Source of the DNA: Heterodontus francisci
Taxonomy: Eukaryota
Reading direction: 5' to 3'
NCBI RefSeq assembly: GCF_036365525.1
Contig: NW_027140453.1
Coordinates: forward strand, 558,001 to 622,000
Length of the DNA: 64,000 bases
The notes under the pieces are model-generated. The model was not told where the DNA came from. It was given only the letters and a program-made list of their open reading frames with translations, and did no database searches. Below, one piece after another: positions 1-64,000 of the stretch. Each line of letters opens with the position of its first letter. Position 1 is the first letter of the stretch. Made by a program: the position numbers and the translations under genes.

Positions 1-58
1 AAATCCCTTACTCCTCCCTCATTAACTGATTTACCCAGAATTTGTTCCTTTACATTAC

Positions 59-203
59 CTTTTAAATCTGTACCATCCTTGAGCAAGATTCTGATCACAC
101 TTCACCTGAACAGAGCACTCAGTCTCATTACAATCGATGCTCCTCCAGGGCTGGTCCAGGACTGAGTGATTTACACACGGGTCAGTGAGTGTGGAGTCTG
201 TGA
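59..203 (-). CDS. Uromodulin/GP2/OIT3-like gene, coding exon 2 (start of the D8C/D10C domain); the gene continues off the left edge
   Basis: Acceptor cactcag| at 204-206 and donor AG|gtaatg at 57-58. In phase 1 it translates to (I)TDSTLTDPCVNHSVLDQPWRSIDCNETECSVQVKCDQNLAQGWYRFK, matching the DPC..H..LD..WRS...CD..L.GWYRF signature of uromodulin/GP2 D8C domains. The phase matches the signal-peptide exon. Confidence 0.88.
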
Positions 204-596
204 CTGAGTGACAGAAAGATGTTTAATGTTAATATAAAGTACAGTTAATGTTACACAGCGCCTTGTACCCTCCCAAAATACCAATAATCTCAGTTTCACC
301 CTCCGCCCTGGTCAAAACCCCCCAGATTAAAGCTGGAAAATGTCCTCCTTCTCTAAACTGGGTTTCCATCTGTCTCCCAGCTCAGCCTCCCCCTCTAACT
401 CACTGCTCACAGACAGTCCTCCCTATTCTAGATTAACCACCAGCTCTCAGGGAACAGAAAGCAGTAAATATCTCAGCTTCACTTCATCCCAGTAGGAAAG
501 ATGTAAAGTGGAGGAGGAGCGAGAACTGCCAGGTGGAGCACAAGCGACCCAGTGTGACTGGTGGGTCCTGGAGAGGGAACGTGTAGTCTCAAAACC

Positions 597-1190
597 AACA
601 ACAACCTGCGTTTATGTCGAGCCTTTGATGTAATAAAATGTCCCAAAGCACTTCATCGGTGTGTTACCATCCCGAACTGACACCGATCCACAGAATCAGC
701 TGGTCGGGCAGGTGGCCAAATGCTCTGTCAAAGAGGTAGATTTTAAGGAGTGTCTGAAAGGATGAAAGAGAGGTGGAGAGACGGAGAAGTTGAGGGAGAG
801 AATTCCATAGCGTTAAGCCTCGGCAGGTGAAGGCACAGCTGCCAATGGTGGAAGGGATTCGAATCGGGAATATTCAGGAGGCCTGAATTAGAGGAGCGCA
901 GAGATCTCCGAGGGTTGTGGGGCTGGAGATGATTTCAGAGGTAGGGAACGGCGAGGTGATAGAAGGATCTGGAAACGATTGTGAGAATATTGAAATCCAG
1001 GCCTTGCTGAACCGGGAGCCAGTGCAGGTCAGTGAGCACGGAGATGAAAGGTGAACGGGACTTGGGCAGTATCATACTGGATGACCAAAATGTACGGAAG
1101 GTGGAATGTGAGAGATCAGCCAGGAGGTCTTTGGAATAGTCAAGTCTAGAGTTACCAAAGAACTGGTAAAGTGTTTGAGCAGCAGTGAAG
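597..1190 (-). mobile_element. L2-type LINE, 3' fragment
   Basis: Reverse complement of an L2-like 3' end (tail ...gttgttgtt at ~597) followed by degenerate ORF2 C-terminal sequence. Confidence 0.65.
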
Positions 1191-1204
1191 CTGCAAGAGC
1201 CAAG

Positions 1205-2085
1205 TCAGGAATACTGTTTCTGATCATCCTTCTCGAATTGTCGGCAGCCTTTGACACAATTCACCACACTATCCATCGCCAACACCTCTCCTTCCATCTC
1301 CAGTTGGGTGGAACTGCTCTGGCCTATTTCCACTCAACCCAGTCTAGTCTCAGCCAGAGAGTCTCCTGCAGTGTCTTCCCTACCCACTCCAGCACTGTTA
1401 CCTCTAGGGTACCCTGAGAATCTATCTTGTCCCTCTCCAATTTCTCATCAGCTTCCGACTGTGCCCAGCTTCTTTCCCTGTAGCCTCCTCATCACAAGGG
1501 CATCCAATTACAACCTCCGTAATATCCACCATCACTGATTTTGCCTCAGCCAATCCTCTACCAAAAACCCTCAACCTTCTAGACAATCAAATCTTCTAAT
1601 CCACTCCTGGCCAGCCTCCCAGCTTCCACTTTCCAGAAGTCAGGTCTCCTCCAACACACTGCTGTTGCATGTTATCTTGCAGAAAGTTTAAGTCACACAT
1701 CACCCCTGTGCTCACTGACACACATTGGTTCACAGCTGCAAACGCCTTTGATGTACAACTTCCATCTTCCTGTTCAAATTCTTTCATGACCTCTCCACCC
1801 TCTCCCACCTCATTTCTGTAATCTTCACCAAATCTCTGTTTCTCTGACCCAAGCCTCCTGTAGAACTTCCCTCCACTCCCTTTCCTCCAGCAGTGTCTGA
1901 TGTGGCTTCAAGATGTCTAGCCTCCTAAACCTTTCTGCCTCTCCACCTCCGTCTGCTCTTTTAAACTAACAGTTAGCCCTCCAATCATCTCCTTCCCTGC
2001 CCTGTCAGACATTTCTTCCATCAGATTTCTGTGCAACATCTTGGGAGATTATTCTATATAACGGTTTGAATAAACACAGCTTGTT
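1205..2085 (+). mobile_element. L2-type LINE fragment (RT to 3' end, degenerate)
   Basis: LIILLELSAAFDTIHH corresponds to the L2 RT motif LDLSAAFDTVDH; an L2-like 3' end lies near 2030-2085. Confidence 0.7.
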
Positions 2086-2131
2086 CCAGTTGTACTGGGG
2101 GTGAACTTTGTCGAGAATGAAAGTTACTCAC

Positions 2132-2165
2132 TCAGGTAACCCAGAATGATCAGCAGAGTCCACAT
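2132..2165 (-). CDS. Uromodulin/GP2-like gene, signal-peptide exon (MWTLLIILGYL + phase 1); the full exon is 2132-2180
   Basis: Acceptor ttccctttccag| at 2181, ATG at 2165 in AAGATGT context, hydrophobic leader, and donor A|gtgagt at 2131. It joins in frame to exon 59-203. Confidence 0.82.
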
Positions 2166-2629
2166 CTTACTGGTGAGATCCTGGAAAGGGAAACACAAGA
2201 CAAACATTTGAGAGAACTAAAGGAATCGTGCAATTGGAGGGAATATTAAATAAGGAGTTGAAGAGGAGTTTGTCAGTATATCTGTTCAGAGAGGTGAGCT
2301 CCATCTATCTCTCTCTCTCTCACTGTGGCTCCTACAGACAGAGGTGAGCTCAACTACATGTTCTTGATAAACATCAGTAACTTGACTCCAATCCTTCACC
2401 CTTTCCACTCTCCAAAACTTTTATGAACAAACCACATGTTTTCCTGACTCTCTCCTCCAGGTCTGTCTCCTGCATTCCTGTAATGAACCTCTTTGAATTT
2501 CTGACAAAGGTTATTCATGAAGATGGTGTTGTTTCAGGAGAAGCTGGACACACACCCCCTGGGTCAACACCTAGCAAGTGACAAACTCCTGTGCTTTTTC
2601 GAGCAGTCCTCCCATACCCGACTGCTTAC

Positions 2630-2760
2630 CAGAGTCTCCAAAGTAGATGTCGCTGGGTGGGAGATGTTGTCGGTTCAGTTCCAGCTGCTTGCTCCTCAGT
2701 CTCGGGTCCACTCTGCTGTGAACAGTGTCAGTCTCAGTGACAGCTCCAACTCCTATATAC
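2630..2760 (-). promoter_or_regulatory. Putative TATA box (TATATAG, 2753-2759) and non-coding first exon (~2630-2730) of the uromodulin/GP2-like gene
   Basis: A minus-strand TATATAG is followed ~130 nt later by donor G|gtaagc (2624-2629). The signal exon has an upstream acceptor and therefore needs a 5' exon. Confidence 0.55.
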
Positions 2761-3689
2761 ACCACGGCGGATTGACCAGTGACTGACCGCAGTGCTGGTT
2801 GGCTGAAATATTTACATTCAGTAATAATTAATAATATGACATAATCTATGCAAACGAAGGCCTTTCGGTGAAAGGAGCTGCCATAATAAAGCAAGTTAAT
2901 ATTTCTCCTGGGCCTTTGCTAACCAACTGGACTTTGCTGTTGTAACATAACTTGTCGTCACTTACCCAACAGGAAGGGTGTAGGGAGATTGGAGCCTGGG
3001 GCTGGGTCTCTGAAAATTATAGTCAGTATTGTGTCGGTATTTTCCAATTGGCTGTGTATATTTGATCTTTCATAGGGACTGAATGTTAGGGAGAGAATAT
3101 TCCCAGGAGACATGCCTCTCTTATCAGTCGTGGGTCAGTATTGGGGGTATGATGAGAGGGCCAGAGAAACAAGATGTTCCGGAGAGACAAATGATCAGAC
3201 ATCCATTTTCTTCCTTGAGGTCGTTCGGGTTAAAGTAAATGATTCTGTTTTTCAGAATATAGTCACAGAATGAGAACAATGAAATCCTCACATCAGCGAC
3301 AGAGATACCATCTCCGAAATAGCACAGATACAGCGTTAGTAACACATACAAACCAGAATGAGGAGGACATAAATTTCTCAGTGAGAGAGTGTTTGAGTAT
3401 TCAGGACATGGGATATTGTGAGGGGTCCCTGACCAGATGTTAATGTCTCAGTCACTGACTGCTCCTCACCTGCTAACATTGGGATAGCAGTGGGCTTTCG
3501 GTATAAACTTCAATACAAGAATCACCGAGAATATTGTTTTATGGAAGGAAAAGTGTTGCATGTAAACTTTATAGAGTTACTGGCAGACCATTGTCCATTA
3601 CTGACTGAATAATAATAAGCAGCTAATTTGTCCCAGATATGGGTGGGATTAGTCTTTGATATGTTTGATTTTGACTGAAAGAATGAGGA

Positions 3690-4360
3690 GAGATGAAACA
3701 ATACAATTTGTGAAGTGGTGCAAGAACAGAGAGACCTGGGGGTGCTTGTGCAGGAATATTTAAAGGCGGCAGGGTAGGTTGAGAAAGCGATCAATAAATC
3801 AGATTGGTGTCTGGGCTTTGTAAATAGAGACGTCGAGTACAAAACTCCGGGAGTCATGCCAAACCTGTATAAACCACCAGTTCGGCCCCTGTTGGAATAT
3901 TGTGCCCAGTTCAGGGCACCACACTTCAGGAAAGACCTATAGGCTTTGGAGAGGGTGCAGAAGAGATTTGCTCGGTTGGTTCAGTTGGTGAGGAATTTCA
4001 GTCAAGTAAAAAGACTGGGCTAGAAAGGGACGTTCTCCTTCGAGCAGAGAAGGTTCAGGGGAGATTCGATAGATCACCAGAGGGCACAGCTTTAATGTGA
4101 TGGGCAAAGGTAACAGAGGTGATATGAGGATAAATGTTTTTTAATATCATGAGTGGTTTGGATTTGGAGGGCAATGTCTGATAGGGTGGTGGAAATTCAA
4201 TGGTATTATTCAAAAAGGGAATTGGCTCAAAACTTGAAGGGAAATTAATTGAGGGAAATGGTGAAAGAGAGGGGAGTTGGATTAACTGGGTTGATTTTCG
4301 AAAGAGATGACAAACCCTCGATGGGCCGAATGGCCTCCCTCTGTTGTACTATTCTAGGAT
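3690..4360 (+). mobile_element. CR1 LINE 3' fragment (degenerate)
   Basis: Degenerate RPxLEYCxQF and LERVQKRF motifs, plus the CR1 3' UTR gatgggccgaatggcctcc. Confidence 0.75.
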
Positions 4361-5203
4361 TTGTTTCTGATGGGGTGGGATTCGTCGGTCCCCACATTTC
4401 TCTGTTAGATCTTTAGCACATTGGGCAGTGCAGTCAGTCCAGGGTTCTAGATAATATTCCTGTGACAGAATCACAATGTCACTGTCCCCTCAGTAATCAC
4501 AATCACCTTGCAGCACATTGTTATTCAATGTTACCTGTGCCTGTGAAAAGGGGCGTCTGAATGTGCATCTCAGTCCCAACCAGCCCATGTCCAACGCCTA
4601 GTCCTTGATAGTTTCCACAGTTTCCATTCTCACTGGATTGCTGATTCTGTCAGTGCCCCTGTGTCCATGCCAGGTTGTCAGATATTCATTCAGTCCCACA
4701 ATCGGCCCATTAACACTTCTGAGCCGGCTTTGATATTTGCATTCCCTGGGACAAACAGATTTGAATGTTGTGCCGTGTGTCAACTAGGAAAATGTCAACT
4801 TTTGCAAAGCAGGAAGCTGTTGTGTTTGTCAAGGACTGAGAACAATAGACTCTTCATATCAGAGGCACAGATACGATCAGCTGAAGGACAAAGATGCACA
4901 ACTAACAACATAGTCAAACAAACTGAGGAGAGAGAGGGGGTGGGAGAGAGAGAGAGTTGGGAGTGTGTGTGTGGTGTATGCGTGCATCCAGTCATGCATT
5001 ATGGAACGTGTGATTAATTACAAAGGGTTTGGAGGTAATGCCACAGTTGTAGGAGGCTCTGGTTAGACTACATTTGGAATATTGCACACAGTCTGGGCAC
5101 CTTCCTCAACAAGCAGCTGTTTGCCTGAGACCAGATACAGCTGAGATTCACCAGAATGATACTGGGGTTAACACTGAGTACACTCGATGAACAGTGACAA
5201 TTA

Positions 5204-5851
5204 TCCCTGTCTCTGTAACCTTCTCCAGCCCCTACAACCCTCCCTATCTCTGTAACCTCCTCCAGCTCCTCCAATCCTCCCTCTGTCTGTATCCTGCTTA
5301 AGGAACTGCAACCCTCCCTATCTCCGTAACCCCCTCCAGCCCCCTACAAGCTTCCCTATTTCTGTAACCTCCTCCTGACCCGACAACGCTCCCTATCGAT
5401 GTAACCTCCTCCAGCCCCCAACAAATTTCCTTATTTCTGTAACTTCGTCCAGCCCCGACAACCCTCCCTATCTCTGTTCCCTCCTCCAGCACCGACAATC
5501 TTCCCTATCTCTGTAACCTTCTCCAGCCCAACAACCCTCCCTGTCTCTGTAACCTCCTCCAGCCCCGACAATCCTCTCTATCTCTGAAACCTCCTCTAGC
5601 CCTACAACCCTCCCTATCTCTGTAACATCCTCCATCCCTACAACCCTCCCTACCTCTGTAACTTCCTCCAGCCCCTACAATACTCCCTATCTCTGTCACC
5701 TCCTCCAGCCCTACAACCCTCCCTATCGCTGTAACCTCCTCCAGACCTACAACCCTTCCTATCTCTGCAACTTCCTCCAGCCCCTACAATACTCCCTTTC
5801 ACTGTAACCTCCTCCAGCCCTACAACCCTCCCTATCTCTGTAACCTCCTCC
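5204..5851 (+). repeat. Minisatellite with ~36-37 bp unit (ccctatctctgtaacctcctccagccctacaaccct), ~17 copies
   Basis: Tandem units read directly; the unit matches the L2 segment at 911-946 (-). Confidence 0.9.
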
Positions 5852-6089
5852 GGGCAATACAACAAATACAACAAAAACCTCAGCACGAAAAGCATCAACA
5901 CATTCAACAACAGCCTCAGCGGGGGAAAACACCAACAAATTCAGAAGCAACGTTGGCAAACAAAAGCTCACCAACCAATGTCAGGAGGAGAAAAAAATAC
6001 CAACAGAATTCAAGAAGTGCGTCAGGAGGAGAAAAGCAACAAAGACAACTTCAGCAGGTGAAAAACAGCAGCAGATGCAACAACATGTT

Positions 6090-7206
6090 GAATCTGCACG
6101 GTCCTCCTTACCAACATTTCGGGCCTTGTGCCAAGGTTGGGAGAGCTGTCAAGCAACAACCTGACATAGTCATACTCAGGGAATCATGCCTTACAGACAA
6201 TGTCACAGAGCTCGCTATCGCCATCCCCGGGTACGTCCTGTTCCACCATCTCCAACTGCTTCATAAATGAAATTCCCTTCAATCATAAGGTCAGAGTGGG
6301 GATGTTCACTGATGATTTCACAATGTTCAGCATCATTCGCGACAGCTCAGATTCTGAAGCAGCCCGTGTTCAGATGTAGCAAGACCTGGACAACATCCAG
6401 GCTTGGGCTGATAAGTGGCAAGTAACATTCGCACCACACAAGTGCCACGCATTGACCATCTACAACAGGAGAGAATATAACCATCTCCCTTTGACATTCA
6501 ATGGCATTACCATCGCTGAATCCCCCACTATCAACATCCTGGGGATTGCCATTGAACAGAATCTGAACTGGAGTAGCCATATAAATACTGTGGCTACAAG
6601 AGCAGGTCAGAGGCTAGGAATCATGCGGCGAGTAACTCACCTCCTGCCTCCCCAAAGCCTGTCCACCATCCACAAGGCACAAGTCAGGAGTGTGATGGAA
6701 TACTGTCCATTTGCCTGGATGGGTGCAGCTCCAACAACACTCAAGAAGCTCAACACCATCCAGGGCAAAGCAGCCCGCTTGATTGGCACCCCATCTACAA
6801 ACATTCACTCCCTCAACCACTGATGCTCAGTGTCAGCAGTGTGTACCATCTACAAGATCGACTGCAGCAATGCACCAAGGCTCCCTCCGTCAACACCTTC
6901 CAAACCCGCAACCTCTACCACCTAGAAGGACAAGGGCAGCAGATGCATGGGAACACCACCACTTGCAGGTTCCCCTCCAAGTCACACACCATCCTGACTT
7001 GGAACTATATCGGCTGTTCCTTCACTAACTGTGGGTCAAAATCCTGAAACTCCCTTCCTAACAGCACTGTGGGTGTACCTACACTACATGGACTGCAGTG
7101 GTTCAAGAAGGCAGCTCACCACCACCTTCTGAAGGGGCAATTAGGGATGGACAATAAATGCTGACCTCAACCAGCATCGCCCAAAATCCCATGAATGAAT
7201 TAAAAA
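6090..7206 (+). mobile_element. Non-LTR retrotransposon (CR1/L2 superclade), internally deleted: endonuclease start joined to the RT C-terminus and 3' end
   Basis: PDIVILRESCL...IPGY is APE-like (~6160-6245). It is followed by a degenerate FADD region, then ILGIAIEQNLNWSSHI...VRSVMEY...IQGKAARLI, and the tail atgaatgaattaaaaaa. Confidence 0.75.
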
Positions 7207-7607
7207 AGAGAAAATAACCTCAGCAGGGAAAGAAAAACACCAAAAATACAACAACAACCTCAGCATGCAAAAACCGAATTGAACAACAATTTAAGCAGGG
7301 AAGAAAACAACAAGTACAACAAAAACTTCAGCAGGGAAAACACCAACCAACACAACAACTACCTCAGCAGGAGAACAAGGCCAACAAATTCAACAACAGA
7401 TCAGCAGGAGATTCAAACACCAACAAATTCAACAACCTCAGCCGGAGGAAAACACCAGCAAATACAACAACAACCTCAGCAGCAGAATGATACCAACATT
7501 TGCAACAGCAACTACTGGCAGCCAATGGTAGAGAGAGGGGCGTGGGTTCCCCATCAGGGAGGGAGGCGTTGTGCAAACCTAAATCACTTGCTTGAGTCGA
7601 CAAGTCA

Positions 7608-7872
7608 GTGCCGACCACCAACCACCCATTTATACTAATCCTACACTCATTCCATATTCCTACCACATCCCCACCTGTCCCTGTATTTCCCTCCCACCTA
7701 CCTATACCACGGGCAATTTATAATGGCATGTGGGAGGAAACCGGAGCACCCAGAGGAAAGTACGCAGACACAGGAAGAACTTGCAAACTCCACACAGGCA
7801 GTACCCAGAATTGAACCCGGGTCGCTGGAGCTATGAGGCTGCGGTGCTAACAACTGGGCCACTGTACCGCCC
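7608..7872 (-). mobile_element. V-SINE (HE1-like, tRNA-derived)
   Basis: The minus strand reads a tRNA-like head ggcggtacagtggcccagttgttagcac...gggttcaattc, then the V-domain gtgtggagtttgca...ggtgctccggtttcctcccaca. Confidence 0.85.
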
Positions 7873-7960
7873 TTTTCATTGGTGCTTTTATTTTTACTGT
7901 TGAAGTTATTGTTGAAATTGTTAGTGTTTTTTTCTGCTGCAGTTGTTTTTGTATTTTTGG

Positions 7961-8005
7961 GGTGTTTTCTCCTCCAGGGGGACAGCAGAGGGCGAGCTAG
8001 GACCA
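7961..8005 (+). promoter_or_regulatory. CTCF-like motif element (core cagcagagggcg, 7983-7994), homologous to the elements at 57.75 kb and 60.2 kb
   Basis: Matches the CTCF core CCASYAGRKGGC and shares flanks (gtgtt..tctcca.agg/tgacagcagaggg...ggacc) with two V-associated copies. Confidence 0.55.
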
Positions 8006-9357
8006 GGAAACACATCAGACTTCACCAATATTGATTATAAAAAACATCGTTTACATTGTTCTGTAAAATTGTTTCCTTTCTCTCTCTCTTCATGCCTGTT
8101 TCTCTGTCTCTGTTGCTCTTGTTATCTTTCCTCTCTCACACACACTCACTCTCATTCTCTTTCTTTATCCCTGTCTCTCTTTCCTTCTCTCATTTCCTCT
8201 CAGCTCTGTTGCTCTTTCTGTCTCTCACACACACACCCATTCTCATTCTCCCTCTTTATCTCACTCTCTTCTTTCCGTCCCCTCTCTTTCTCGCCTCTCA
8301 TTTCCTCGCTTTCTCTTGCTGTCTGTCTCTATTTCTCTCTCACACGCACTCAGTCTCATTCTGTCTCTCTGTCTCTAATTAATTCTGCCTATCTCCTCTC
8401 ATTTCCTGTCTCTGTGTTGCTCTGTCTCTGTCTCTCCCTGTCTGTCTCTGCACCTCCTATTGCCTCATTCTCTCTATCTGTCACTCGTTCTCTCAATCTC
8501 TCTCTCTCTCTCTTTCGAACTAATTTTCCCTGAATCATTCCATCTCTCAGTGGCTTTGTTAATCAGTCTGTCTCTCTCTCTCTGTCTTTGCCTCAGTCTA
8601 CCTCTCCCTTGCTCTCTCTCAGTTGTTCTCTCTCTCTCATTCTCTCTTTATTTCTCCCTATGTGGGGTTCCCCGGGATGGCCTCTGCCTGTCCGGCTCTG
8701 TTCCCCTCTAAGGTTTTGTTGGTATGATGTGGTCAGAGGGTGCTCTGCAAGGAATACAACGCCAGTGACACTGGTTATTTGACCTATCTGCAGTTTCCAC
8801 AGCAGCAGGGGCGGTTTGATCACACTGCTTATAACGAGCCTCCACCTCTGAAAAGAATCTCAAAGTAGTTTGAGATCTGCTTTCCATATTACTGCTTTCC
8901 AGCTTTAAGACAGGAAACACCACTATCCCCATTTGGTCCCATTGTTGATGAAATTAATGTTCGTAATAGTTACTTTTTGCATTGCTATACATAATCTCCT
9001 CGTCAACCAAATTGAAATAATTTACTGTTCCTTGATGTGAACAGCAGTTAGGATTATTCTGACAGAGTATCATCATTAAACATTACCAATTTTCATTTTT
9101 CTCAGATGCAGACTGAGCTGGTTTGTGTTCATCCTTCCGAGTTTGGTGCATTTATAGTTTTATCAATGCCATAAATCTGATTTATAATTGGGCTTAACCT
9201 GTGGAGCAAATATAAGTGTGAATGTAGCAGCGTGACTGGAGAAGAATAATTTGTCTCCTTCTTATTCCCTCTCTTCTGCTTTTGCCTCTGTCCCGCCCTG
9301 TAACCCGCGGTCGTTCTCTCCCCATTGATTTGGATCCTGTGTCAAGAATCTTGTTAG

Positions 9358-9640
9358 ATGGTTCTCCAGTCCCCGGTGGTCAAAAACCCTGGTTCCCGTG
9401 GAGGAAGCCACGTTCCACAGAAGCATTGGGCAGGGCAACATGACTGAGTGTTGCTTGGACTGGTACTTGCAGATTGGTGACTGCATGGAATGGATCAGGT
9501 AGAGTGTACTTTCTTCATTGAACGACAGGAAAAGGATTGAAACCCAGCACGAGACTCAGGCAAACATTTTCACTCTGTCATTGAAAAGCTCCCGGGTCCA
9601 AGCCAACAGCACTTACTACTGTGGGGCTCACAAGGATACA
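9358..9640 (+). pseudogene. Degenerate TCR V segment (Vdelta/TRDV2-like appearance)
   Basis: Reads VLQSP..[frameshift]..EATFHRSIGQGNMTECCLDWYLQ..MEWIR*...NIFTLSLKSSRVQANSTYYCGA. The first Cys is lost and there is a TAG at 9500-9502. A canonical 23-RSS follows. Confidence 0.8.
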
Positions 9641-9679
9641 CACAGTGTAACTAGAATGCAAGGAAACATGGCAAAAACT
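9641..9679 (+). other. 23-RSS
   Basis: CACAGTG + 23 nt (taactagaatgcaaggaaacatg) + GCAAAAACT. Confidence 0.9.
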
Positions 9680-9834
9680 TGGGAATTGTGTAATACACCT
9701 AACCCCAGTCTCTGGGAGTACGGTGGCACAGCTGTTATTTTACAGGGACTAGTAATCCAGAGGCCTCGACCAAATGATCCAGAGCACAGGAGTTCAAATC
9801 CCACCACAGCAGCTGGGGGAATCTAATTAAACAA

Positions 9835-10245
9835 ACACCACCTTAAATATTCACTCCCTCCGCCACCGACGCACAGTGGCAGCAGTTTGTACCAGCTACA
9901 AGATGTACTGCAGTAACGCACCAAGGTTCCTTTGACAGCACCGTCCAAACACATGAGCTCTACCAACTAGAAGGACAAGGGCAGCAGACGCATGGGAACA
10001 TCACCGTCTGCAAGTTCCCTTCCAAGTCACACACCATCCTGACTTGGAACTATATCACCGTTCCTTCACTTTCGTGGGTCAAAATCCTGGAACACCCTTT
10101 CAAACAGCACTGTGGGTGTACCTACCCCACATGGACCTAGTGGTTCAAGAAGGTAGCTCACCACCACCTTCTCAAGGGCGATTAAGGATAGCCGATAAAT
10201 GCTGGCCTCAACCAGCGTCGCCCAAAATCTCATGAATGAATTAAA
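9835..10245 (+). mobile_element. 3' fragment of the same LINE as 6790-7206 (part of a duplicated block)
   Basis: Near-colinear with 6790-7206, including the same tail and the same downstream flank. Confidence 0.8.
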
Positions 10246-10718
10246 AAAGAGAAAATAACCTCAGCAGGGGGCAAAAAAACCTCGAAATAATGCAACAACA
10301 AACTCAACATTAAAAAAATTCCAACAGCAACTTAAGCAGGGAAGAAAACAAAAAACACAACAAAAACCCCAGCAGGGAAAACACAACAACTACCTCAGCA
10401 GGCGAACAACGCCAACAAATTCAACAACAGATCAGCAGGAGATTCAAGCACCAACAAATTCAACAACCTCAGTCGGAGAAAAACACCAGCAAATACAACA
10501 ACAAATACAACAACAACTTTAGCAGCAGAGCGATACCAACAAATGCAACGACAACTACTGGCAGCCAATGGTAGAGAGAGGGGTGTGGGATCCCCATCAG
10601 GGAGGGAGGTGTTGGACAAACCTGAATCACTTGCTTGAGTCTTCATGTGGCTTCTCACAGGACTCAACTCTCTTCTTTCCACTGATTTCCCAATTGCAGG
10701 ATCAGCTTCCAGTGGAAG

Positions 10719-11211
10719 ATGTATCTGTTACTGAGTCTCATGGTCTTATTTCAAAGTAAGGGATCTTTCTCACCACCACCCCACACACCCATTGTTTGTG
10801 TTAACAGCTCTCTTTCTTATTTTCTTTCTCTGTATCTTTCTCTCCTTCCTTCATTCTTCACATCCCAGTTTGTCCCTGTTCACTGACCTTCTTCTCTCCC
10901 GGTCTCTTCCCGCAGGCGCGATCTCAGCGAGGGTCCACCAGACTCACACCGCCGTCTCCAGATTTCCTGGGGAGGGAGTGGGACTGGAGTGCCATGTGGA
11001 GGGTGAGAGTAGCGGTTACATGTTCTAGTACAGACAGGACCCGGGGAAGGAGCCGCGGCTGATGTTTTACTCTGCAGCTACACCAGGTGTGAACTCAGAG
11101 GGGATGGTGGAGGGTTTCAATGCCAAACGACCGACTGGTTCCCAGTTCAACCTGGAGTCCACCAGCCTGCGGGAGAATCACTCGGCCCTGTATTTCTGTG
11201 CCTGGAGTCTG
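10719..11211 (+). pseudogene. TRBV: TCR beta V segment, TRBV30-like family, nonsense pseudogene (leader 10719-10755, V exon 10916-11211)
   Basis: Leader MYLLLSLMVLFQ|gtaagg and acceptor cccgcag|. V reads SAISARVHQTHTAVSRFPGEGVGLECHVEGESSGYMF*YRQDPGKEPRLMFYS...RPTGSQFNLESTSLRENHSALYFCAWS; the conserved Trp codon has become TAG (11026-11028). Confidence 0.93.
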
Positions 11212-11250
11212 CACAGTGACTCAGAGAGACGCAGCAGTTCAACAAAAACA
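11212..11250 (+). other. 23-RSS
   Basis: CACAGTG + actcagagagacgcagcagttca (23 nt) + ACAAAAACA. Confidence 0.95.
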
Positions 11251-11359
11251 CCAACAGAAACACCTGTTTCAGATAAAAGCCTGCAGCTCTGTATCCTGTT
11301 CGGTTTATCTGTTGCAGTGTGAACATGTCTTCCACATGAAGACACAGAAAGATGTTCAA

Positions 11360-11855
11360 GGATGATATCAGAACTGAGAGGTGATAATGATCAGGAAAAG
11401 ACTGAACAGACTGGGGCTCTTTTCTCCAGAAAAGAGAAGGCTGAGGAGTGACCTGATAGAGCTCTTTAAGATTATGAAAGGGGTTTTGATCAGATAAATG
11501 TAGAGAAGATTTTTTCCATTTGCGGGCGCGTCCAGAAAAAGGGGGAGGGGTCATCAATATAAGACAGTCACCAATAAATCCAATTGGGAATTCGGGAGAA
11601 ACATCTTCACCCAGAGAGTGAGGAGAATGTGGAACTCATTACCACAGGCTGAGGGGAATAGGCAAGATGTATTTAAGCTGGGGGTGGCGGGGGGATGGGG
11701 GGTCGGGGGGGCGTGCTGCATAGGACATGAGGGAGAGAGGAACAGAAGGAGATGTGGCTGGGGGCGAGATGAAGAGGGCGTGGAACGACGTTCGTGTGGA
11801 CCAAAAAGGCCTGCATGGACGTGTCTGGCCGAATGCTCTGTTTCTGTGCTGTAAA
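11360..11855 (+). mobile_element. CR1 LINE 3' fragment
   Basis: LGLFSPEKRRLRSDLIELFKIM and FTQRVRRMWNSLP motifs. Confidence 0.8.
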
Positions 11856-11964
11856 TTCCCTGCAGCTGGAGCGAGGAGCAGGAACACCAACACTGTGGGA
11901 CTAGTCAGTGGAACTGGGGAACTGACTCCTGGGTGAGGAGCAGCTTTTCTTTGTGATCCTCATC

Positions 11965-12290
11965 TAAACCTGTCACAATCGTGTACACCTCTATCAGGTC
12001 TCCACTCAATCTCATTTTCTCCAGGTTTTCCAACCTAACCTTGTAATTAAAATCCCCTATCCCCGAAACCATTGTGGTAAATCTCCTCTACACCCTCTCA
12101 AGGAAACTCACCTCCTTCCTAAAGTGTGGTGAGCAGAACTGGATGCAATTGTCCAGTTGTGGCCTAACTAGAGCTTTATAAAGATTCAGCATAACTTCCC
12201 ATATTTTGTAGGCAGTGCCTCTATTTATGAAGCCCAAGATCTCACAGTTTTGCTCATCTCATATGTTTTGCTATTCCCATATTCTTTGCT
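11965..12290 (-). mobile_element. CR1 LINE fragment
   Basis: Reverse complement of the LVRPQLDNCIQFCSPHFRK...LERV region. Confidence 0.7.
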
Positions 12291-12384
12291 ACTGTTTCGA
12301 AGTACAGGCGCTGCTGTAATGCAGGAAGTGTGGCAGCCAGTTTCCACAAGGCAAGATCCCACGAACTGACAATGTGCAGATCCT

Positions 12385-12900
12385 GCTGAAGTTGTTTTTG
12401 TTTCTTTTGTTTTTTTCTCCTGCTGAAGTTGTTGTTGACTTTGTTGGTGTTTTTCCTGTTGAAGTTGTTGTTGCATTTGTTGCTGTTTTTCCTGCTGAGG
12501 TTGTTGTTGAAATTTTTGGTGTTTTTCCTGTTGAGGTTGTTGTTTTGAATTTGTTGTTGTTTACTCCTGCAGAAGTTGTTGTTGAATTTGTTGGTGTTTT
12601 TCTTGTTGTTGAATTTGTTGGTGCTTTTTCCTTGAGGTTGTTGTTGAATTTGTTGGTGTTTTTCTCCTGCTAAAGTTGTTGTTGACTTTGTTGGTGTTTT
12701 TCTCCTGTTGAAGTTGTTGTTGATTTTATTAGTACTTTATTTTTCTCCTGTTGAAGTTATTGCTGAGCTTGTTAGTGGGTTATTTTTCTGGTGCAGTTGT
12801 TTTTGTATTTTTTCCTGTTTGTCTCCTGCTAAAGTTGCTGTTGAATCTATTGGTGTTTTTTCTCGATGTTGTTGTTTTTCTCCTGAAGTTGTTGTTGAAT
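12385..12900 (-). repeat. CAA-rich degenerate tandem repeat (TTG on +); the same family occurs at 5855-6085, 7210-7520, 10250-10560 and 13620-14050
   Basis: Recurrent unit ~caacaacttcagcagg(g)aaaacaccaacaaattcaa. Confidence 0.8.
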
Positions 12901-13619
12901 TCCATATCATTTAATACCCTCACCTAACATCAATCTAGCAATCTCTGCTTTGGAATGTCTGATTAAACCCCTCAAACCCCCATCTGTAGAGCTTTTTGAG
13001 GGAGAGAGTTCCAGATTTTCACTTCCTGCTGTGTGAACCAGCGTTTCCTGACATCACTCCTAAACAGCCTCACCCCACCTTGCCCTGGACTCCCCCAGCA
13101 GAGGAAATTGTTTCTGTCCATTAACACCATCGAATCCTTTAATCGCCCTAAATATTTCAATGAGATCACCCTTTAATCTCCTATACTTAAGAGAATATGA
13201 CATTAGGCCATGCAAACTGTGAAGCTAATTTAACCCTTTTAGACCTGGTGTCATTACTTCCAAGGCTGAGACATCCTTCCTGAGTTTTGATGCACAGAAC
13301 TCAACATGGTTTCTCCAGAAGGGGACTAATCCGAGCTGCATACAACAGTAACACAACACCCAGCGCTTTCTATTCCAGCTCCCTTGAGGGAAAAGGGACA
13401 ATACTCTTTGTTGTAATAGTTACTTAATGTTTTAATTATTTGACCTGGAAACGAACCTGCAGAAAGGTTATTTCAATGAGCAGGAGTTCACTCTGTGGAA
13501 CAGGGTCCCAGGGAGACGCTGGAAGCAGATATTAGAGAGATTTCACTCAGGGATACACTGAGAGTGAAAGCTGAGTCATGAGGGGTGGTGAGTGTAACAT
13601 GTTCAGGAGGAACAGGGGA

Positions 13620-14050
13620 ATTCAACAACTACTTCAGGAGGGGGAAAAAGAACAACAAATACAACAACTTCAGGAGCAGAAAGACACCAACAAATTCAAC
13701 AACTTCTTCAGGAGAAATAAAAACAAACATCACAACAACTTCAACAGGAAAATTACACCAACAAATTCAACAACAACTTCAGGAAGCAATCACCAACAAA
13801 TCCTGCAACTTTAGGGGAAGGGGGGAGTAAAGAAAACAACTAATATTCTCACAACGTCAGCAGGGGAAACACCAACAACTTCACCAACAACTTTAGGGAA
13901 GTACATCAAGCAATGCAGCAGCAACTTCAGCTGGGGAAAGACACCAACAAGTTCAACAACAACTTCAGTGAAAAAAAGACAATAAATACAGCAACAACTT
14001 CAGCAGGGGAAAAACACTAACAAATTGAACAACATCAGAAGGGGGTAAAA
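13620..14050 (+). repeat. CAA-rich degenerate tandem repeat
   Basis: Same unit as 12385-12900, in the opposite orientation. Confidence 0.8.
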
Positions 14051-14099
14051 CACTGACAAATGGGGAAATTGCACAACTTGTTGAGGTTGATGGGAATTC

Positions 14100-15990
14100 G
14101 TTCACAAAAGCTCCGAGTATCAGACCTGCATGATGTAATCGTTGCAAACAAAGCCCATTTCAGCCTCAATGTGGAAAGGGGAGAGGGAGATTCATAAAAG
14201 GGGCTCAAAGATCTTCTACCAGCACGTAAATAGTAAGTGAGTAGTAAGAGGTAAAGAGGGGTCAAGTAAGGACGGAGAGTGTAATATGTGCTTTGAGGCA
14301 CAGGGCAAAGCTAATATACTTAATGAGAACTTTGTATCAGTGTTCACGAAGGAACTGGAGGCTGAAAATTATCTGCAGAAGCAGAGAGAGTAGAGGCAAT
14401 GGATAGGATAACAATTGAGAGCTGGTACTAAAAAGGCTGGCTATGCTTTGGGTGGATATGTCACCTGGTTCAGATAACTTGTATCCCAGTTTGCGAAAGG
14501 AAGTGGGGGGTAGAGATAGAAGAAGGGCTTGCCGTCATCTTCAAATCTTCCCTGGTTATGGGGGAGGTGCCAGAGGATGACAGAGTGGCAAATCCTTATT
14601 CAAGAAAGGGTGTAAGGACAGTCCGAGCAACTACAGGCCACTTAGTTTAACATCAGTTATGGGTAAGGTTCTAGAAACAATAATCAGAGAAAAATCAATA
14701 GACGGTTAGAGAGGTTCGAGTTTAATTAAGGATAGCCAGCATGGATTTTCAAAAGGCAGGACATTATTGACTAATCTAATTGAATTCTTTGATGAAGCGA
14801 CAGAGAAGGTCGATGGAGTGAATGTGGTGGATGTTGTATATGTGGATTTTAAGAAAGCGCTTGACAAGGTACCACATAAAAGGCTGGTTAACACAACTGA
14901 GGCTCATGGATGAGAGGGTCAGTGTTCAATTGGGTGAAAAAGTGCCGTCAGGACAGGAAACAGCGAATCGTAGTAAATGGTTGCTTTTTAGAATGAGGGA
15001 TGGTAGTCAGTGTTGTTCCCCCATGGGTCAGTGCTGGGACCACTGCTTTTTCTGCTATATATAAATGACTTGGATCTTGAAATACAGAGCAGAATCTCAA
15101 ACTTTGCTCTCCACACCAAACTTGGAGGTGCGGCAAACAGTGTGGATGATATGAACTGCCTGGATCAGGGCATAGATAGGCTAGCAGAATGGACAGAGAG
15201 GTGGTCAATGGAATTTCATACTGACAAGTGTGAGGTGATGCATTTTAGCAGAAGGAATAGGGAGATGCAATATATACTTAATGGCACAGTTGTAAAGATT
15301 GTGCAGGGACAGAGGGACCTGGGGGTGTATGTGCACACATCTTTGAAGGTGGCAGGACATCGTGAGAGAGTGGTTAGGAAAGCAGGTGGGATCTTGGGCT
15401 TCATAAATAAAGACATAGGGCACAAAAGCAGTGAAGCCATTGTGAACATTCTAAAGCTCTGGTTCGTCCCCAAATGGAGAGTTGTGTTCAGTTCTGGTCA
15501 CCACACTTCAGGAAAGATATGAGGGTCCTTGAGAGGGTGCAGAGAAGGTTTACCAGAATGGTTCCAATGATGGGGGACTTTAGTTGCAAGGTTAGGTTGG
15601 AAAAACTGGGTTTGTTCTCCTTAGAACAAAGGTGGTTTGACAGAAATGTACAAGATTATGACAGACTTAGATAACTCAGACAAGAAAAAACGGTTCCCAT
15701 TAACTAATGGTACAATAGGGAGGTTGTAGGTTTGGGTTAGAGATGCAGGGGAATATGAGGAAGAACTTTTTTGGCACTGCGGGTGTTAATGACCTGGGAC
15801 TCGCTGCCCACAGGGTGGTGAAAGCGAAGATGATCAATGACTTCAAGAGGAAGTTGGATTTCCACCTGAGAGAAATAGACTTGCAGGGCTACAGGGATCG
15901 AGCTTGGGGAGTGGACTTACTTCACAGCACCGTGGACAGCCAGCATGAACTCGATGGTCCGAATGGTCTTCTTCAGTGCCGTAAATGGCT
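14100..15990 (+). mobile_element. CR1 LINE, 3' half, many frameshifts
   Basis: NYRPLSLTSV, QHGF, GSVLGPLLFLLYINDLD and QFWSPHFRKD...LERVQRRFTRM motifs, plus a CR1 3' UTR. Confidence 0.9.
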
Positions 15991-16861
15991 CGATGCCTCC
16001 TTTAAAAGAAGCAACCCTTGACTCTTCTGTCCTTACAAAATACTGTCCCATCTCCAACATCCCTTTCCTCTCCGAAATCCTGGAACAAGCTGTGCCCATC
16101 TTTCCCAGAATTCCATGTTTGAATCCATCAGCCCCTTGCTATGGTTCTGATATTAATCCCAGCCATATCAGTAATGGGTCAGTATTTGACAATAGCCTAT
16201 CAATAACTCCCTCAGATATACAGACTAATGCTTCGAGAAATACACCCTTGCCAATGTTTGACTTGAAATTTAAATACAGAGCCCATCGCAGTCCCATCAC
16301 TGTCCCAATGTTAGGGTGTGACCAGCAGTCAGTGTCTGGTCCATTGATAGCTGGGCAGAGGCTTCACAATGTCACGTTTCCTGGTTACACAGCGACTCTC
16401 ACAGCTCTCTCCCTCTCTCTCTCTCTCTCTGGCTGTCTTCACTCTTGTTTGCCTATGTACCTGAATATGTACCGGTGCCTTTTCAGGAGATCCTATCTGT
16501 GCCTCTGATCGAAACAGTCCATTGTCCTCAGTCTGTGAGACTCATCTGACAAGCACGACATCAGTACTGGGTCAAATTGTGGCAATGTGCTCTGTATCCT
16601 CTCAGATTAATGGACACTGAGTATCCGACAGAAAATATTCACAGGATAAATACCTCCCATATCAGTAATGTGTCAGTATTGAGCAATAGGCTGTTTATAT
16701 TAGATCATAAATGGACACTGAGTGTCCCAGACAGATCATTCTCATGATAAGTTGCTTCAATATGTCAGCAACAGTCCAGGACCCCAAACTCTCCTTCCAG
16801 GTGAAACAGCGATTCACTTGGACTTTCAATATCAAATAGAAAGAGGGAGTTATTGACAGGC

Positions 16862-17368
16862 TATTTTATATCGTCCCTCACGACCACCTGCCAAAGTGCT
16901 TTACAGCCAATGAAATGCTTGTTTTGCTGCAGTGTAGTCACTGTTGTAATGTAAGAATCATGGCAGCTGATTTGTGCACAGCAAGCTCCCACAAACAGCA
17001 ATGTGAGAATGACCAGGTAATCTGTTTTAATGACGTTGATGGAGGGATAATTATTGGCCAGGACACCAGGGAGAACTCCCCTGTGTTTCTTCAAAATAGT
17101 CCAATGGGATCGTTTATATCCACGGGAGTAAGAGGATGGAGTCTCTGTTTAATGTGACATCTGAAAGAGGGCATCCTGACAGTGCAGCACTCACTCAGTA
17201 CTGCCGCTCTGACAGTGCAGCACTCACTCAGTACAGACCCTCTGACAGTGCAGCACTCCCTCAGTACTGCCCCTCTGAAAGTGCAGCGCTCCCTCAGTAC
17301 TGACGCTCCGACAATGTAACATTCCCTCAGTACTGACCTTCCAACAGTGCAGCACTCCCTCAGTACTG
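16862..17368 (-). mobile_element. Deu-domain SINE (SacSINE1/AmnSINE-like) with an internal ~32-bp tandem expansion (17177-17368)
   Basis: The minus strand carries ggggagttctccctggtgtcctggccaat...ttgctgtttgtgggagcttgctgtgcac...ttggctgtaaagcactttg, typical of DeuSINEs. It includes ~6 copies of tgacagtgcagcactccctcagtactg. Confidence 0.8.
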
Positions 17369-18170
17369 AAAATAACTTTCCTTTCAGTGCAGCAGCTTTT
17401 TCGGGAGCAGAGTGTGAGCGAGTGAGCAGCTGGGAAAGTCAGTTTGAAAGTAAATTTAAAATCCTTTTGTTTTTCGGCGGAGGCCGGGGGCTGCTGGGTA
17501 AGTAAAACACTATATATTTGGGCGGTTTAAAATAACTTTCCTTTCAGTGCAGCAGCTTTTTCGGGAGCAGAGTGTGAGCGAGTGAGCAGCTGGGAAAGTC
17601 AGTTTGAAAGTAAATTTAATTTCCTTTTGTTTTTCGGCGGAGGCCAGGGGGCTGCTGGGTAAGTAAAACACTATATATTTGGGCGGTTTAAAATAACTTT
17701 CCTTTCAGTGCAGCAGCTTTTTCGGGAGCAGAGTGTGAGCGAGTGAGCAGCTGGGAAGGTCAGTTTGAAAGTAAATTTAAAATCCTTTTGTTTTTCGGCG
17801 GAGGCCAGGGGGCTGCTGGGTAAGTAAAACCCTATATATTTGGGCGGTTTAAAATAACTTTCCTTTCAGTGCAGCAGCTTTTTCGGGAGCAGAGTGTGAG
17901 CGAGTGAGCAGCTGGGAAAGTCAGTTTGAAAGTAAATTTAAAATCCTTTTGTTTTTCGGCGGAGGCCGGGGGCTGCTGGGTAAGTAAAACACTATATATT
18001 TGGGCGGTTTAAAATAACTTTCCTTTCAGTGCAGCAGCTTTTTCGGGAGCAGAGTGTGAGCGAGTGAGCAGCTGGGAAAGTCAGTTTGAAAGTAAATTTA
18101 ATTTCCTTTTGTTTTTCGGCGGAGGCCAGGGGGCTGCTGGGTAAGTAAAACACTATATATTTGGGCGGTT
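17369..18170 (+). repeat. Five near-identical ~160-bp tandem monomers in the CR1 5' UTR
   Basis: Units start at 17369, 17529, 17690, 17851 and 18011. Confidence 0.95.
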
Positions 18171-21100
18171 TCTGAACCCGAGATACCACACTTGTAGTGT
18201 CTCCCACCCGCCCTCCTCCTCTAACCAAAAAAAAAGGACTCGGTGGGGTGTTTATAAGGTAAGGCTTTTTCGATTTCTCTGGTTTTATTGTGATTGGTAA
18301 AAACTTTTCGTTTCTTTTTCATTTAACTAAGTTTAAACTTAAGATTAAAAATGGCAGGAGATCTCAGACCCGTATCATGCTCCTCTTGCTCAATGTGGGA
18401 GCTCAGGGACATGGCTGATGACCCTGACTCCTTCACGTGCAGGATGTGTGTCCAGCTGCAGCTCTTGTTAGACCGCATGACGGCTCTCGAGCTGCGGATG
18501 GACTCACTTTGGAGCATGCGCGATGCTGAGGAGGTCGTGGATAGCACGTTTAGTGAATTGGTCACACCGCAGATTAGGATTGCTGAGGGAGAAAGGGAAT
18601 GGGTGACCAAAAGGCAGAGAAAGAGCAGGAAGGCAGCTCAGGAGTCCCCTGCGGTCATCTCCCTCCAAAACAAGTATACCGTTTTGGATACTGTTGAGGG
18701 AGATGGCTCACCAGGGGAAGGCAGCAGTAGCCAGGTCCATGGCACCGTGGCTGGCTCTGCTGTTCAGAAGGGCGGGAAAAAGAGTGGAAGGGCTATAGTC
18801 GTAGGGGATTCGATTGTAAGGGGAGTAGATAGGCGGTTCTGTGGTCGAAAACGAGGCTCCCGAATGGTATGTTGCCTCCCAGGTGCACGGGTTAGGGACG
18901 TCTCAGATCGGCTGCAGAACATTCTAAAGGGGGAGGGTGAACAGCCAGTTGTCATTGTGCACATCGGCACTAATGATATAGGTAAAAAACGGGATGAGGT
19001 CCTATAAGCAGAGTTTAGGGAGTTAGGAGCCAAGTTAAAAAGTAGGACCTCAGAGGTAGTAATCTCAGGATTACTACCAGTGCCACGTGATCGTCAGAGT
19101 AAAAATGAAGGAATAGTCAGGATGAATGCGTGGCTTGAGAGATGGTGCAGGAAGGAGGGGTTCAGATTTTTGGGACATTGGGACCAGTTCTGGGGGAGGT
19201 GGGACTATTACAAATTGGACGGTCTACACCTGGGCCGGACTGGAACCAATGTCCTTGGAGGTGCTTTTGCTAACGCTGTTGGGGAGGGTTTAAACTAATG
19301 TGGCAGGGGGATGGGAACCAATTGAGGTCAGTTGACAGTAAGGAGGTAGTAACAAAAGCCTGTAAGGAACTAGATAATGAAGTCAGTGTGACTAAGGGGA
19401 AGAGCAGGCAGGGAGCAGATGATGAATATAAAGGGACTGGTGGTCTGAGGTGCATTTGTTTTAATGCAAGAAGTGTAGTAGGTAAGGCAGATGAACTTAG
19501 GGCTTGGATTAGTACCTGGGAGTATGATGTTATTGCTATTACTGAGACTTGGTTGAGGGAAGGGCATGATTGGCAACTAAATATCCCAGGATATCGATGC
19601 TTCAGGCGGGATAGAGAGGGAGGTAAAAGGGGTGGAGGAGTTGCATTACTGGTCAAAGAGGATATCACAGCTGTGCTGAAGGAGGGCACTATGGAGGACT
19701 CGAGCAGTGAGGCAATATAGACAGAACTCAGAAATAGGAAGGGTGCGGTAACAATGTTGGGGCTGTACTACAGGCCTCCCAACAGCGAGCGTGAGATAGA
19801 GGTACAAATATGTAAACAGATTATGGAAAGATGTAGGAGCAACAGGGTGGTGGTGATAGGAGATTTTAATTTTCCCAACATTGACTGGGATTCGCTTAGT
19901 GTTAGAGGTCCAGATGGAGCAGAATTTGTAAGGAGCATCCAGGAGGGTTTTCTAGAGCAGTATGTAAATAGTCCAACTCGGGAAGGGGCCATACTGGACC
20001 TGGTGTTGGGGAATGAGCCCGGCCAGGTTGTTGAAGTTTCAGTAGGGGACTACTTTGGGAATAGTGATCACAATTCCGTAAGCTTTAAAATACTCATGGA
20101 CAAAGACGAGAGTGGTCCTAAAGGAAGAGTGCTAAATTGGGGGAAGGCCAACTATACCAAAATTCGGCAGGAGCTGGGAAATGTAGATTGGGAGCAGCTG
20201 TTTGAAGGTAAATCCACATGTGATATGTGGGAGGCTTTTAAAGAGAGGTTGATTAGCGTGCAGGAGAGACATGTTCCTGTGAAAATGAGGGATAGAAATG
20301 GCAAGATTAGGGAACCATGGATGACAGGTGAAATTGTGAGACTAGCTAAGAGGAAAAAGGAAGCATACATAAGGTCTCGGCGGCTGATGAAAGACGAAGC
20401 TTTGAAAGAATATCGGGAATGTAGGACCAATCTGAAACGAGGAATTAAGAGGGCTAAAAGGGGTCATGAAATATCTTTAGCAAACAGGGTTAAGGAAAAT
20501 CCCAAAGCCTTTTATTCATATATAAGGAGAAAGAGGGTAACTAGAGAAAGGATTGGCCCACTAAAGGACAAAGGAGGAATGTTATGCTTGGACTCAGAGA
20601 AAATGGGTGAGATTCTAAACGAGTACTTTGCATCGGTATTCACCGAGGAGAGGGACATGACGGATGTTGAGGTTAGGAACAGATGTTTGATTACTCTAGG
20701 TCAAGTCGGCATAAGGAGGGAGGAAGTGTTGGGTATTCTAAAGGGCATTAAGGTGGACAAGTCCCCAGGTCCGGATGGGATCTATCCCAGGTTACTGAGG
20801 GAAGCGAGAGAGGAAATAGCTGGGGCCTTAACAGATATCTTTGCAGCATCCTTAAACACGGGTGAGGTCCCGGAGGACTGGAGAATTGCTAATATTGTCC
20901 CCTTGTTTAAGAAGGGTAGCAGGGATAATCCAGGTAATTATAGACCGGTGAGCCTGACGTCAGTGGTAGGGAAGATGCTGGAGAAGATACTGAGGGATAG
21001 GATCTATTCCCATTTGGAAGAAAATGGGCTCATCAGTGATAGGCAACATGGTTTTGTGCAGGGAAGGTCATGTCTTACCAACTTAATAGAATTCTTTGAG

Positions 21101-21206
21101 GAAGTGACAAAGTTGATTGATGAGGGAAGGGCTGTCGATGTCATATACATGGACTTCAGTAAGGCGTTTGATAAGGTTCCCCATGGCAGGCTGATGGAGA
21201 AAGTGA
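17369..21206 (+). mobile_element. CR1 LINE with intact 5' end: 5' UTR tandem monomers, ORF1 and ORF2 up to RT; 3'-truncated
   Basis: ORF1 (18351-19298) has a CxxC..CxxC zinc finger/coiled coil and SGNH esterase motifs (GDSIVRG, PGARV, HIGTND, DGLHL), with a premature TAA at 19005-19007. ORF2 has APE motifs (NARS, ITETW, GDFN, SDH) and RT motifs (NYRPVSLTS, QHGF, DFSKAFDKV), with a premature TAG at 19718-19720. Confidence 0.96.
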
Positions 21207-22283
21207 TAGCTGATGGAGAAAGTGATGGAGAAAGTGAAAGAGAAAGGAATAGCTTGATGGATGTTTAAAATAGAGGCTATTGCCTCTGGATCTCTCCTGA
21301 TGTTTCCATCTCCATACCTATCTCCTATATGTTTGTGCACACAGCAGTGAAGGATTACATCAAATTCATATATCTTACATTCTCCCTTTCAATCCACCCC
21401 AACAATCTCTCTCTCTCTCTCCAACCCTGTCCCTCTCTACTGCCCGCTCTCTGTCTGCATATCTAACCCTCTCTCCCTCTGTCTCACTCCTAGTGTCAGA
21501 GAGAGCAGGAGGAAGAGACGGAGAGAGGAAGACAGAGAGAGAATTTAGAAGGAACTGTACTCTGTTCCTAAGCTGAACCTGCACTCGGAGTGTTTGAGGG
21601 GCTACATTAATCGGCCGTGTACAGTCCTTTATCTGGCTGTGAAGAAGCAGAGCATGTTCAGGACTCAACGGGTCAAAGGGAACGATTCACTCCTGTCTGC
21701 TACGGGAAAGAGAGACTGACCTTAACATCAATGCCGCGTTTGACCGAGTGTGACAGCGAGGAGACCGAGTAAAACTGAAGTCAGTGGGAATCTGCTGGTT
21801 GGAATTATACTGAGCACAAAGGAAGATGGTTGTGGTTGTTGGAGGTCAATCATCTCAGTTCCAGGACATCACTGCAGGAAAATAGAGACAAGATAGATGA
21901 AAACTTTCTGTCTGTCAGAAAAAGTGAAATGGTCAAACAATGTTGTTATTGGAGAGGTCTGGCCTCCATCTGATTCCATTCAGACAGACAGACAGATATC
22001 AATATAAATGAAGACATATATTTGCCTGGGTTACAGATGGAAGACTGAACATTCCCTTCGGTCTTGTTACTAGCTATCAGCAGCTGTGTACAATTTCTAA
22101 TTGCACTGGTTTGATGTGGGTAATATTTATGTTTGTAAGGATGGGGTGAATCTTATAACAATCTCCCCGAGATGAAGTGGGATTGAGGGATTGGAGTAAA
22201 GGTCAGTAACAGTGCAATGCACTTTACACGACTGAGTAACAAACATTGTTGTGTTAAAGTTTAATAAATCACACTTGTGTTGC

Positions 22284-23217
22284 AAAGAACAAATAAAGAA
22301 CAAAGAACAAAGAACAGTACAGCACAGGAACAGGCCATTCGGCCCTCCAAGCCTGCGCCGAACTAGATGCCTGCCGAAACTAACATCTTCTGCACTTCCG
22401 GGGCCCATATCCCTCTATTCCCTTCCTATTCATATATTTGTCAAGATTTCTCTTAAATGTCACTATCGTATCTGCTTCCACCACCTCCCCTGGCAGCAAG
22501 TTCCAGGCACTCACCACCCTCTGTGTAAAACATTTGCCTCGCACATCCCCTCTAAACTTTGCCCCTCGCACCTTAAACCTATGTCCCCTAGTAACTGACT
22601 CTTCCACCCTGGGAAAAAGCTTCTGACTATCCACTCTGTCCATGCCGCTCATAACTTTGTAAACCTCTATCATGTCGCCCCTCCACCTCCATCGTTCCAG
22701 TGAAAATAATCCGAGTTTTTCCAACCTGTCCTCTAGCTAATGCCCTCCAGACCAGGCAACATCCTGGTAAACCTTCTCTGTACCTTCTCCAAAGCCTCCA
22801 CGTCGTTCTGGTAGTGTGGCGACCAGAATTTCATTCAGTATTCTCAGTGTGGCCTAACTAAGGTTCTATACAGCTGCAACATGACTTGCCAATTTTTATA
22901 CTCTATGCCCCGACTGATGAAGGCAAGCATGCCGTCTGCCTTCTTGACTACCTTATCCACCTGCGTTGCCACTTTCAGTGACCTGTGGACCTGTACGCCC
23001 AGATCTCTCTGCCTGTCAATACTCCAAAGGGTTCTGCCATTTACTGTATACCTCCCACCTGCATTAGACCTTCCAAAATACATTACCTCACATTTGTCCG
23101 GATTAAACTCCATCTGCTATTTCTCCACCCATGTCTGCAACCGATCTATGTCCTGCTGTATCCTTTGACAATCCTCATTATTATCCGCAACTCCACCAAC
23201 CTTTGTGTCGTCCGCAA
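22284..23217 (-). mobile_element. CR1 LINE 3' ~0.9 kb
   Basis: ADDTKVGG, MEFNPDKCEVM, LVRPH and FTQRVVSAWN motifs; (gttcttt)n tail at 22284-22315. Confidence 0.93.
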
Positions 23218-23639
23218 TTGCTGATATATATTTTTTAATGATATGGATTGTTTTTCTCACAGGATTTTCGATTGTAATTTCCTTTATTTTGGCTGATGTA
23301 TAGAATATAAGGGCAGGGAGGTTATGCTGGAACTGCATAAAACACTAGTTAGACCACAGCTAGAGAACTGTGTACAGTTCGGGTCAGCACATTACAGGAA
23401 GGATGTGATCACACTAGCGAGGGTACAGAGTAGATTTACAAGGGATGTTGTCAGGAATGGAGAATTTTAGCTATGAGGAAAGATTGGACAGGCTGGTGTT
23501 GTTTTCTTTGAAACAGAGGAGGCTGAGGGGAGATTTAATGGAGGTGTGTAAAATGATGATGGGCCCAGATTGAGTGGATCGGAAGGACCGATGGAGAATA
23601 ACCCAAGCTCTCCAAGACATCCATATACCTGAAGGAACT

Positions 23640-26600
23640 GAAATAAAGACAGAGAGAACGAGGGACAGAGAGAGATAGAGGGGGAGAGATATAGAGAGTC
23701 TCAGCGACAGAGAGATAGGGCAAGGAGTGATGGGGGGTAAAGAGAGAGAGAGAAGGAGAGAGAGAAGGAGAGAGAGGGACAGACAAAGAGAAGGAGAGAG
23801 GGAGTGACAGAGAGGGAATGATAGCTGGAGGGACAGAGAGAGACACAGAGAGAGAGGCAGAGACAGAGATAGCAGGAGAGAGACGGAAAGACAGAAAGGG
23901 AATGACAGATGGAGGGCCATACAGAGAGACAGAGAGAGTGGCAGAGACAAAGATAGAAGGAGAGCGAGCGAGTATCAGGAAGGGAAAGACAAATTGAGGG
24001 ACAGAGAGAGAGACAGAGAGAGAAGGAGAGAGATGGAGTGACAGGGAGGGAAGGATAGATGGTGGGATAGAGAGACGGAGAGACAGAGAGGGAAAGACAG
24101 ATGGAGGGACAGAGAGAGAGACAGAGAGAGTGGCAGAGACAGAAATAGAAGGAAAGAGAGGGATTGCCAGGAAGGAAAGGACAGATGGAGAGACAGAGTG
24201 AGAGACAGAGAGAGAAGGAGAGAGATGGAGTGACAGGGAGGGAAGGACAGATGGAGGGATAGAGAGAGAGACAGAGAGCGAGACAGAGACAGAGTTAGAA
24301 GGAGACAGAGGGAGTGACGGGGTGGTGGAGGGAGACAGATGAAGAGACAGAGAGAGAGAGAAGGAGAGAGATGGAGAGACAGGGAGGGAAAGACAGATGG
24401 AGAGACAGAGAATGAGAGGCAGAGATGGAAGGAGAGAGATGGCGTGACAGGCAGGGAAAGACAGATGGAGAGACAGAGAGGAAGACAGAGAGAGAAGGAG
24501 AGAGAGGGAGTGTCAGGGAGAGAAAGACAGATGGAGGGACAGAATGTGAGGGAGAGAGATAGAAGGAGAGGGTGGGAGTGACACAGAGGGTAATACAGAT
24601 GGAGGGACAGAGAGAGAGACAGATATAGAGATAAAAGGAGTGAGAGTGAGTGACAGGGGGTGGGGAAGACAGATGGAGAGACAGAGAGAGAGAGACGGAG
24701 AGATGGAGAGAGATGGAGTGACTGGCAGGGAAAGATAGATGGAGCGACAGATAGAAAGACAGAGAGAGAAGGAGAGAGAGGGAGTGTCAGGGAGGGAAGG
24801 ACATATGGAGGGATAGAGTGAGAGACAGAGAGACAAGGAGAGAGAGGGAGTGTCAAAGAGGGAAGGGCAGATGGAGAGACAGAGAGATAGAGACAGTGAT
24901 GGAAGGAGAGAGAGGGAGGGACAGAGAGGGAAAGACAGATGGAGGGTAAGAGAGAGAGTGAGAGAGATAGAAGGAGAGAGATGGAGTGACAATGAGGGAA
25001 GGACAGATGGAGGGACAGAAGGAGAGAGACAGAGATAGAAGGAGAGAGATGGAGTGACGGAGGGGGGGGGAGAAGACAGATGGAGGGACAGAGAGAGAGA
25101 GAGACAGAGACAGAAGGAGAGATATGGAGAGACAGAGAGGGAAAGAGAGATGGAGAGACAGAGAGTGAGAGGCCGTGATGGAAGGTGAGAGATGGAGTGA
25201 CAGGCAGGGAAAGACAGATGGAGAGACAGAGAGAAAGACAGAGAGAGAAGGACAGAGAGGGTGTGACAGGGAGGGAAGGACAGATGGAGGGATAGAGAGC
25301 GAGAGACAGAGACAGAGTTAGAAGGAGAAAGAGGGAGTGACGGGGTGGGGAGGGGGGAGACAGATGGTGAGACAGTGAGAGAGAGAGAAGGAGAGAGATG
25401 GAGAGACAGAGAGGGAAATACAGATGGAGAGACAGAGAGAAAGACAGAGAGAGAAGTACAGAGAGGGAGTGTCAGGGAGAGAAAGACAGATGGAGGGCCA
25501 GTGTGTGAGGGAGAGAGATAGAAGGAGAGGGTGGGAGTGACAGAGAGGGTAATACAGATGGAGGGACAGAGAGAGAGACAGAGATAGAGATAAAAGGAGA
25601 GAGAGTGAGTGACAGGGGGTGGGAAAGACAGATGGAGAGACAGAGAGAGAGAGACGGAGAGAAGGAGAGAGATGGAGTGAGGGGGAGGGAAGGACAGATG
25701 GAGGGACAGAGAGTGAGAGGCAGAGATGGAAGGAGAGAGAGGGAGTGTCAGGGAGAGAAAGACAGATGAAGGGACAGAGTGAGAGAGACGGAGAGAAGGA
25801 GAGAGATGGAGTGAGAGGGAGGGAAGGACAGATGGAGGGGCAGAGAGAGAGATACAGAGATAGAAGGAGAGAGAGGGTGGGACTGAGAGGGAAGACAGAT
25901 GGAGGGACAGAGAGAGAGAGAGATAGATAGATAGAAGGAGAGAGATGGAGTGACAGGGAAGGAAGGACAGATGGAGGGACAGAGAGAGAGAGAGAGACAG
26001 CGATAGAAGGAGAGAGATGGAGTGACAGTGTGGGAAGGACGATGGAGGGATAGAGTGAGAGACAGAGAGGCAAGGAAAGAGAGGGAGTTTCAGGGAGGGA
26101 ATGGCAGATGGAGGGATAGAGAGAGAGACAGAGATAGAAGGAGAGAGAGGGAGGGACAGAGAGGGAAAGACAGATGGAGGGAAAGAGAGAGAGATAGAAG
26201 GAGAGAGATGGAGTGACAATGAGGGAAGGACAGATGGAGGGACAGAGGGAGAGAGACAGAGATAGAAGGAAAGATATGCAGAGATAGAGAGGGAAAGAGA
26301 GATGGAGAGACAGAGAGTGAGAGGCCGTGATGGAAGGTGAGAGAGGGAGTGACAGGCAGGGAAAGACAGATGGAGAGCCAGAGAGAGAGACAGAGCGAGA
26401 AGGAGAGAGAGGGTGTGACAGGGAGGGAAGGATAGATGGAGTGATTGAGAGAGAGAGACAGAGATAGAAGCAGAGAGTGGGTGTGACAGGGAGGGAAAGA
26501 GAAGTGGAGGGACAGCGAGATAGACAGGGATAGAGAGAGAAGGAGAGAGAGGGTGTGACGCGGAGGGGAAGACAGATGGAGGGATAGAGTGAGAGGCAGA

Positions 26601-29600
26601 GAGAGAAGGAGAGAGATGGAGTGACAGGGAGGGAAGGACAGATGGAGGGATAGAGAGAGAGACAGAGAGCGAGGCAGAGACAGAGTTAGAAAGAGAAAGA
26701 GGGAGTGACGGGGTGGGGGGGGAGACAGATGAAGAGACAGAGAGAGAGAGAGAAGGAGAGAGATGGAGAGACAGAGAGGGAAAGACAGATGGAGAGACAG
26801 AGAGTGAGAGGCAGAGATGGAAGGAGAGAGAGGGAGTGTCAGGGAGAGAAAGACAGATGGAGGGACAGAGTGTGAGGGAGAGAGATAGAAGAAGAGGGTG
26901 GGAGTGACAGAGAGGGTAATATAGATGGAGGGACAGAGAGAGAGACAGAGATAGAGATAAAAGGAGTGAGAGTGAGTGACAGGGGGTGGGGAAGACAGAT
27001 GGAGAGACAGAGAGAGAGAGACGGAGAGAAGGAGAGAGATGGAGTGACTGGGAGGGAAGGACAGATGGAGCGACAGATAGAAAGACAGAGAGAGAAGGAG
27101 AGAGAGGGAGTGTCAAAGAGGGAAGGGCAGATGGAGAGACAGAGAGATAGAGACAGTGATAGAAGGAGAGAGAGGGAGGGACAGAGAGGGAAAGACAGAT
27201 GGAGGGTAAGAGAGGGAGTGAGAGAGATAGAAGGAGAGAGATGTAGTGACAATGAGGGAAGGACAGATGGAGGGACAGAGGGAGAGAGACAGAGATAGAA
27301 GCAGAGAGATGGCGTGACGGAGGGGGGGAGAAGACAGATGGAGGGACAGAGAGAGAGAGACAGAGATAGAAGGAGAGATATGGAGAGACAGAGAGTGAGA
27401 GGCAGTGATGGAAGGTGAGAGATGGAGTTACAGGCAGGGAAAGACAGATGGAGAGACAGAGAGAAAGACAGAGAGAGAAGGACAGAGAGGGTGTGACAGG
27501 GAGGGAAGGGCAGATGGAGGGATTGAGAGAGAGAGACAGAGATAGAAGCAGACAGTGGGAGTGACAGGGCGGGAAAGAGAAGTGGAGGGACAGAGAGAGA
27601 GACAGAGATAGAGATAGAAGGAGAGAGAGGGTGTGACGGGGAGGGGAAGACAGATGGAGAGACAGAGAGAGAGAGACAGAGAGAGAAGGAGAGAGGGGGA
27701 GTGACAGGGAGGGAAGGACAGATGGTGGGATAGAGAGACGGAGAGACAGAGAGGGAAAGACAGATGGAGGGACAGAGAGAGAGAGACAGAGAGAGTGGCA
27801 GAGACAGAGATAGAAGGAAAGAGAGGGATTGCCAGGAAGGAAAGGACAGATGGAGGGACAGAGTGAGAGACAGAGAGAGAAGGAGAGAGATGGAGTGACT
27901 GGGAGGGAAGGACAGATGGAGGGACAGAGAGTGAGAGGCAGAGATGAAATGAGAGAGAGGGAGTGACAGGCAGGGAAAGATAGATGGAGCGACAGATAGA
28001 AAGACAGAGAGAGAAGGAGAGAGAGGGAGTCACAGAGAGGGAAAGACTGTTGGAGGGACAGAGAGTGAGAGGCAGAGATGGAAGGAGAGAGAGGGAGTGT
28101 CAGGGAGAGAAAGACAGATGTAGGGACAGAGTGAGAGAGACGGAGAGAAGGAGAGAGATGGAGTGAGAGGGAGGGAAGGACAGATGGAGGGGCAGAGAGA
28201 GAGATACAGAGATAGAAGGAGAGAGAGGGTGGGACTGAGAGGGAAGACAGATGGAGGGACAGAGAGAGAGAGAGATAGATAGATAGAAGGAGAGAGATGG
28301 AGTGACAGGGAAGGAAGGACAGATGGAGGGGCAGAGAGAGAGAGATACAGAGATAGAAGGAGAGAGAGGGAGGGACTGAAAGGGAAAGACAGATGGAGGG
28401 ACAGAGAGAGAGAGAGAGATAGATAGAAGGAGAGAGATGGAGTGACAGGGAGGGAAGGACAGATGGAGGGACAGATAGAGAGAGAGACAGCGATAGAAGG
28501 AGAGAGATGGAGTAACAGGGAGGGAAGGACAGATGGAGGGATGGAGTGAGAGACAGAGATAGATGAGAGAGAGGGTGTGTCTGGGTGGGAAAGACAGATG
28601 GAGGGACAGAGTGAGAGACAGAGAGAGAAGGAGAGAGGTGGTGTGTCAGGAAGGGAAAGGCAGATGGAGCGACAGAGTGGGAGACAGAGCGAGAAGGAGA
28701 GAGATGGAGTGACAGGGAGGGAAGGACTGATGGAGGGATAGAGAGATAGAGAGAGAGAGATAGAAGGAGAGAGAGGTAGTGTCAGGGAGGGAAAGGCAGG
28801 TGGAGAGACAGAGAGAGAGAAAGACACATGGAAGGAGAGAGAGGGAGTCACAGAGAGGGGAAGACTGTTGGAGGGATAGAGAGAGACAGAGATAGAAGGA
28901 GAGAGAGGGAGTGTCAGGGAGGGAAAGACAGATGGAGGGACAGAGAGAGAGGCAGAGAGAGAAGGAGAGAGATGGAGTGACAGGGAGGGAAGGACAGATG
29001 GAGGGACAGAGAGAGAGGCAGAGAGAGAAGGAGAGAGATCGGGTGATGGTGGGGGCGGGAGCGGCGAGACTGATGGAGTGACAGAGAGAGAAGGAGAGAG
29101 TGGGAGAGACAGAGTGAAAGACAGATGGAGAGAAAGAGAGAGAGAGGCAGAGATGCAAGCAGTGAGGGAGTCACAGGTAGGGAAAGACAGATGGACAGAC
29201 AGAGAGAGAGACAAAGATAGAAGGAGAGAGAGGGAGTGTCAGGGAGGGAAAGACAGATGCAGGGACAGAGAGAGAGAGACAGAGAAAAAAGGGAGAGAGA
29301 GGGAGTGTCAGGGAGGGAAAGACAGATGGCGGGACAGAGAGAGAGGGAGAGATAGAAGGAGAGAGAGGGAGAGACAGAGAGGGAAAGACAGATGGAGGGA
29401 TAGAGAGAGACAGAGATAGAAGGAGAGAGAGGGAGTGTCAGGGAGGGAAAGACAGATGGAGGGACAGAGAGAGAGACAGAGAGAGAAGAAGAGAGAGGGA
29501 GTGTCAGGGAGGGAAAGACAGATGCAGGGACAGAGAGAGAGAGACAGAGAAAAAAGGGAGAGAGAGGGAGTGTCAGGGAGGGAAAGACAGATGGCGGGAC

Positions 29601-32600
29601 AGAGAGAGAGGGAGAGATAGAAGGAGAGAGAGGGAGAGACAGAGAGGGAAAGACAGATGGAGGGATAGAGAGAGACAGAGATAGAAGGAGAGAGAGAGGG
29701 AGTGTCAGGGAGGGAAAGACAGATGGAGGGACAGAGAGAGAGACAGAGAGACAAGGAGAGAGATGGAGTGACAGGGAGGGAAGGACAGATGGAGGGATAG
29801 AGAGAGAGACAGAGAGCGAGGCAGAGACAGAGTTAGAAGGAGAAAGAGGGAGTGACGATGTGGGGGGGGGGGGGAGACAGATGAAGAGACAGAGAGAGAG
29901 AGAAGGAGAGAGATGGAGAGACAGAGATGGAAAGACAGATGGAGAGACCGAGAGTGAGAGGCAGAGATGGAATGAGAGAGGGGGTGAGACAGAGAGGGAA
30001 ATACAGATGGAGGGACAGAGAGAGAGCGATAGATAGAAGGAGAGAGGGGGTGAGACAGAGAGGGAAATACAGATGGAGGGACAGAGAGAGAGCGATAGAT
30101 AGAAGGAGAGAGTGGGAGAGACAGAGAGGGAAAGACAGATGGAGGGACAGAGAGAGACAGAGATAGAAGGAGAGAGACGGAGTGACAGGGAGGGAAGGAC
30201 AGATGGAGGGACAGAGAGAGAGAGACAGAGAGAGAAGGAGTGAGGGAGATTGACAGGAATGGAAGGGCAGATGGAGGGATAGAAAGAGAGAGAGACAGAG
30301 ATAGAAGGAGAGAGAGGGAGTGACAGAGAGGTAAAGATAGATGGAGGGACTGAGGGATACAGAGAGAGAGGAAGAGACAGAGATAGAAGGAGAGAGAGGG
30401 ACATAGAGGGAGGGATCAAGAAAGAAGGAAATATGGTTGAAACCATTGCTGTATTGGGAGCGAGGGAGGAAGGGAGAGATGAAAAGAAAGAGAGACGGGG
30501 AAACAGAAAGGGAGAAATTGTGTCATAGAGACACAGACAGAGTTATGGACAGAGGCAGTGAAAGAGAGGGAGAGAGGGAGAGACAGAGAGAGAGAAAGAG
30601 GGAGAGACAGAGATAGAAGGAGAGAGAGGGAGTGACGGGGAGGGAAAGACAGATGGAGGGGCAGAGAGAGAAGGAGAGAGATGGAGTGACAGGGAGCGAA
30701 AGACAGATGGAGGGACAGAGAGAAACAGAGAGGAAGAGGTAGAAATAGAAAGGGAGACAGAGATATGGAGAGGAAGATAAAGAGACAGTGAGAGAGTGAG
30801 ATAGAGAGAGAGAAAGGCAGAGATGGTGTGAGAGAGACACAAATAGAGTCATGGACAGAAGCACAGAGAGAGAGAGAGTAACAGAGAGAGAGAGAGAGAG
30901 TCAGAGAGAGAGAGAGACAGACAGAAAGAGAGAGATAGAGACACAGAAAGAAACAGACAGAAAGGGAGCGTCAGTGAGAGAGATGAGATAGAATGAGAGA
31001 GAGGGAGTGACAGCCAGGGAAAGACAAATGGAGCGACATAAAGAAAGACAGAGAGGGAAGGAGAGAGAGGGAGTATCAGGGAGAGAAAGACAGATGGAGG
31101 GAAAGAGAGAGAGACAGAGATATAGATAGAAGGAGAGAGAGTGAGTGACGGGGATGGGAAGACAGATGGTGAGACAGAGAGAGAGACAGAGAGAGAAGGA
31201 GAGAGAGGGAGAGATGGAGAGGGAAAGATAGATGGAGGGACAGAGAGAGAGAGACACAGAGATAGAAGGAGAGAGATGGAGTGACAGGGAGAGAAGGACA
31301 GATGGAGGGATAGAGTGCGAGATAGAGAGACAAGGAGAGAGATGGAGTGACAGGGAGGGAAAGGCAGATGGAGGGATAGAGTGAGAGACAGAGATAGAAG
31401 GAGAGAAATGGAGTGTCAGGGAGGGAAGGACAGATGGCGGGACAGAGAGAGAGGGAGAGATAGAAGGAGAGAGGGGGTGAGACAGAGAGGGAAAGACAGA
31501 TGGAGGGACAGAGAGAGAGCGATAGATAGAAGGAGAGAGTGGGAGAGACAGAGAGGGAAAGACAGATGGAGGGACAGAGAGAGGCAGAGATAGAAAGAGA
31601 GAGAGGGAGTGTCAGGGAGGGAAAGACAGATGGAGGGACAGAGAGAGACAGAGATAGAAGGAGAGAGAGGGAGTGTCAGGGAGGGAAAGACAGATGGAGG
31701 GACAGAGAGAGAGACAGAGATAGAAGGAGAGAGACGGAGTGACAGGGAGGGAAGGACAGATGGAGGGACAAAGAGAGAGAGTCAGAGAGAGAAGGAGTGA
31801 GGGGGATTGACAGGAATGGAAGGGCAGATGGAGGGATAGAAAGAGAGTGAGGCAGAGATAGAAGGAGAGATGGGAGTGACAGAGAGGTAAAGACAGATGG
31901 AGGGACTGAGGGATACAGAGAGAGAGGCAGAGGCAGAGATAGAAGGAGAGAGAGGGACAGAGAGGGAGGGGTAAAGAAAGAAGGAAATATGGTTGAAACC
32001 ATTGCTCTATTGGGAGCGAGGGAGGAAGGGAGAGATGAAAAGAAAGAGAGACGGGGAAACAGAAAGGGAGAAATGGTGTCATAGAGACACAGACAGAGTT
32101 ATGGACAGAGGCAGTGAAAGAGAGGGAGAGAGGGAGAGACAGAGAGAGAGGGAGAGACAGAAACAGAAGGAAAGGGAGTGACAGGGAGGGAAAGACAGAT
32201 GGAGGGACAGAGAGAGAAGGAGAGAGATGGAGTGACAGGGAGGGAAAGACAGATGGAGGGACAGAGAGAGAGAGACTGAGAGGAAGCGGTAGAAATAGAG
32301 AGGGAGACAGAGATATTGAGAGGAAGATACAGAGACAGTGAGAGAGAGAGATACAGAGAGAGAATGGCAGAGATGGTGCGAGAGAGACACAAATAGAGTC
32401 ATGGACAGAAGCAAAGAGCGAAAGAGTAACAGAGAATGAAGGAGAGAGAGAGAGAGTCAGAGAGAGAGAGAAAGACAGAAAGAGAGAGATAGAGACACAG
32501 AAAGAAACAGAGAGAAAGGGAGCGTCAGTGAGAGAGAGAGACAGAGACAGTGATAGCGAAAGACAACGAGAGAGAGAGATGGGGAGAAAGAGTTGTAGGG

Positions 32601-33480
32601 GAAGAGAGAGAGATAGAGGGGGAAGAGAGATATAGAGGGGGCAGAGAGAGATAGAGGGGGAAGAGAGTGATGGGGGAGAGAGAGAGGGGGGAGAGAGAGA
32701 GGGGGAGAGAGAGAGGGGAGAGAGAGAGGGGGAGGGGATGAAAGAGAGGGGAGAGGGAGAGAGAGGGGGTGAGAGGGAGTGAGAGGGGGTGAGAGAGGGG
32801 TGAGAAGGGGTGAGAGGGGGAGAGGGCGAGAGAGGGGGAGAGGGCGAGAGAGGGGGAGAGGGCGGGAGAGGGGGCGANNNNNNNNNNNNNNNNNNNNNNN
32901 NNNNNNNNNNNNNNNNNNNNNNNNNNNNNNNNNNNNNNNNNNNNNNNNNNNNNNNNNNNNNNNNNNNNNNNNNNNNNNNNNNNNNNNNNNNNNNNNNNNN
33001 NNNNNNNGGAGAGAGAGTGGGGAGAAAGAGCTAGAGGGGGAGAGGGAGATAGTGGGGTAGATAGAGGGGGGAGAGGGAGAGAAAGGGGGAGAGGGAGAAA
33101 TGGGGAGAGAGAGAGAAAGGGGAGAGAGAGGGGGGAGTTGGAGAGAGAGGGGAGGGAGAGAAAGGGGGAGGGAGAAAGAGGGGGAGAGGGTGAGAGAGTG
33201 GGGAGAAAGAGTTAGAGGGGGAGAGGGAGATAGAGGGGTAGATAGAGGGGGAGAGGCAGAGAGAGCGGGAGAGGGAGATAGAGGGGGAGAGTGAGATGGA
33301 TGGGCCGAGGGAGATCGAGGGGGGAGAGGGAGATCGAGGGGGGAGAGGGAGATTGAGGGGAGAGAGGGAGATCAAGGGGGAGAGGGAGATCAAGAGGGAG
33401 AGGGAGATAGAGGGGAGAGGGAGATAGAGGGGGGCGAGGGAGATAGAGGGGGAGAGGGAGATAGAGGGGGAGAGAGAGAT
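23640..33480 (+). repeat. ~9.8 kb purine-rich (GA) complex satellite with a ~55-65 bp degenerate unit and higher-order duplications; contains N-gap 32878-33007
   Basis: Recurrent gagagagatggagtgacagggagggaaggacagatggagggacagagaga units. The block ~30360-30975 recurs at ~31915-32535. Confidence 0.92.
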
Positions 33481-33722
33481 GGGGAAGGGGTGGTGAACCT
33501 GTGGAATTCTCTGCCGCAGAAGGCAGTGGAGGCCAAGTCATTAAAGATATTCAAGGAGGGAAGAGATATATTTCTTAGTGTCAAAGGGATCAAGGGCTAT
33601 GGGGAGAAAGTAGGAACAGGGTACTGAATTAGCCCATTGGTCATGATCTTTATTGAATGGCAGAGCAGACCCGAGGGGCCGAATGGCCTGCTCCTGCTCC
33701 TATTTTCTATGTTTCTATGAGA
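33480..33722 (+). mobile_element. CR1 3' end fragment
   Basis: RVVNLWNSLPQKAVEA and the CR1 3' UTR (ggccgaatggcctgctcctgctcc...tttctatgtttctatg). Confidence 0.85.
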
Positions 33723-35161
33723 AGGGCAGACTGAGAGAGGGAGAGATCGAGAGAGAAGGAGAAACGGAGAGAGAAGGAGAGATAGAGATGCAGAGAGGTG
33801 ACCCTGAGATTCTCTCTCTCACACACACAAACATGTAGACACACACAGACACACACAGAGACTGACAGACACACACACACACACACACAAATTTTACAAT
33901 CCACACTAATGACAGTAACAATGGCCAACAGAACCTCTGTAACAATCCCCTGTGTCTGCCCAGTCCTGTGAGAGACACAGAGAGAGATAGGGAGTGACGG
34001 TAAGTGACAGTGGAAGAAGGAGGACAAAACAGCTTGTAGGAGAAACCTTACATTTATTTGTGTTCAACAGATTTTATTAAAAGTTGAAGGGACTGGACAC
34101 TGAAAAAGGTTTCAGCACACAAAAAAACCCTGAGGGTCCCATTTGCACTTGTTCCATCCAGCCCTGTCTGTGAGGTTTGCTGATGTTTTGGGCAATGCTT
34201 CGTGAACTTCGAGAAAAAAGATGCACGATGCCCATTTTAATTCATTTTACTGTAGTTCTGAAGTTAGCTTTCTCTCTGTCTCCACATTCTTTCCCTGTGT
34301 CTCTATCTCCCGCCATGCTTTCTCTTCTCTGACTCTGTTTCACACTCGCCTTCTCCATTTAAAGCTTTAACAAATAAAAAAACATGCCACACACAGCAAT
34401 GCGATTTGTCGTGATTTGAAATAGTGAGACGGAATCAGCAGCTTGTTCCCAGTTTCAGGAGGGATTCGCTCTTTCTGGGGACTGAAATCTGGCTATTATC
34501 ACATTGCTGCTTGTGGGATCGTGCTGTGCATCTAGTGGCCTGCAGCATTTCTTCCATGACAACAGTTTCAAATTCAGCTTCCTGAGGGTCTGAGTGTGGA
34601 TTTATCTGTGTTTTTAGAAGAATTTTACAATAATTGCAAGAGCTGAACGTGAAGCTGTATAAAGACTTGTCATTAGTTTAACGATGGAGTTTAGCATTTT
34701 CTGAGGACTGTGATGGGATATTTGGCTATGATCACATTGTGGGATCCTGCTGTGCATACATTCCCTGAATCAATTCCTGCATCCAACACTGAGGCAGAAA
34801 CAGATGGAGAGAAAAAGAGAGAGAGTGAGAAACAGCTGGAGGTGGCAGGTTAAACAGAGAGAGAGAGAGAGACAGGCAGAGTGTGGGTGAGGGAGGGAAG
34901 GCAGAGAAAGATGGAGAAAGACAGAGAGAGGGCGAGAGAGAGAGAGAGAGAAATCCACACTCAAAAGCTTGGTACACTGAATATTGAAGTGTCAACATTG
35001 CTGGGATCTTGCTGTGCACTAAAAACAGATTATCTGCATATTTGCATGATCTGAAGGCCTGGAATTAAAGTCCTGAGCTTGAAGCCGGTACAATTCCGGA
35101 GTAATGATGGTGTTTTGGGCAGTGCCCTGAATTTGTGGGTGAAATGAAATTGTGGGATCTT

Positions 35162-37167
35162 GGTGAAATTGTGAGACTAGCTAAGAGGAAAAAGGAAGCA
35201 CACATAAGGTCTAGGTGGCTGAAGAAAGACGAAGCTTTGAAAGAATATCGGGATTGTAGGCGCAATCTGAAACGAGGAATTAAGAGGGCTGAAAGGGGTC
35301 ATGAAATAGCTTTAGCAAACAGGGTTAAGGAAAATCCCAAAGCCTTTTATTCATATATAAGGAGCAAGAGGGTAACTAGAGAAAGGATTGGCCCACTCAA
35401 GGACAAAGGAGGAAAGTTATGCGTGGAGTCAGAGAAAATGGGTGAGATTCTAAACGAGTACTTTGCATTGGTATTCACCGAGGAGAGGGACATGACGGAT
35501 GTTGAGGTTAGGGACAAATGTTTGATTACTCTAGGTCAAGTCGGCATAAGGAGGTAGGAAGTGTTGGGTATTCTGAAAGGCATTAAGGTGGACAAGTCCC
35601 CAGGTCCGGATGGGATCTATCCCAGGTTACTGTGGGAAGCCAGAGAGGAAATAGTTGGGGCCTTAACAGATATCTTTGCAGCATCCTTAAACACGGGTGA
35701 GGTCCCGGAGGACTGGAGAATTGCTAATGTTGTCCCCTTGCTTAAGAAGGGTAGCAGGGATAATCCAGGTAATTATAGGCCGGTGAGCCTGACGTCAGTG
35801 GTAGGGAAGCTGCTGGAGAAGATACTGAGGGATAGGATCTATTCCCATCTGGAAGAAAATGGGCTCATCAGTGATAGGCAACATGGTTTTGTGCAGGGAA
35901 GGTCATGTCTTACCAACTTAATAGAATTCTTTGAGGAAGTGGCAAAGTTGATTGATGAGGGAAGGGCTGTCGATGTCATATACATGGACTTCAGTAAGGC
36001 GTTTGATAAGGTTCCCCATGGTAGGCTGATGGAGAAAGTGAAGGCGCATGGGGTCCAAGGTGTGCTAGCTAGATGGATAAAGAACTGGCTGGGCAACAGG
36101 AGACAGAGAGTCGCAGTGGAAGGGAGTTTCTCAAAATGGAGACGTGTGACCAGTGGTGTTCCACAGGGATCCGTGCTGGGACCACTGTTGTTTGTGATAT
36201 ACATAAATGATTTGGAGGAAAGTATAGGTGGTCTGATTAGCAAGTTTGCAGACGACACTAAGATTGGTGGAGTAGCAGATACTGAAGGGGACTGTCAGAG
36301 AATACAGCAGAATATAGATAGACTGGAGAGTTGGGCAGAGAAATGGCAGATGGAGTTCAATCAGGGCAAATGCGAGGTGATGCATTTTGGAAGATCCAAT
36401 TCAAGAGTGAACTATACAGTAAATGGAAATGTCCTGGGGAAAATTGATGTCCAGAGAGATTTGGGTGTTCAGGTCCATTGTTCCCTGAAGGTGGCAACGC
36501 AGGTCAATAGAGTGGTCAAGAAGGCATACGGCATGCTTTCCTTCATCGGACGGGGTATTGAGTACAAGAGTTGGCAGGTCATGTTACAGTTGTATAGGAC
36601 TTTGGTTCGGCCACATTTGGAATACTGCGTGCAGTTCTGGTCGCCACATTACCAAAAGGATGTGGATGCTTTGGAGAGGGTGCAGAGGAGGTTCACCAGG
36701 ATGTTGCCTGGTATGGAGGGCGCTAGCTATGAAGAGAGGTTGAGTAGATTAGGATTATTTTCATTAGAAAGACGGAGGTTGAGGGGGGACCTGATTGAGG
36801 TGTACAAAATCATGAGAGGTATAGACAGAGTGGATAGCAAGAAGCTTTTTCCCAGAGTGGGGGATTCAATTACAAGGGGACATGAGTTCAAAGTGAAAGG
36901 GGAAAAGTTTAGGGGGGATATGCGTGGAAAGTTATTTACGCAGAGGGTGGTGGGTGCATGGAACGCATTACCAGCGGAGGTGGTAGACGCAGGCACGATA
37001 GCGTCTTTTAAGATGTATCTAGACAGATACATGAATGGGCAGGAAGTAAAGAGATACAGACCCTTAGAAAATAGGCGACAGGTTTAGATAGAGGATTTGT
37101 ATCGGCGTAGGCTTGGAGGGCCGAAGGGCCTGTTCCTGTGCTGTAATTTTCTTTGTTCTTTGTTCTT
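35162..37167 (+). mobile_element. Young CR1 LINE, 5'-truncated 2 kb, same subfamily as 17369-21206; inserted into a DeuSINE fragment
   Basis: A 508-aa open RT/C-terminal frame (PQGSVLGP, FADD) follows one TAG at 35555-35557. It ends in a (tgttctt)n tail, and its flanks split the DeuSINE motif tgtgggatctt|gctgtg. Confidence 0.96.
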
Positions 37168-40100
37168 GCTGTGACCAAATGGCATGCAGTGTTTCCAACA
37201 TTGCAACAGTGACGACCACTTTAACAATCAATTCACTGAGTGTCAAATGTTCCCGATTCATTTCAGTTCATTTTACTGAAGTTCTGAGTTTCGATTTGTC
37301 TCTCTGTCTCACTCCAGCTTTCTTTCCCTCTGTCTCTCTAATTAAACCTTTAATAGTTAAAAACACACACAGCAGGGTGATTTGTTGTTGGTTTAAATGG
37401 TGAGACAGAAGTATTTCATAACTATTTTCAGTCAACACTACATATGAGATAGAGGGACAAAAACAGATATGGACAGAGAAAGAGAAGGAGAGACAGGGGA
37501 CGAATGGGATAGGAACAGAGAGAGATACAGAGACAGTGGAGATAGAGATAATGAGACAGACACACACACACACACACACACACACAGAAGTGGAGGTTGC
37601 TGTCACAATCCTTTTATCCTTTGGTTTATTAACTGTGATTTGTTTGTATTTGGGTGTTGCTGAGAGAGTGTCTGTGTAACCGAGGGCAATTCCTGGGCTC
37701 TTGCTGTGCTATTTTGTTTAACAATGCATTTTAATCAATTTTCTCTCTCTCCGTCTTGCCTTAGGAATTTTCATTCTGAAAACTGCATGGTGAAGATGAA
37801 AAGAGGGAAAGTTTGGGACGAGGAATCCTTGGACAGGAGCTTCCTCCTGAGGGGACGGACTGAGGCCTTGTCCACAGGCTGCACCCAAAGGGCCCACGTG
37901 AGTTGTGTCTGTTTATTAGGCCGTGGTTTAATTTCATGTCTGGGGTCCTGGGCTAACCAGTTCCTGTCGGATTGGGGCCCTGCTGTTTTAAATAGGTTGA
38001 AAGCCTGGGGTTAAAGGAGCAGCCTTGGTGCAAAACCTTGGTTGAAGTGGCACCATTGCTGGGATCTTGCTGTGCACAGCTTGCCGGCTGTTATCACACT
38101 GCTGCTTGTGGGATCTTGCTGTGTACCAATGGCCTGCAGCATTTCCAACATTGCAACAGTGACGAGCACTTTAAAAATTAATTCATTGAGTGTCAAATAC
38201 TTCTGTGAATCAGCAATGAAATGGCTGAAATGTGAAGGTTTGGAAAGGCTTGTTCTCATTCCCGAATAATGCTGGTGTCTTAGGCTGTGGGCTGAATTTG
38301 ACAGTGAAATGAATCACCTGGCAGAGTTTCAGGGATGGGAATGTGGATTTCTCTCTCTATCCTTCTATGGGAGAGAGGATGGGGGTCACCAGTGTTTGTG
38401 TGTTTTTACAATGAGGCAGAAACAGATGTAGAGAGACACACAGAGAAATAGAGAGAGAGAGAGAGAGAGAGAGGGAGGGAGAGACAGCAGGAAATGACAG
38501 GGTAAACACATCCACACTTCCCAGTCTCTGGCTCTGTGTCGGGGATGTGTTAGTAAGATGGGGAGTCACTGGGAGATTGTTTTCTGTCAGTGAGTGAGAG
38601 AAAGAGCCCTGGGCTCTCGCTGTGTTTTATTTCTGTTCAAAAATGCTTTGCTTTATTTGAATCTAATTTATTTCTTATTCCCAAGGAGAATCTTTTCGGA
38701 AGCTGCAGCTGTGATGATGCAAAGGTAGAATCTTTAGGCCACGTGGAATTCTCAGACAAGAGCTTTAACCAGGGAGGGAAAATAATAATAAATATATATT
38801 TGTCATTGTCAAGTTCATTTCTAAATACAAAAAAGAAGACTGTGTGTGATTTCGGGGCTGATAGAAAAACAAAGTGCTGGAAATGCTCAGTAATTCCAGC
38901 ACGGTTTTTATTTCAAATTGCCAGCATCTGCAGTATTTTGATTTTGTGTTTTCGGGGGTCTGTGGCTTTTCTCCCAATAGGGAGGGGGCTGGAGGGCGCT
39001 CCCGAAGGGAATAGTTTGGGAAGCGCTGCTCCAGAACAGTCAATGTAATCCCGTAGATTTCCCTTTCTCCATCTCTTGCTGCAACATGTTCCCTGCACCT
39101 TCCTCCTTGTTCCTAGTTCTTTTTCTTCACATCTTTAAATCTCTATCTCTATCTCTCAACATCCTTTCTTTCTCTGCCCCTCGCTAGAGTCTCACAGGTT
39201 TCCATTGTCACTCTCTTTCTGCGATTCTCTGCTTCTTTATCTGTCTCTCTCTCTCTTCTCCCACTCACTTCCAAATCCCTGAATCTTTCCATCTCTGCTC
39301 CTCCTTTCCTGCAAGATTATCTCTGCATTTCCCCCATCCCGGGACACCCCTCTCTTATCTGGAAACGCGTCTTACTTTGTATCTCTGCCCCTCCACTTCT
39401 TTCTGTCTCTGCATCTCTCTTTGTCTGCGATCTTTCTCAATATCTACATCTCTGTGTATGTCTCCATTTCTCTCTCTCTCTGCCCTTCTCGGTATTTCTG
39501 TCCCTCTGTTCTCAGTTTCTCTCACTGGTTTCGGACTCCAGCTCCATTTCCATTTATTTCTCTCTCTTTCTGTTCTGTCCTAATCCTGGGATCTGTTTTC
39601 TGTGTCACTCTCCCTCTGTCTGGGGGTGGATTTGAACTCGCTGCCTTGGTGTTGTACAGGGTGATTGTGAAGTGGGATCCTGCTTTCCATCTCTGCCCAG
39701 TTTTGCTCCCATTGATGTAAAAACAGGGGGGAGGAGCTGAACGGACAGCCGATTCACAACCACCCTCCTCCCCTCCATCCTGGTTTGCACCATTGGCACC
39801 AAGTCCGAGTCCAGCCCAGTGTTTCTTTGACTCTCTGTGTATCTGCTCCCTGACTGTCTCTGCCTGTCTCCTTGTGGCTCAATGGGGGAAGGGACAGATC
39901 AGCCATGATCTAACATGGGTGGGTCAGGCTCAAAAGGCTGAATGGCCTCCTCCCGTCCCTGTGCCAGTCAGTGTGTGAGTGTTTGTGTGTGTCTCCCTCT
40001 GTTTGATTCCCTGAAGCCGATGGGGAGAACAGGTGAAACACCTTTCTGCAGAGAGGGATGTGTCTGGAGCTGGGATCTTCCTGTGCATTAAAGGCTCAGA

Positions 40101-40459
40101 ATGCCAGTTAGCCTCTGAAGGTCCTTGCTCTATGCCCGGCCCAGTGTTTGGCCTGACATGAGTTAAAGGTGCCGGTGCTCTGGGAGCCTGTTGATGGAAT
40201 TCCACTGGCTTATCCAGATCAGGAATTAAAGTGAACGAAGGGTTGTCGGGAGACGGAGCCAAACCGAGGTAAGTGATGGAGGTGGGAATAACACGGGGGG
40301 GGGGGGGGGTGGAGGGGTGCGGGGAGGGGGCTGTTCACGGGGGAGATGATACAGTGTGGGATTAAATAAAGGGGTTGCTTTTACACGACAGGGAGGGTAT
40401 TCAGAAAGGGGAAGTGTTTACAGTGGAGGGTAGGGGGCAGAATTAGATTACGGTCAGTT

Positions 40460-41125
40460 AATGGGGGGTATTTGGATGGGAGTCTGCTCCTGGGGGTATT
40501 TAGATGGGGGTCTGTTCACAGAAGGGGGCAGTATTTAGATGGGGGTCTGTTGCGGACGGGTATAGAGATGGGAGTTTGTTCCCGGGAGGTATTTAGATGG
40601 GTGTTTGTTCCGGGGGCTATTCAGATGGGAAATTTTTCCCGGGGTGTATTCAGATAGGGGTTTGTTCCTGGTGGGGGTATTTAGATGGGAGTTTGTTCCT
40701 GGGGGGGTATTTAGATGGGGGTCTGGTCCTGAGGGGGGGTTTATTCAGATGGAAGCAAGTTACTGGGGGGTATTTAGATGGGAGTATGTTCACGGGTGGG
40801 AGGTATTTAAATGGGAGCTTGTTCTCGGGGTGTATTTAGATGGGAGTCTGTTCCTGGGGGGTACTTAGATGGGAGTCTGTTCCCGGGGGGTATTTCGATG
40901 GGAGTCTGTCTGGGGGGGGGGGGGTGGTATTTTGATGGGGGTCTGTTCGCGGGGGGATATTTAGATGGGAGTCTGTCTGGGGGTATTTCGATGGGTTGTC
41001 TTGTAACAGAGGGAAGGGGATAATTAGATGGGTTCTGTTGATAATGAGGGTATTAGATGGGGGTCAGTTAACAGGAGATATCAGATCGGGGTCTGCAGAC
41101 GAGGATTATTTAGATTGGGGGGGGG
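40460..41125 (+). repeat. G-rich minisatellite (~30-bp unit ggggtatttagatgggagtctgttcc)
   Basis: Tandem units read directly. Confidence 0.85.
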
Positions 41126-41939
41126 TCTGTGCAAGGGGGAGATGTTTTCTGGGGGGGGAAGTATTGCAGGGAAAAAGATTTGCTTGGTGCACAAAAATTG
41201 CAGGGGGTGGATAAATTGAGGGGTGGAAAAATTGATGGGGTGGATAGGGTCAGAAAAAGACAGAAAAAGTCAGAAAGAGAGAGAGAAATGATAGAAAGAG
41301 AAATAGAGAAGACAGAAAGATACAAAGAAAGAGAGAGAAAAAGAAGGAGAGAAAAGATAGAAAGAGACAGAGAAAAGATGGAAGTAGACAAGAAAGAGAG
41401 AGACAAGGTGAGAGTAAAAGAAAGAGAGAAAAGATAGAAAGAGAAAGAGAGAAGATAGAAATAGAAAGAGAGAAGATAGAAAAGAAAGAAAGACACAGAA
41501 ACAGAAAAGAGAGAGAAACTCAGAGAAATAGAGAAAAGACAGAGAGACAGAAATAGAGAAAAGACAGAAAAAGTCAGAAATAGAGAATTGAAGGAAAGTC
41601 AGAATAAGAAAAAGGACAGAAAGAGAGAGAAAAAGAGGAGGGGAAAAAGTGGAGGGAAAGAACAAAGACTCAAAGAAATTGCAGGCACCAAAGAGACAGA
41701 CAGAAAGCCAATGAGAAAGACACAGAGAATCACAGAGAGATTGAAAGAGATGACAGAGAAAGCCATTGAGACAGAAAGACGCACAATCACTCAGAGAGAG
41801 AGAGAAACACAAAGTGAGGGAGAGAGAGAGAGATGGAGGAACACAGAGAGGGAGAAATACAGAGAGCAGAGATTGAGGAACAGAGAGAGAGAGAGTAACA
41901 GAGTCAGAAATACAAAGTGAGGGAGAGATTGAGAAATAG

Positions 41940-42610
41940 AGAGAATGAGAGAGAGATTTAGTGCGAGAGAGAGAGTGATTGAGTGCGAGAGAGAGAGAGA
42001 CATTGAGTGCGAGAGAGAGAGAGGGAGAGATTGAGTGCGAGAGAGAGAGAGACTTCAGTGCGAGAGAGAGAGAGATTCCAGTGCGAGAGAGAGAGAGATT
42101 TCAGTGCGAGAGAGAGATTTCAGTGCGAGAGACAGAGATTTCAGTGTGAGAGAGAGAGATTTCAGTGAGAGAGAGAGAGATTTCAGTGAGAGAGAGAATT
42201 CAGTGAGAGACAGAATTCAGTGAGAGAGAGATTCAGTGAGATTCAGAGAGAGAGATTCAGTGAGAGAGATATTGAGTGAGAGAGAGATTGAGTGAGAGAG
42301 AGATTGAGTGAGAGAGAGATTGAGAGAGCGAGAGATTGAGTGAGAGAGAGATTGAGTGAGAGAGAGATTGAGTGAGAGAGAGATTGAGTGAGAGAGAGAT
42401 TCAGTGAGAGGGAGATTCAGTGAGAGAGAGATTCAGTGAGAGAGAGATTGAGTGACAGAGAGAATTCAGTGAGAGAGAGAATTCAGTGAGAGAGAGAAAT
42501 CAGTGAGAGGGAGATTGACTGAGGGAGACTGAGTGAGAGAGAGAATTCAGTGAGAGGGAGATTCAGTGATAGGGAGATTCAGTGAGAGAGACTGAGTGAA
42601 AGAAACTGAG
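41940..42610 (+). repeat. ~16-22 bp repeat (gagatt(c/g)agtg(c)gagaga)
   Basis: Tandem units read directly. Confidence 0.85.
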
Positions 42611-44638
42611 TCAGAAGGAGGGAGAAAGGGAGAGAGAGACAATAAAGATGTGATACACACCATCCCACACCGTCTGCGTTCCATCGTTGGACTCTAACAC
42701 CATCTCTCCATCAACTCATCCATGGGGAAAAGATCCTGGAGAGGGGCATTGGGGTGGGATTTGGAGATAAGCGTCAGGACTGGGACAGAGAGAGCAGGGG
42801 AATCAGACTGGACATTCACACACACACATACACTGTAATCAGCTTGCAATTCACCTGGGCACAGAGACACAGAGACTGAAACACAGAAACTCACCTTCAG
42901 AAACCAGCCGCATGGAAAGAAAGAATGGAGGCTGATGTTGTCCTAATATATCCCAGAACCTGTCACTCAAAACAGCCAGTCCACCCAAAATACAGCTTAT
43001 CCAACCAGCTACAAGCTTCCTCCATCTGGACACTCCCTCCCAGGTATGAGACAGTCCAAGGTGAGTTTCTGTGCAAACAGGGAATGGTAGAGAGAGGGAT
43101 ATTCCAGCCATATCCCAAATGGACCATTCCAGACAGAAACCTGTCTGTCTGTCTGTCTCTCTCTCCCTCCCCCAAAAACCTCATGAACAGAGCAGAAAAG
43201 CTGCTGTCATTTAAAACCTGGAGGGGCCGGTTTGGATAATGGCCATTTAACACTGATTGTATTAAATGTCTTTCACTATTCACATCCAGTTAACAGAAAG
43301 TTCAGAAAATGACTCACTGCAATTACCTTGAAATTGTGACAAAGTGTTATTGCTGGAGAGGCCGGTTTGACTGCAGTATAAACAGGCAGTTTTTATTCGG
43401 TTTTTCAATTTCACTGTATGACAAAGAGTGAAACTGGAGCCAGGTTAATGCGGCAGCCAAGAGAACTTTTATAACCAGTGACATTTCACACAACAATTCG
43501 TACCCAAATTTACTGTTATATTTGTCAATGATTCTTTGTAGTTTATTTGCTGCTGCTGTATTTATGCATTAGCCTGTAATCAATCGAAAAAACCTCCTGA
43601 ACATTCGCCAGTTTAATGTTACAAGGGTTTACAAAGCTGGGAAATGGACATTTATCTTAAATGATATTTAAGATCTTCCACTTTTCACCTCCAGTTTATA
43701 TAAAGTTCAGCGATAAAGACCTCTACATTCTGACAAAGAGTTTTTACTGCTGCAATAAAGTGTCACTTGTTTCCATTTGCTTCCTGACTGTTTCTTTCCT
43801 CTGTTCTCCTGGGGGATTCAGAGGGATTTTTGTTCATTGTTTGTCCACATTCCTCTGCAGCTGCTGTCCTGGAGAAATTAATTATATTGTATTCAAAATC
43901 TTTCCCTCAGTTTGGAGATATGAGGAGAGACTGTTTTCACTAGCAGAGGGGAGAAACAAATAGGCAGGGAGTTGCTCTGGTCTGGAATTCACTGTCTGAC
44001 AGGTTTCTGAAAGCAGATTCAATATTAACTTTCAAAATACAATCGGATCAAAACTTCAATTTCTCTGAATTATAGTAGAGAAGATACCAGCAGAGAGAAG
44101 TGAGAGCGAGACAGAGATGCCATAACCATAGTGATGAAGAATTGAACACCACTTATATAGAGAGTTTTTATTTGAAAATGATTGAGTTTAATTTGATGCT
44201 GTTAATTTATTTATCCATTACCTTTAATCATTTAAAATAATTTTCCAAACAGTAACGAGTTTAATGTTACAAGTGTTTACATCGTAGTAAAATAGCCACT
44301 TTACACAAACTGTACTGAAATTATTTTATTGAGCATCTCAAATTTACAGAAAGAAAATTCCGCAAACTTGTAAAAGCTTTCAAACATTCAGCAACACAGA
44401 ATCTCGATCAGCAACGGCTCAGCATCTCCATCTCCTGGTGCCCCTCTCTCACTGCAGTTACAGTCTCCCTCTCACCATCTCCATCTGCTGGTGTCCCTCT
44501 CTCACTGCAGTTGCTGCCCCCTCTCACCATCTCCATCTGCTGGTGTCCCTGCCTCACTGCAGTTACTGCCCTTCTCGCCACCTCACAATCACTGCCATTT
44601 GCAGCTTTGTCCACTGGCGGCGGTTGTTGACAAGGCAA

Positions 44639-44742
44639 CCACTAGGTGGCGCAGTACTAGCACATGCGCAAATGTACACTGTTCCAATTAAACGTCATGG
44701 TCTGCCACGTGCAGGCAGCTGCCAGGACTAAAGATGGCGCCG
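44639..44742 (+). promoter_or_regulatory. Motif cluster: CTCF (CCACTAGGTGGCGC, 44639-44652), NRF1-like (acatgcgca), E-box (cacgtg) and YY1-like (aagatggcgcc)
   Basis: Close matches to established consensus motifs within ~100 bp. Confidence 0.55.
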
Positions 44743-44851
44743 GTCAAATAATCACAAAGGTGGGTGGAGGGTGGGAGGTGGAGCTGGGGGTCTGGGGGGG
44801 GGGGAGGGGGAATGGGATTTAGTTACAGTGTTTGAAACCCTTCAGCTCTTT

Positions 44852-45756
44852 CTATGATTTCACTAATTTAACAATGAGATTGAGAGGGTATTTCACCCCC
44901 TTCTTCAGCTCCTGTCTGAATTTAGTCTGGGTCACAATGTAAATACATGTGTTGGTGCAGGAACTGAGAATCTGCAGCATCTTTGATGTTTGTTCTGTGA
45001 TAAAGAGAGGGTCAGTGAGGGAGGAATAATATAGAATATCTGCAATTCGACAATAAATGATAAACACAACACGGGTCACCCATAACAGGATAAAACTGCC
45101 GGATATACTGAAGAGTAAAATAACTGATTTCCTGCGATTCTCCATCTCTGCGTCCTTGTGATTCTCTGCATTGCTGTGGCGCCGGAATCCCCTGCGGACT
45201 TTACTGGAGAATAAAATCCGTCTGACAGTCAGAACATTGAGCAGCAACATCAGAAAGACCGGGACACAAGGGGTTAAAATGTAATTAAACAATTCAAATG
45301 CCCCCCATATGGGGGAAGTAAAGAAACTCAGTTTATAAACACAACCCATGGGAACATTATTAATAATGTAATATTGTTCCTGTGTAAAGTACCAGGGGAG
45401 AGACTCTAAACAGCCCAGCACACTCACTGTTCCAACAACCACAGCCGCCGTTTTCTCGCTGCAATATTTTGTTTTCAGCTTCTCACAACAAATGGCCACA
45501 AATCGATCAAAGGTGAAAGTGACTGTGAGCCAGACAGAAACAACTGTGGATGCAGAAATCAAAACGGCAAGGAGAGAACAGACAGGAGTAATGTTCAGGA
45601 ATGAATATGGAAAATAAATTGATCCAATCCATCTCAATATGGGATTAGTGATAACGACCAGGAGATCAGACACTGCCATTCCCACCAGGTAGACAGTGAT
45701 ACATTTGGAGAGACCGCACTTTCCTCGGGACAGGATCACAATCGCCACCAAGTTAA
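44852..45756 (-). CDS. Class A orphan GPCR, GPR139/GPR142-like (chondrichthyan-expanded type), exon 2
   Basis: Acceptor tctcttccag| at 45757. Reads VNLVAIVILSRGKCGLSKCIT.YLVGMAVSDLL (TM1-2), SVWLTVTFTFDRFVAIC (TM3), FILLW (TM6) and SSCTNTCIY (TM7), with TAG at 44852-44854. The first ~35 aa of the ORF-track protein are intronic. Confidence 0.95.
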
Positions 45757-46842
45757 CTGGAAGAGAGAGAGAAAAGGAAGCAGAGAAATTACTGATCAGA
45801 CCTGGAGACAAAGCAGCAGTTTGACAGGATCTGGGCTGAAATTTCCAGCTTTGTTGCTGCATCGAGCAGTGAAAACTGATTCATTGAACTGGGCAGTGCT
45901 TTGTCAAAGTGAAATGTTTGAAAACACAATTATTAATAATGAATTGGGAAATTGATATAGAAAGTGAATAAAGTCAGCACCGGATATACTGGAAGTACTG
46001 CGTGAGGATGCAGTGTCAGTGGGGAAATGAGAAGGGGTTTTACAGAGATGGAATCCAATGTGTTAATTGAGAATGTGTCTCCAGACTGTTGGTTAGGAAG
46101 GTTTGTGGAGAGCGGGATGGTTTGTTGCTCTGGGTTTAGGGACTGTTATCAAATGGGAAAAGGCTGAAAACTGCAGCGCTGAGTTTGAGTATCAGCCATG
46201 ATCTAGAATGGTGGAGCAGGCCCGAAGGGCTGAATGGCCTCCTCCTACTCATATGTTACTGTATTCCTATCAGGTTGGACGAGGCAGCAGGAGGTGGAGC
46301 CAGTGAGGGTAATTGGGAGGGAGAGAAGGAAAAGGACATGTTGGAGCTGGAGGGGAGACTGGAGCAAATGGTTTGGGAATGTGGATAAACTGAAGCAATG
46401 GATGATGAGGAGACTGAAGATTCAATACAGTGAGAGGAGAGGCTGAGATTCACAGAGAGAGACTGCAGCAGAGTGTTAGAGGAAATCTAATATATAGATC
46501 CCAGCAATACAACTCAATTCATACATTCAAACAATAATCCCTGTGGTAATTGGTGTTGGAGCACAGTTTGTACAATATCGTCAATATATTTAGTTTGTAG
46601 AGGCAATTAAATATAAATGTAAATATATTTCTGATATCAGCCTCGCTCTTTATTGAATTCAGTAGTCACAGAGATTTTAAAGTGCAGTATTTAAATAAAA
46701 AATTTCCATCAGTGTAAAACTGATTCTATTCAGATCATGCAGTCACTAAGTAAGGAACAGGAACTTTCCACAAAACAAAATGAGGCCCTGACAGAAATCA
46801 ACACAGAGGAACAAGTCCAACAGGAAAATGAACACAATCTGG

Positions 46843-47775
46843 AAATGACCTGGAAGAGTGTGTAGAAGGGTGGGTTAGTAAATTTGCGGATGACACTAAG
46901 GTCGGTGGAGTTGTGGATAGTGCCGAAGGATGTTGTAGGGTACAGAGGGACATAGATAGGCTGCAGAGCTGGGCTGAGAGATGGCAAATGGAGTTTAATG
47001 CGGAAAAGTGCGAGGTGATTTACTTTGAAAGGAGTAACAGGAATGCAGAGTACTGGGCTAATGGGAAGATTCTTGGTAGTGTAGATGAACAGAGAGATCT
47101 TGGTGTCCAGGTGCATAAATCCCTGAAGGTTGCTACCCAGGTTAATAGGGCTGTTAAGAAGGCATATGCTGTGTTAGCTTTTATTAGTAGGGGGATCGAG
47201 TTTCGGAGGCACGAGGTCATGCTGCAGCTGTACAAAACTCTGATGAGACCGCACCAGGAGTATTGCGTGCAGTTCTGGTCACCGCATTATAGGAAGGATG
47301 TGGAAGCTATGGAAAGGGTGCAGAGGAGATTTACTAGGATGTTGCCTGGTATGGAGGGAAGGTCTTACGAGGAAAGGCTGAGGGACTTGAGGTTGTTTTC
47401 GTTTGAGAGAAGGAGGAGGAGAGGTGACTTAATAGAGACATTTAAGATAATCAGAGGGTTGGATAGGGTGGATAGTGAGAGTCTTTTTCCTCGGATGGTG
47501 ATGGCAAACACGAGGGGACATAGCTTCAAGTTGAGGGGTGATAGATATAGGACAGATGTCAGAGGTAGTTTCTTTACTCAGAGAGTAGTAGGGGCGTGGA
47601 GCGCCCTGCCTGCAACAGTAGTAGACTCGCCCACTTTAAGGGCATTTAAGTGGTCATTGGATAGACATATGGATGAAAATGGAATAGTGTAGGTCAGATG
47701 GTTTCACAGGTCTGCGCAACATCGAGGGCCGAAGGGCCTGTACTGCGCTGTAATGTTCTATGTTCTATGTTCTAT
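46843..47775 (+). mobile_element. CR1 LINE 3' 0.93 kb in the GPCR intron (antisense to the gene)
   Basis: FADDTK followed by an uninterrupted 259-aa C-terminal frame; (atgttct)n tail. Confidence 0.95.
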
Positions 47776-49095
47776 CAGTGTAGAACTGATTCTATTCTGT
47801 TTATTCAGTCACTAAGTAAGGAATAGGAACTTTCTACAAAACAAAATGAGGACCTGACAGAAATCATCACAGATGATCAAGTCCAACAGGAAAATGAACA
47901 CAATCTGACAGCAGACAACTTCAACTCACAGTTTCTCTCACTAATTGTTCTGGACATTCCAGTACCTTATGATAGCGAATTATTTACACTGCTGCTTCTT
48001 TCTCTTACTTCTGCTTATCTCTTTCCATCGGTTTCGTTCCCCCTGCTCCTTTTCTCCTTCCCTATCTCTCACACCCTGTAAATTGTTACTTAATGATGCT
48101 TTTCACATAGGATTTATTTCTAACATTCTGCGTCTGTGTTCTGTTCACCAGCCCCAGGTTCAATTATTCTATTCTCAGAGTAAGTTTGTTCAACGGTGAA
48201 ACCTCTGTGAATAATTTAATGCATCTACAGAACATTCAAGTCTCCACCTGTTCACCTGCACTCTTCACATCATGTACAACATATGGAATAAACAGGATCG
48301 AAAGCTACTTCCAGACAAACCTCACAGTCATTGAAATTACTTCTCCTGGAATTATAAAGTAATCTGTTAGAATGTGGGATTGTTTAATTAATAAAACACC
48401 AACATCAGCGCTGCAGCTGATAATCTACAGAAAGACTCTTGATTCCAACTGATCGAGTGAAAACCAATAAAACATCATATCAATACTTTCTATTTTACAA
48501 TGTAGTCCAGTGACAGTGAAGGGTCCACAGTGAAGCAGAGAAGGGGAAGTGAAAGTGTCAGCAGCAAACTCAGTTCAGTAGCCAGACTTCTGAAGCAGTG
48601 TCAGACACACACAGAGTGAAATAATGTTTGATAACAGTGATAATCAATAAATACATTGAAATCCCAGTTAAACTGAGCCATGTTATTGGGGAGGGAGGAT
48701 ATTGTTCTGTTCCCTTGTAACACTGAGACTGTGAGATGTCTCATTATCAATCACTAAAAAGATATCATAAAAATATTCCAGGACCGGTTAGATCCACATC
48801 ATGAAAATGTTAAAAACTCCGAATGGTCTGATTATTAATCGTAACGGAGAACATGATTTGAATGCAGTCAATACACAGAATAATCCAGTAAGAATGCCAC
48901 GGTTACTGAAACCAATACAATAAAAGACATGACACATCTCCTGCAGCACTGAAAGAATAGACAATGAGGATATTCCATCAGTAAATTGCTGGAAAAGAAT
49001 AGGTGGCTGTGTAACACACACAGTGAGAAATAATACCGAGTACAGCAGCACAGTTAACATCGATTTACACCATTAACAGCTGAGATTCTGCTTAC

Positions 49096-49165
49096 CAGGA
49101 ACTCCAATTGCTGCAAGTACTGGATAGTAAATGAATATGAACTGATACATTACTGGATATCCCAT
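49096..49165 (-). CDS. GPR139/142-like GPCR exon 1 (MGYPVMYQFIFIYYPVLAAIGVP, phase 1); the spliced protein is 324 aa
   Basis: ATG at 49165 and donor G|gtaagc at 49095. YYPVLAAIGVP-(V)N completes TM1. 70+905 nt = 325 codons including the stop. Confidence 0.92.
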
Positions 49166-49250
49166 TCCTGTGAGAAGCAGAGGCTTCTATTAGCCTGGAA
49201 TCCACAGCTCCACCAGGCACTCTGAGCTGATCCAATCCATTGGGTCCTAA

Positions 49251-49256
49251 TTTATA
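49251..49256 (-). promoter_or_regulatory. TATA box of the GPCR gene
   Basis: TATAAA(T) ~86 nt upstream of the exon-1 ATG; a GATA site (gataag) is adjacent. Confidence 0.6.
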
Positions 49257-49822
49257 CAGGGGATAAGTCTCCACTGACACGGTGATACTCCTAATCATTG
49301 CTATTAGTTATACTCACCTCAACAAACACATTACATCAGCAGCTTTGATGCTGATGTAAATAATGTGGTGGATAAAACACAATCATTTCAATGTCAATGA
49401 CATTTTCTTTGTAAGGCCTCTCTCGGGAATGAACCTGAAAACCGTCCTCATACTGCACGGATGCTACAATTATGAGAGGCGTCATTTATATTTGCCATAT
49501 TATTGTATTGACCTTATTCACTCCTGGCATTTCTGTTGTAAATGTAACTGATCTGTCTGCAGTGGACACTGAATCCAGGGACAAAAGCAATTACGTTTCA
49601 CTCTGTTCCTGTCTTTTCCCCAGTTAAAATGTGAACTTTGTGGATCTGATTCAGGACAGTGTTCAGGGTTACAGCCCAGAAACTACTGTGGGTGATATTG
49701 GGGGTCAGACACTGTACACAGCCATTAGGGAGGCAGTCGCATATTGATAATATCACTGCTCAAGTAATCCAGAGGCCCAACCTGATGTGCTGGGGACAGG
49801 GTTCAAAGCTCACCTTGGCAGC

Positions 49823-50302
49823 TGTATAAAATAGAGGGAGCTCCCTCTCTCTGCATAAAGTGGAGAGAGCTCCCTCTGTATGTATACAGTGGAGGAAGCT
49901 CCCTCTCTTTGTTTCAAGTGCAGGGAGCTCCCTCTCTATGTATAAAGTGGAGGGAGCTCATTCTCTATGTCTTAAATGGAGGGAGCTTCCTCTCTATGTA
50001 TAAAGAGGAGGGAACTCCCTCTCTATGTATATAGTTTAGGGAGCACCCTCTCTATGTATAAATTGGAGCGAGCTCCCCCTCTATGAATAAAATAGTGGGA
50101 GCTCCCCCTCTACGTATAAAGTGGAGGCAGCTCCCTCTCTATGTATAAAGTGGAGGCAGCTCCCTCTCTACGTATAAACTGGAGTGAGCACCCTCTGTAC
50201 GTATGCAGTAGAGCGAGCTCCCTCTCTATGTATACAGTGCAGTGAGCTCCCTCTCTACGTATAAAGTGGAGGGAGCTCTCGCTCTACGTATAAAGTGGAG
50301 GG
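49823..50302 (+). repeat. 29-bp minisatellite with an internal palindrome (gtggAGGGAGCTCCCTctctatgtataaa), ~16 copies
   Basis: Tandem units read directly. Confidence 0.92.
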
Positions 50303-51080
50303 CGAGTCAGGACAAAGGAGAGAGGGAAATGTAAACAAATGGAGTATTGGAGAGAAAAACGAAGTGAAAGACTGAGGGACAGTAGAGTTAGTAAAATTAG
50401 ACCTTGACAGAACCCCAGAAACAATGTCAATTGTCTGACCCGTCTGGTATTGGGGATTTAGTGTGAGTGCTTTAGGGCTGAGTTTTTGCTCAAACTGAAG
50501 TGACATTCCCAACAAGCGCAAGAGTTACAGATTCAAAATTAACAACGGAATGGCTCGAAGCATTGCTGTCCATGGAGAGAGGGAAACAGAGATGGAGGGA
50601 GAGAGACACAGACAGAATGGGACAGAGACAGAGGGAGAGAGAGACAGAGAGAGTGTGACAGGGCGGGATTAAATGAGAAACTTTAGATCTAATAATGTTT
50701 GAAAAAAGAGAAAATTAAAAACTAAAACTGGCTGTGTGCAAAAACTAAATTTGAAAGGAAACATTTGGGGTTTAGTGTGAGTGTTTTGGAGGGAACTGTT
50801 GGATCAGTGTTTCATATTTTCAAACTGCAGGGACAGTTATTATTGTGGACAATATATTATCAAAAATTGACAAACTTTAGAAGTAGGGGAAAAGGGAGAC
50901 AGGGTGTGAGGGGACCTTGACAGAACCTCAGTAAAAATCCCCATTATCTGCCCAGTCCTGTATTGGGGGTTTAGTGTGAGAGTTTAGGGAGCGTGTGTTG
51001 ATCAGTGTTTGATATTTTCAAACTGCAGTGACGTTCCCAGCAAGGCCAAGAATTGCAGGTTCAAAATTAACCAATAAATG

Positions 51081-51423
51081 TTTAGTTTAGAGATACAGCT
51101 CTGAAACAGGCCCTTCGGCCCACCGAGTCTGTGCCGACCATCAACCACCATTTATATACTAATCCTACACTAATTCCATATTCCTACCACATCCCCACCT
51201 GTCCCTATATTTCCCGACCACCTACGTATACTAGGGACAATTTATAATGGCCAATTTACCTATCAACCTGCAAGTCTTTGGCATGTCGGGGGAAACCGGA
51301 GCACCCAGAGGAAACCCACGCAGACACAGGGAAAACTTGCAAACTCCACACAGGCAGAATTGAACCCGGGTCGCTGGAGATCTGAGGCTGCGGTGCTAAC
51401 CACTGCGCCACTGTGCCACCCAC
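51081..51423 (-). mobile_element. V-SINE (HE1-like), full length with a CR1-like tail
   Basis: Head ggtggcacagtggcgcagtggttagcac, V-domain, and a 3' ggccgaagggcctgtttc...(ctaaa)n tail shared with CR1. Confidence 0.9.
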
Positions 51424-51795
51424 ATATTTTCAAACTGCAGGGACGTCCCCAGCAAGGGCAAGAATTGCAGGTTCAAAATTAACCAATAAATGGACGAAAC
51501 CATTTCTGTCCAAGGAGAGAGAGAGGGAGAGATGGTGTGAGAGAGGCACAGGCACAGTCATGGACTGCGGCGGGGAAAGAGGGAGAAGGAGATCGAGGGA
51601 GAGAGAGAAAGAGATGGAGAGAGACAGACATGAGAGGCAGAGACAAATAGAGGATGAGACAAGATGTAACAGTCAGTAACAATCCTCATTATCTGCCCAG
51701 TCCTGTGTTGGGAGTTTAGTGTGAATGTTTTACGCGTGAGTGTTGGATCAGTGTTTGATATTTTCACACTGCAGTGACCTTCCCAACAAGGCAGG

Positions 51796-52396
51796 TATAG
51801 AATAGAAGAGCTTGGAGGTTATGCTGAAACTGCATAACCCATTGGTTAGACCACAACTCGAGTACTGTGTGCAGTTCTGGTCACATCGTTACAGAAAGGA
51901 TGCAATTGCACTGGAGAGGGTACAGAGGAGATTTACGAGGATGTTGCCAGAACTGGAAAATGCAGCTATGAGGGAAGATTGGATCGGCTGTGGCTGTTCT
52001 CCTTGGCACAGAGAAGGCTGACGGGAGATCTGACTGAAATGTGAAGGGCTTGGATAGAGTGGAAGTGAAGGGTCGATTCACCTTAGTAGAGAGCTCAGCG
52101 ATGAAGGGGCATAGACTTAAAGTGATTGGTAGAAAGATTAGAAGGGAGATGAGGAAAATATTTTTCACTCAGAGGGTGGTGAGGGTCTGGAACAGATGGC
52201 CTGAAAGGGGAGTTGAGGCGGAAAACCTCAAGTCATTCAAAAGGAGTCTGGATATGCACCTCAAGTGCCTGAATCTACAGGGCTACGGAACAAAGGGTGG
52301 CAGGTGGGATTAGAGTAGGAAGATCGTTATTTGTCTGGCACAGATACGATGAGACAAGTGGCCTCTTTCTGTGCCTTAAAATTTCTGTGATTCTAA
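51796..52396 (+). mobile_element. CR1 LINE 3' fragment
   Basis: LVRPQLEYCVQFWS and FTQRVVRVWN motifs. Confidence 0.88.
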
Positions 52397-52454
52397 AGGA
52401 AAGAGTTACTGGTTCTAAATTAACAAAGACATGTCTGAAAGCATTGCTGTCCTG

Positions 52455-53285
52455 GGACAGAGAGAGGAAGGGAGAGATGAAAAGAGAGAGAGAGCGAGAG
52501 AGAGGCAGAGAAATAGGGGGAAGGGAGAGACAGAGAGAGAGGGAGAGACAGAGAGAGAGGGAAGAAACAGACCGAGAGACAGGGGGGAGACAGAGACAGA
52601 GCGAGAAAGAGAAACAGAGACAGAGAAGGAGGGAGAGACAGAAGCAGCGGAAATCGAGACAGGGAAGACAGAGACAGCGAGGGAGATAAAGAAAGACCGA
52701 AAGGGAGCGGCACAGAGAGAGAGGGAGGGAGAGGGGGAGGGGCAGAGGGAGAGGGAAAGACAGACGGAGGGACAGACAGAGAGGGGAGACAGAGAAGGTG
52801 GGAGAGACAGAAACAGGGGAGATAGAGACAAGGGAGACAGAGGGGAGGGAAATTCAGACAGAGAGGGAGTGGCAGAGAGAGGGATAGAGCGGTAGAGGGA
52901 GAGAGGGAGGGACAGAGGGAGAGGGAAAGACAGACAGAGGGACAGATGCAGACGGAGAGACAGAGACAGAGAGAACGATTGGGAGAGACAGAGATTGGGG
53001 GAGACAGGGTAGAGGGAGAGACCGAGACAAAGAGAAAGATGGGAGAGATAGGGATTGGCAGAGAGAGGGAGAGTGAAAGCAGGAGAGACCAAGAGAGAGC
53101 GAGGCAGAGCGGGAGAGACAGAGGGAGGTACAGAGGGAGGGACAGAGGGAGAGACAGACAGAGAGACAGAGAGAGAGACAGAGAGAGACGGGGAGACCGA
53201 GAGAGAGAGAGACAGGGCAAAGAGAGAGAGAGAGGGAGTAAGAGAGTGAAGATAGAAAAATAGAGAGAGACAGAGATAGAGAGTG
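52455..53285 (+). repeat. GA-rich low-complexity tract
   Basis: (GA)n-derived composition. Confidence 0.85.
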
Positions 53286-53289
53286 GGCA

Positions 53290-54690
53290 GACTACCAGAG
53301 CAACTTTAGGTCAGTTATTTTAACTTTGGTGGTAGAAAATATCCAGAAAAAATAATTCGGATCACCATCAATAGTCACATGGATAAATGTGAGTTAATTC
53401 AGGAAAGGCAGTATGGATTTCATAAGGGAAAATCATGTTTAACAAACTGGCTGGAGTTTTTTGAGGAGGTAACTGAGAGGGTTGATGAGGGCAATGTTGT
53501 TGATGTGGTGTACATGGATTTTCAAAAGGCGTTTGATACAGTGCCACACAACAGACGTGTGAGCAAACTTGTAGCTCATAGAATAAATACTACGGTAGCA
53601 ACATGGATACGGAATTGGCTGAGTGGCAGGAAACAAAGAGTTGTGATTAATGGATGTTTTTCAGGCTGAATGAAGTTTTGTAGTGGAGTTCCCCAGGGGT
53701 CAGGGTTGGGACCCTTGAGTTTCTTCATATGTATATTAATGACCGAGACCTCGGTGTACAGGGCACAATTTCAAAGTTTGCAGATGATACGAAACTTGGA
53801 AGCATTGTGAACTGTGAGGACGATAGTGACGAATTTCAAAAAGACATAGACAAGTTGGTGGAATGGGCAGGCAGGTGGCAGATAACGTTCAATGCATAGA
53901 AATGTGAAGTGATTCATTTTGGTAGGAAGAACATGGAGTGACAATATAGAATAAAGGGAACAATTCCAAAGTGGGAGCAGGAGCAGAGGGACCTGGGTGT
54001 AAATGTACAGAAGTCATTGAAAGTGGCAGTCAGGTTGAGAGAGTGGTTAATAAAGCATACAGTATCCTGGGATTTATTAATAGGGGCACAGAGTACAAGA
54101 GCAAGGAGGTTATGTAGAACTTGTATTAGACACTAGTTCATCCTCAACACGAGTATTGCGTCCATTTCTGAGAGCCACACTTTAGGAAAGATGTGAGGGC
54201 ATTGGACAGAGTACAGAAGAGATTCACGAGAATGGTTCCAGGGATGAGGAATTTCAGTTATGAAGATAGATTGGAGAAGTTAGGACTGTTTTCCTTGGAG
54301 AAGAGAAGGCTGAGAGGTGATTTGATAGAAGTATTCAACATCATGAGGGATCTGGACAGAGCAGATAGGGAGAAACTGTTCCCACTTGTGAAAGGATCGA
54401 GAACGAGATGACACAGACAGAAAATATTTGGTCAGAGAAGCAAAAGTGACATGGGGAAAATCTTTTTCATGCAGTGTGTGGTTAATGTCTGGAATGCGCT
54501 GCCTGAGAACGTGGTGGAGGCAGGTTCAATTGAAGCATTCAAAAGGGAATTAGACAGTGATATGAAAAGGAAGAATGTGCAGGGTTATGAAGAGAAGGCA
54601 GGGTAATGGAACTGAGAGAATTGCACTCTCGGAAATCCAGTGCAGACAAGATGGCCCGAATGGCCTCCTTAAGCACTGCAACAACTCTGA
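53290..54690 (+). mobile_element. CR1 LINE RT/3' fragment (degenerate)
   Basis: QYGFHKGKSCLTN, DFQKAFDTV, FADDTK and LGLFSLEKRRLRGDLIEVF motifs. Confidence 0.9.
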
Positions 54691-55129
54691 TACAGAGGCA
54701 GAGAAAGAGAGAAGGGGAGAGACAGAGAGAGAGGCAGAGGGAGAGAGAGCATGTGAGAGAGACAGAGACAGAGAAGGTGAAACAGAGAGAGGGGCAGGCA
54801 GTGGCAAAGTNNNNNNNNNNNNNNNNNNNNNNNNNNNNNNNNNNNNNNNNNNNNNNNNNNNNNNNNNNNNNNNNNNNNNNNNNNNNNNNNNNNNNNNNNN
54901 NNNNNNNNNNNNNNNNNNNNNNNNNNNNNNNNNNNNNNNNNNNNNNNNNNNNNNNNNNAGGAGACAGCGTGGGAGGGAGAGATGATGTGAGAGAAAAACA
55001 GAGTAAAGTATTCAGACAGAATAAGAGTGACAGAGAGAGGGAGAGACAGTGACAAGGAGAGGGTCAAAGAGAGACAGAGACAGAAAGAGAGAAGGAGAGG
55101 CACAGAAAGGGAGAGCGAGAAAGAGAGAG

Positions 55130-57066
55130 AGATATCACACGGTGGAGATACAATAATAAGAGAACCACACAGAGACACTCCCTGCGGAGATACTATAATA
55201 ACAGACCCACTCAGTCACTCTCCTTTGTGGAGATGCTATGATAACAGACCCACTCAGTAGCTCTCCCAGTGGAGATACTATAATAACAGACACACTCACA
55301 GACTCTCTCTCTAACGATACTATAATAACAGACTCACTCGGTGACTCTCCCTGTCGAGATACTATGATTACAGACGCACTCAGTGAATCTCCCTGTGGAG
55401 ATACTGCAATTTCAGATCTACTCACTGACTCTCCTTGTGGTGATAGTTTAAGAACAGACCCACTCAATGATTGTCCCAGTTGAGATACGATATTTACAGA
55501 CCCACTCAGTAACTCTCCCTGTGGAGATACGATAATAACAGACCAACTCAGTGACACTCCTTGTGGAGATACTATAATAACAGTGCAACTCAGTGACTCT
55601 CCTTGTGGATATACTATAATAACAGACCCACTCAGTGACTCTCCCTGTGGAGATAGTGTAATAACAGACCCACTCAGTGACTCTCCCTGTGGACATGCGA
55701 CAGCAACAGACCCACTCAATGATTGTCCCAGTTGAGATACTATAATTGCAGACCGACACAGTGACTCCCCTCATGGAGATGCAATAATAACAGACCCACT
55801 CAGTGACTCTCCCTGTGGAGATACTATAATAACAGACCCACTCAGTGACTCTCTCTGTGGAGATACTATAATAACAGACCGACTCAGTGACTCTCCCTGT
55901 GGAGATACTATAATAACAGACCCAATCAGTGACTCTCCCTGTGGAGATACTATAATAACTGACCGACTCAGTGACTCTCCCTGTGCAGAGACTGCAATAA
56001 CAGACATAATCATTAACTCTCCCTGTGGAGATACTGTAATACCAGAGACACTCAGTGACACTCCCACTGGAGATACCATAATAACAGACACACTCAGTTT
56101 CTCTCCCTGTGGAGATACTATAATAACAGACCCACTCAATGACTCTCCGCGAGGAGGTACTATAATAAGAGACACAATCATACACTCTCCCTGTGGAGAT
56201 ACTATAATAACAGATCCACTCAGAAACACTCCCTGTGGAGATACTATAATAACAGACCAACTCAGTGACTCTCCCTGCGGAGATTCTATAATAACAGACA
56301 CAATAATTCAGTCTCCCTGTGGAGATACTATAATACCAGAGAGACTCAGTGACTCTCCCTGTGTAGATAATACAAAAACAGACCCACTCAGTGGCTCCCC
56401 CTGTGCAGATGCTAAAGAAACAGATTCACACAGTGACTCTCCCTGTGGAGATACTACAACAACAGAGACACTTACTGACTCTCCCACTTGAGATACTATA
56501 ATAACAGACATAATCATTCACCATCCCTGCGGAGATACTATAATAACAGCCGCACTCAGAGACTCTCCCTCAGGAGATACTATAATAACAGACCAACTCA
56601 GTGACCCTCCTTGTGGAGATATTATAATAACAGACCCACTCAGTGACTCTCACTGTGGAGACACTGTAATTTCAGATCCACTCACTGACACTGCCTGTGG
56701 TGATAGTATAAGAACAGACCCACTCAATGAATGTCCCAGTTGAGATACTATAATTACAGAGAGACACAGTGACTCTCCCTGTGGAGATGCAATAATAACA
56801 GACACAATCATTCACTCTCCCTGTGGAGATGCAATAATAACAGACCCACAAAGTGACTCTCACTGTGGAAATACTATAATAACATACCCACTCAGTGACT
56901 CTCCTTGTGGAGATACTATAACAACAGACGCACTCAGTGACTCTCCCTTTGGAGATACACTAATAACAGACCGACTCCACTGGGAGATTCACTGAGTGGG
57001 TCTGTTATTATAATATCTCCACAGGGAGAGTCACTGAGTGGGTCTGTTATTATAGTATCTGCACGG
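55130..57066 (+). repeat. 42-bp satellite (cagacccactcagtgactctccctgtggagatactataataa), ~44 copies; the last ~2 units are inverted
   Basis: Tandem units read directly; reverse-complement units at ~56985-57066. Confidence 0.95.
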
Positions 57067-57079
57067 GGTGCAGATACTC

Positions 57080-57545
57080 TGTAAACTCCCACCCTGACCT
57101 CTCTGTCCTCGACCTCCTTCTCTGCTCCAATGAAGCTCAACAGAAACTCGAAGAACAGCACCTCATCTTTCAATTGGGCACTTTACAGCTTTCTGAACTC
57201 AACAGCTAGTTTAACAATTTCTGATCATAACCACTGCTCCGGTTTATTTGGACAGAGGCTTGTTGGTAATGATTGTGTTTCTGCCAGTTCTGCCTCTTCT
57301 AGACCCATCTTTTGTTCTTTACTTGACCCATTAACTTCCCCTTTGTCTTGCACCAGCCTCAGTTTTGTTATTCAATCTATTTTGCATTTCTCCCATTCCC
57401 CGTCTCTCTGACTTTGTGCTGCTTAAAAGTTAATAGATCTGTAAATCCTTCCAGTTCTGCTGAAAGATCTACGACCTGATATGCTAATATTTTTTCTCCC
57501 TCCACAGAGGCTGTCTGATCTGATTAACATTTCCATCCTTATTTA
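57080..57545 (+). mobile_element. Penelope-like element 3' fragment (GIY-YIG C-terminus and 3' repeat)
   Basis: DLSVLDLLLCSNEAQQKLEEQHLIFQLGTLQLSELN resembles the Penelope endonuclease C-terminus (..E..LI..LGTL.P.GLN). Confidence 0.7.
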
Positions 57546-57740
57546 TTTATAACCCAGAAATGCAACGAGCACCAATATAGTGACAGAGCACCCAGAACCG
57601 AAACCATCCAGCATCTGCGGGACCTTGTGTTCAGTTCACCAGTCTGTAACAGGGATGTAGTTACTTAATTATCAGGAGCGGTTCATAGACAAGTTTCAAA
57701 GTCCCTATTGAAACATCATCAATAATCTGATCCTTATCAC

Positions 57741-57786
57741 GGTCCAACACCGCCCTCTGCTGTCACTGTGGAGAAAGACAACACTG
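57741..57786 (-). promoter_or_regulatory. CTCF-like element downstream of the 59-kb V segment (core 57751-57762)
   Basis: Minus strand gtgttgtctttctccacagtgaCAGCAGAGGGCGgtgttggacc. Confidence 0.6.
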
Positions 57787-57835
57787 TCAGTGAATAAACC
57801 ACAACAGTGTCTGTATATCTATTTACCTATCTATC

Positions 57836-58627
57836 NNNNNNNNNNNNNNNNNNNNNNNNNNNNNNNNNNNNNNNNNNNNNNNNNNNNNNNNNNNNNNNNN
57901 NNNNNNNNNNNNNNNNNNNNNNNNNNNNNNNNNNNNNNNNNNNNNNNNNNNNNNNNNNNNNNNNNNNNNNNNNNNNNNNNNNNNNNNNNNNNNNNNNNNN
58001 NNNNNNNNNNNNNNNNNNNNNNNNNNNNNNNNNNNNNNNNNNNNNNNNNNNNNNNNNNNNNNNNNNNNNNNNNNNNNNNNNNNNNNNNNNNNNNNNNNNN
58101 NNNNNNNNNNNNNNNNNNNNNNNNNNNNNNNNNNNNNNNNNNNNNNNNNNNNNNNNNNNNNNNNNNNNNNNNNNNNNNNNNNNNNNNNNNNNNNNNNNNN
58201 NNNNNNNNNNNNNNNNNNNNNNNNNNNNNNNNNNNNNNNNNNNNNNNNNNNNNNNNNNNNNNNNNNNNNNNNNNNNNNNNNNNNNNNNNNNNNNNNNNNN
58301 NNNNNNNNNNNNNNNNNNNNNNNNNNNNNNNNNNNNNNNTATCTNNNNNNNNNNNNNNNNNNNNNNNNNNNNNNNNNNNNNNNNNNNNNNNNNNNNNNNN
58401 NNNNNNNNNNNNNNNNNNNNNNNNNNNNNNNNNNNNNNNNNNNNNNNNNNNNNNNNNNNNNNNNNNNNNNNNNNNNNNNNNNNNNNNNNNNNNNNNNNNN
58501 NNNNNNNNNNNNNNNNNNNNNNNNNNNNNNNNNNNNNNNNNNNNNNNNNNNNNNNNNNNNNNNNNNNNNNNNNNNNNNNNNNNNNNNNNNNNNNNNNNNN
58601 NNNNNNNNNNNNNNNNNNNNNNNNNNN
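57836..58627. other. N-gap or masked block; the others are 32878-33007 and 54811-54958
   Basis: Runs of n; this one starts in a (tatc)n tract. Confidence 0.99.
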
Positions 58628-58904
58628 CATTAAACCCTTTCAGAATCTCTCGAAGAACACAAAAGGTTTATCCTTCAGTCTTCTCTTTTCTGGTTCAGAC
58701 TACTTTGATCGCTATAACTTCTCAGTATCGGTATCATTCCTCGAAATTCTATCTCGCAATTTTCCACTGTCTCGAAATCTAATCTCTTTCTATCTAAATC
58801 CGCCCTGTCTTCTTGTGAAAAACATGTTCCCAATGACAAAAACACCCAGCAGGATGCAGCACCGTCTGGGTTTATCTGAAACAGGTGTTTCCTGTTGCCT
58901 TTGG

Positions 58905-58943
58905 GGTTTTTGTTGAACTGCTCCATCTCTCTGAGTCACTGTT
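58905..58943 (-). other. 23-RSS with a defective heptamer (AACAGTG)
   Basis: AACAGTG + actcagagagatggagcagttca (23 nt) + ACAAAAACC. Confidence 0.9.
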
Positions 58944-59396
58944 AGGACTCCAGGCACAGAAATACACGGCCGAGTGATTCTCCCGCAGGCTGGAGGACTC
59001 CAGGTTGAACTGGGAGTCAGTTGGTCTCTCGGCGGTGAAACCGCCCACCGTCCCCTCTGGATCTACATAGTTAGCAGTACTGGAGTAAAACATCAACAGC
59101 GGCTCCTTCCCCGGATATTGTCTGTACCAGTACATTCCAGCAGTACTGGTGCCCTCCAATGTGCACCTCAGTTCCACTGCCTCTCCACGCAATCTGGAGA
59201 CTGCGGCGGGAGTCTGGTGGATCGTCTGTGAGTTCACATCTGGGAGAGAGATGGAGAGAAGAGCAGATCAGTAAACAGGAAACTTCTGGGAATGAAAGGG
59301 AGACAGGGAGAAGAGAGGAAAGTTATTAACGATAATCTTTGCATTTCACACTCACTTACAATGAAACAGGATTATCAGACACAGTAATAGATTCAT
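58944..59396 (-). CDS. TRBV: TCR beta V segment, TRBV30-like, open reading frame (leader 59360-59396, V exon 58944-59239)
   Basis: MNLLLCLIILFH|gtaagt ... cccag| YVNSQTIHQTPAAVSRLRGEAVELRCTLEGTSTAGMYWYRQYPGKEPLLMFYS...RPTDSQFNLESSSLRENHSAVYFCAWS. Both Cys and the Trp are intact. Confidence 0.95.
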
Positions 59397-60195
59397 CTTT
59401 CACGACAACTTGTTCTCTTAATAGACACAGGAGTGAGATCAGGAGCTTAGAGTCTTGTAACGGTCCAAATCCACTCTTTTCAAATCATTGGGAGGAACAT
59501 GAAGAGCATTAGGATGTGATACAATGTTGGAGACGCCCATTCACCCAGTTCAACAAATCAGAATTGAATTGGCTGCCATTCTGCTTCTCTCTCTCTCTAT
59601 CTATCTCTATCTCAGTTTACCTTCCGCTCTCTTGCACTCTCTCTCTGTCTCTCTCTCTCTCTCCCCTCATGTGTCTAGGTTTATGTCTCTCACTCTCTTC
59701 CTTTCTCAGACTCTCTCTCCCTCTCTAACTCAGTTTATCTTCACTCACTTTCTCTCTCTGACTCTCTGTCTCCTCATGTATCTAAGGTTATGTCACCCAT
59801 TCCCTCCTTCTCTCTCTCTCCCTCTCTCTTACTCTTCTTATCTCTTCAGTTTTTTTCCCTCTCTCTGTCTCTCTCTAGATCTATCTCCCTATCTGTCGCA
59901 GGTTCTTTATCTCAGTCACTCTTTCTCTCTCAGTGTCTTTCTCTCTCTCATTATGTGTCTCTTGCTGTCTCACTGTCTTTGCCTCTATCTCCGTCTCCCT
60001 CTCTGTCTCAGTCTCTTTAACTCTACCTGTCGTTTTTCCTCTCTCTCACTAGATCTCTCTCTCACACACACATACACTCTCTTTCTCTCTCTAACGAAGT
60101 GGGTGTCCTTGTCCTGTTGATGTGTATCAAGCTGGATCTACATGATCTCCTGCTCTTTCAGTTTTCTCACTAAATCCTTCTCAAAGCCATTGTCC

Positions 60196-60248
60196 GGTCC
60201 ATGGTGCTGGATCCCCCTCTGCTGTCCCTGTGGAGAAGGTAAACACAG
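60196..60248 (-). promoter_or_regulatory. CTCF-like element ~265 bp downstream of the 60.5-kb V RSS (core 60213-60224)
   Basis: Minus strand gtgtttaccttctccacagggaCAGCAGAGGGGGatccagcaccatggacc, homologous to 57741-57786. Confidence 0.5.
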
Positions 60249-60487
60249 GGCCAGTGCATAAAAACCCAGATTATTGTCATTGATTCCTGATAGTTACATT
60301 CTGAAATCTCGTGACATCCTTATGAATCGTTCATTGCACCCTCGGCAGTACCTGTAAATCTAGTGTGTCACTACAATCATAACTCAACTCTTTTTATTGC
60401 AATAAACACTGTCACTCTGAATAAGGGAACAGTAGGTCAAGGTACCGAGCAATTTTATCTGAAACAGGTGTTTCCTGCTGCCTTTGT

Positions 60488-60613
60488 TTTTTTTGTTGAA
60501 CTGCTCCATCTCTCTGAGTCACTGTGATCTCTCCAGGCACAGAAATACACGGCCGAGTGATTCTCCCGCAGGCTGGAGGTCTCCAGTTTAAAGTTGTATT
60601 TATTTAGTCTTTG
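60488..60613 (-). pseudogene. TRBV: Truncated TRBV30-like V (FR3 only, 60527-60613) with 23-RSS (60488-60526)
   Basis: QRLNKYNFKLETSSLRENHSAVYFCAWRD, then CACAGTG + 23 nt + ACAAAAAAA. The 5' part is replaced by CR1 sequence from ~60614. Confidence 0.9.
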
Positions 60614-60940
60614 GGAGTAGATAGAGAGAAACTATAACCGCTGGTTTGGGAATCTAGGACTAAGAGGCAAAGACTAAAAATTAGAGCCAGACCTTTCAGG
60701 AGTGAAATTAGGAAACACTTTTACACACAATGGGTGGAGAGGTTTGAACTCTCTTCTGCTCACGGAAATTGATGCTGAATCAATTGTTAATTTGAAATCG
60801 GAGATGAATAGGTTTTTGTGATCCAAAATATATTCAGGGATATGGGGCAAAGGCGGGAATATGGAGTTAGATCACAGATCAGCCATGATCTCATTGAATG
60901 GTGGTACAGATTTGAGGGGCTGAATGGCCTCTTCCTTTCC
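60614..60940 (+). mobile_element. CR1 3' fragment interrupting the V segment
   Basis: FRSEIRKHFYTQ motif and CR1 3' UTR (agatcagccatgatctcattgaatgg...gctgaatggcct). Confidence 0.85.
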
Positions 60941-61059
60941 CTGTCTTTGTCTCAGCAGTTTCTGCTGACAGTGAATTCTGTATTTTGGGTAAAGAATTCT
61001 CGTGAATTCCCCACCAGATTTCAGTTTATCGCAGCTTTTATTCTCTGTTTTATTCCTAT

Positions 61060-61572
61060 CCACTTCGTCCCCTAGTCTTTGTACAATCAGCTAATGGGAA
61101 CAGTTTTTCTTTGTCTACTTTATCTAAACCTCTCTTCATTTTGTACACTTCTATCAAATCTCCCCTCAATCTCCTTTGCTCCAAGGAGAACAACCCCAGC
61201 TTCACCAACCTAACCATGCAGCTAAACTCTCTCATCCCTGGAACCATTCCAGTAAATCTCCTCTGCACCCTCTCAAGGACCCTACATCCTTCCTCAAGTG
61301 TGGTGACCAGAACCGGGCTCAGTACACAAGTTGGGGCCCAACCAGAACCTCATATATGTTGAGCATACCCTCCCTGCTTTTGTACTTTATACCTCTATTC
61401 ATGAATCCCAAGATCCCATAAGCTTTGCGAACCTCTCTCTCAATATGTCCTGCCAACTTCAAAGATCTATGCACATTAAGCCCCAGGTCCCTCTGTCCTT
61501 GAACACTCTTCAGGCCTGTGTCATTAAGTCAGTATTTCCTCTCTGTCTCCCTTCTGCCAAAATGCATCACCT
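61060..61572 (-). mobile_element. CR1 fragment
   Basis: QRRFTGMVPGM...LGLFSLEQRRLRGDLIEVYK. Confidence 0.85.
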
Positions 61573-62214
61573 GATAGCAATGTAGTTCACTGTTAACTGC
61601 CTCTGAAATGGACTAGCAAGTCATTCAGTTAAGGGAAATTCAGCATAGGTAATGAATTCTTGCCTTGTCAGTGATGTGCGCATCCCTGAATATGTGTTTT
61701 TATATAAAATGTCTCCTTCTTCATTTTTCTTTCACTGTTTTCTCACTTTGCTTCCCCTCTTTACTTCCTTCAGATCATCTGTTTTTGTATATCACAAGTG
61801 TTGGTCAAACCAGTGACGATGAACGAGCAGACTTGGGGAAATCCAGTTGTCTATTTTGTGTGGAATGGTTATGATTTTAATCTGTTTCAGAGTTAGTGGA
61901 ATTGACTATTAGGTAGATGGGTCAAGTCACTGCTGCATTGCTCAGTCAGTCTTGACAGAAGCAAGTTGGACTCAGGCTGCGGTGGAGCTCCATCCCCACC
62001 TCGTGGCTGTCATGTGTAACTACAGGCACCTGAGATTTGCAAAGTGCAATTGATAAAATAGGCATTATGAAGACATGCTTTGAAATTGCTCCGTCTTCCC
62101 ATTTTTTATCCATTGCTTCGGCTGGTGACGCTGGTGACATCGAATTAGATAGAAGATGCAGCATGGATTCAGGCTATTCGGCCCGATGGGACCATGTTCC
62201 AGACTAGCCTGGGG

Positions 62215-62484
62215 CAGATGGTGGTGTACTTGTCATGTCACTGAGCTGGTAATCCAGAGAATGGGGCTAATCTCCAGGGGACATGCGTTCGAATCCCACC
62301 AGGTCAGATGGTGGAATTTAAATTCAATTAATGAATAAATATAATTATTTCATCAGAAAATCTGCAATTGAAAGCTAGTCTCAGTTAAGGGGCCCTGTCA
62401 CCCAGCTGGCTCACTCATGTCTTTTAGGGAAGGGAATCCGCCTTCCTTACCTGGTCTGGTCTACATGTGACTCCAGACCCACAG
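62215..62484 (+). mobile_element. tRNA-derived SINE; related heads at ~9720-9830 and ~49735-49822
   Basis: Head gtaatccagag...gttcgaatcccacc and body ...ccttacctggtctggtctacatgtgactccagacccacag. Confidence 0.6.
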
Positions 62485-63230
62485 AACACAAGAAATAGGA
62501 GCAGGTGTAGACCATATATCCCATCGAGCTTGCTCCGTCATTCAATACAATCATGGCTGATCTTGGGCTTCAATTCCACTTTCCTGCCTACTCCCCATAT
62601 CCCTTGATTTCCTGAGGGATCAGAAATCCCAGCCTTAAATGTATTCAATGAAGGAGCATCCACAACACTCTGGGGTAGAGAATTCCAAAGATTCACAACG
62701 CTTTGAGTGAAGCAATTTCTCCTCATCTCAGTTCGGAATGATTGATCCCCTGTCCTGAGATTTCTCATTACCTCCTTTTTTGAAAAGCCGTGTAACATTT
62801 GTCAGCGTTCAATCCGATGGCACCATTCCTGAATCTAAGGAATTCTGGAAAATCATAGCCAGTGCCTCCACTATCTCTGCAGCTATCTCTTTTAGAACCC
62901 TGGGATGTAATCCATCTGCTCCAGGGGACTTGTCAGATTTTCATCCCTCAAATTTCTCGAACACTTTTTCTCAATTGATATGAAAATCCTTAATTTCCTC
63001 ACTCTTTTTAGCCCCCAGATAACTTCCTATTTCTGGGATGGAACTTGTGTCTTCAACTGTGAAGACAGACACAAAATATTAGTTCAATTCCCCCATTCCC
63101 CATGATAATTTCTCCTGTCTTTACCTCTAAGGGGCCAACATCAACTTTAGCTACTCTCTTACTTTTTATGTAAAAGCTCCTACCATCTGTTTTTATATTG
63201 CTGGTTAGCTTATTCTCACATTTTATTCCC
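62485..63230 (-). mobile_element. CR1 fragments (3' end plus a more 5' ORF2 piece)
   Basis: FTQSVVNLWNSLPQ and a KSPGADGLHPRVLKE-like segment on the minus strand. Confidence 0.75.
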
Positions 63231-63825
63231 ACATCCGATGAAAGAACATAAACAATGTCTTCATCCAGCCCTATCAGTATGAGGTGCTATTTCCTGCTCC
63301 CTAATGTTTTTATCCAGCATCCATTTACATATATCTGGTTATACACATCATTTATTTCTGTGTGCTAGTGAATTCCACATTCTCACCACTCTGTGTAAAT
63401 TCATTTCTTGGAGTTATTAGTGAGTATGATGTATTAATGACCTTCCCTACAAGTGCAGACATCTTCTATTCCTCTACCCTATCATATTCCTTCATAATCT
63501 TGAGCACCTCTATCAGGTCACCCCTCAGCATTGTCCTCAGCACTTCAGGTGTCGTCTAAACAAAGTATATAGAGCTGAGAATTGTGCACAGTGCTCCAGG
63601 TGTGGTCAAACCGTGGTACGGGTTGAAGAGCTGTTCGATGAACCATTATACAGGTGTGGGCAGAGACAGTGTGTGTTGTCTGTCTGGAGGTTGTGGGGAG
63701 TTAGAACATGGGCGTTCTGCCACTCGAACGGGCACTGAACAGATGCAGATCCGCATCCGATCAGCCAGGGCTGCTCTTCACCGAATGCTGGGTTAAATGC
63801 ACCCGTTTGAAGGGAGACGTGTGAG

Positions 63826-63864
63826 GGTTTTTGTCAAGGCGGCCAATGACTCTGAACCGCTGTG
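63826..63864 (-). other. 23-RSS
   Basis: CACAGCG + gttcagagtcattggccgccttg (23 nt) + ACAAAAACC. Confidence 0.93.
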
Positions 63865-64000
63865 TCCCATCACCAGCTGCACAGAAATACACCGCCTCGT
63901 CCGTGGCGTTCACACTCTCCATCGTCAGAGTGGATTTCTTATTGTCCAGAGTCCTGCTAATAACAAACCCGCTCTTAAAACCCTCTTCATACTGAGGTTC
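63865..64000 (-). CDS. TRBV: TCR beta V segment (different family), 3' part; continues beyond the window
   Basis: EPQYEEGFKSGFVISRTLDNKKSTLTMESVNATDEAVYFCAAGDG, open in the visible part; not in the ORF track. Confidence 0.88.

What the first reader, a model, noticed from the sequence alone, without database searches (positions are those of the whole stretch)
7961..60248. Conserved CTCF-like element travelling with V cassettes, in convergent arrangement
Seen: three homologous ~45-bp elements with core CAGCAGAGGG(C/G)G lie at 7961-8005 (+), 57741-57786 (-) and 60196-60248 (-). The latter two lie 3' of V RSSs (~265 bp away; ~1.1 kb including a ~790-nt gap) in the same orientation as the V. A fourth strong site is at 44639 (+). 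The + and - sites face each other. Known: in mouse Igh and Tcr loci, V-proximal CTCF-binding elements and cohesin loop extrusion control V access to RAG. Inference: V-associated CTCF elements may date back to cartilaginous fish. I am not aware of this being described for shark TCR loci.
Basis: partly seen in the sequence, partly recalled or inferred. Interest (0 to 1): 0.7.

Follow-up and report, generated by a model that had tools for sequence, protein, structure and literature searches.

The report
Decaying CTCF motif behind shark V-genes
The element is a fixed piece of the DNA copied along behind one family of shark T-cell-receptor beta V genes; it likely began as a binding site for the genome-folding protein CTCF, but it is no better preserved than its surroundings, most copies have lost key letters, and the face-to-face layout in this window is likely a by-product of duplication and a mobile repeat.

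Summary
The three elements are at the stated places. They belong to the 3' flank of one Vbeta family in a multi-cluster shark TCR-beta locus: 86 copies in 1.26 Mb, 81 behind such a V on its strand. Core identity between sublineages (0.63-0.88) equals that of the flank (0.65-0.86), substitutions do not spare key CTCF positions, and only 16 of 86 copies reach 13 bits. The window copies score 17.3, 13.9 and 9.0. The majority letters of seven sublineages score 18.8 bits, so a CTCF-site origin is likely, and one sublineage keeps an intact core. The convergence is incidental: 7961 is an orphan copy in an inverted duplicate, and 44636 lies in a genome-wide repeat. The element is also a 3' splice site: one RNA-type contig splices into it. 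The general idea of V-linked CTCF motifs in shark TCR-beta has better support elsewhere in the locus (tandem arrays 73 bp behind another family's RSS; a site beside D). This scan noted those before on other DNA of this genome. Binding is untested.

The parts
57741..57790 (-). Element, sublineage B: best CTCF-like core of the three (19-mer 57766-57748, 17.3 bits), overlapping a 3' splice-site-like sequence (CTGAC 57790-57786, AG 57767-57766); 1177 nt behind the heptamer at 58943
60196..60260 (-). Element, sublineage A: weak core (19-mer 60228-60210, 9.0 bits; key C replaced by G); AG at 60229-60228; 298 nt behind the heptamer at 60526. Same sublineage as the reference copy on which the spliced contig was laid
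7961..8005 (+). Element, sublineage D (19-mer 7979-7997, 13.9 bits); orphan copy with no V of its family upstream; two paralogous D copies lie 2.2-2.5 kb behind such a V
44636..44654 (+). Strong CTCF motif (21.2 bits, 0 mismatches) inside a dispersed repeat; not V-linked
44418..44571 (-). 52-bp tandem repeat (2.9 copies) with two CTCF-like cores (13.9 bits) and an upstream-motif match; longer arrays of it lie behind another V family elsewhere on the contig
58905..59239 (-). Open Vbeta exon of the family that carries the element (59239-58944) and its 23-RSS with non-canonical heptamer AACAGTG
60488..60610 (-). 3' fragment of a Vbeta of the same family with 23-RSS (pseudogene)
10916..11250 (+). 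Vbeta of the same family with an in-frame stop, and 23-RSS; no element found behind it
9353..9679 (+). Degenerate V pseudogene of another family with 23-RSS, 1.66 kb downstream of the 7961 element
63826..64000 (-). 3' part of a Vbeta of a third family with 23-RSS; no element behind it

Best explanation
The element is a fixed part of the 3' flank of one shark Vbeta family, copied with the V cassette, and it likely descends from a single CTCF-binding site that is now mostly decaying. Shown: it follows the V on the same strand, splits into seven sublineages, and five of them carry their own hit in a key CTCF position. Inferred: the shared ancestor was a strong site in V orientation. Sublineage B (13 of 85 typed copies, including 57741-57786) keeps all key positions and would still bind CTCF. 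These V genes lie 3' of Cbeta and inverted, so a bound B copy would point back at the D-J-C cluster, face the 21-bit site found 5' of D, and help anchor a cohesin loop for inversional V-to-DJ joining. The copies at 60196 (weak) and 7961 (orphan, pointing away) are likely passengers. The same letters also form a usable 3' splice site for unrearranged V transcripts, likely a minor use.
For: Linkage: 81 of 86 profile hits in 1,264 kb have a V of this family as the preceding same-strand V within 6 kb; 68 of 75 such V with an RSS have the element next. Origin: majority letters of the seven sublineages score 18.8 bits; 1 of 3900 dinucleotide shuffles of 400-nt flanks reaches that, 26 reach 13. Decay: all six key positions are kept in 18 of 85 copies, sublineages B and D only; 15 sublineage changes cost 3.58 bits on average against 3.36 for random changes; core identity equals RSS-side flank identity in six sublineage pairs. 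Context: 251 sites of 13 bits or more in 1,264 kb against 4 in 200 kb of background; a 21-bit site 5' of D in 5 of 5 clusters, pointing towards D-J-C and the 3' arrays; 13 of 13 B copies point to the nearest Cbeta. Skate has CTCF orientation bias at TAD borders (PMC10115646, passages); mouse Vbeta CBEs face D-J CBEs and inversional joining works (PMC10772921, passages).
Against: No binding data. The matrix is recalled from memory and is human. None of the seven sublineage representatives has an upstream-motif match of 6 of 10 or better at 15/16 nt. Within sublineages the core is somewhat less variable than the flank (15 of 98 against 138 of 602 segregating sites, p=0.11), and a core-centred alignment showed a peak at the element, so weak constraint is not excluded. 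Among independent site types near V genes only 8 of 14 share the V strand, so the 35-to-4 strand bias of clusters is largely duplication. Five of 13 B copies have a non-CAC heptamer as nearest upstream family RSS. A 19-bit minus-strand site lies between Cbeta and four of the 3' arrays and could intercept loops first.
Confidence: 0.5

Rival explanations
1. Chance motif: an ordinary piece of flank that happens to resemble a CTCF core and was amplified with the V cassette; never bound.
For: No excess conservation, no sparing of key positions, no upstream motif, first core base A in place of C in the majority sequence.
Against: An 18.8-bit majority sequence is rare by chance (1 of 3900 shuffled flanks; about 1% after allowing for nine families by my estimate), and other V families carry same-strand sites with upstream motifs.
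Confidence: 0.2
2. The block is kept as a 3' splice site (branch point, pyrimidine tract, AG) for a downstream exon of unrearranged V transcripts; the CTCF likeness is secondary.
For: The AG is kept in 77 of 85 copies (4 more have one 2 nt upstream), the tract is 0.72 pyrimidine against 0.41 in the flank, CTGAC is present in 55 of 85. One contig of run X6 joins the RSS-side exon to the element; read with the two letters between, this is a GT..AG splice of 231 nt. Two X5 contigs and one X6 contig stop matching at that boundary while two DNA-run contigs run through.
Against: The donor used is present in only 10 of 75 family members and in neither window V. Unspliced contigs cross the site in all three RNA-type runs. 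The joint rests on one contig with a 24-nt side, from a second organism, in a run only guessed to be RNA. True V-exon acceptors have 0.94 pyrimidine. AG retention in 6 of 7 sublineages is within chance.
Confidence: 0.15
3. One reading: a conserved, functional V-proximal CTCF element in most copies, with sublineage differences grading affinity and V usage, and the facing sites in the window forming a loop.
For: Fixed place and strand behind the V; 35 of 86 copies score 11 bits or more; within-sublineage core variation is slightly low; 44636 (+) and 57766 (-) do face each other in three segmental copies.
Against: Conservation test failed; 51 of 86 copies score under 11 bits; 44636 is repeat-borne; 7961 has no V of its own and points away from the nearest Cbeta; no D, J or C between the facing sites.
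Confidence: 0.15

Closest known systems
Mouse Tcrb Vbeta CBEs facing 5'PC, CBE1 and CBE3 (PMC5859386, PMC10772921; passages seen)
   Same: CTCF-type motif among Vbeta genes, on the V strand, pointing at D-J-C where an opposing strong motif lies near D.
   Different: Mouse sites are ChIP-validated, mostly near promoters or intergenic, in a 5' deletional array. Here the motif is 3' of the RSS of one family, mostly degenerate, in arrays that lie 3' of Cbeta and inverted, in a locus with at least 21 Cbeta exons; binding untested.
RSS-associated CTCF sites of mouse and human VH genes (PMC6746451; passages seen)
   Same: Family-specific, 3' of the RSS, same orientation as the V, inherited with the V family.
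   Different: VH sites lie at a fixed 17-19 (or 48) bp from the nonamer and are more conserved than the spacer. This element lies about 280 to over 1900 nt from the heptamer and is no more conserved than its flank. The tandem arrays at +73 behind another family here are the closer match.
3'-inverted TRBV clade, mouse Trbv31 (PMC11754216, PMC10772921; passages seen)
   Same: The carrier family lies 3' of Cbeta in inverted orientation; best TCR-beta matches in PDB are Mel5 beta chains (that Mel5 uses TRBV30 is recalled).
   Different: Dozens of copies per cluster rather than one; orthology not tested by a tree.

Membership tests
V-associated CTCF-binding element (CBE) | Match to the CTCF core motif | tested here: inconclusive
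   16 of 86 copies reach 13 bits; window copies 17.3, 13.9, 9.0; majority of sublineages 18.8; recalled human matrix
V-associated CTCF-binding element (CBE) | Same orientation as the V gene | tested here: met
   81 of 86 copies follow a family V on its strand; one duplication history, not independent events
V-associated CTCF-binding element (CBE) | Motif more conserved than the surrounding flank | tested here: not met
   core 0.63-0.88 against RSS-side flank 0.65-0.86 in six pairs; key positions not spared
V-associated CTCF-binding element (CBE) | Convergent partner at the D-J-C recombination centre | tested here: met
   21-bit site 5' of D in 5 of 5 clusters; 73 of 85 elements, all 13 B copies and none of 5 D copies, point to the nearest Cbeta; sequence only
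V-associated CTCF-binding element (CBE) | CTCF and cohesin occupancy in thymocytes; effect on V usage | not testable with these tools
   no ChIP, ATAC or Hi-C run was listed
RSS-associated Igh-type CBE | Fixed short distance from the RSS nonamer (17-19 or 48 bp) | tested here: not met
   about 280-1900 nt or more from the heptamer, varying by sublineage
Extended CTCF site (upstream motif, zinc fingers 9-11) | CTGCAG-type motif 15-16 nt before the core | tested here: not met
   0 of 7 sublineage representatives reach 6 of 10 at either spacing; 8 of 26 site families in the locus do; motif from PMC12885311
U2-type 3' splice site | Branch point, pyrimidine tract, AG | tested here: met
   AG 77 of 85, tract 0.72 against 0.41, CTGAC 55 of 85
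U2-type 3' splice site | Used in RNA | tested here: inconclusive
   one spliced contig and three contig ends at the boundary; unspliced contigs also cross; runs only guessed to be RNA

The most novel reading that the evidence does not exclude
The shark multi-cluster TCR-beta locus already uses the CTCF orientation code known from mouse: V-linked sites, from this element's graded sublineages to expandable tandem arrays, all point at a strong site beside D and set how often each inverted 3' V is joined by inversion, with this element doubling as the splice acceptor of germline V transcripts.
Probability: 0.2. Interest if true: 0.65.

Novelty: new member of a known kind. Interest (0 to 1): 0.3.

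Why it matters
For the named element the result is mostly cautionary: a motif that travels with duplicated V cassettes looks conserved and oriented without selection. At locus level, if the stronger sites are bound, CTCF-guided folding of antigen-receptor loci would predate the split of cartilaginous and bony fish. The natural series of intact and broken copies behind near-identical V genes is a ready test of whether a V-linked site changes V usage in inversional rearrangement.

Tried and rejected
Promoter element of the next V: rejected; the preceding V is of one family in 81 of 86 copies while the next V varies in family and distance. Dispersed mobile element: rejected for the element (all 100 listed exact matches, and 60 of 60 for sublineage B, on the V contigs), accepted for 44636. 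Degenerate D segment: the core shares 10 letters with the D-beta coding sequence but I saw no 12- or 23-RSS around it; left as coincidence. A core-centred alignment suggested a conservation peak that vanished in RSS-anchored pairwise alignments; the first is biased by insertions in the flanks. The site near 8796 has an upstream-motif match but scores -1.7 bits. The C1-set family search did not reach Cbeta; a shark TCR-beta protein did. Cross-species DNA comparison was not possible: no other eukaryote genome is held, and predicted shark proteins gave no usable flank. Run search: no RNA holder on record, four runs guessed as RNA with small shares; the first laying was dominated by repeats and listed no joint at the element. 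Rows dropped before counts: 15 of 175 V hits without an RSS match, 1 of 86 element hits with E above 1e-3 before typing, 4 half-length Cbeta-like hits and 2 more at 50-53% identity.
Full report
Setting. The window is bases 558001-622000 of contig C407 of a 6.0-Gb genome. Its open V exon is a V-set domain whose best single TCR matches in PDB are beta chains. An alignment of eight V families from the contig found shark TCR-beta chains at up to 91% identity to the first row, labelled Heterodontus francisci and Ginglymostoma cirratum. A search with one of them gave 21 Cbeta exons on six contigs. I fetched C407:158001-1422000 (1,264 kb with the window) and 20 arbitrary 10-kb stretches of other contigs as background. 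The stretch holds 175 V hits in nine families, five D and five Cbeta. The 26 V in blocks 5' of a D include none of the 83 members of the family that carries the element; for 81 of those 83 the first Cbeta met in the V's direction is on the other strand. So these V genes lie 3' of Cbeta and inverted, like mouse Trbv31.

Observation. A pattern made from the three copies has 108 exact matches genome-wide and 0 for the control; the 100 listed are all on the seven V-array contigs. With the human CTCF matrix (counts recalled from memory; 12.8 bits is p=1e-5) they score 13.9 (7979 +), 17.3 (57766 -), 9.0 (60228 -) and 21.2 (44636 +).

What the element is. A profile found 86 copies in the 1,264 kb and 1 hit in the background. 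For 81, the preceding same-strand V within 6 kb is of one family, and 68 of 75 family members with an RSS have the element next. It is therefore a 3' flank feature, not a promoter of the next V. It lies about 280-430 nt from the heptamer in compact copies and 1-2 kb or more where repeats have been inserted. The 85 typed copies fall into seven sublineages, A to G. Window copies are D (7961), B (57741) and A (60196).

Conservation test. Only 16 of 86 copies reach 13 bits, 19 score 11-13, and 51 score less. All six key positions are kept in 18 of 85, in B and D only. The 15 differences of sublineage majorities from the overall majority cost 3.58 bits on average against 3.36 for random changes, with no relation to information content. 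In RSS-anchored pairwise alignments of up to three copies per sublineage, core identity against RSS-side flank identity was 0.72/0.73 (A-E), 0.63/0.69 (A-C), 0.69/0.69 (E-C), 0.72/0.67 (A-B), 0.67/0.65 (E-B) and 0.88/0.86 (C-B); D, F and G were not in this test. Among the collinear A, E, F, G the best kept piece is 16-25 nt past the core start (0.90), not the core (0.72). Against this reading: a core-centred alignment peaked at the element, identity falls further 3' (0.56-0.71), and within sublineages the core has 15 of 98 segregating sites against 138 of 602 (p=0.11).

Origin. The majority over the seven sublineages scores 18.8 bits, and most of the damaging changes are private to one sublineage, so the ancestor probably looked like it (inference). 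One of 3900 shuffled 400-nt flanks reaches this score (39 or 40 of the 75 flanks were shuffled). I read it as an old CTCF site in V orientation that has decayed in five lineages. It lacks the upstream motif that zinc fingers 9-11 read (motif and the 15-nt spacing from PMC12885311, passages).

Convergence. The window joins a small plus-strand block of two V pseudogenes to a large minus-strand array. The plus block is an inverted copy of DNA at contig 800-818 kb and elsewhere. Its element at 7961 has no family V upstream, whereas two paralogues lie 2.2-2.5 kb behind one; all five D copies point away from the nearest Cbeta. The 44636 site lies in a dispersed repeat: 2712 candidates, and 31 of the 40 scored are on other contigs at 91-92%. 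No D, J or C was found between the facing sites. The pairing that would matter is different: a 21-bit site lies 5' of D in 5 of 5 clusters and points towards D-J-C and the inverted arrays, and 73 of 85 elements, including all 13 B copies, point to the nearest Cbeta. A 19-bit site 3' of Cbeta, on the arrays' strand, was found in five clusters counting both orientations, like mouse CBE3.

Second function. The element also reads as a 3' splice site: AG at a fixed place in 77 of 85 copies, a tract of 0.72 pyrimidine against 0.41 in the flank, CTGAC upstream in 55. On an A-type reference copy, one contig of run X6 joins 8432 to 8198 with two letters between; this equals a GT..AG splice from a donor just behind the RSS, intron 231 nt as predicted for one A copy. 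Two X5 contigs and one X6 contig stop matching at 8197-8198, while two DNA-run contigs cross. Limits: contigs only, runs guessed as RNA, 24-nt side, a second organism for the joint, unspliced contigs in all three RNA-type runs, and that donor in only 10 of 75 family members and in neither window V. I take it as real but likely minor use.

Sites of 13 bits or more number 251 in 1,264 kb against 4 in 200 kb (19.9 and 2.0 per 100 kb; GC 0.458 and 0.429), much of it from tandem arrays. In another V family, 21 of 22 members have a same-strand site of 11 bits or more starting at +73 (19) or +118 (2) from the heptamer, in 1 to 11 copies about 45 bp apart, up to 23 bits, none on the other strand. Eight of 26 site families have an upstream-motif match at 15 or 16 nt against 10 matches over 16 other spacings (p=0.0003; 0.001 after merging two related families). 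Strand agreement is 35 to 4 by cluster but only 8 of 14 by independent site type. I found these before consulting earlier notes; the scan had recorded the array, the strand-tracking and the V-D pair on other pieces of this genome, unchecked.

Literature. Mouse Igh RSS-associated sites lie 17-19 bp from the nonamer and are more conserved than the spacer (PMC6746451, passages). Mouse Tcrb V sites all face the D-J sites (PMC5859386, passages) and support inversional joining (PMC10772921, passages). Skate shows CTCF orientation bias at TAD borders (PMC10115646, passages). A 3'-inverted TRBV clade is reported in amniotes, salmonids and some amphibians (PMC11754216, passages). PMC10322711 has no mention of CTCF in its main text (passages; supplements not read). 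Searches for CTCF with shark or cartilaginous-fish antigen-receptor terms and for horn-shark TCR organisation listed no paper on CTCF sites in a shark TCR locus, judged from titles and abstract starts; the library lacks most subscription journals.

Verdict. Real, family-specific element; likely a mostly decayed V-linked CTCF site with one intact sublineage and a coincident splice acceptor; the window's convergence is incidental. New member of a known kind, interest 0.3.

Noticed in passing
G000:C407 (e.g. L003:3434-3480 and 5620-5760, minus strand): Tandem arrays, about 45-bp period and 1-11 copies, of strong CTCF motifs with an upstream-motif match, starting 73 nt behind the heptamer of one V family; 21 of 22 members. 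A much better CBE candidate than the given element.
   Followed up: partly
G000 contigs C407, C761, C779, C1317, C1675, C2233: At least 21 near-identical Cbeta exons; on C407 the D-J-C clusters stand in head-to-head pairs with small 5' V blocks and large inverted 3' V arrays.
   Followed up: partly
G000:C407:158001-1422000: All 83 members of the element's V family lie outside the 5' blocks, 81 inverted to the first Cbeta they face; this would extend the 3'-inverted TRBV clade to sharks. No tree was built.
   Followed up: partly
G000:C407:456270, 456381, 458681, 494020 and equivalents: A 21-bit site 5' of D in all five clusters, with an opposing 17-bit site 111 nt away in three, and a 19-bit site 3' of Cbeta.
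   Followed up: partly
window 44418-44571; G000:C407:796027-797019 and 162.5-164.7 kb: 51-53-bp tandem repeat with CTCF-like core and upstream motif; long arrays lie 0.7-2 kb behind one V family on the opposite strand.
   Followed up: partly
window 44636-44750: The repeat-borne CTCF site is followed by E-box-, NRF1- and YY1-like words (motif names recalled); looks like a promoter of a dispersed repeat.
   Followed up: no
window 58943 and paralogues: Open V genes of one subfamily have non-CAC heptamers (AACAGTG, CTCAGTG) yet carry the strongest element sublineage.
   Followed up: no
G000:C407:461249 and window 60218-60228: The D-beta coding sequence shares its first 10 letters with the element's core region; no RSS seen around the element.
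   Followed up: partly
window 55142-57068: 42-bp minisatellite, about 44 copies plus a short inverted piece, whose unit shares a short word with the element's 5' part.
   Followed up: no
window 58875-58943: The V frame stays open through the RSS for about 24 codons in this family; the spliced germline form would add about 19 more in A-type copies.
   Followed up: no

Follow-up and report, generated by a model that had tools for sequence, protein, structure and literature searches.

A 64-kb interval of converging V segments and a GPCR gene is part of a large TCR-beta locus in Heterodontus francisci

Shark antigen receptor genes are described in two arrangements: Ig genes in miniclusters, each with its own C and a single V and J, and TCR genes in loci that a review terms translocons (PMC6795676). 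The TRB locus of the bamboo shark (Chiloscyllium punctatum), as tabulated in PMC10322711, runs outer V(+), C-J-D(-), a small number of inner V's on each strand, D-J-C(+) and outer V(-), and 27 of its 30 outer V's are marked F in supplementary file 16. The same supplement gives five tandem V-D-J-C units for the bichir TRB. In amniotes, one to five inverted TRBV genes of the human TRBV30 type lie 3' of C and join by inversion, in the accounts of PMC7216736 and PMC11754216. Here we analyse 64,000 nucleotides of Heterodontus francisci (the window), positions 558,001-622,000 of the 1.57-Mb contig NW_027140453.1 (C407), in which a sequence-only reading had noticed V segments of both orientations around an intact GPCR gene.

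The V segments and other genes of the window

Two V segments lie on the plus strand at the left of the window. V1 (9350..9679) is a decayed pseudogene with a stop codon in frame and without a Pfam V-set match; its 23-RSS, CACAGTG / GCAAAAACT, is at 9641, and the 40 scored of its 43 candidate relatives are every one on TCR-beta contigs. V2 (10719..11250) is a TCR-beta V of the CAWS family with a leader and a good 23-RSS at 11212, also a pseudogene, its conserved Trp being replaced by TAG; the frame is open in 9 of the 14 paralogous V2-type loci read. The three minus-strand segments are at the right. V3 (58905..59396), another CAWS-family TCR-beta V with leader and open frame, has the heptamer AACAGTG, which from its letters is likely not cleavable, and a 99% paralogue at C407:227,027 carries CACAGTG instead. 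Among the PDB matches of V3 are Mel5 TCR beta chains, which we take to use TRBV30; a word-based homologue search found no long V3 relative in 170 candidates. V4 (60488..60600) is the 3' stub of a CAWS-family V, limited to the last ~25 codons, with a 23-RSS at 60526. V5 (63826..64000) is the 3' part of an intact TCR-beta V with the RSS CACAGCG-23-ACAAAAACC at 63864, and its leader is just beyond the right edge, at ~64,600 in window coordinates. Taking an open frame, the Cys/Trp/Cys hallmarks, a leader and a CAC heptamer as the marks of a functional V, V5 is the only whole functional V in the window, V1, V2, V3 and V4 each being defective.

The positions and strands of all five segments agree with the sequence-only reading. 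Its statement that all of them carry a 23-RSS held in part: four 23-RSS were recovered at ≤2 mismatches (mean 0.04, maximum 2, in 100 block shuffles), but not all five V's have a usable RSS and four of the five are defective. The absence of 12-RSS, J or C between the two groups was borne out, as no 12-RSS was detected in the window at ≤3 mismatches and none of 27 D, J and C probes from the real locus matched it.

At the left edge, a uromodulin-like D8C-domain exon with a Cys/GWYR-type frame occupies 58..222 (-). The D8C exons span this edge, the next one being just left of the window, and two exons to the left score above the Pfam D8C_UMOD cut-off. Between the V groups we found a LINE at 18327..21268 (+), presumably of CR1 type, with an esterase-like ORF1 and an endonuclease/RT ORF2 (Lipase_GDSL_2, weak; Exo_endo_phos; RVT_1), a purine/pyrimidine-skewed simple-sequence satellite with low-complexity frames at 23500..33500 (unstranded, GC skew 0.67-0.77), and a LINE reverse-transcriptase fragment at 35108..37087 (+; RVT_1, E 1.6e-37). 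A Pfam search of 138 window frames and 67 left-flank frames returned just LINE domains, the D8C exons and four weak sub-threshold matches.

The GPCR gene (44852..49165, -) is intact as first read, with two exons (49165-49096 and 45756-44852) joined over a GT-AG intron and encoding 324 aa of class A type (Pfam 7tm_1). It belongs to an elasmobranch family named 'probable GPR139', an automatic database label that does not imply GPR139 orthology, and is 87-89% identical to Heterodontus francisci members of it. Of 6,041 candidates, 2,436 were homologous at E ≤ 1e-30, and no PDB chain matched at E ≤ 1e-10. Nine copies at 100% identity are in the TCR-beta locus and at least 109 at 90-93% identity are outside it, the other copies at ≥90% identity numbering at least 117. 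All nine are flanked 5', at 13-15 kb, by a V3-type segment on their own strand and 3', at 32-35 kb, by a V2-type segment on the other strand. The gene is likely a passenger from a very large family; beside nine near-identical locus copies and at least 109 elsewhere, its loss on one allele would probably be trivial.

D-J-C units on the same contig and their number

A search for D segments matched 44 sites, every one of them on six contigs that carry V's, and the reversed control matched nowhere; we grouped the 44 into 23 D-J blocks. On the six contigs of the assembly there are also twenty-one open TCR-beta constant exons, none with a stop. C407 holds twelve D segments and six of these exons, and between 220 and 682 kb its order is V+, C-J-D(-), V-, V+, D-J-C(+), V-, the arms being 92-99.6% identical. 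The D segments have, in cis, a 5' 12-RSS, a 3' 23-RSS and a GGGAC core like that given in PMC11754216. In the unit nearest to the window there are 21 J's with 12-RSS and FGxG, one of them with a stop. The constant gene combines a beta-type C1 domain with a Lys-bearing transmembrane exon; TCR beta chains make up most of its top single-domain PDB matches, and in the tree it joins three bony-vertebrate beta-type constants, with weak support (82/82). In run X1, one public sample, splicing is directly seen from J to C and, with GT..AG, between the first and second exons of C, the RNA nature of X1 and of X6-X8 being presumed. An apparent GT..AG joint at L009:3199 was discarded as it does not start at a J. 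Over 462 kb, 36 of 56 V rows pass the intactness filter (two rows are frame duplicates), and V's ending in CAWS are present in the inner arrays too. The genome search with Pfam C1-set, in which 150 of 626 candidates were scored, was saturated by Ig and MHC and gave nothing on the V contigs.

The sequence-only reading had proposed to look for TRB D, J and C on the scaffold, and six D-J-C units were found on C407. Together, these results place the window within a large shark TCR-beta locus and not in an orphon.

The figure of 21-23 units is an assembly count, and the haploid number of units, putative at present, may differ. The six units of C407 differ from one another by 1.1-4.4% over 9.3 kb, and 15 of 21 units are left once copies within 0.6% are merged. 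The six contigs are separate pieces, and differences of ≤0.2% separate the units within two triplets, which lie on different contigs, and within one pair; part of the copies may therefore be allelic or redundantly assembled. One unit has its match in one partner unit at the D end and in another at the C end. Contigs of the public sample S1 extend far across the unit without branching (1,372 bases for X1 and 416-545 for the DNA runs). The animal sampled could thus have few copies, though such contigs drop variants. Of the S1 DNA differences listed, 29 of 33 equal the mirror unit, and all 27 X1 letters tested occur among other assembled units. Contig depth in the public runs was rejected as a measure of copy number: there is no single-copy control, and depth does not equal copy number.

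Joining routes and alternative explanations

The window is probably part of a V array that is situated on the 3' side of a D-J-D-J-C unit, in the opposite orientation, with 21-23 such units in the assembly, the plus-strand V's being dead copies that likely came by inverted segmental duplication. These two V's would have been carried in together with the uromodulin-like genes. The V2-V1-D8C block recurs elsewhere, e.g. at C407 805-818 kb, and such recurrences, few and with breakpoints as yet unmapped, suggest that an inversion of this edge block likely brought the pair.

The nearest intact D partner of V5 lies 151 kb to the left on the plus strand. The minus-strand V's would therefore reach D-J-C by inversion, in accordance with the earlier prediction, which placed the partners beyond the window and required one group to join by inversion; V is 3' of C on the opposite strand, the geometry of a 3'-inverted TRBV of the TRBV30 type. 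A join of V5 to this nearest D would flip the GPCR gene and keep it. A deletional join of V5 to the mirror unit, over 215-225 kb, is also possible and would leave the GPCR on an excision circle. A join to the broken second cassette described below would be a further deletional route, and the only productive GPCR deletion is the ~215-kb join to the mirror unit. The suggestion that deletional joining excises the GPCR from T cells is weakened: the nearest join retains the gene, and the plus-strand pair is dead. Parts, strands, distances and copy counts are read directly from the assembly; because no V-D-J junction is tied to a given unit, the choice between inversion and deletion is one of geometry.

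Four defective V's out of five would suit an orphon cluster without a cis partner, as the sequence-only reading had envisaged, but we give this almost no credence: the alternative fails on the six D-J-C units of the same contig, where twelve D's and six constant exons with open frames are present, and 36 of the 56 V rows around it are intact by filter. It is extremely unlikely, too, that the convergence comes from a mis-oriented contig or that a D-J-C is concealed in the N runs. The 10-kb satellite and four N runs (not three, as first counted) do lie between the V groups, yet the runs, of 130, 148, 504 and 283 bases, total 1,065 and are a poor hiding place for a D-J-C block of 25 kb. The inverted paralogous arm contains no N; it is collinear to the left and to the right of every run and has no match to the 27 D/J/C probes. 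Moreover, all nine cassettes, spread over five contigs, show the V3-GPCR-V2 convergence, which speaks against misassembly, and both caveats raised earlier can be set aside.

An unlikely possibility, though one with evidence of its own, is that the layout is real and its count inflated, a mirror locus of two to few units, as in the bamboo shark, having been multiplied by haplotigs or misjoins. The near-identical triplets on different contigs, the unit with different partners at its two ends and the unbranched contigs of S1 point that way, whereas the divergence of the six units on one contig, the 15 groups at the 0.6% cut and the letters of other units carried by S1 argue for true multiplicity. 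Multicluster TCR genes were reportedly described in the horn shark in 1994, which we also count against inflation. Finally, deletional joins over the interval might have been selected as a means of ridding T cells of the GPCR and the D8C genes. The gene is intact and in the same place in nine cassettes, in 5 of the 7 cassettes read the V2-type segment opposite it has an open frame and a good RSS, and V5 joined to the mirror unit can delete it. We nevertheless regard such selection as very unlikely: the nearest join keeps the gene, a single join takes out no more than a handful of the 118 copies scored, and these from one allele, the 100% identity of the nine is expected of recent duplication, and human trypsinogen genes are placed likewise among TRBV genes (PMC7216736). 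On the preferred reading, a V array opposite a repeated D-J-D-J-C unit, the interval is ordinary within its locus, an inverted V array that contains dead V's and a passenger gene.

The second constant gene and comparison with known systems

A second, deeply diverged constant gene faces 18 of 18 testable canonical constants. All 22 copies in the assembly are broken in exon 1, and the gene is open in automatic gene models of two other sharks, catshark and whale shark. Its best non-self BLAST scores (P0017) were to TRBC of Anolis (43%) and to the canonical constant (36%); its position in the tree is outside the beta group but unsupported, and Ig chains swamped the PDB searches. A J of this cassette was detected at just two places, both on C407, and in none of 20 further stretches, which perhaps extend too short a way upstream. 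These data leave room for a tentative proposal. An ancient second TCR chain, with a D-J-C cassette and a constant ~36% identical to the canonical one, may have used the inverted arrays that it faces, the window's included, as its V's; it would be dead here and open in the catshark and whale shark models, the amniote TRBV30-type V would be its last remnant, and allelic exclusion would be faced across at least ten beta units. If expressed in other sharks, the second constant would be an undescribed TCR chain and would explain the conserved inverted V behind C-beta.

Direct unit counts and the facing second constant gene are what is added here. Among the papers listed by literature searches, no title or abstract opening gives an account of the locus or of another beta constant in sharks; one could be held in supplements, in older scans or behind a subscription. 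Set against the translocon view of shark TCR loci, 21-23 alternating beta units in an assembly make the locus matter more than the interval. If the units are real, their J and C variants would let a single animal be used to test how one beta chain is enforced across many units, and would likewise make testable the choice of RAG between near inversion and far deletion.

The locus shares with the amniote 3'-inverted TRBV, as presented in PMC7216736 and PMC11754216, a V 3' of C in opposite orientation with inversional joining, which is predicted here, and the GPCR recalls trypsinogen as an unrelated gene within a V array; here, however, a whole multi-family array is inverted. The mirror unit moreover adds a deletional route, and the likeness to the TRBV30 type is one of geometry. 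Like the bichir TRB of the PMC10322711 supplement, it has several complete units and few opposite-strand V's inside arrays, but its strands alternate and its units are four times as many, those of the bichir being on one strand. Many repeated rearranging units with their own C are also seen in the shark Ig miniclusters outlined in PMC6795676; with ~20 J's per unit and large shared V arrays, an Ig-type minicluster of one V and one J per C was ruled out. The bamboo shark TRB as tabulated in PMC10322711 has the same order, and outer V's likewise 3' of and opposite to the nearest C. That table gives two units with one D each and lists neither a second constant type nor passenger genes, whereas the locus described here has both, in 21-23 units mostly with two D's.

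Five V segments and a receptor gene in the window

Five V-like segments were located in the window, with the positions and strands given by the sequence-only reading: two on the plus strand (V1 and V2, RSS at 9,641 and 11,212) and three on the minus strand (V3, V4 and V5, RSS at 58,943, 60,526 and 63,864). That reading gave all of them a 23-RSS; four such signals with at most two mismatches were indeed detected, against 0.04 expected (100 shuffles), but the V3 heptamer reads AACAGTG. With this heptamer V3 is defective, as are V1 (which has a stop codon and lacks a Pfam match), V2 (a TAG in place of the conserved Trp) and V4 (a 3′ stub), i.e. four of the five. V5 is complete once 600 bases to the right of the window are included. 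The nearest named relatives of these segments are from other sharks and rays, and at least 150 relatives of V3 were scored among 1,474 candidates, on both strands and seven contigs. A further V subfamily with an open frame carries WYRWHP or WYPWHP instead of the usual WYRQ (C407, the contig of the window: 278,297; 424,030; 446,845; 635,834, and others); the intactness filter counted its members as not intact, so that the 36 intact V's are a lower bound.

The absence of 12-RSS, J and C between the two groups was confirmed: no 12-RSS was found in the whole window, even allowing up to three mismatches, and 27 probes taken from the D, J and C segments of the real locus gave no match to it. The GPCR gene between them (44852..49165, minus strand) is intact as proposed, with two exons and 324 residues, and its closest named proteins are from the horn shark (87–89% identity). 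Genome-wide, at least 118 copies at 90% identity or more were scored among 15,682 candidates. At least 109 scored copies of the family lie off the TCR contigs; they are 90–93% identical and mostly open. A 10-kb satellite and fragments of LINEs fill the rest of the interval. At 17,400–18,200, a unit of ~160 bases is repeated in tandem about five times (a repeated motif in translation), and a short-period tandem repeat at 55,100–57,000 gives long repetitive open frames. The D8C uromodulin-like exons, with a window copy at 58–222, belong to an extensive family (of the best 150 among 423 candidates, 146 match); most of the matches listed are on C325, C1075, C220 and C328, and some are interleaved in TCR-beta contigs.

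A TCR-beta locus with units repeated in the assembly

In the genome search, the D-segment pattern gave 44 matches and its reversed control none; grouped by position, these fall into 23 D-J blocks. The canonical constant exon has 21 matches in the assembly, all open; most of its top single-domain matches in the PDB are TCR beta chains. All structural tests that were run identify the locus as TCR-beta. C407 itself carries 12 D's and six constants, which places the partners outside the window, as had been supposed, and rejects the alternative of an orphon V cluster. The window occupies 558,001–622,000 of this 1.57-Mb contig, of which the stretch 220–682 kb was stitched to read the architecture. 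It begins with a plus-strand V array, followed by C-J-D-J-D on the minus strand (380–406 kb, the mirror unit), five V's on the minus and four on the plus strand, D-J-D-J-C on the plus strand with 21 J's (461–487 kb), and a minus-strand V array that contains the window. Self-alignment revealed a large inverted duplication with arms 92–99.6% identical; window 37.6–64 kb matches 220–249 kb at 99.5% over the two longest blocks. A D-J-C hidden in the N runs is very unlikely: the runs total 1,065 bases, and the paralogous arm, free of N and collinear across them, contains no D, J or C.

Nine GPCR copies at 100% identity were found on TCR contigs. All nine have a V3-type segment on the same strand 13–15 kb upstream and a V2-type segment on the opposite strand 32–35 kb downstream, so that the convergence represents a cassette that occurs 9 times, spread over five contigs. 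Among seven cassettes read, the opposed V2-type segment has an open frame and a good RSS in five and carries a stop in two (that of the window and one other). V2, V1 and the D8C gene form a block that recurs elsewhere, e.g. at C407 805–818 kb, where the V's are on the minus strand; this block appears to have been set into the minus array as an inverted copy by segmental duplication.

The 21 units differ by 0.01–10% over the 9.3-kb J-C flank, and the six of C407 by 1.1–4.4% from one another. Merging units within 0.6% leaves 15. Two triplets lie within 0.2%, which exceeds two alleles and indicates recent copies or redundancy. In the contigs of one public sample, 29 of 33 letters equal those of other assembled units, arguing that unit variants are not private errors; 27 of 27 letters are found across the assembled units and the best single unit matches 26. 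These contigs are long and unbranched, which counts against many real units, and they give no copy number. In a public run guessed to be RNA (X1), constant exon 1 is joined to exon 2 at a GT..AG boundary, and splicing of a J to the constant was also observed. Rast and Litman reportedly described multicluster TCR genes in the horn shark in 1994, from blots. A 2019 review terms cartilaginous-fish TCR loci translocons (PMC6795676).

One unit on C779 (D at 1,395,504, C at 1,375,453) is a mosaic: its D flank is that of C761:1,355,989 (4 differences in 3 kb) and its J-C flank matches C407:380,978 at 0.13% difference, pointing to unequal crossing-over, gene conversion or a misjoin. Over 339 bases, the 21 constant exons show only 4 variants in protein and 14 in DNA, with flanks up to 10% apart, which suggests purifying selection on the exon or its homogenisation. 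At C46:16.27–16.87 Mb, a series of nearly identical C1 exons (at least 35, spaced ~16 kb apart) is likely an immunoglobulin light-chain cluster array.

A second constant gene and the predicted joining routes

When the constant portion of a catshark gene model was used as query, a different constant exon was detected in 16 copies on TCR-beta contigs; six further copies lie at predicted places (6/6 stretches positive). Exon 1 is broken in each of the 22. This second, deeply diverged TCR-type constant faces every canonical constant that has enough contig behind it (18 of 18), 16–21 kb downstream on the opposite strand. One cassette, with constant, J and D-like element facing the canonical constant, lies at C407:499,500–508,100 (minus strand), ~50–58 kb left of the window. 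In two copies on C407, the gene has a Lys-bearing transmembrane exon and is preceded by a J (12-RSS) and by a D-like element that carries a 23-RSS and whose 5′ signal has decayed. Automatic gene models of whale shark and of Scyliorhinus torazame (XP_072356531.1, which also includes a CAWS V and a J) carry open versions; these share 61% identity with one another and 35–36% with the canonical constant. In a 16-row tree, in which no branch reaches the tool's support mark, the canonical constant groups with three bony-vertebrate beta-type constants (82/82, below that mark) and the second-constant pair falls outside.

The 12/23 rule and RSS direction decide which segments join, and whether by inversion or deletion. 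For V5, joining to the D's on the plus strand, 151 and 160 kb leftward, would proceed by inversion, as anticipated for one of the groups, and the GPCR would be turned round and retained. With the D's of the mirror unit (215 and 225 kb), the join would be deletional and would remove the interval, including the GPCR and D8C genes; joining to the second cassette would be a 113-kb deletion, unproductive. Two of the four units right of the window would be reachable by inversion and two would put the coding joint on a circle, and none of these joins would span the GPCR. The proposed excision of the GPCR by deletional joining is possible via the mirror unit, yet not via the nearest route. Loss of one copy is likely harmless given the 118 scored. 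The original observation is real, with corrections, and its interpretation half right.

Comparison with known loci

Trypsinogen genes sit among the V's of human TRB (PMC7216736). An inverted V behind C is described in both beta and delta loci (PMC12227049), and amniote 3′-inverted V's are reported to form a clade with weak support, placed as sister to those of squamate TCR-epsilon (PMC11754216); a link of the second cassette with any of these is purely hypothetical. In the bamboo shark, supplementary file 16 of PMC10322711 gives the order 15 V+, C-J-D(−), 3 V−, 2 V+, D-J-C(+), 15 V−. There, 27 of the 30 outer V's are marked F, i.e. transcribed and functional according to the legend of a sister table (PMC10322711). 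The second constant is absent from that table, in which the 34- and 46-kb gaps that follow the two C's are large enough for it. Because the table gives the same order, an arrangement in which V arrays face the nearest C from behind is already documented for sharks. C407 and the bamboo shark thus share the mirror order of V arrays and C-J-D / D-J-C units and differ in the number of units: the mirror layout is already known, and the unit number in the assembly is far above that tabulated for any of the species compared.
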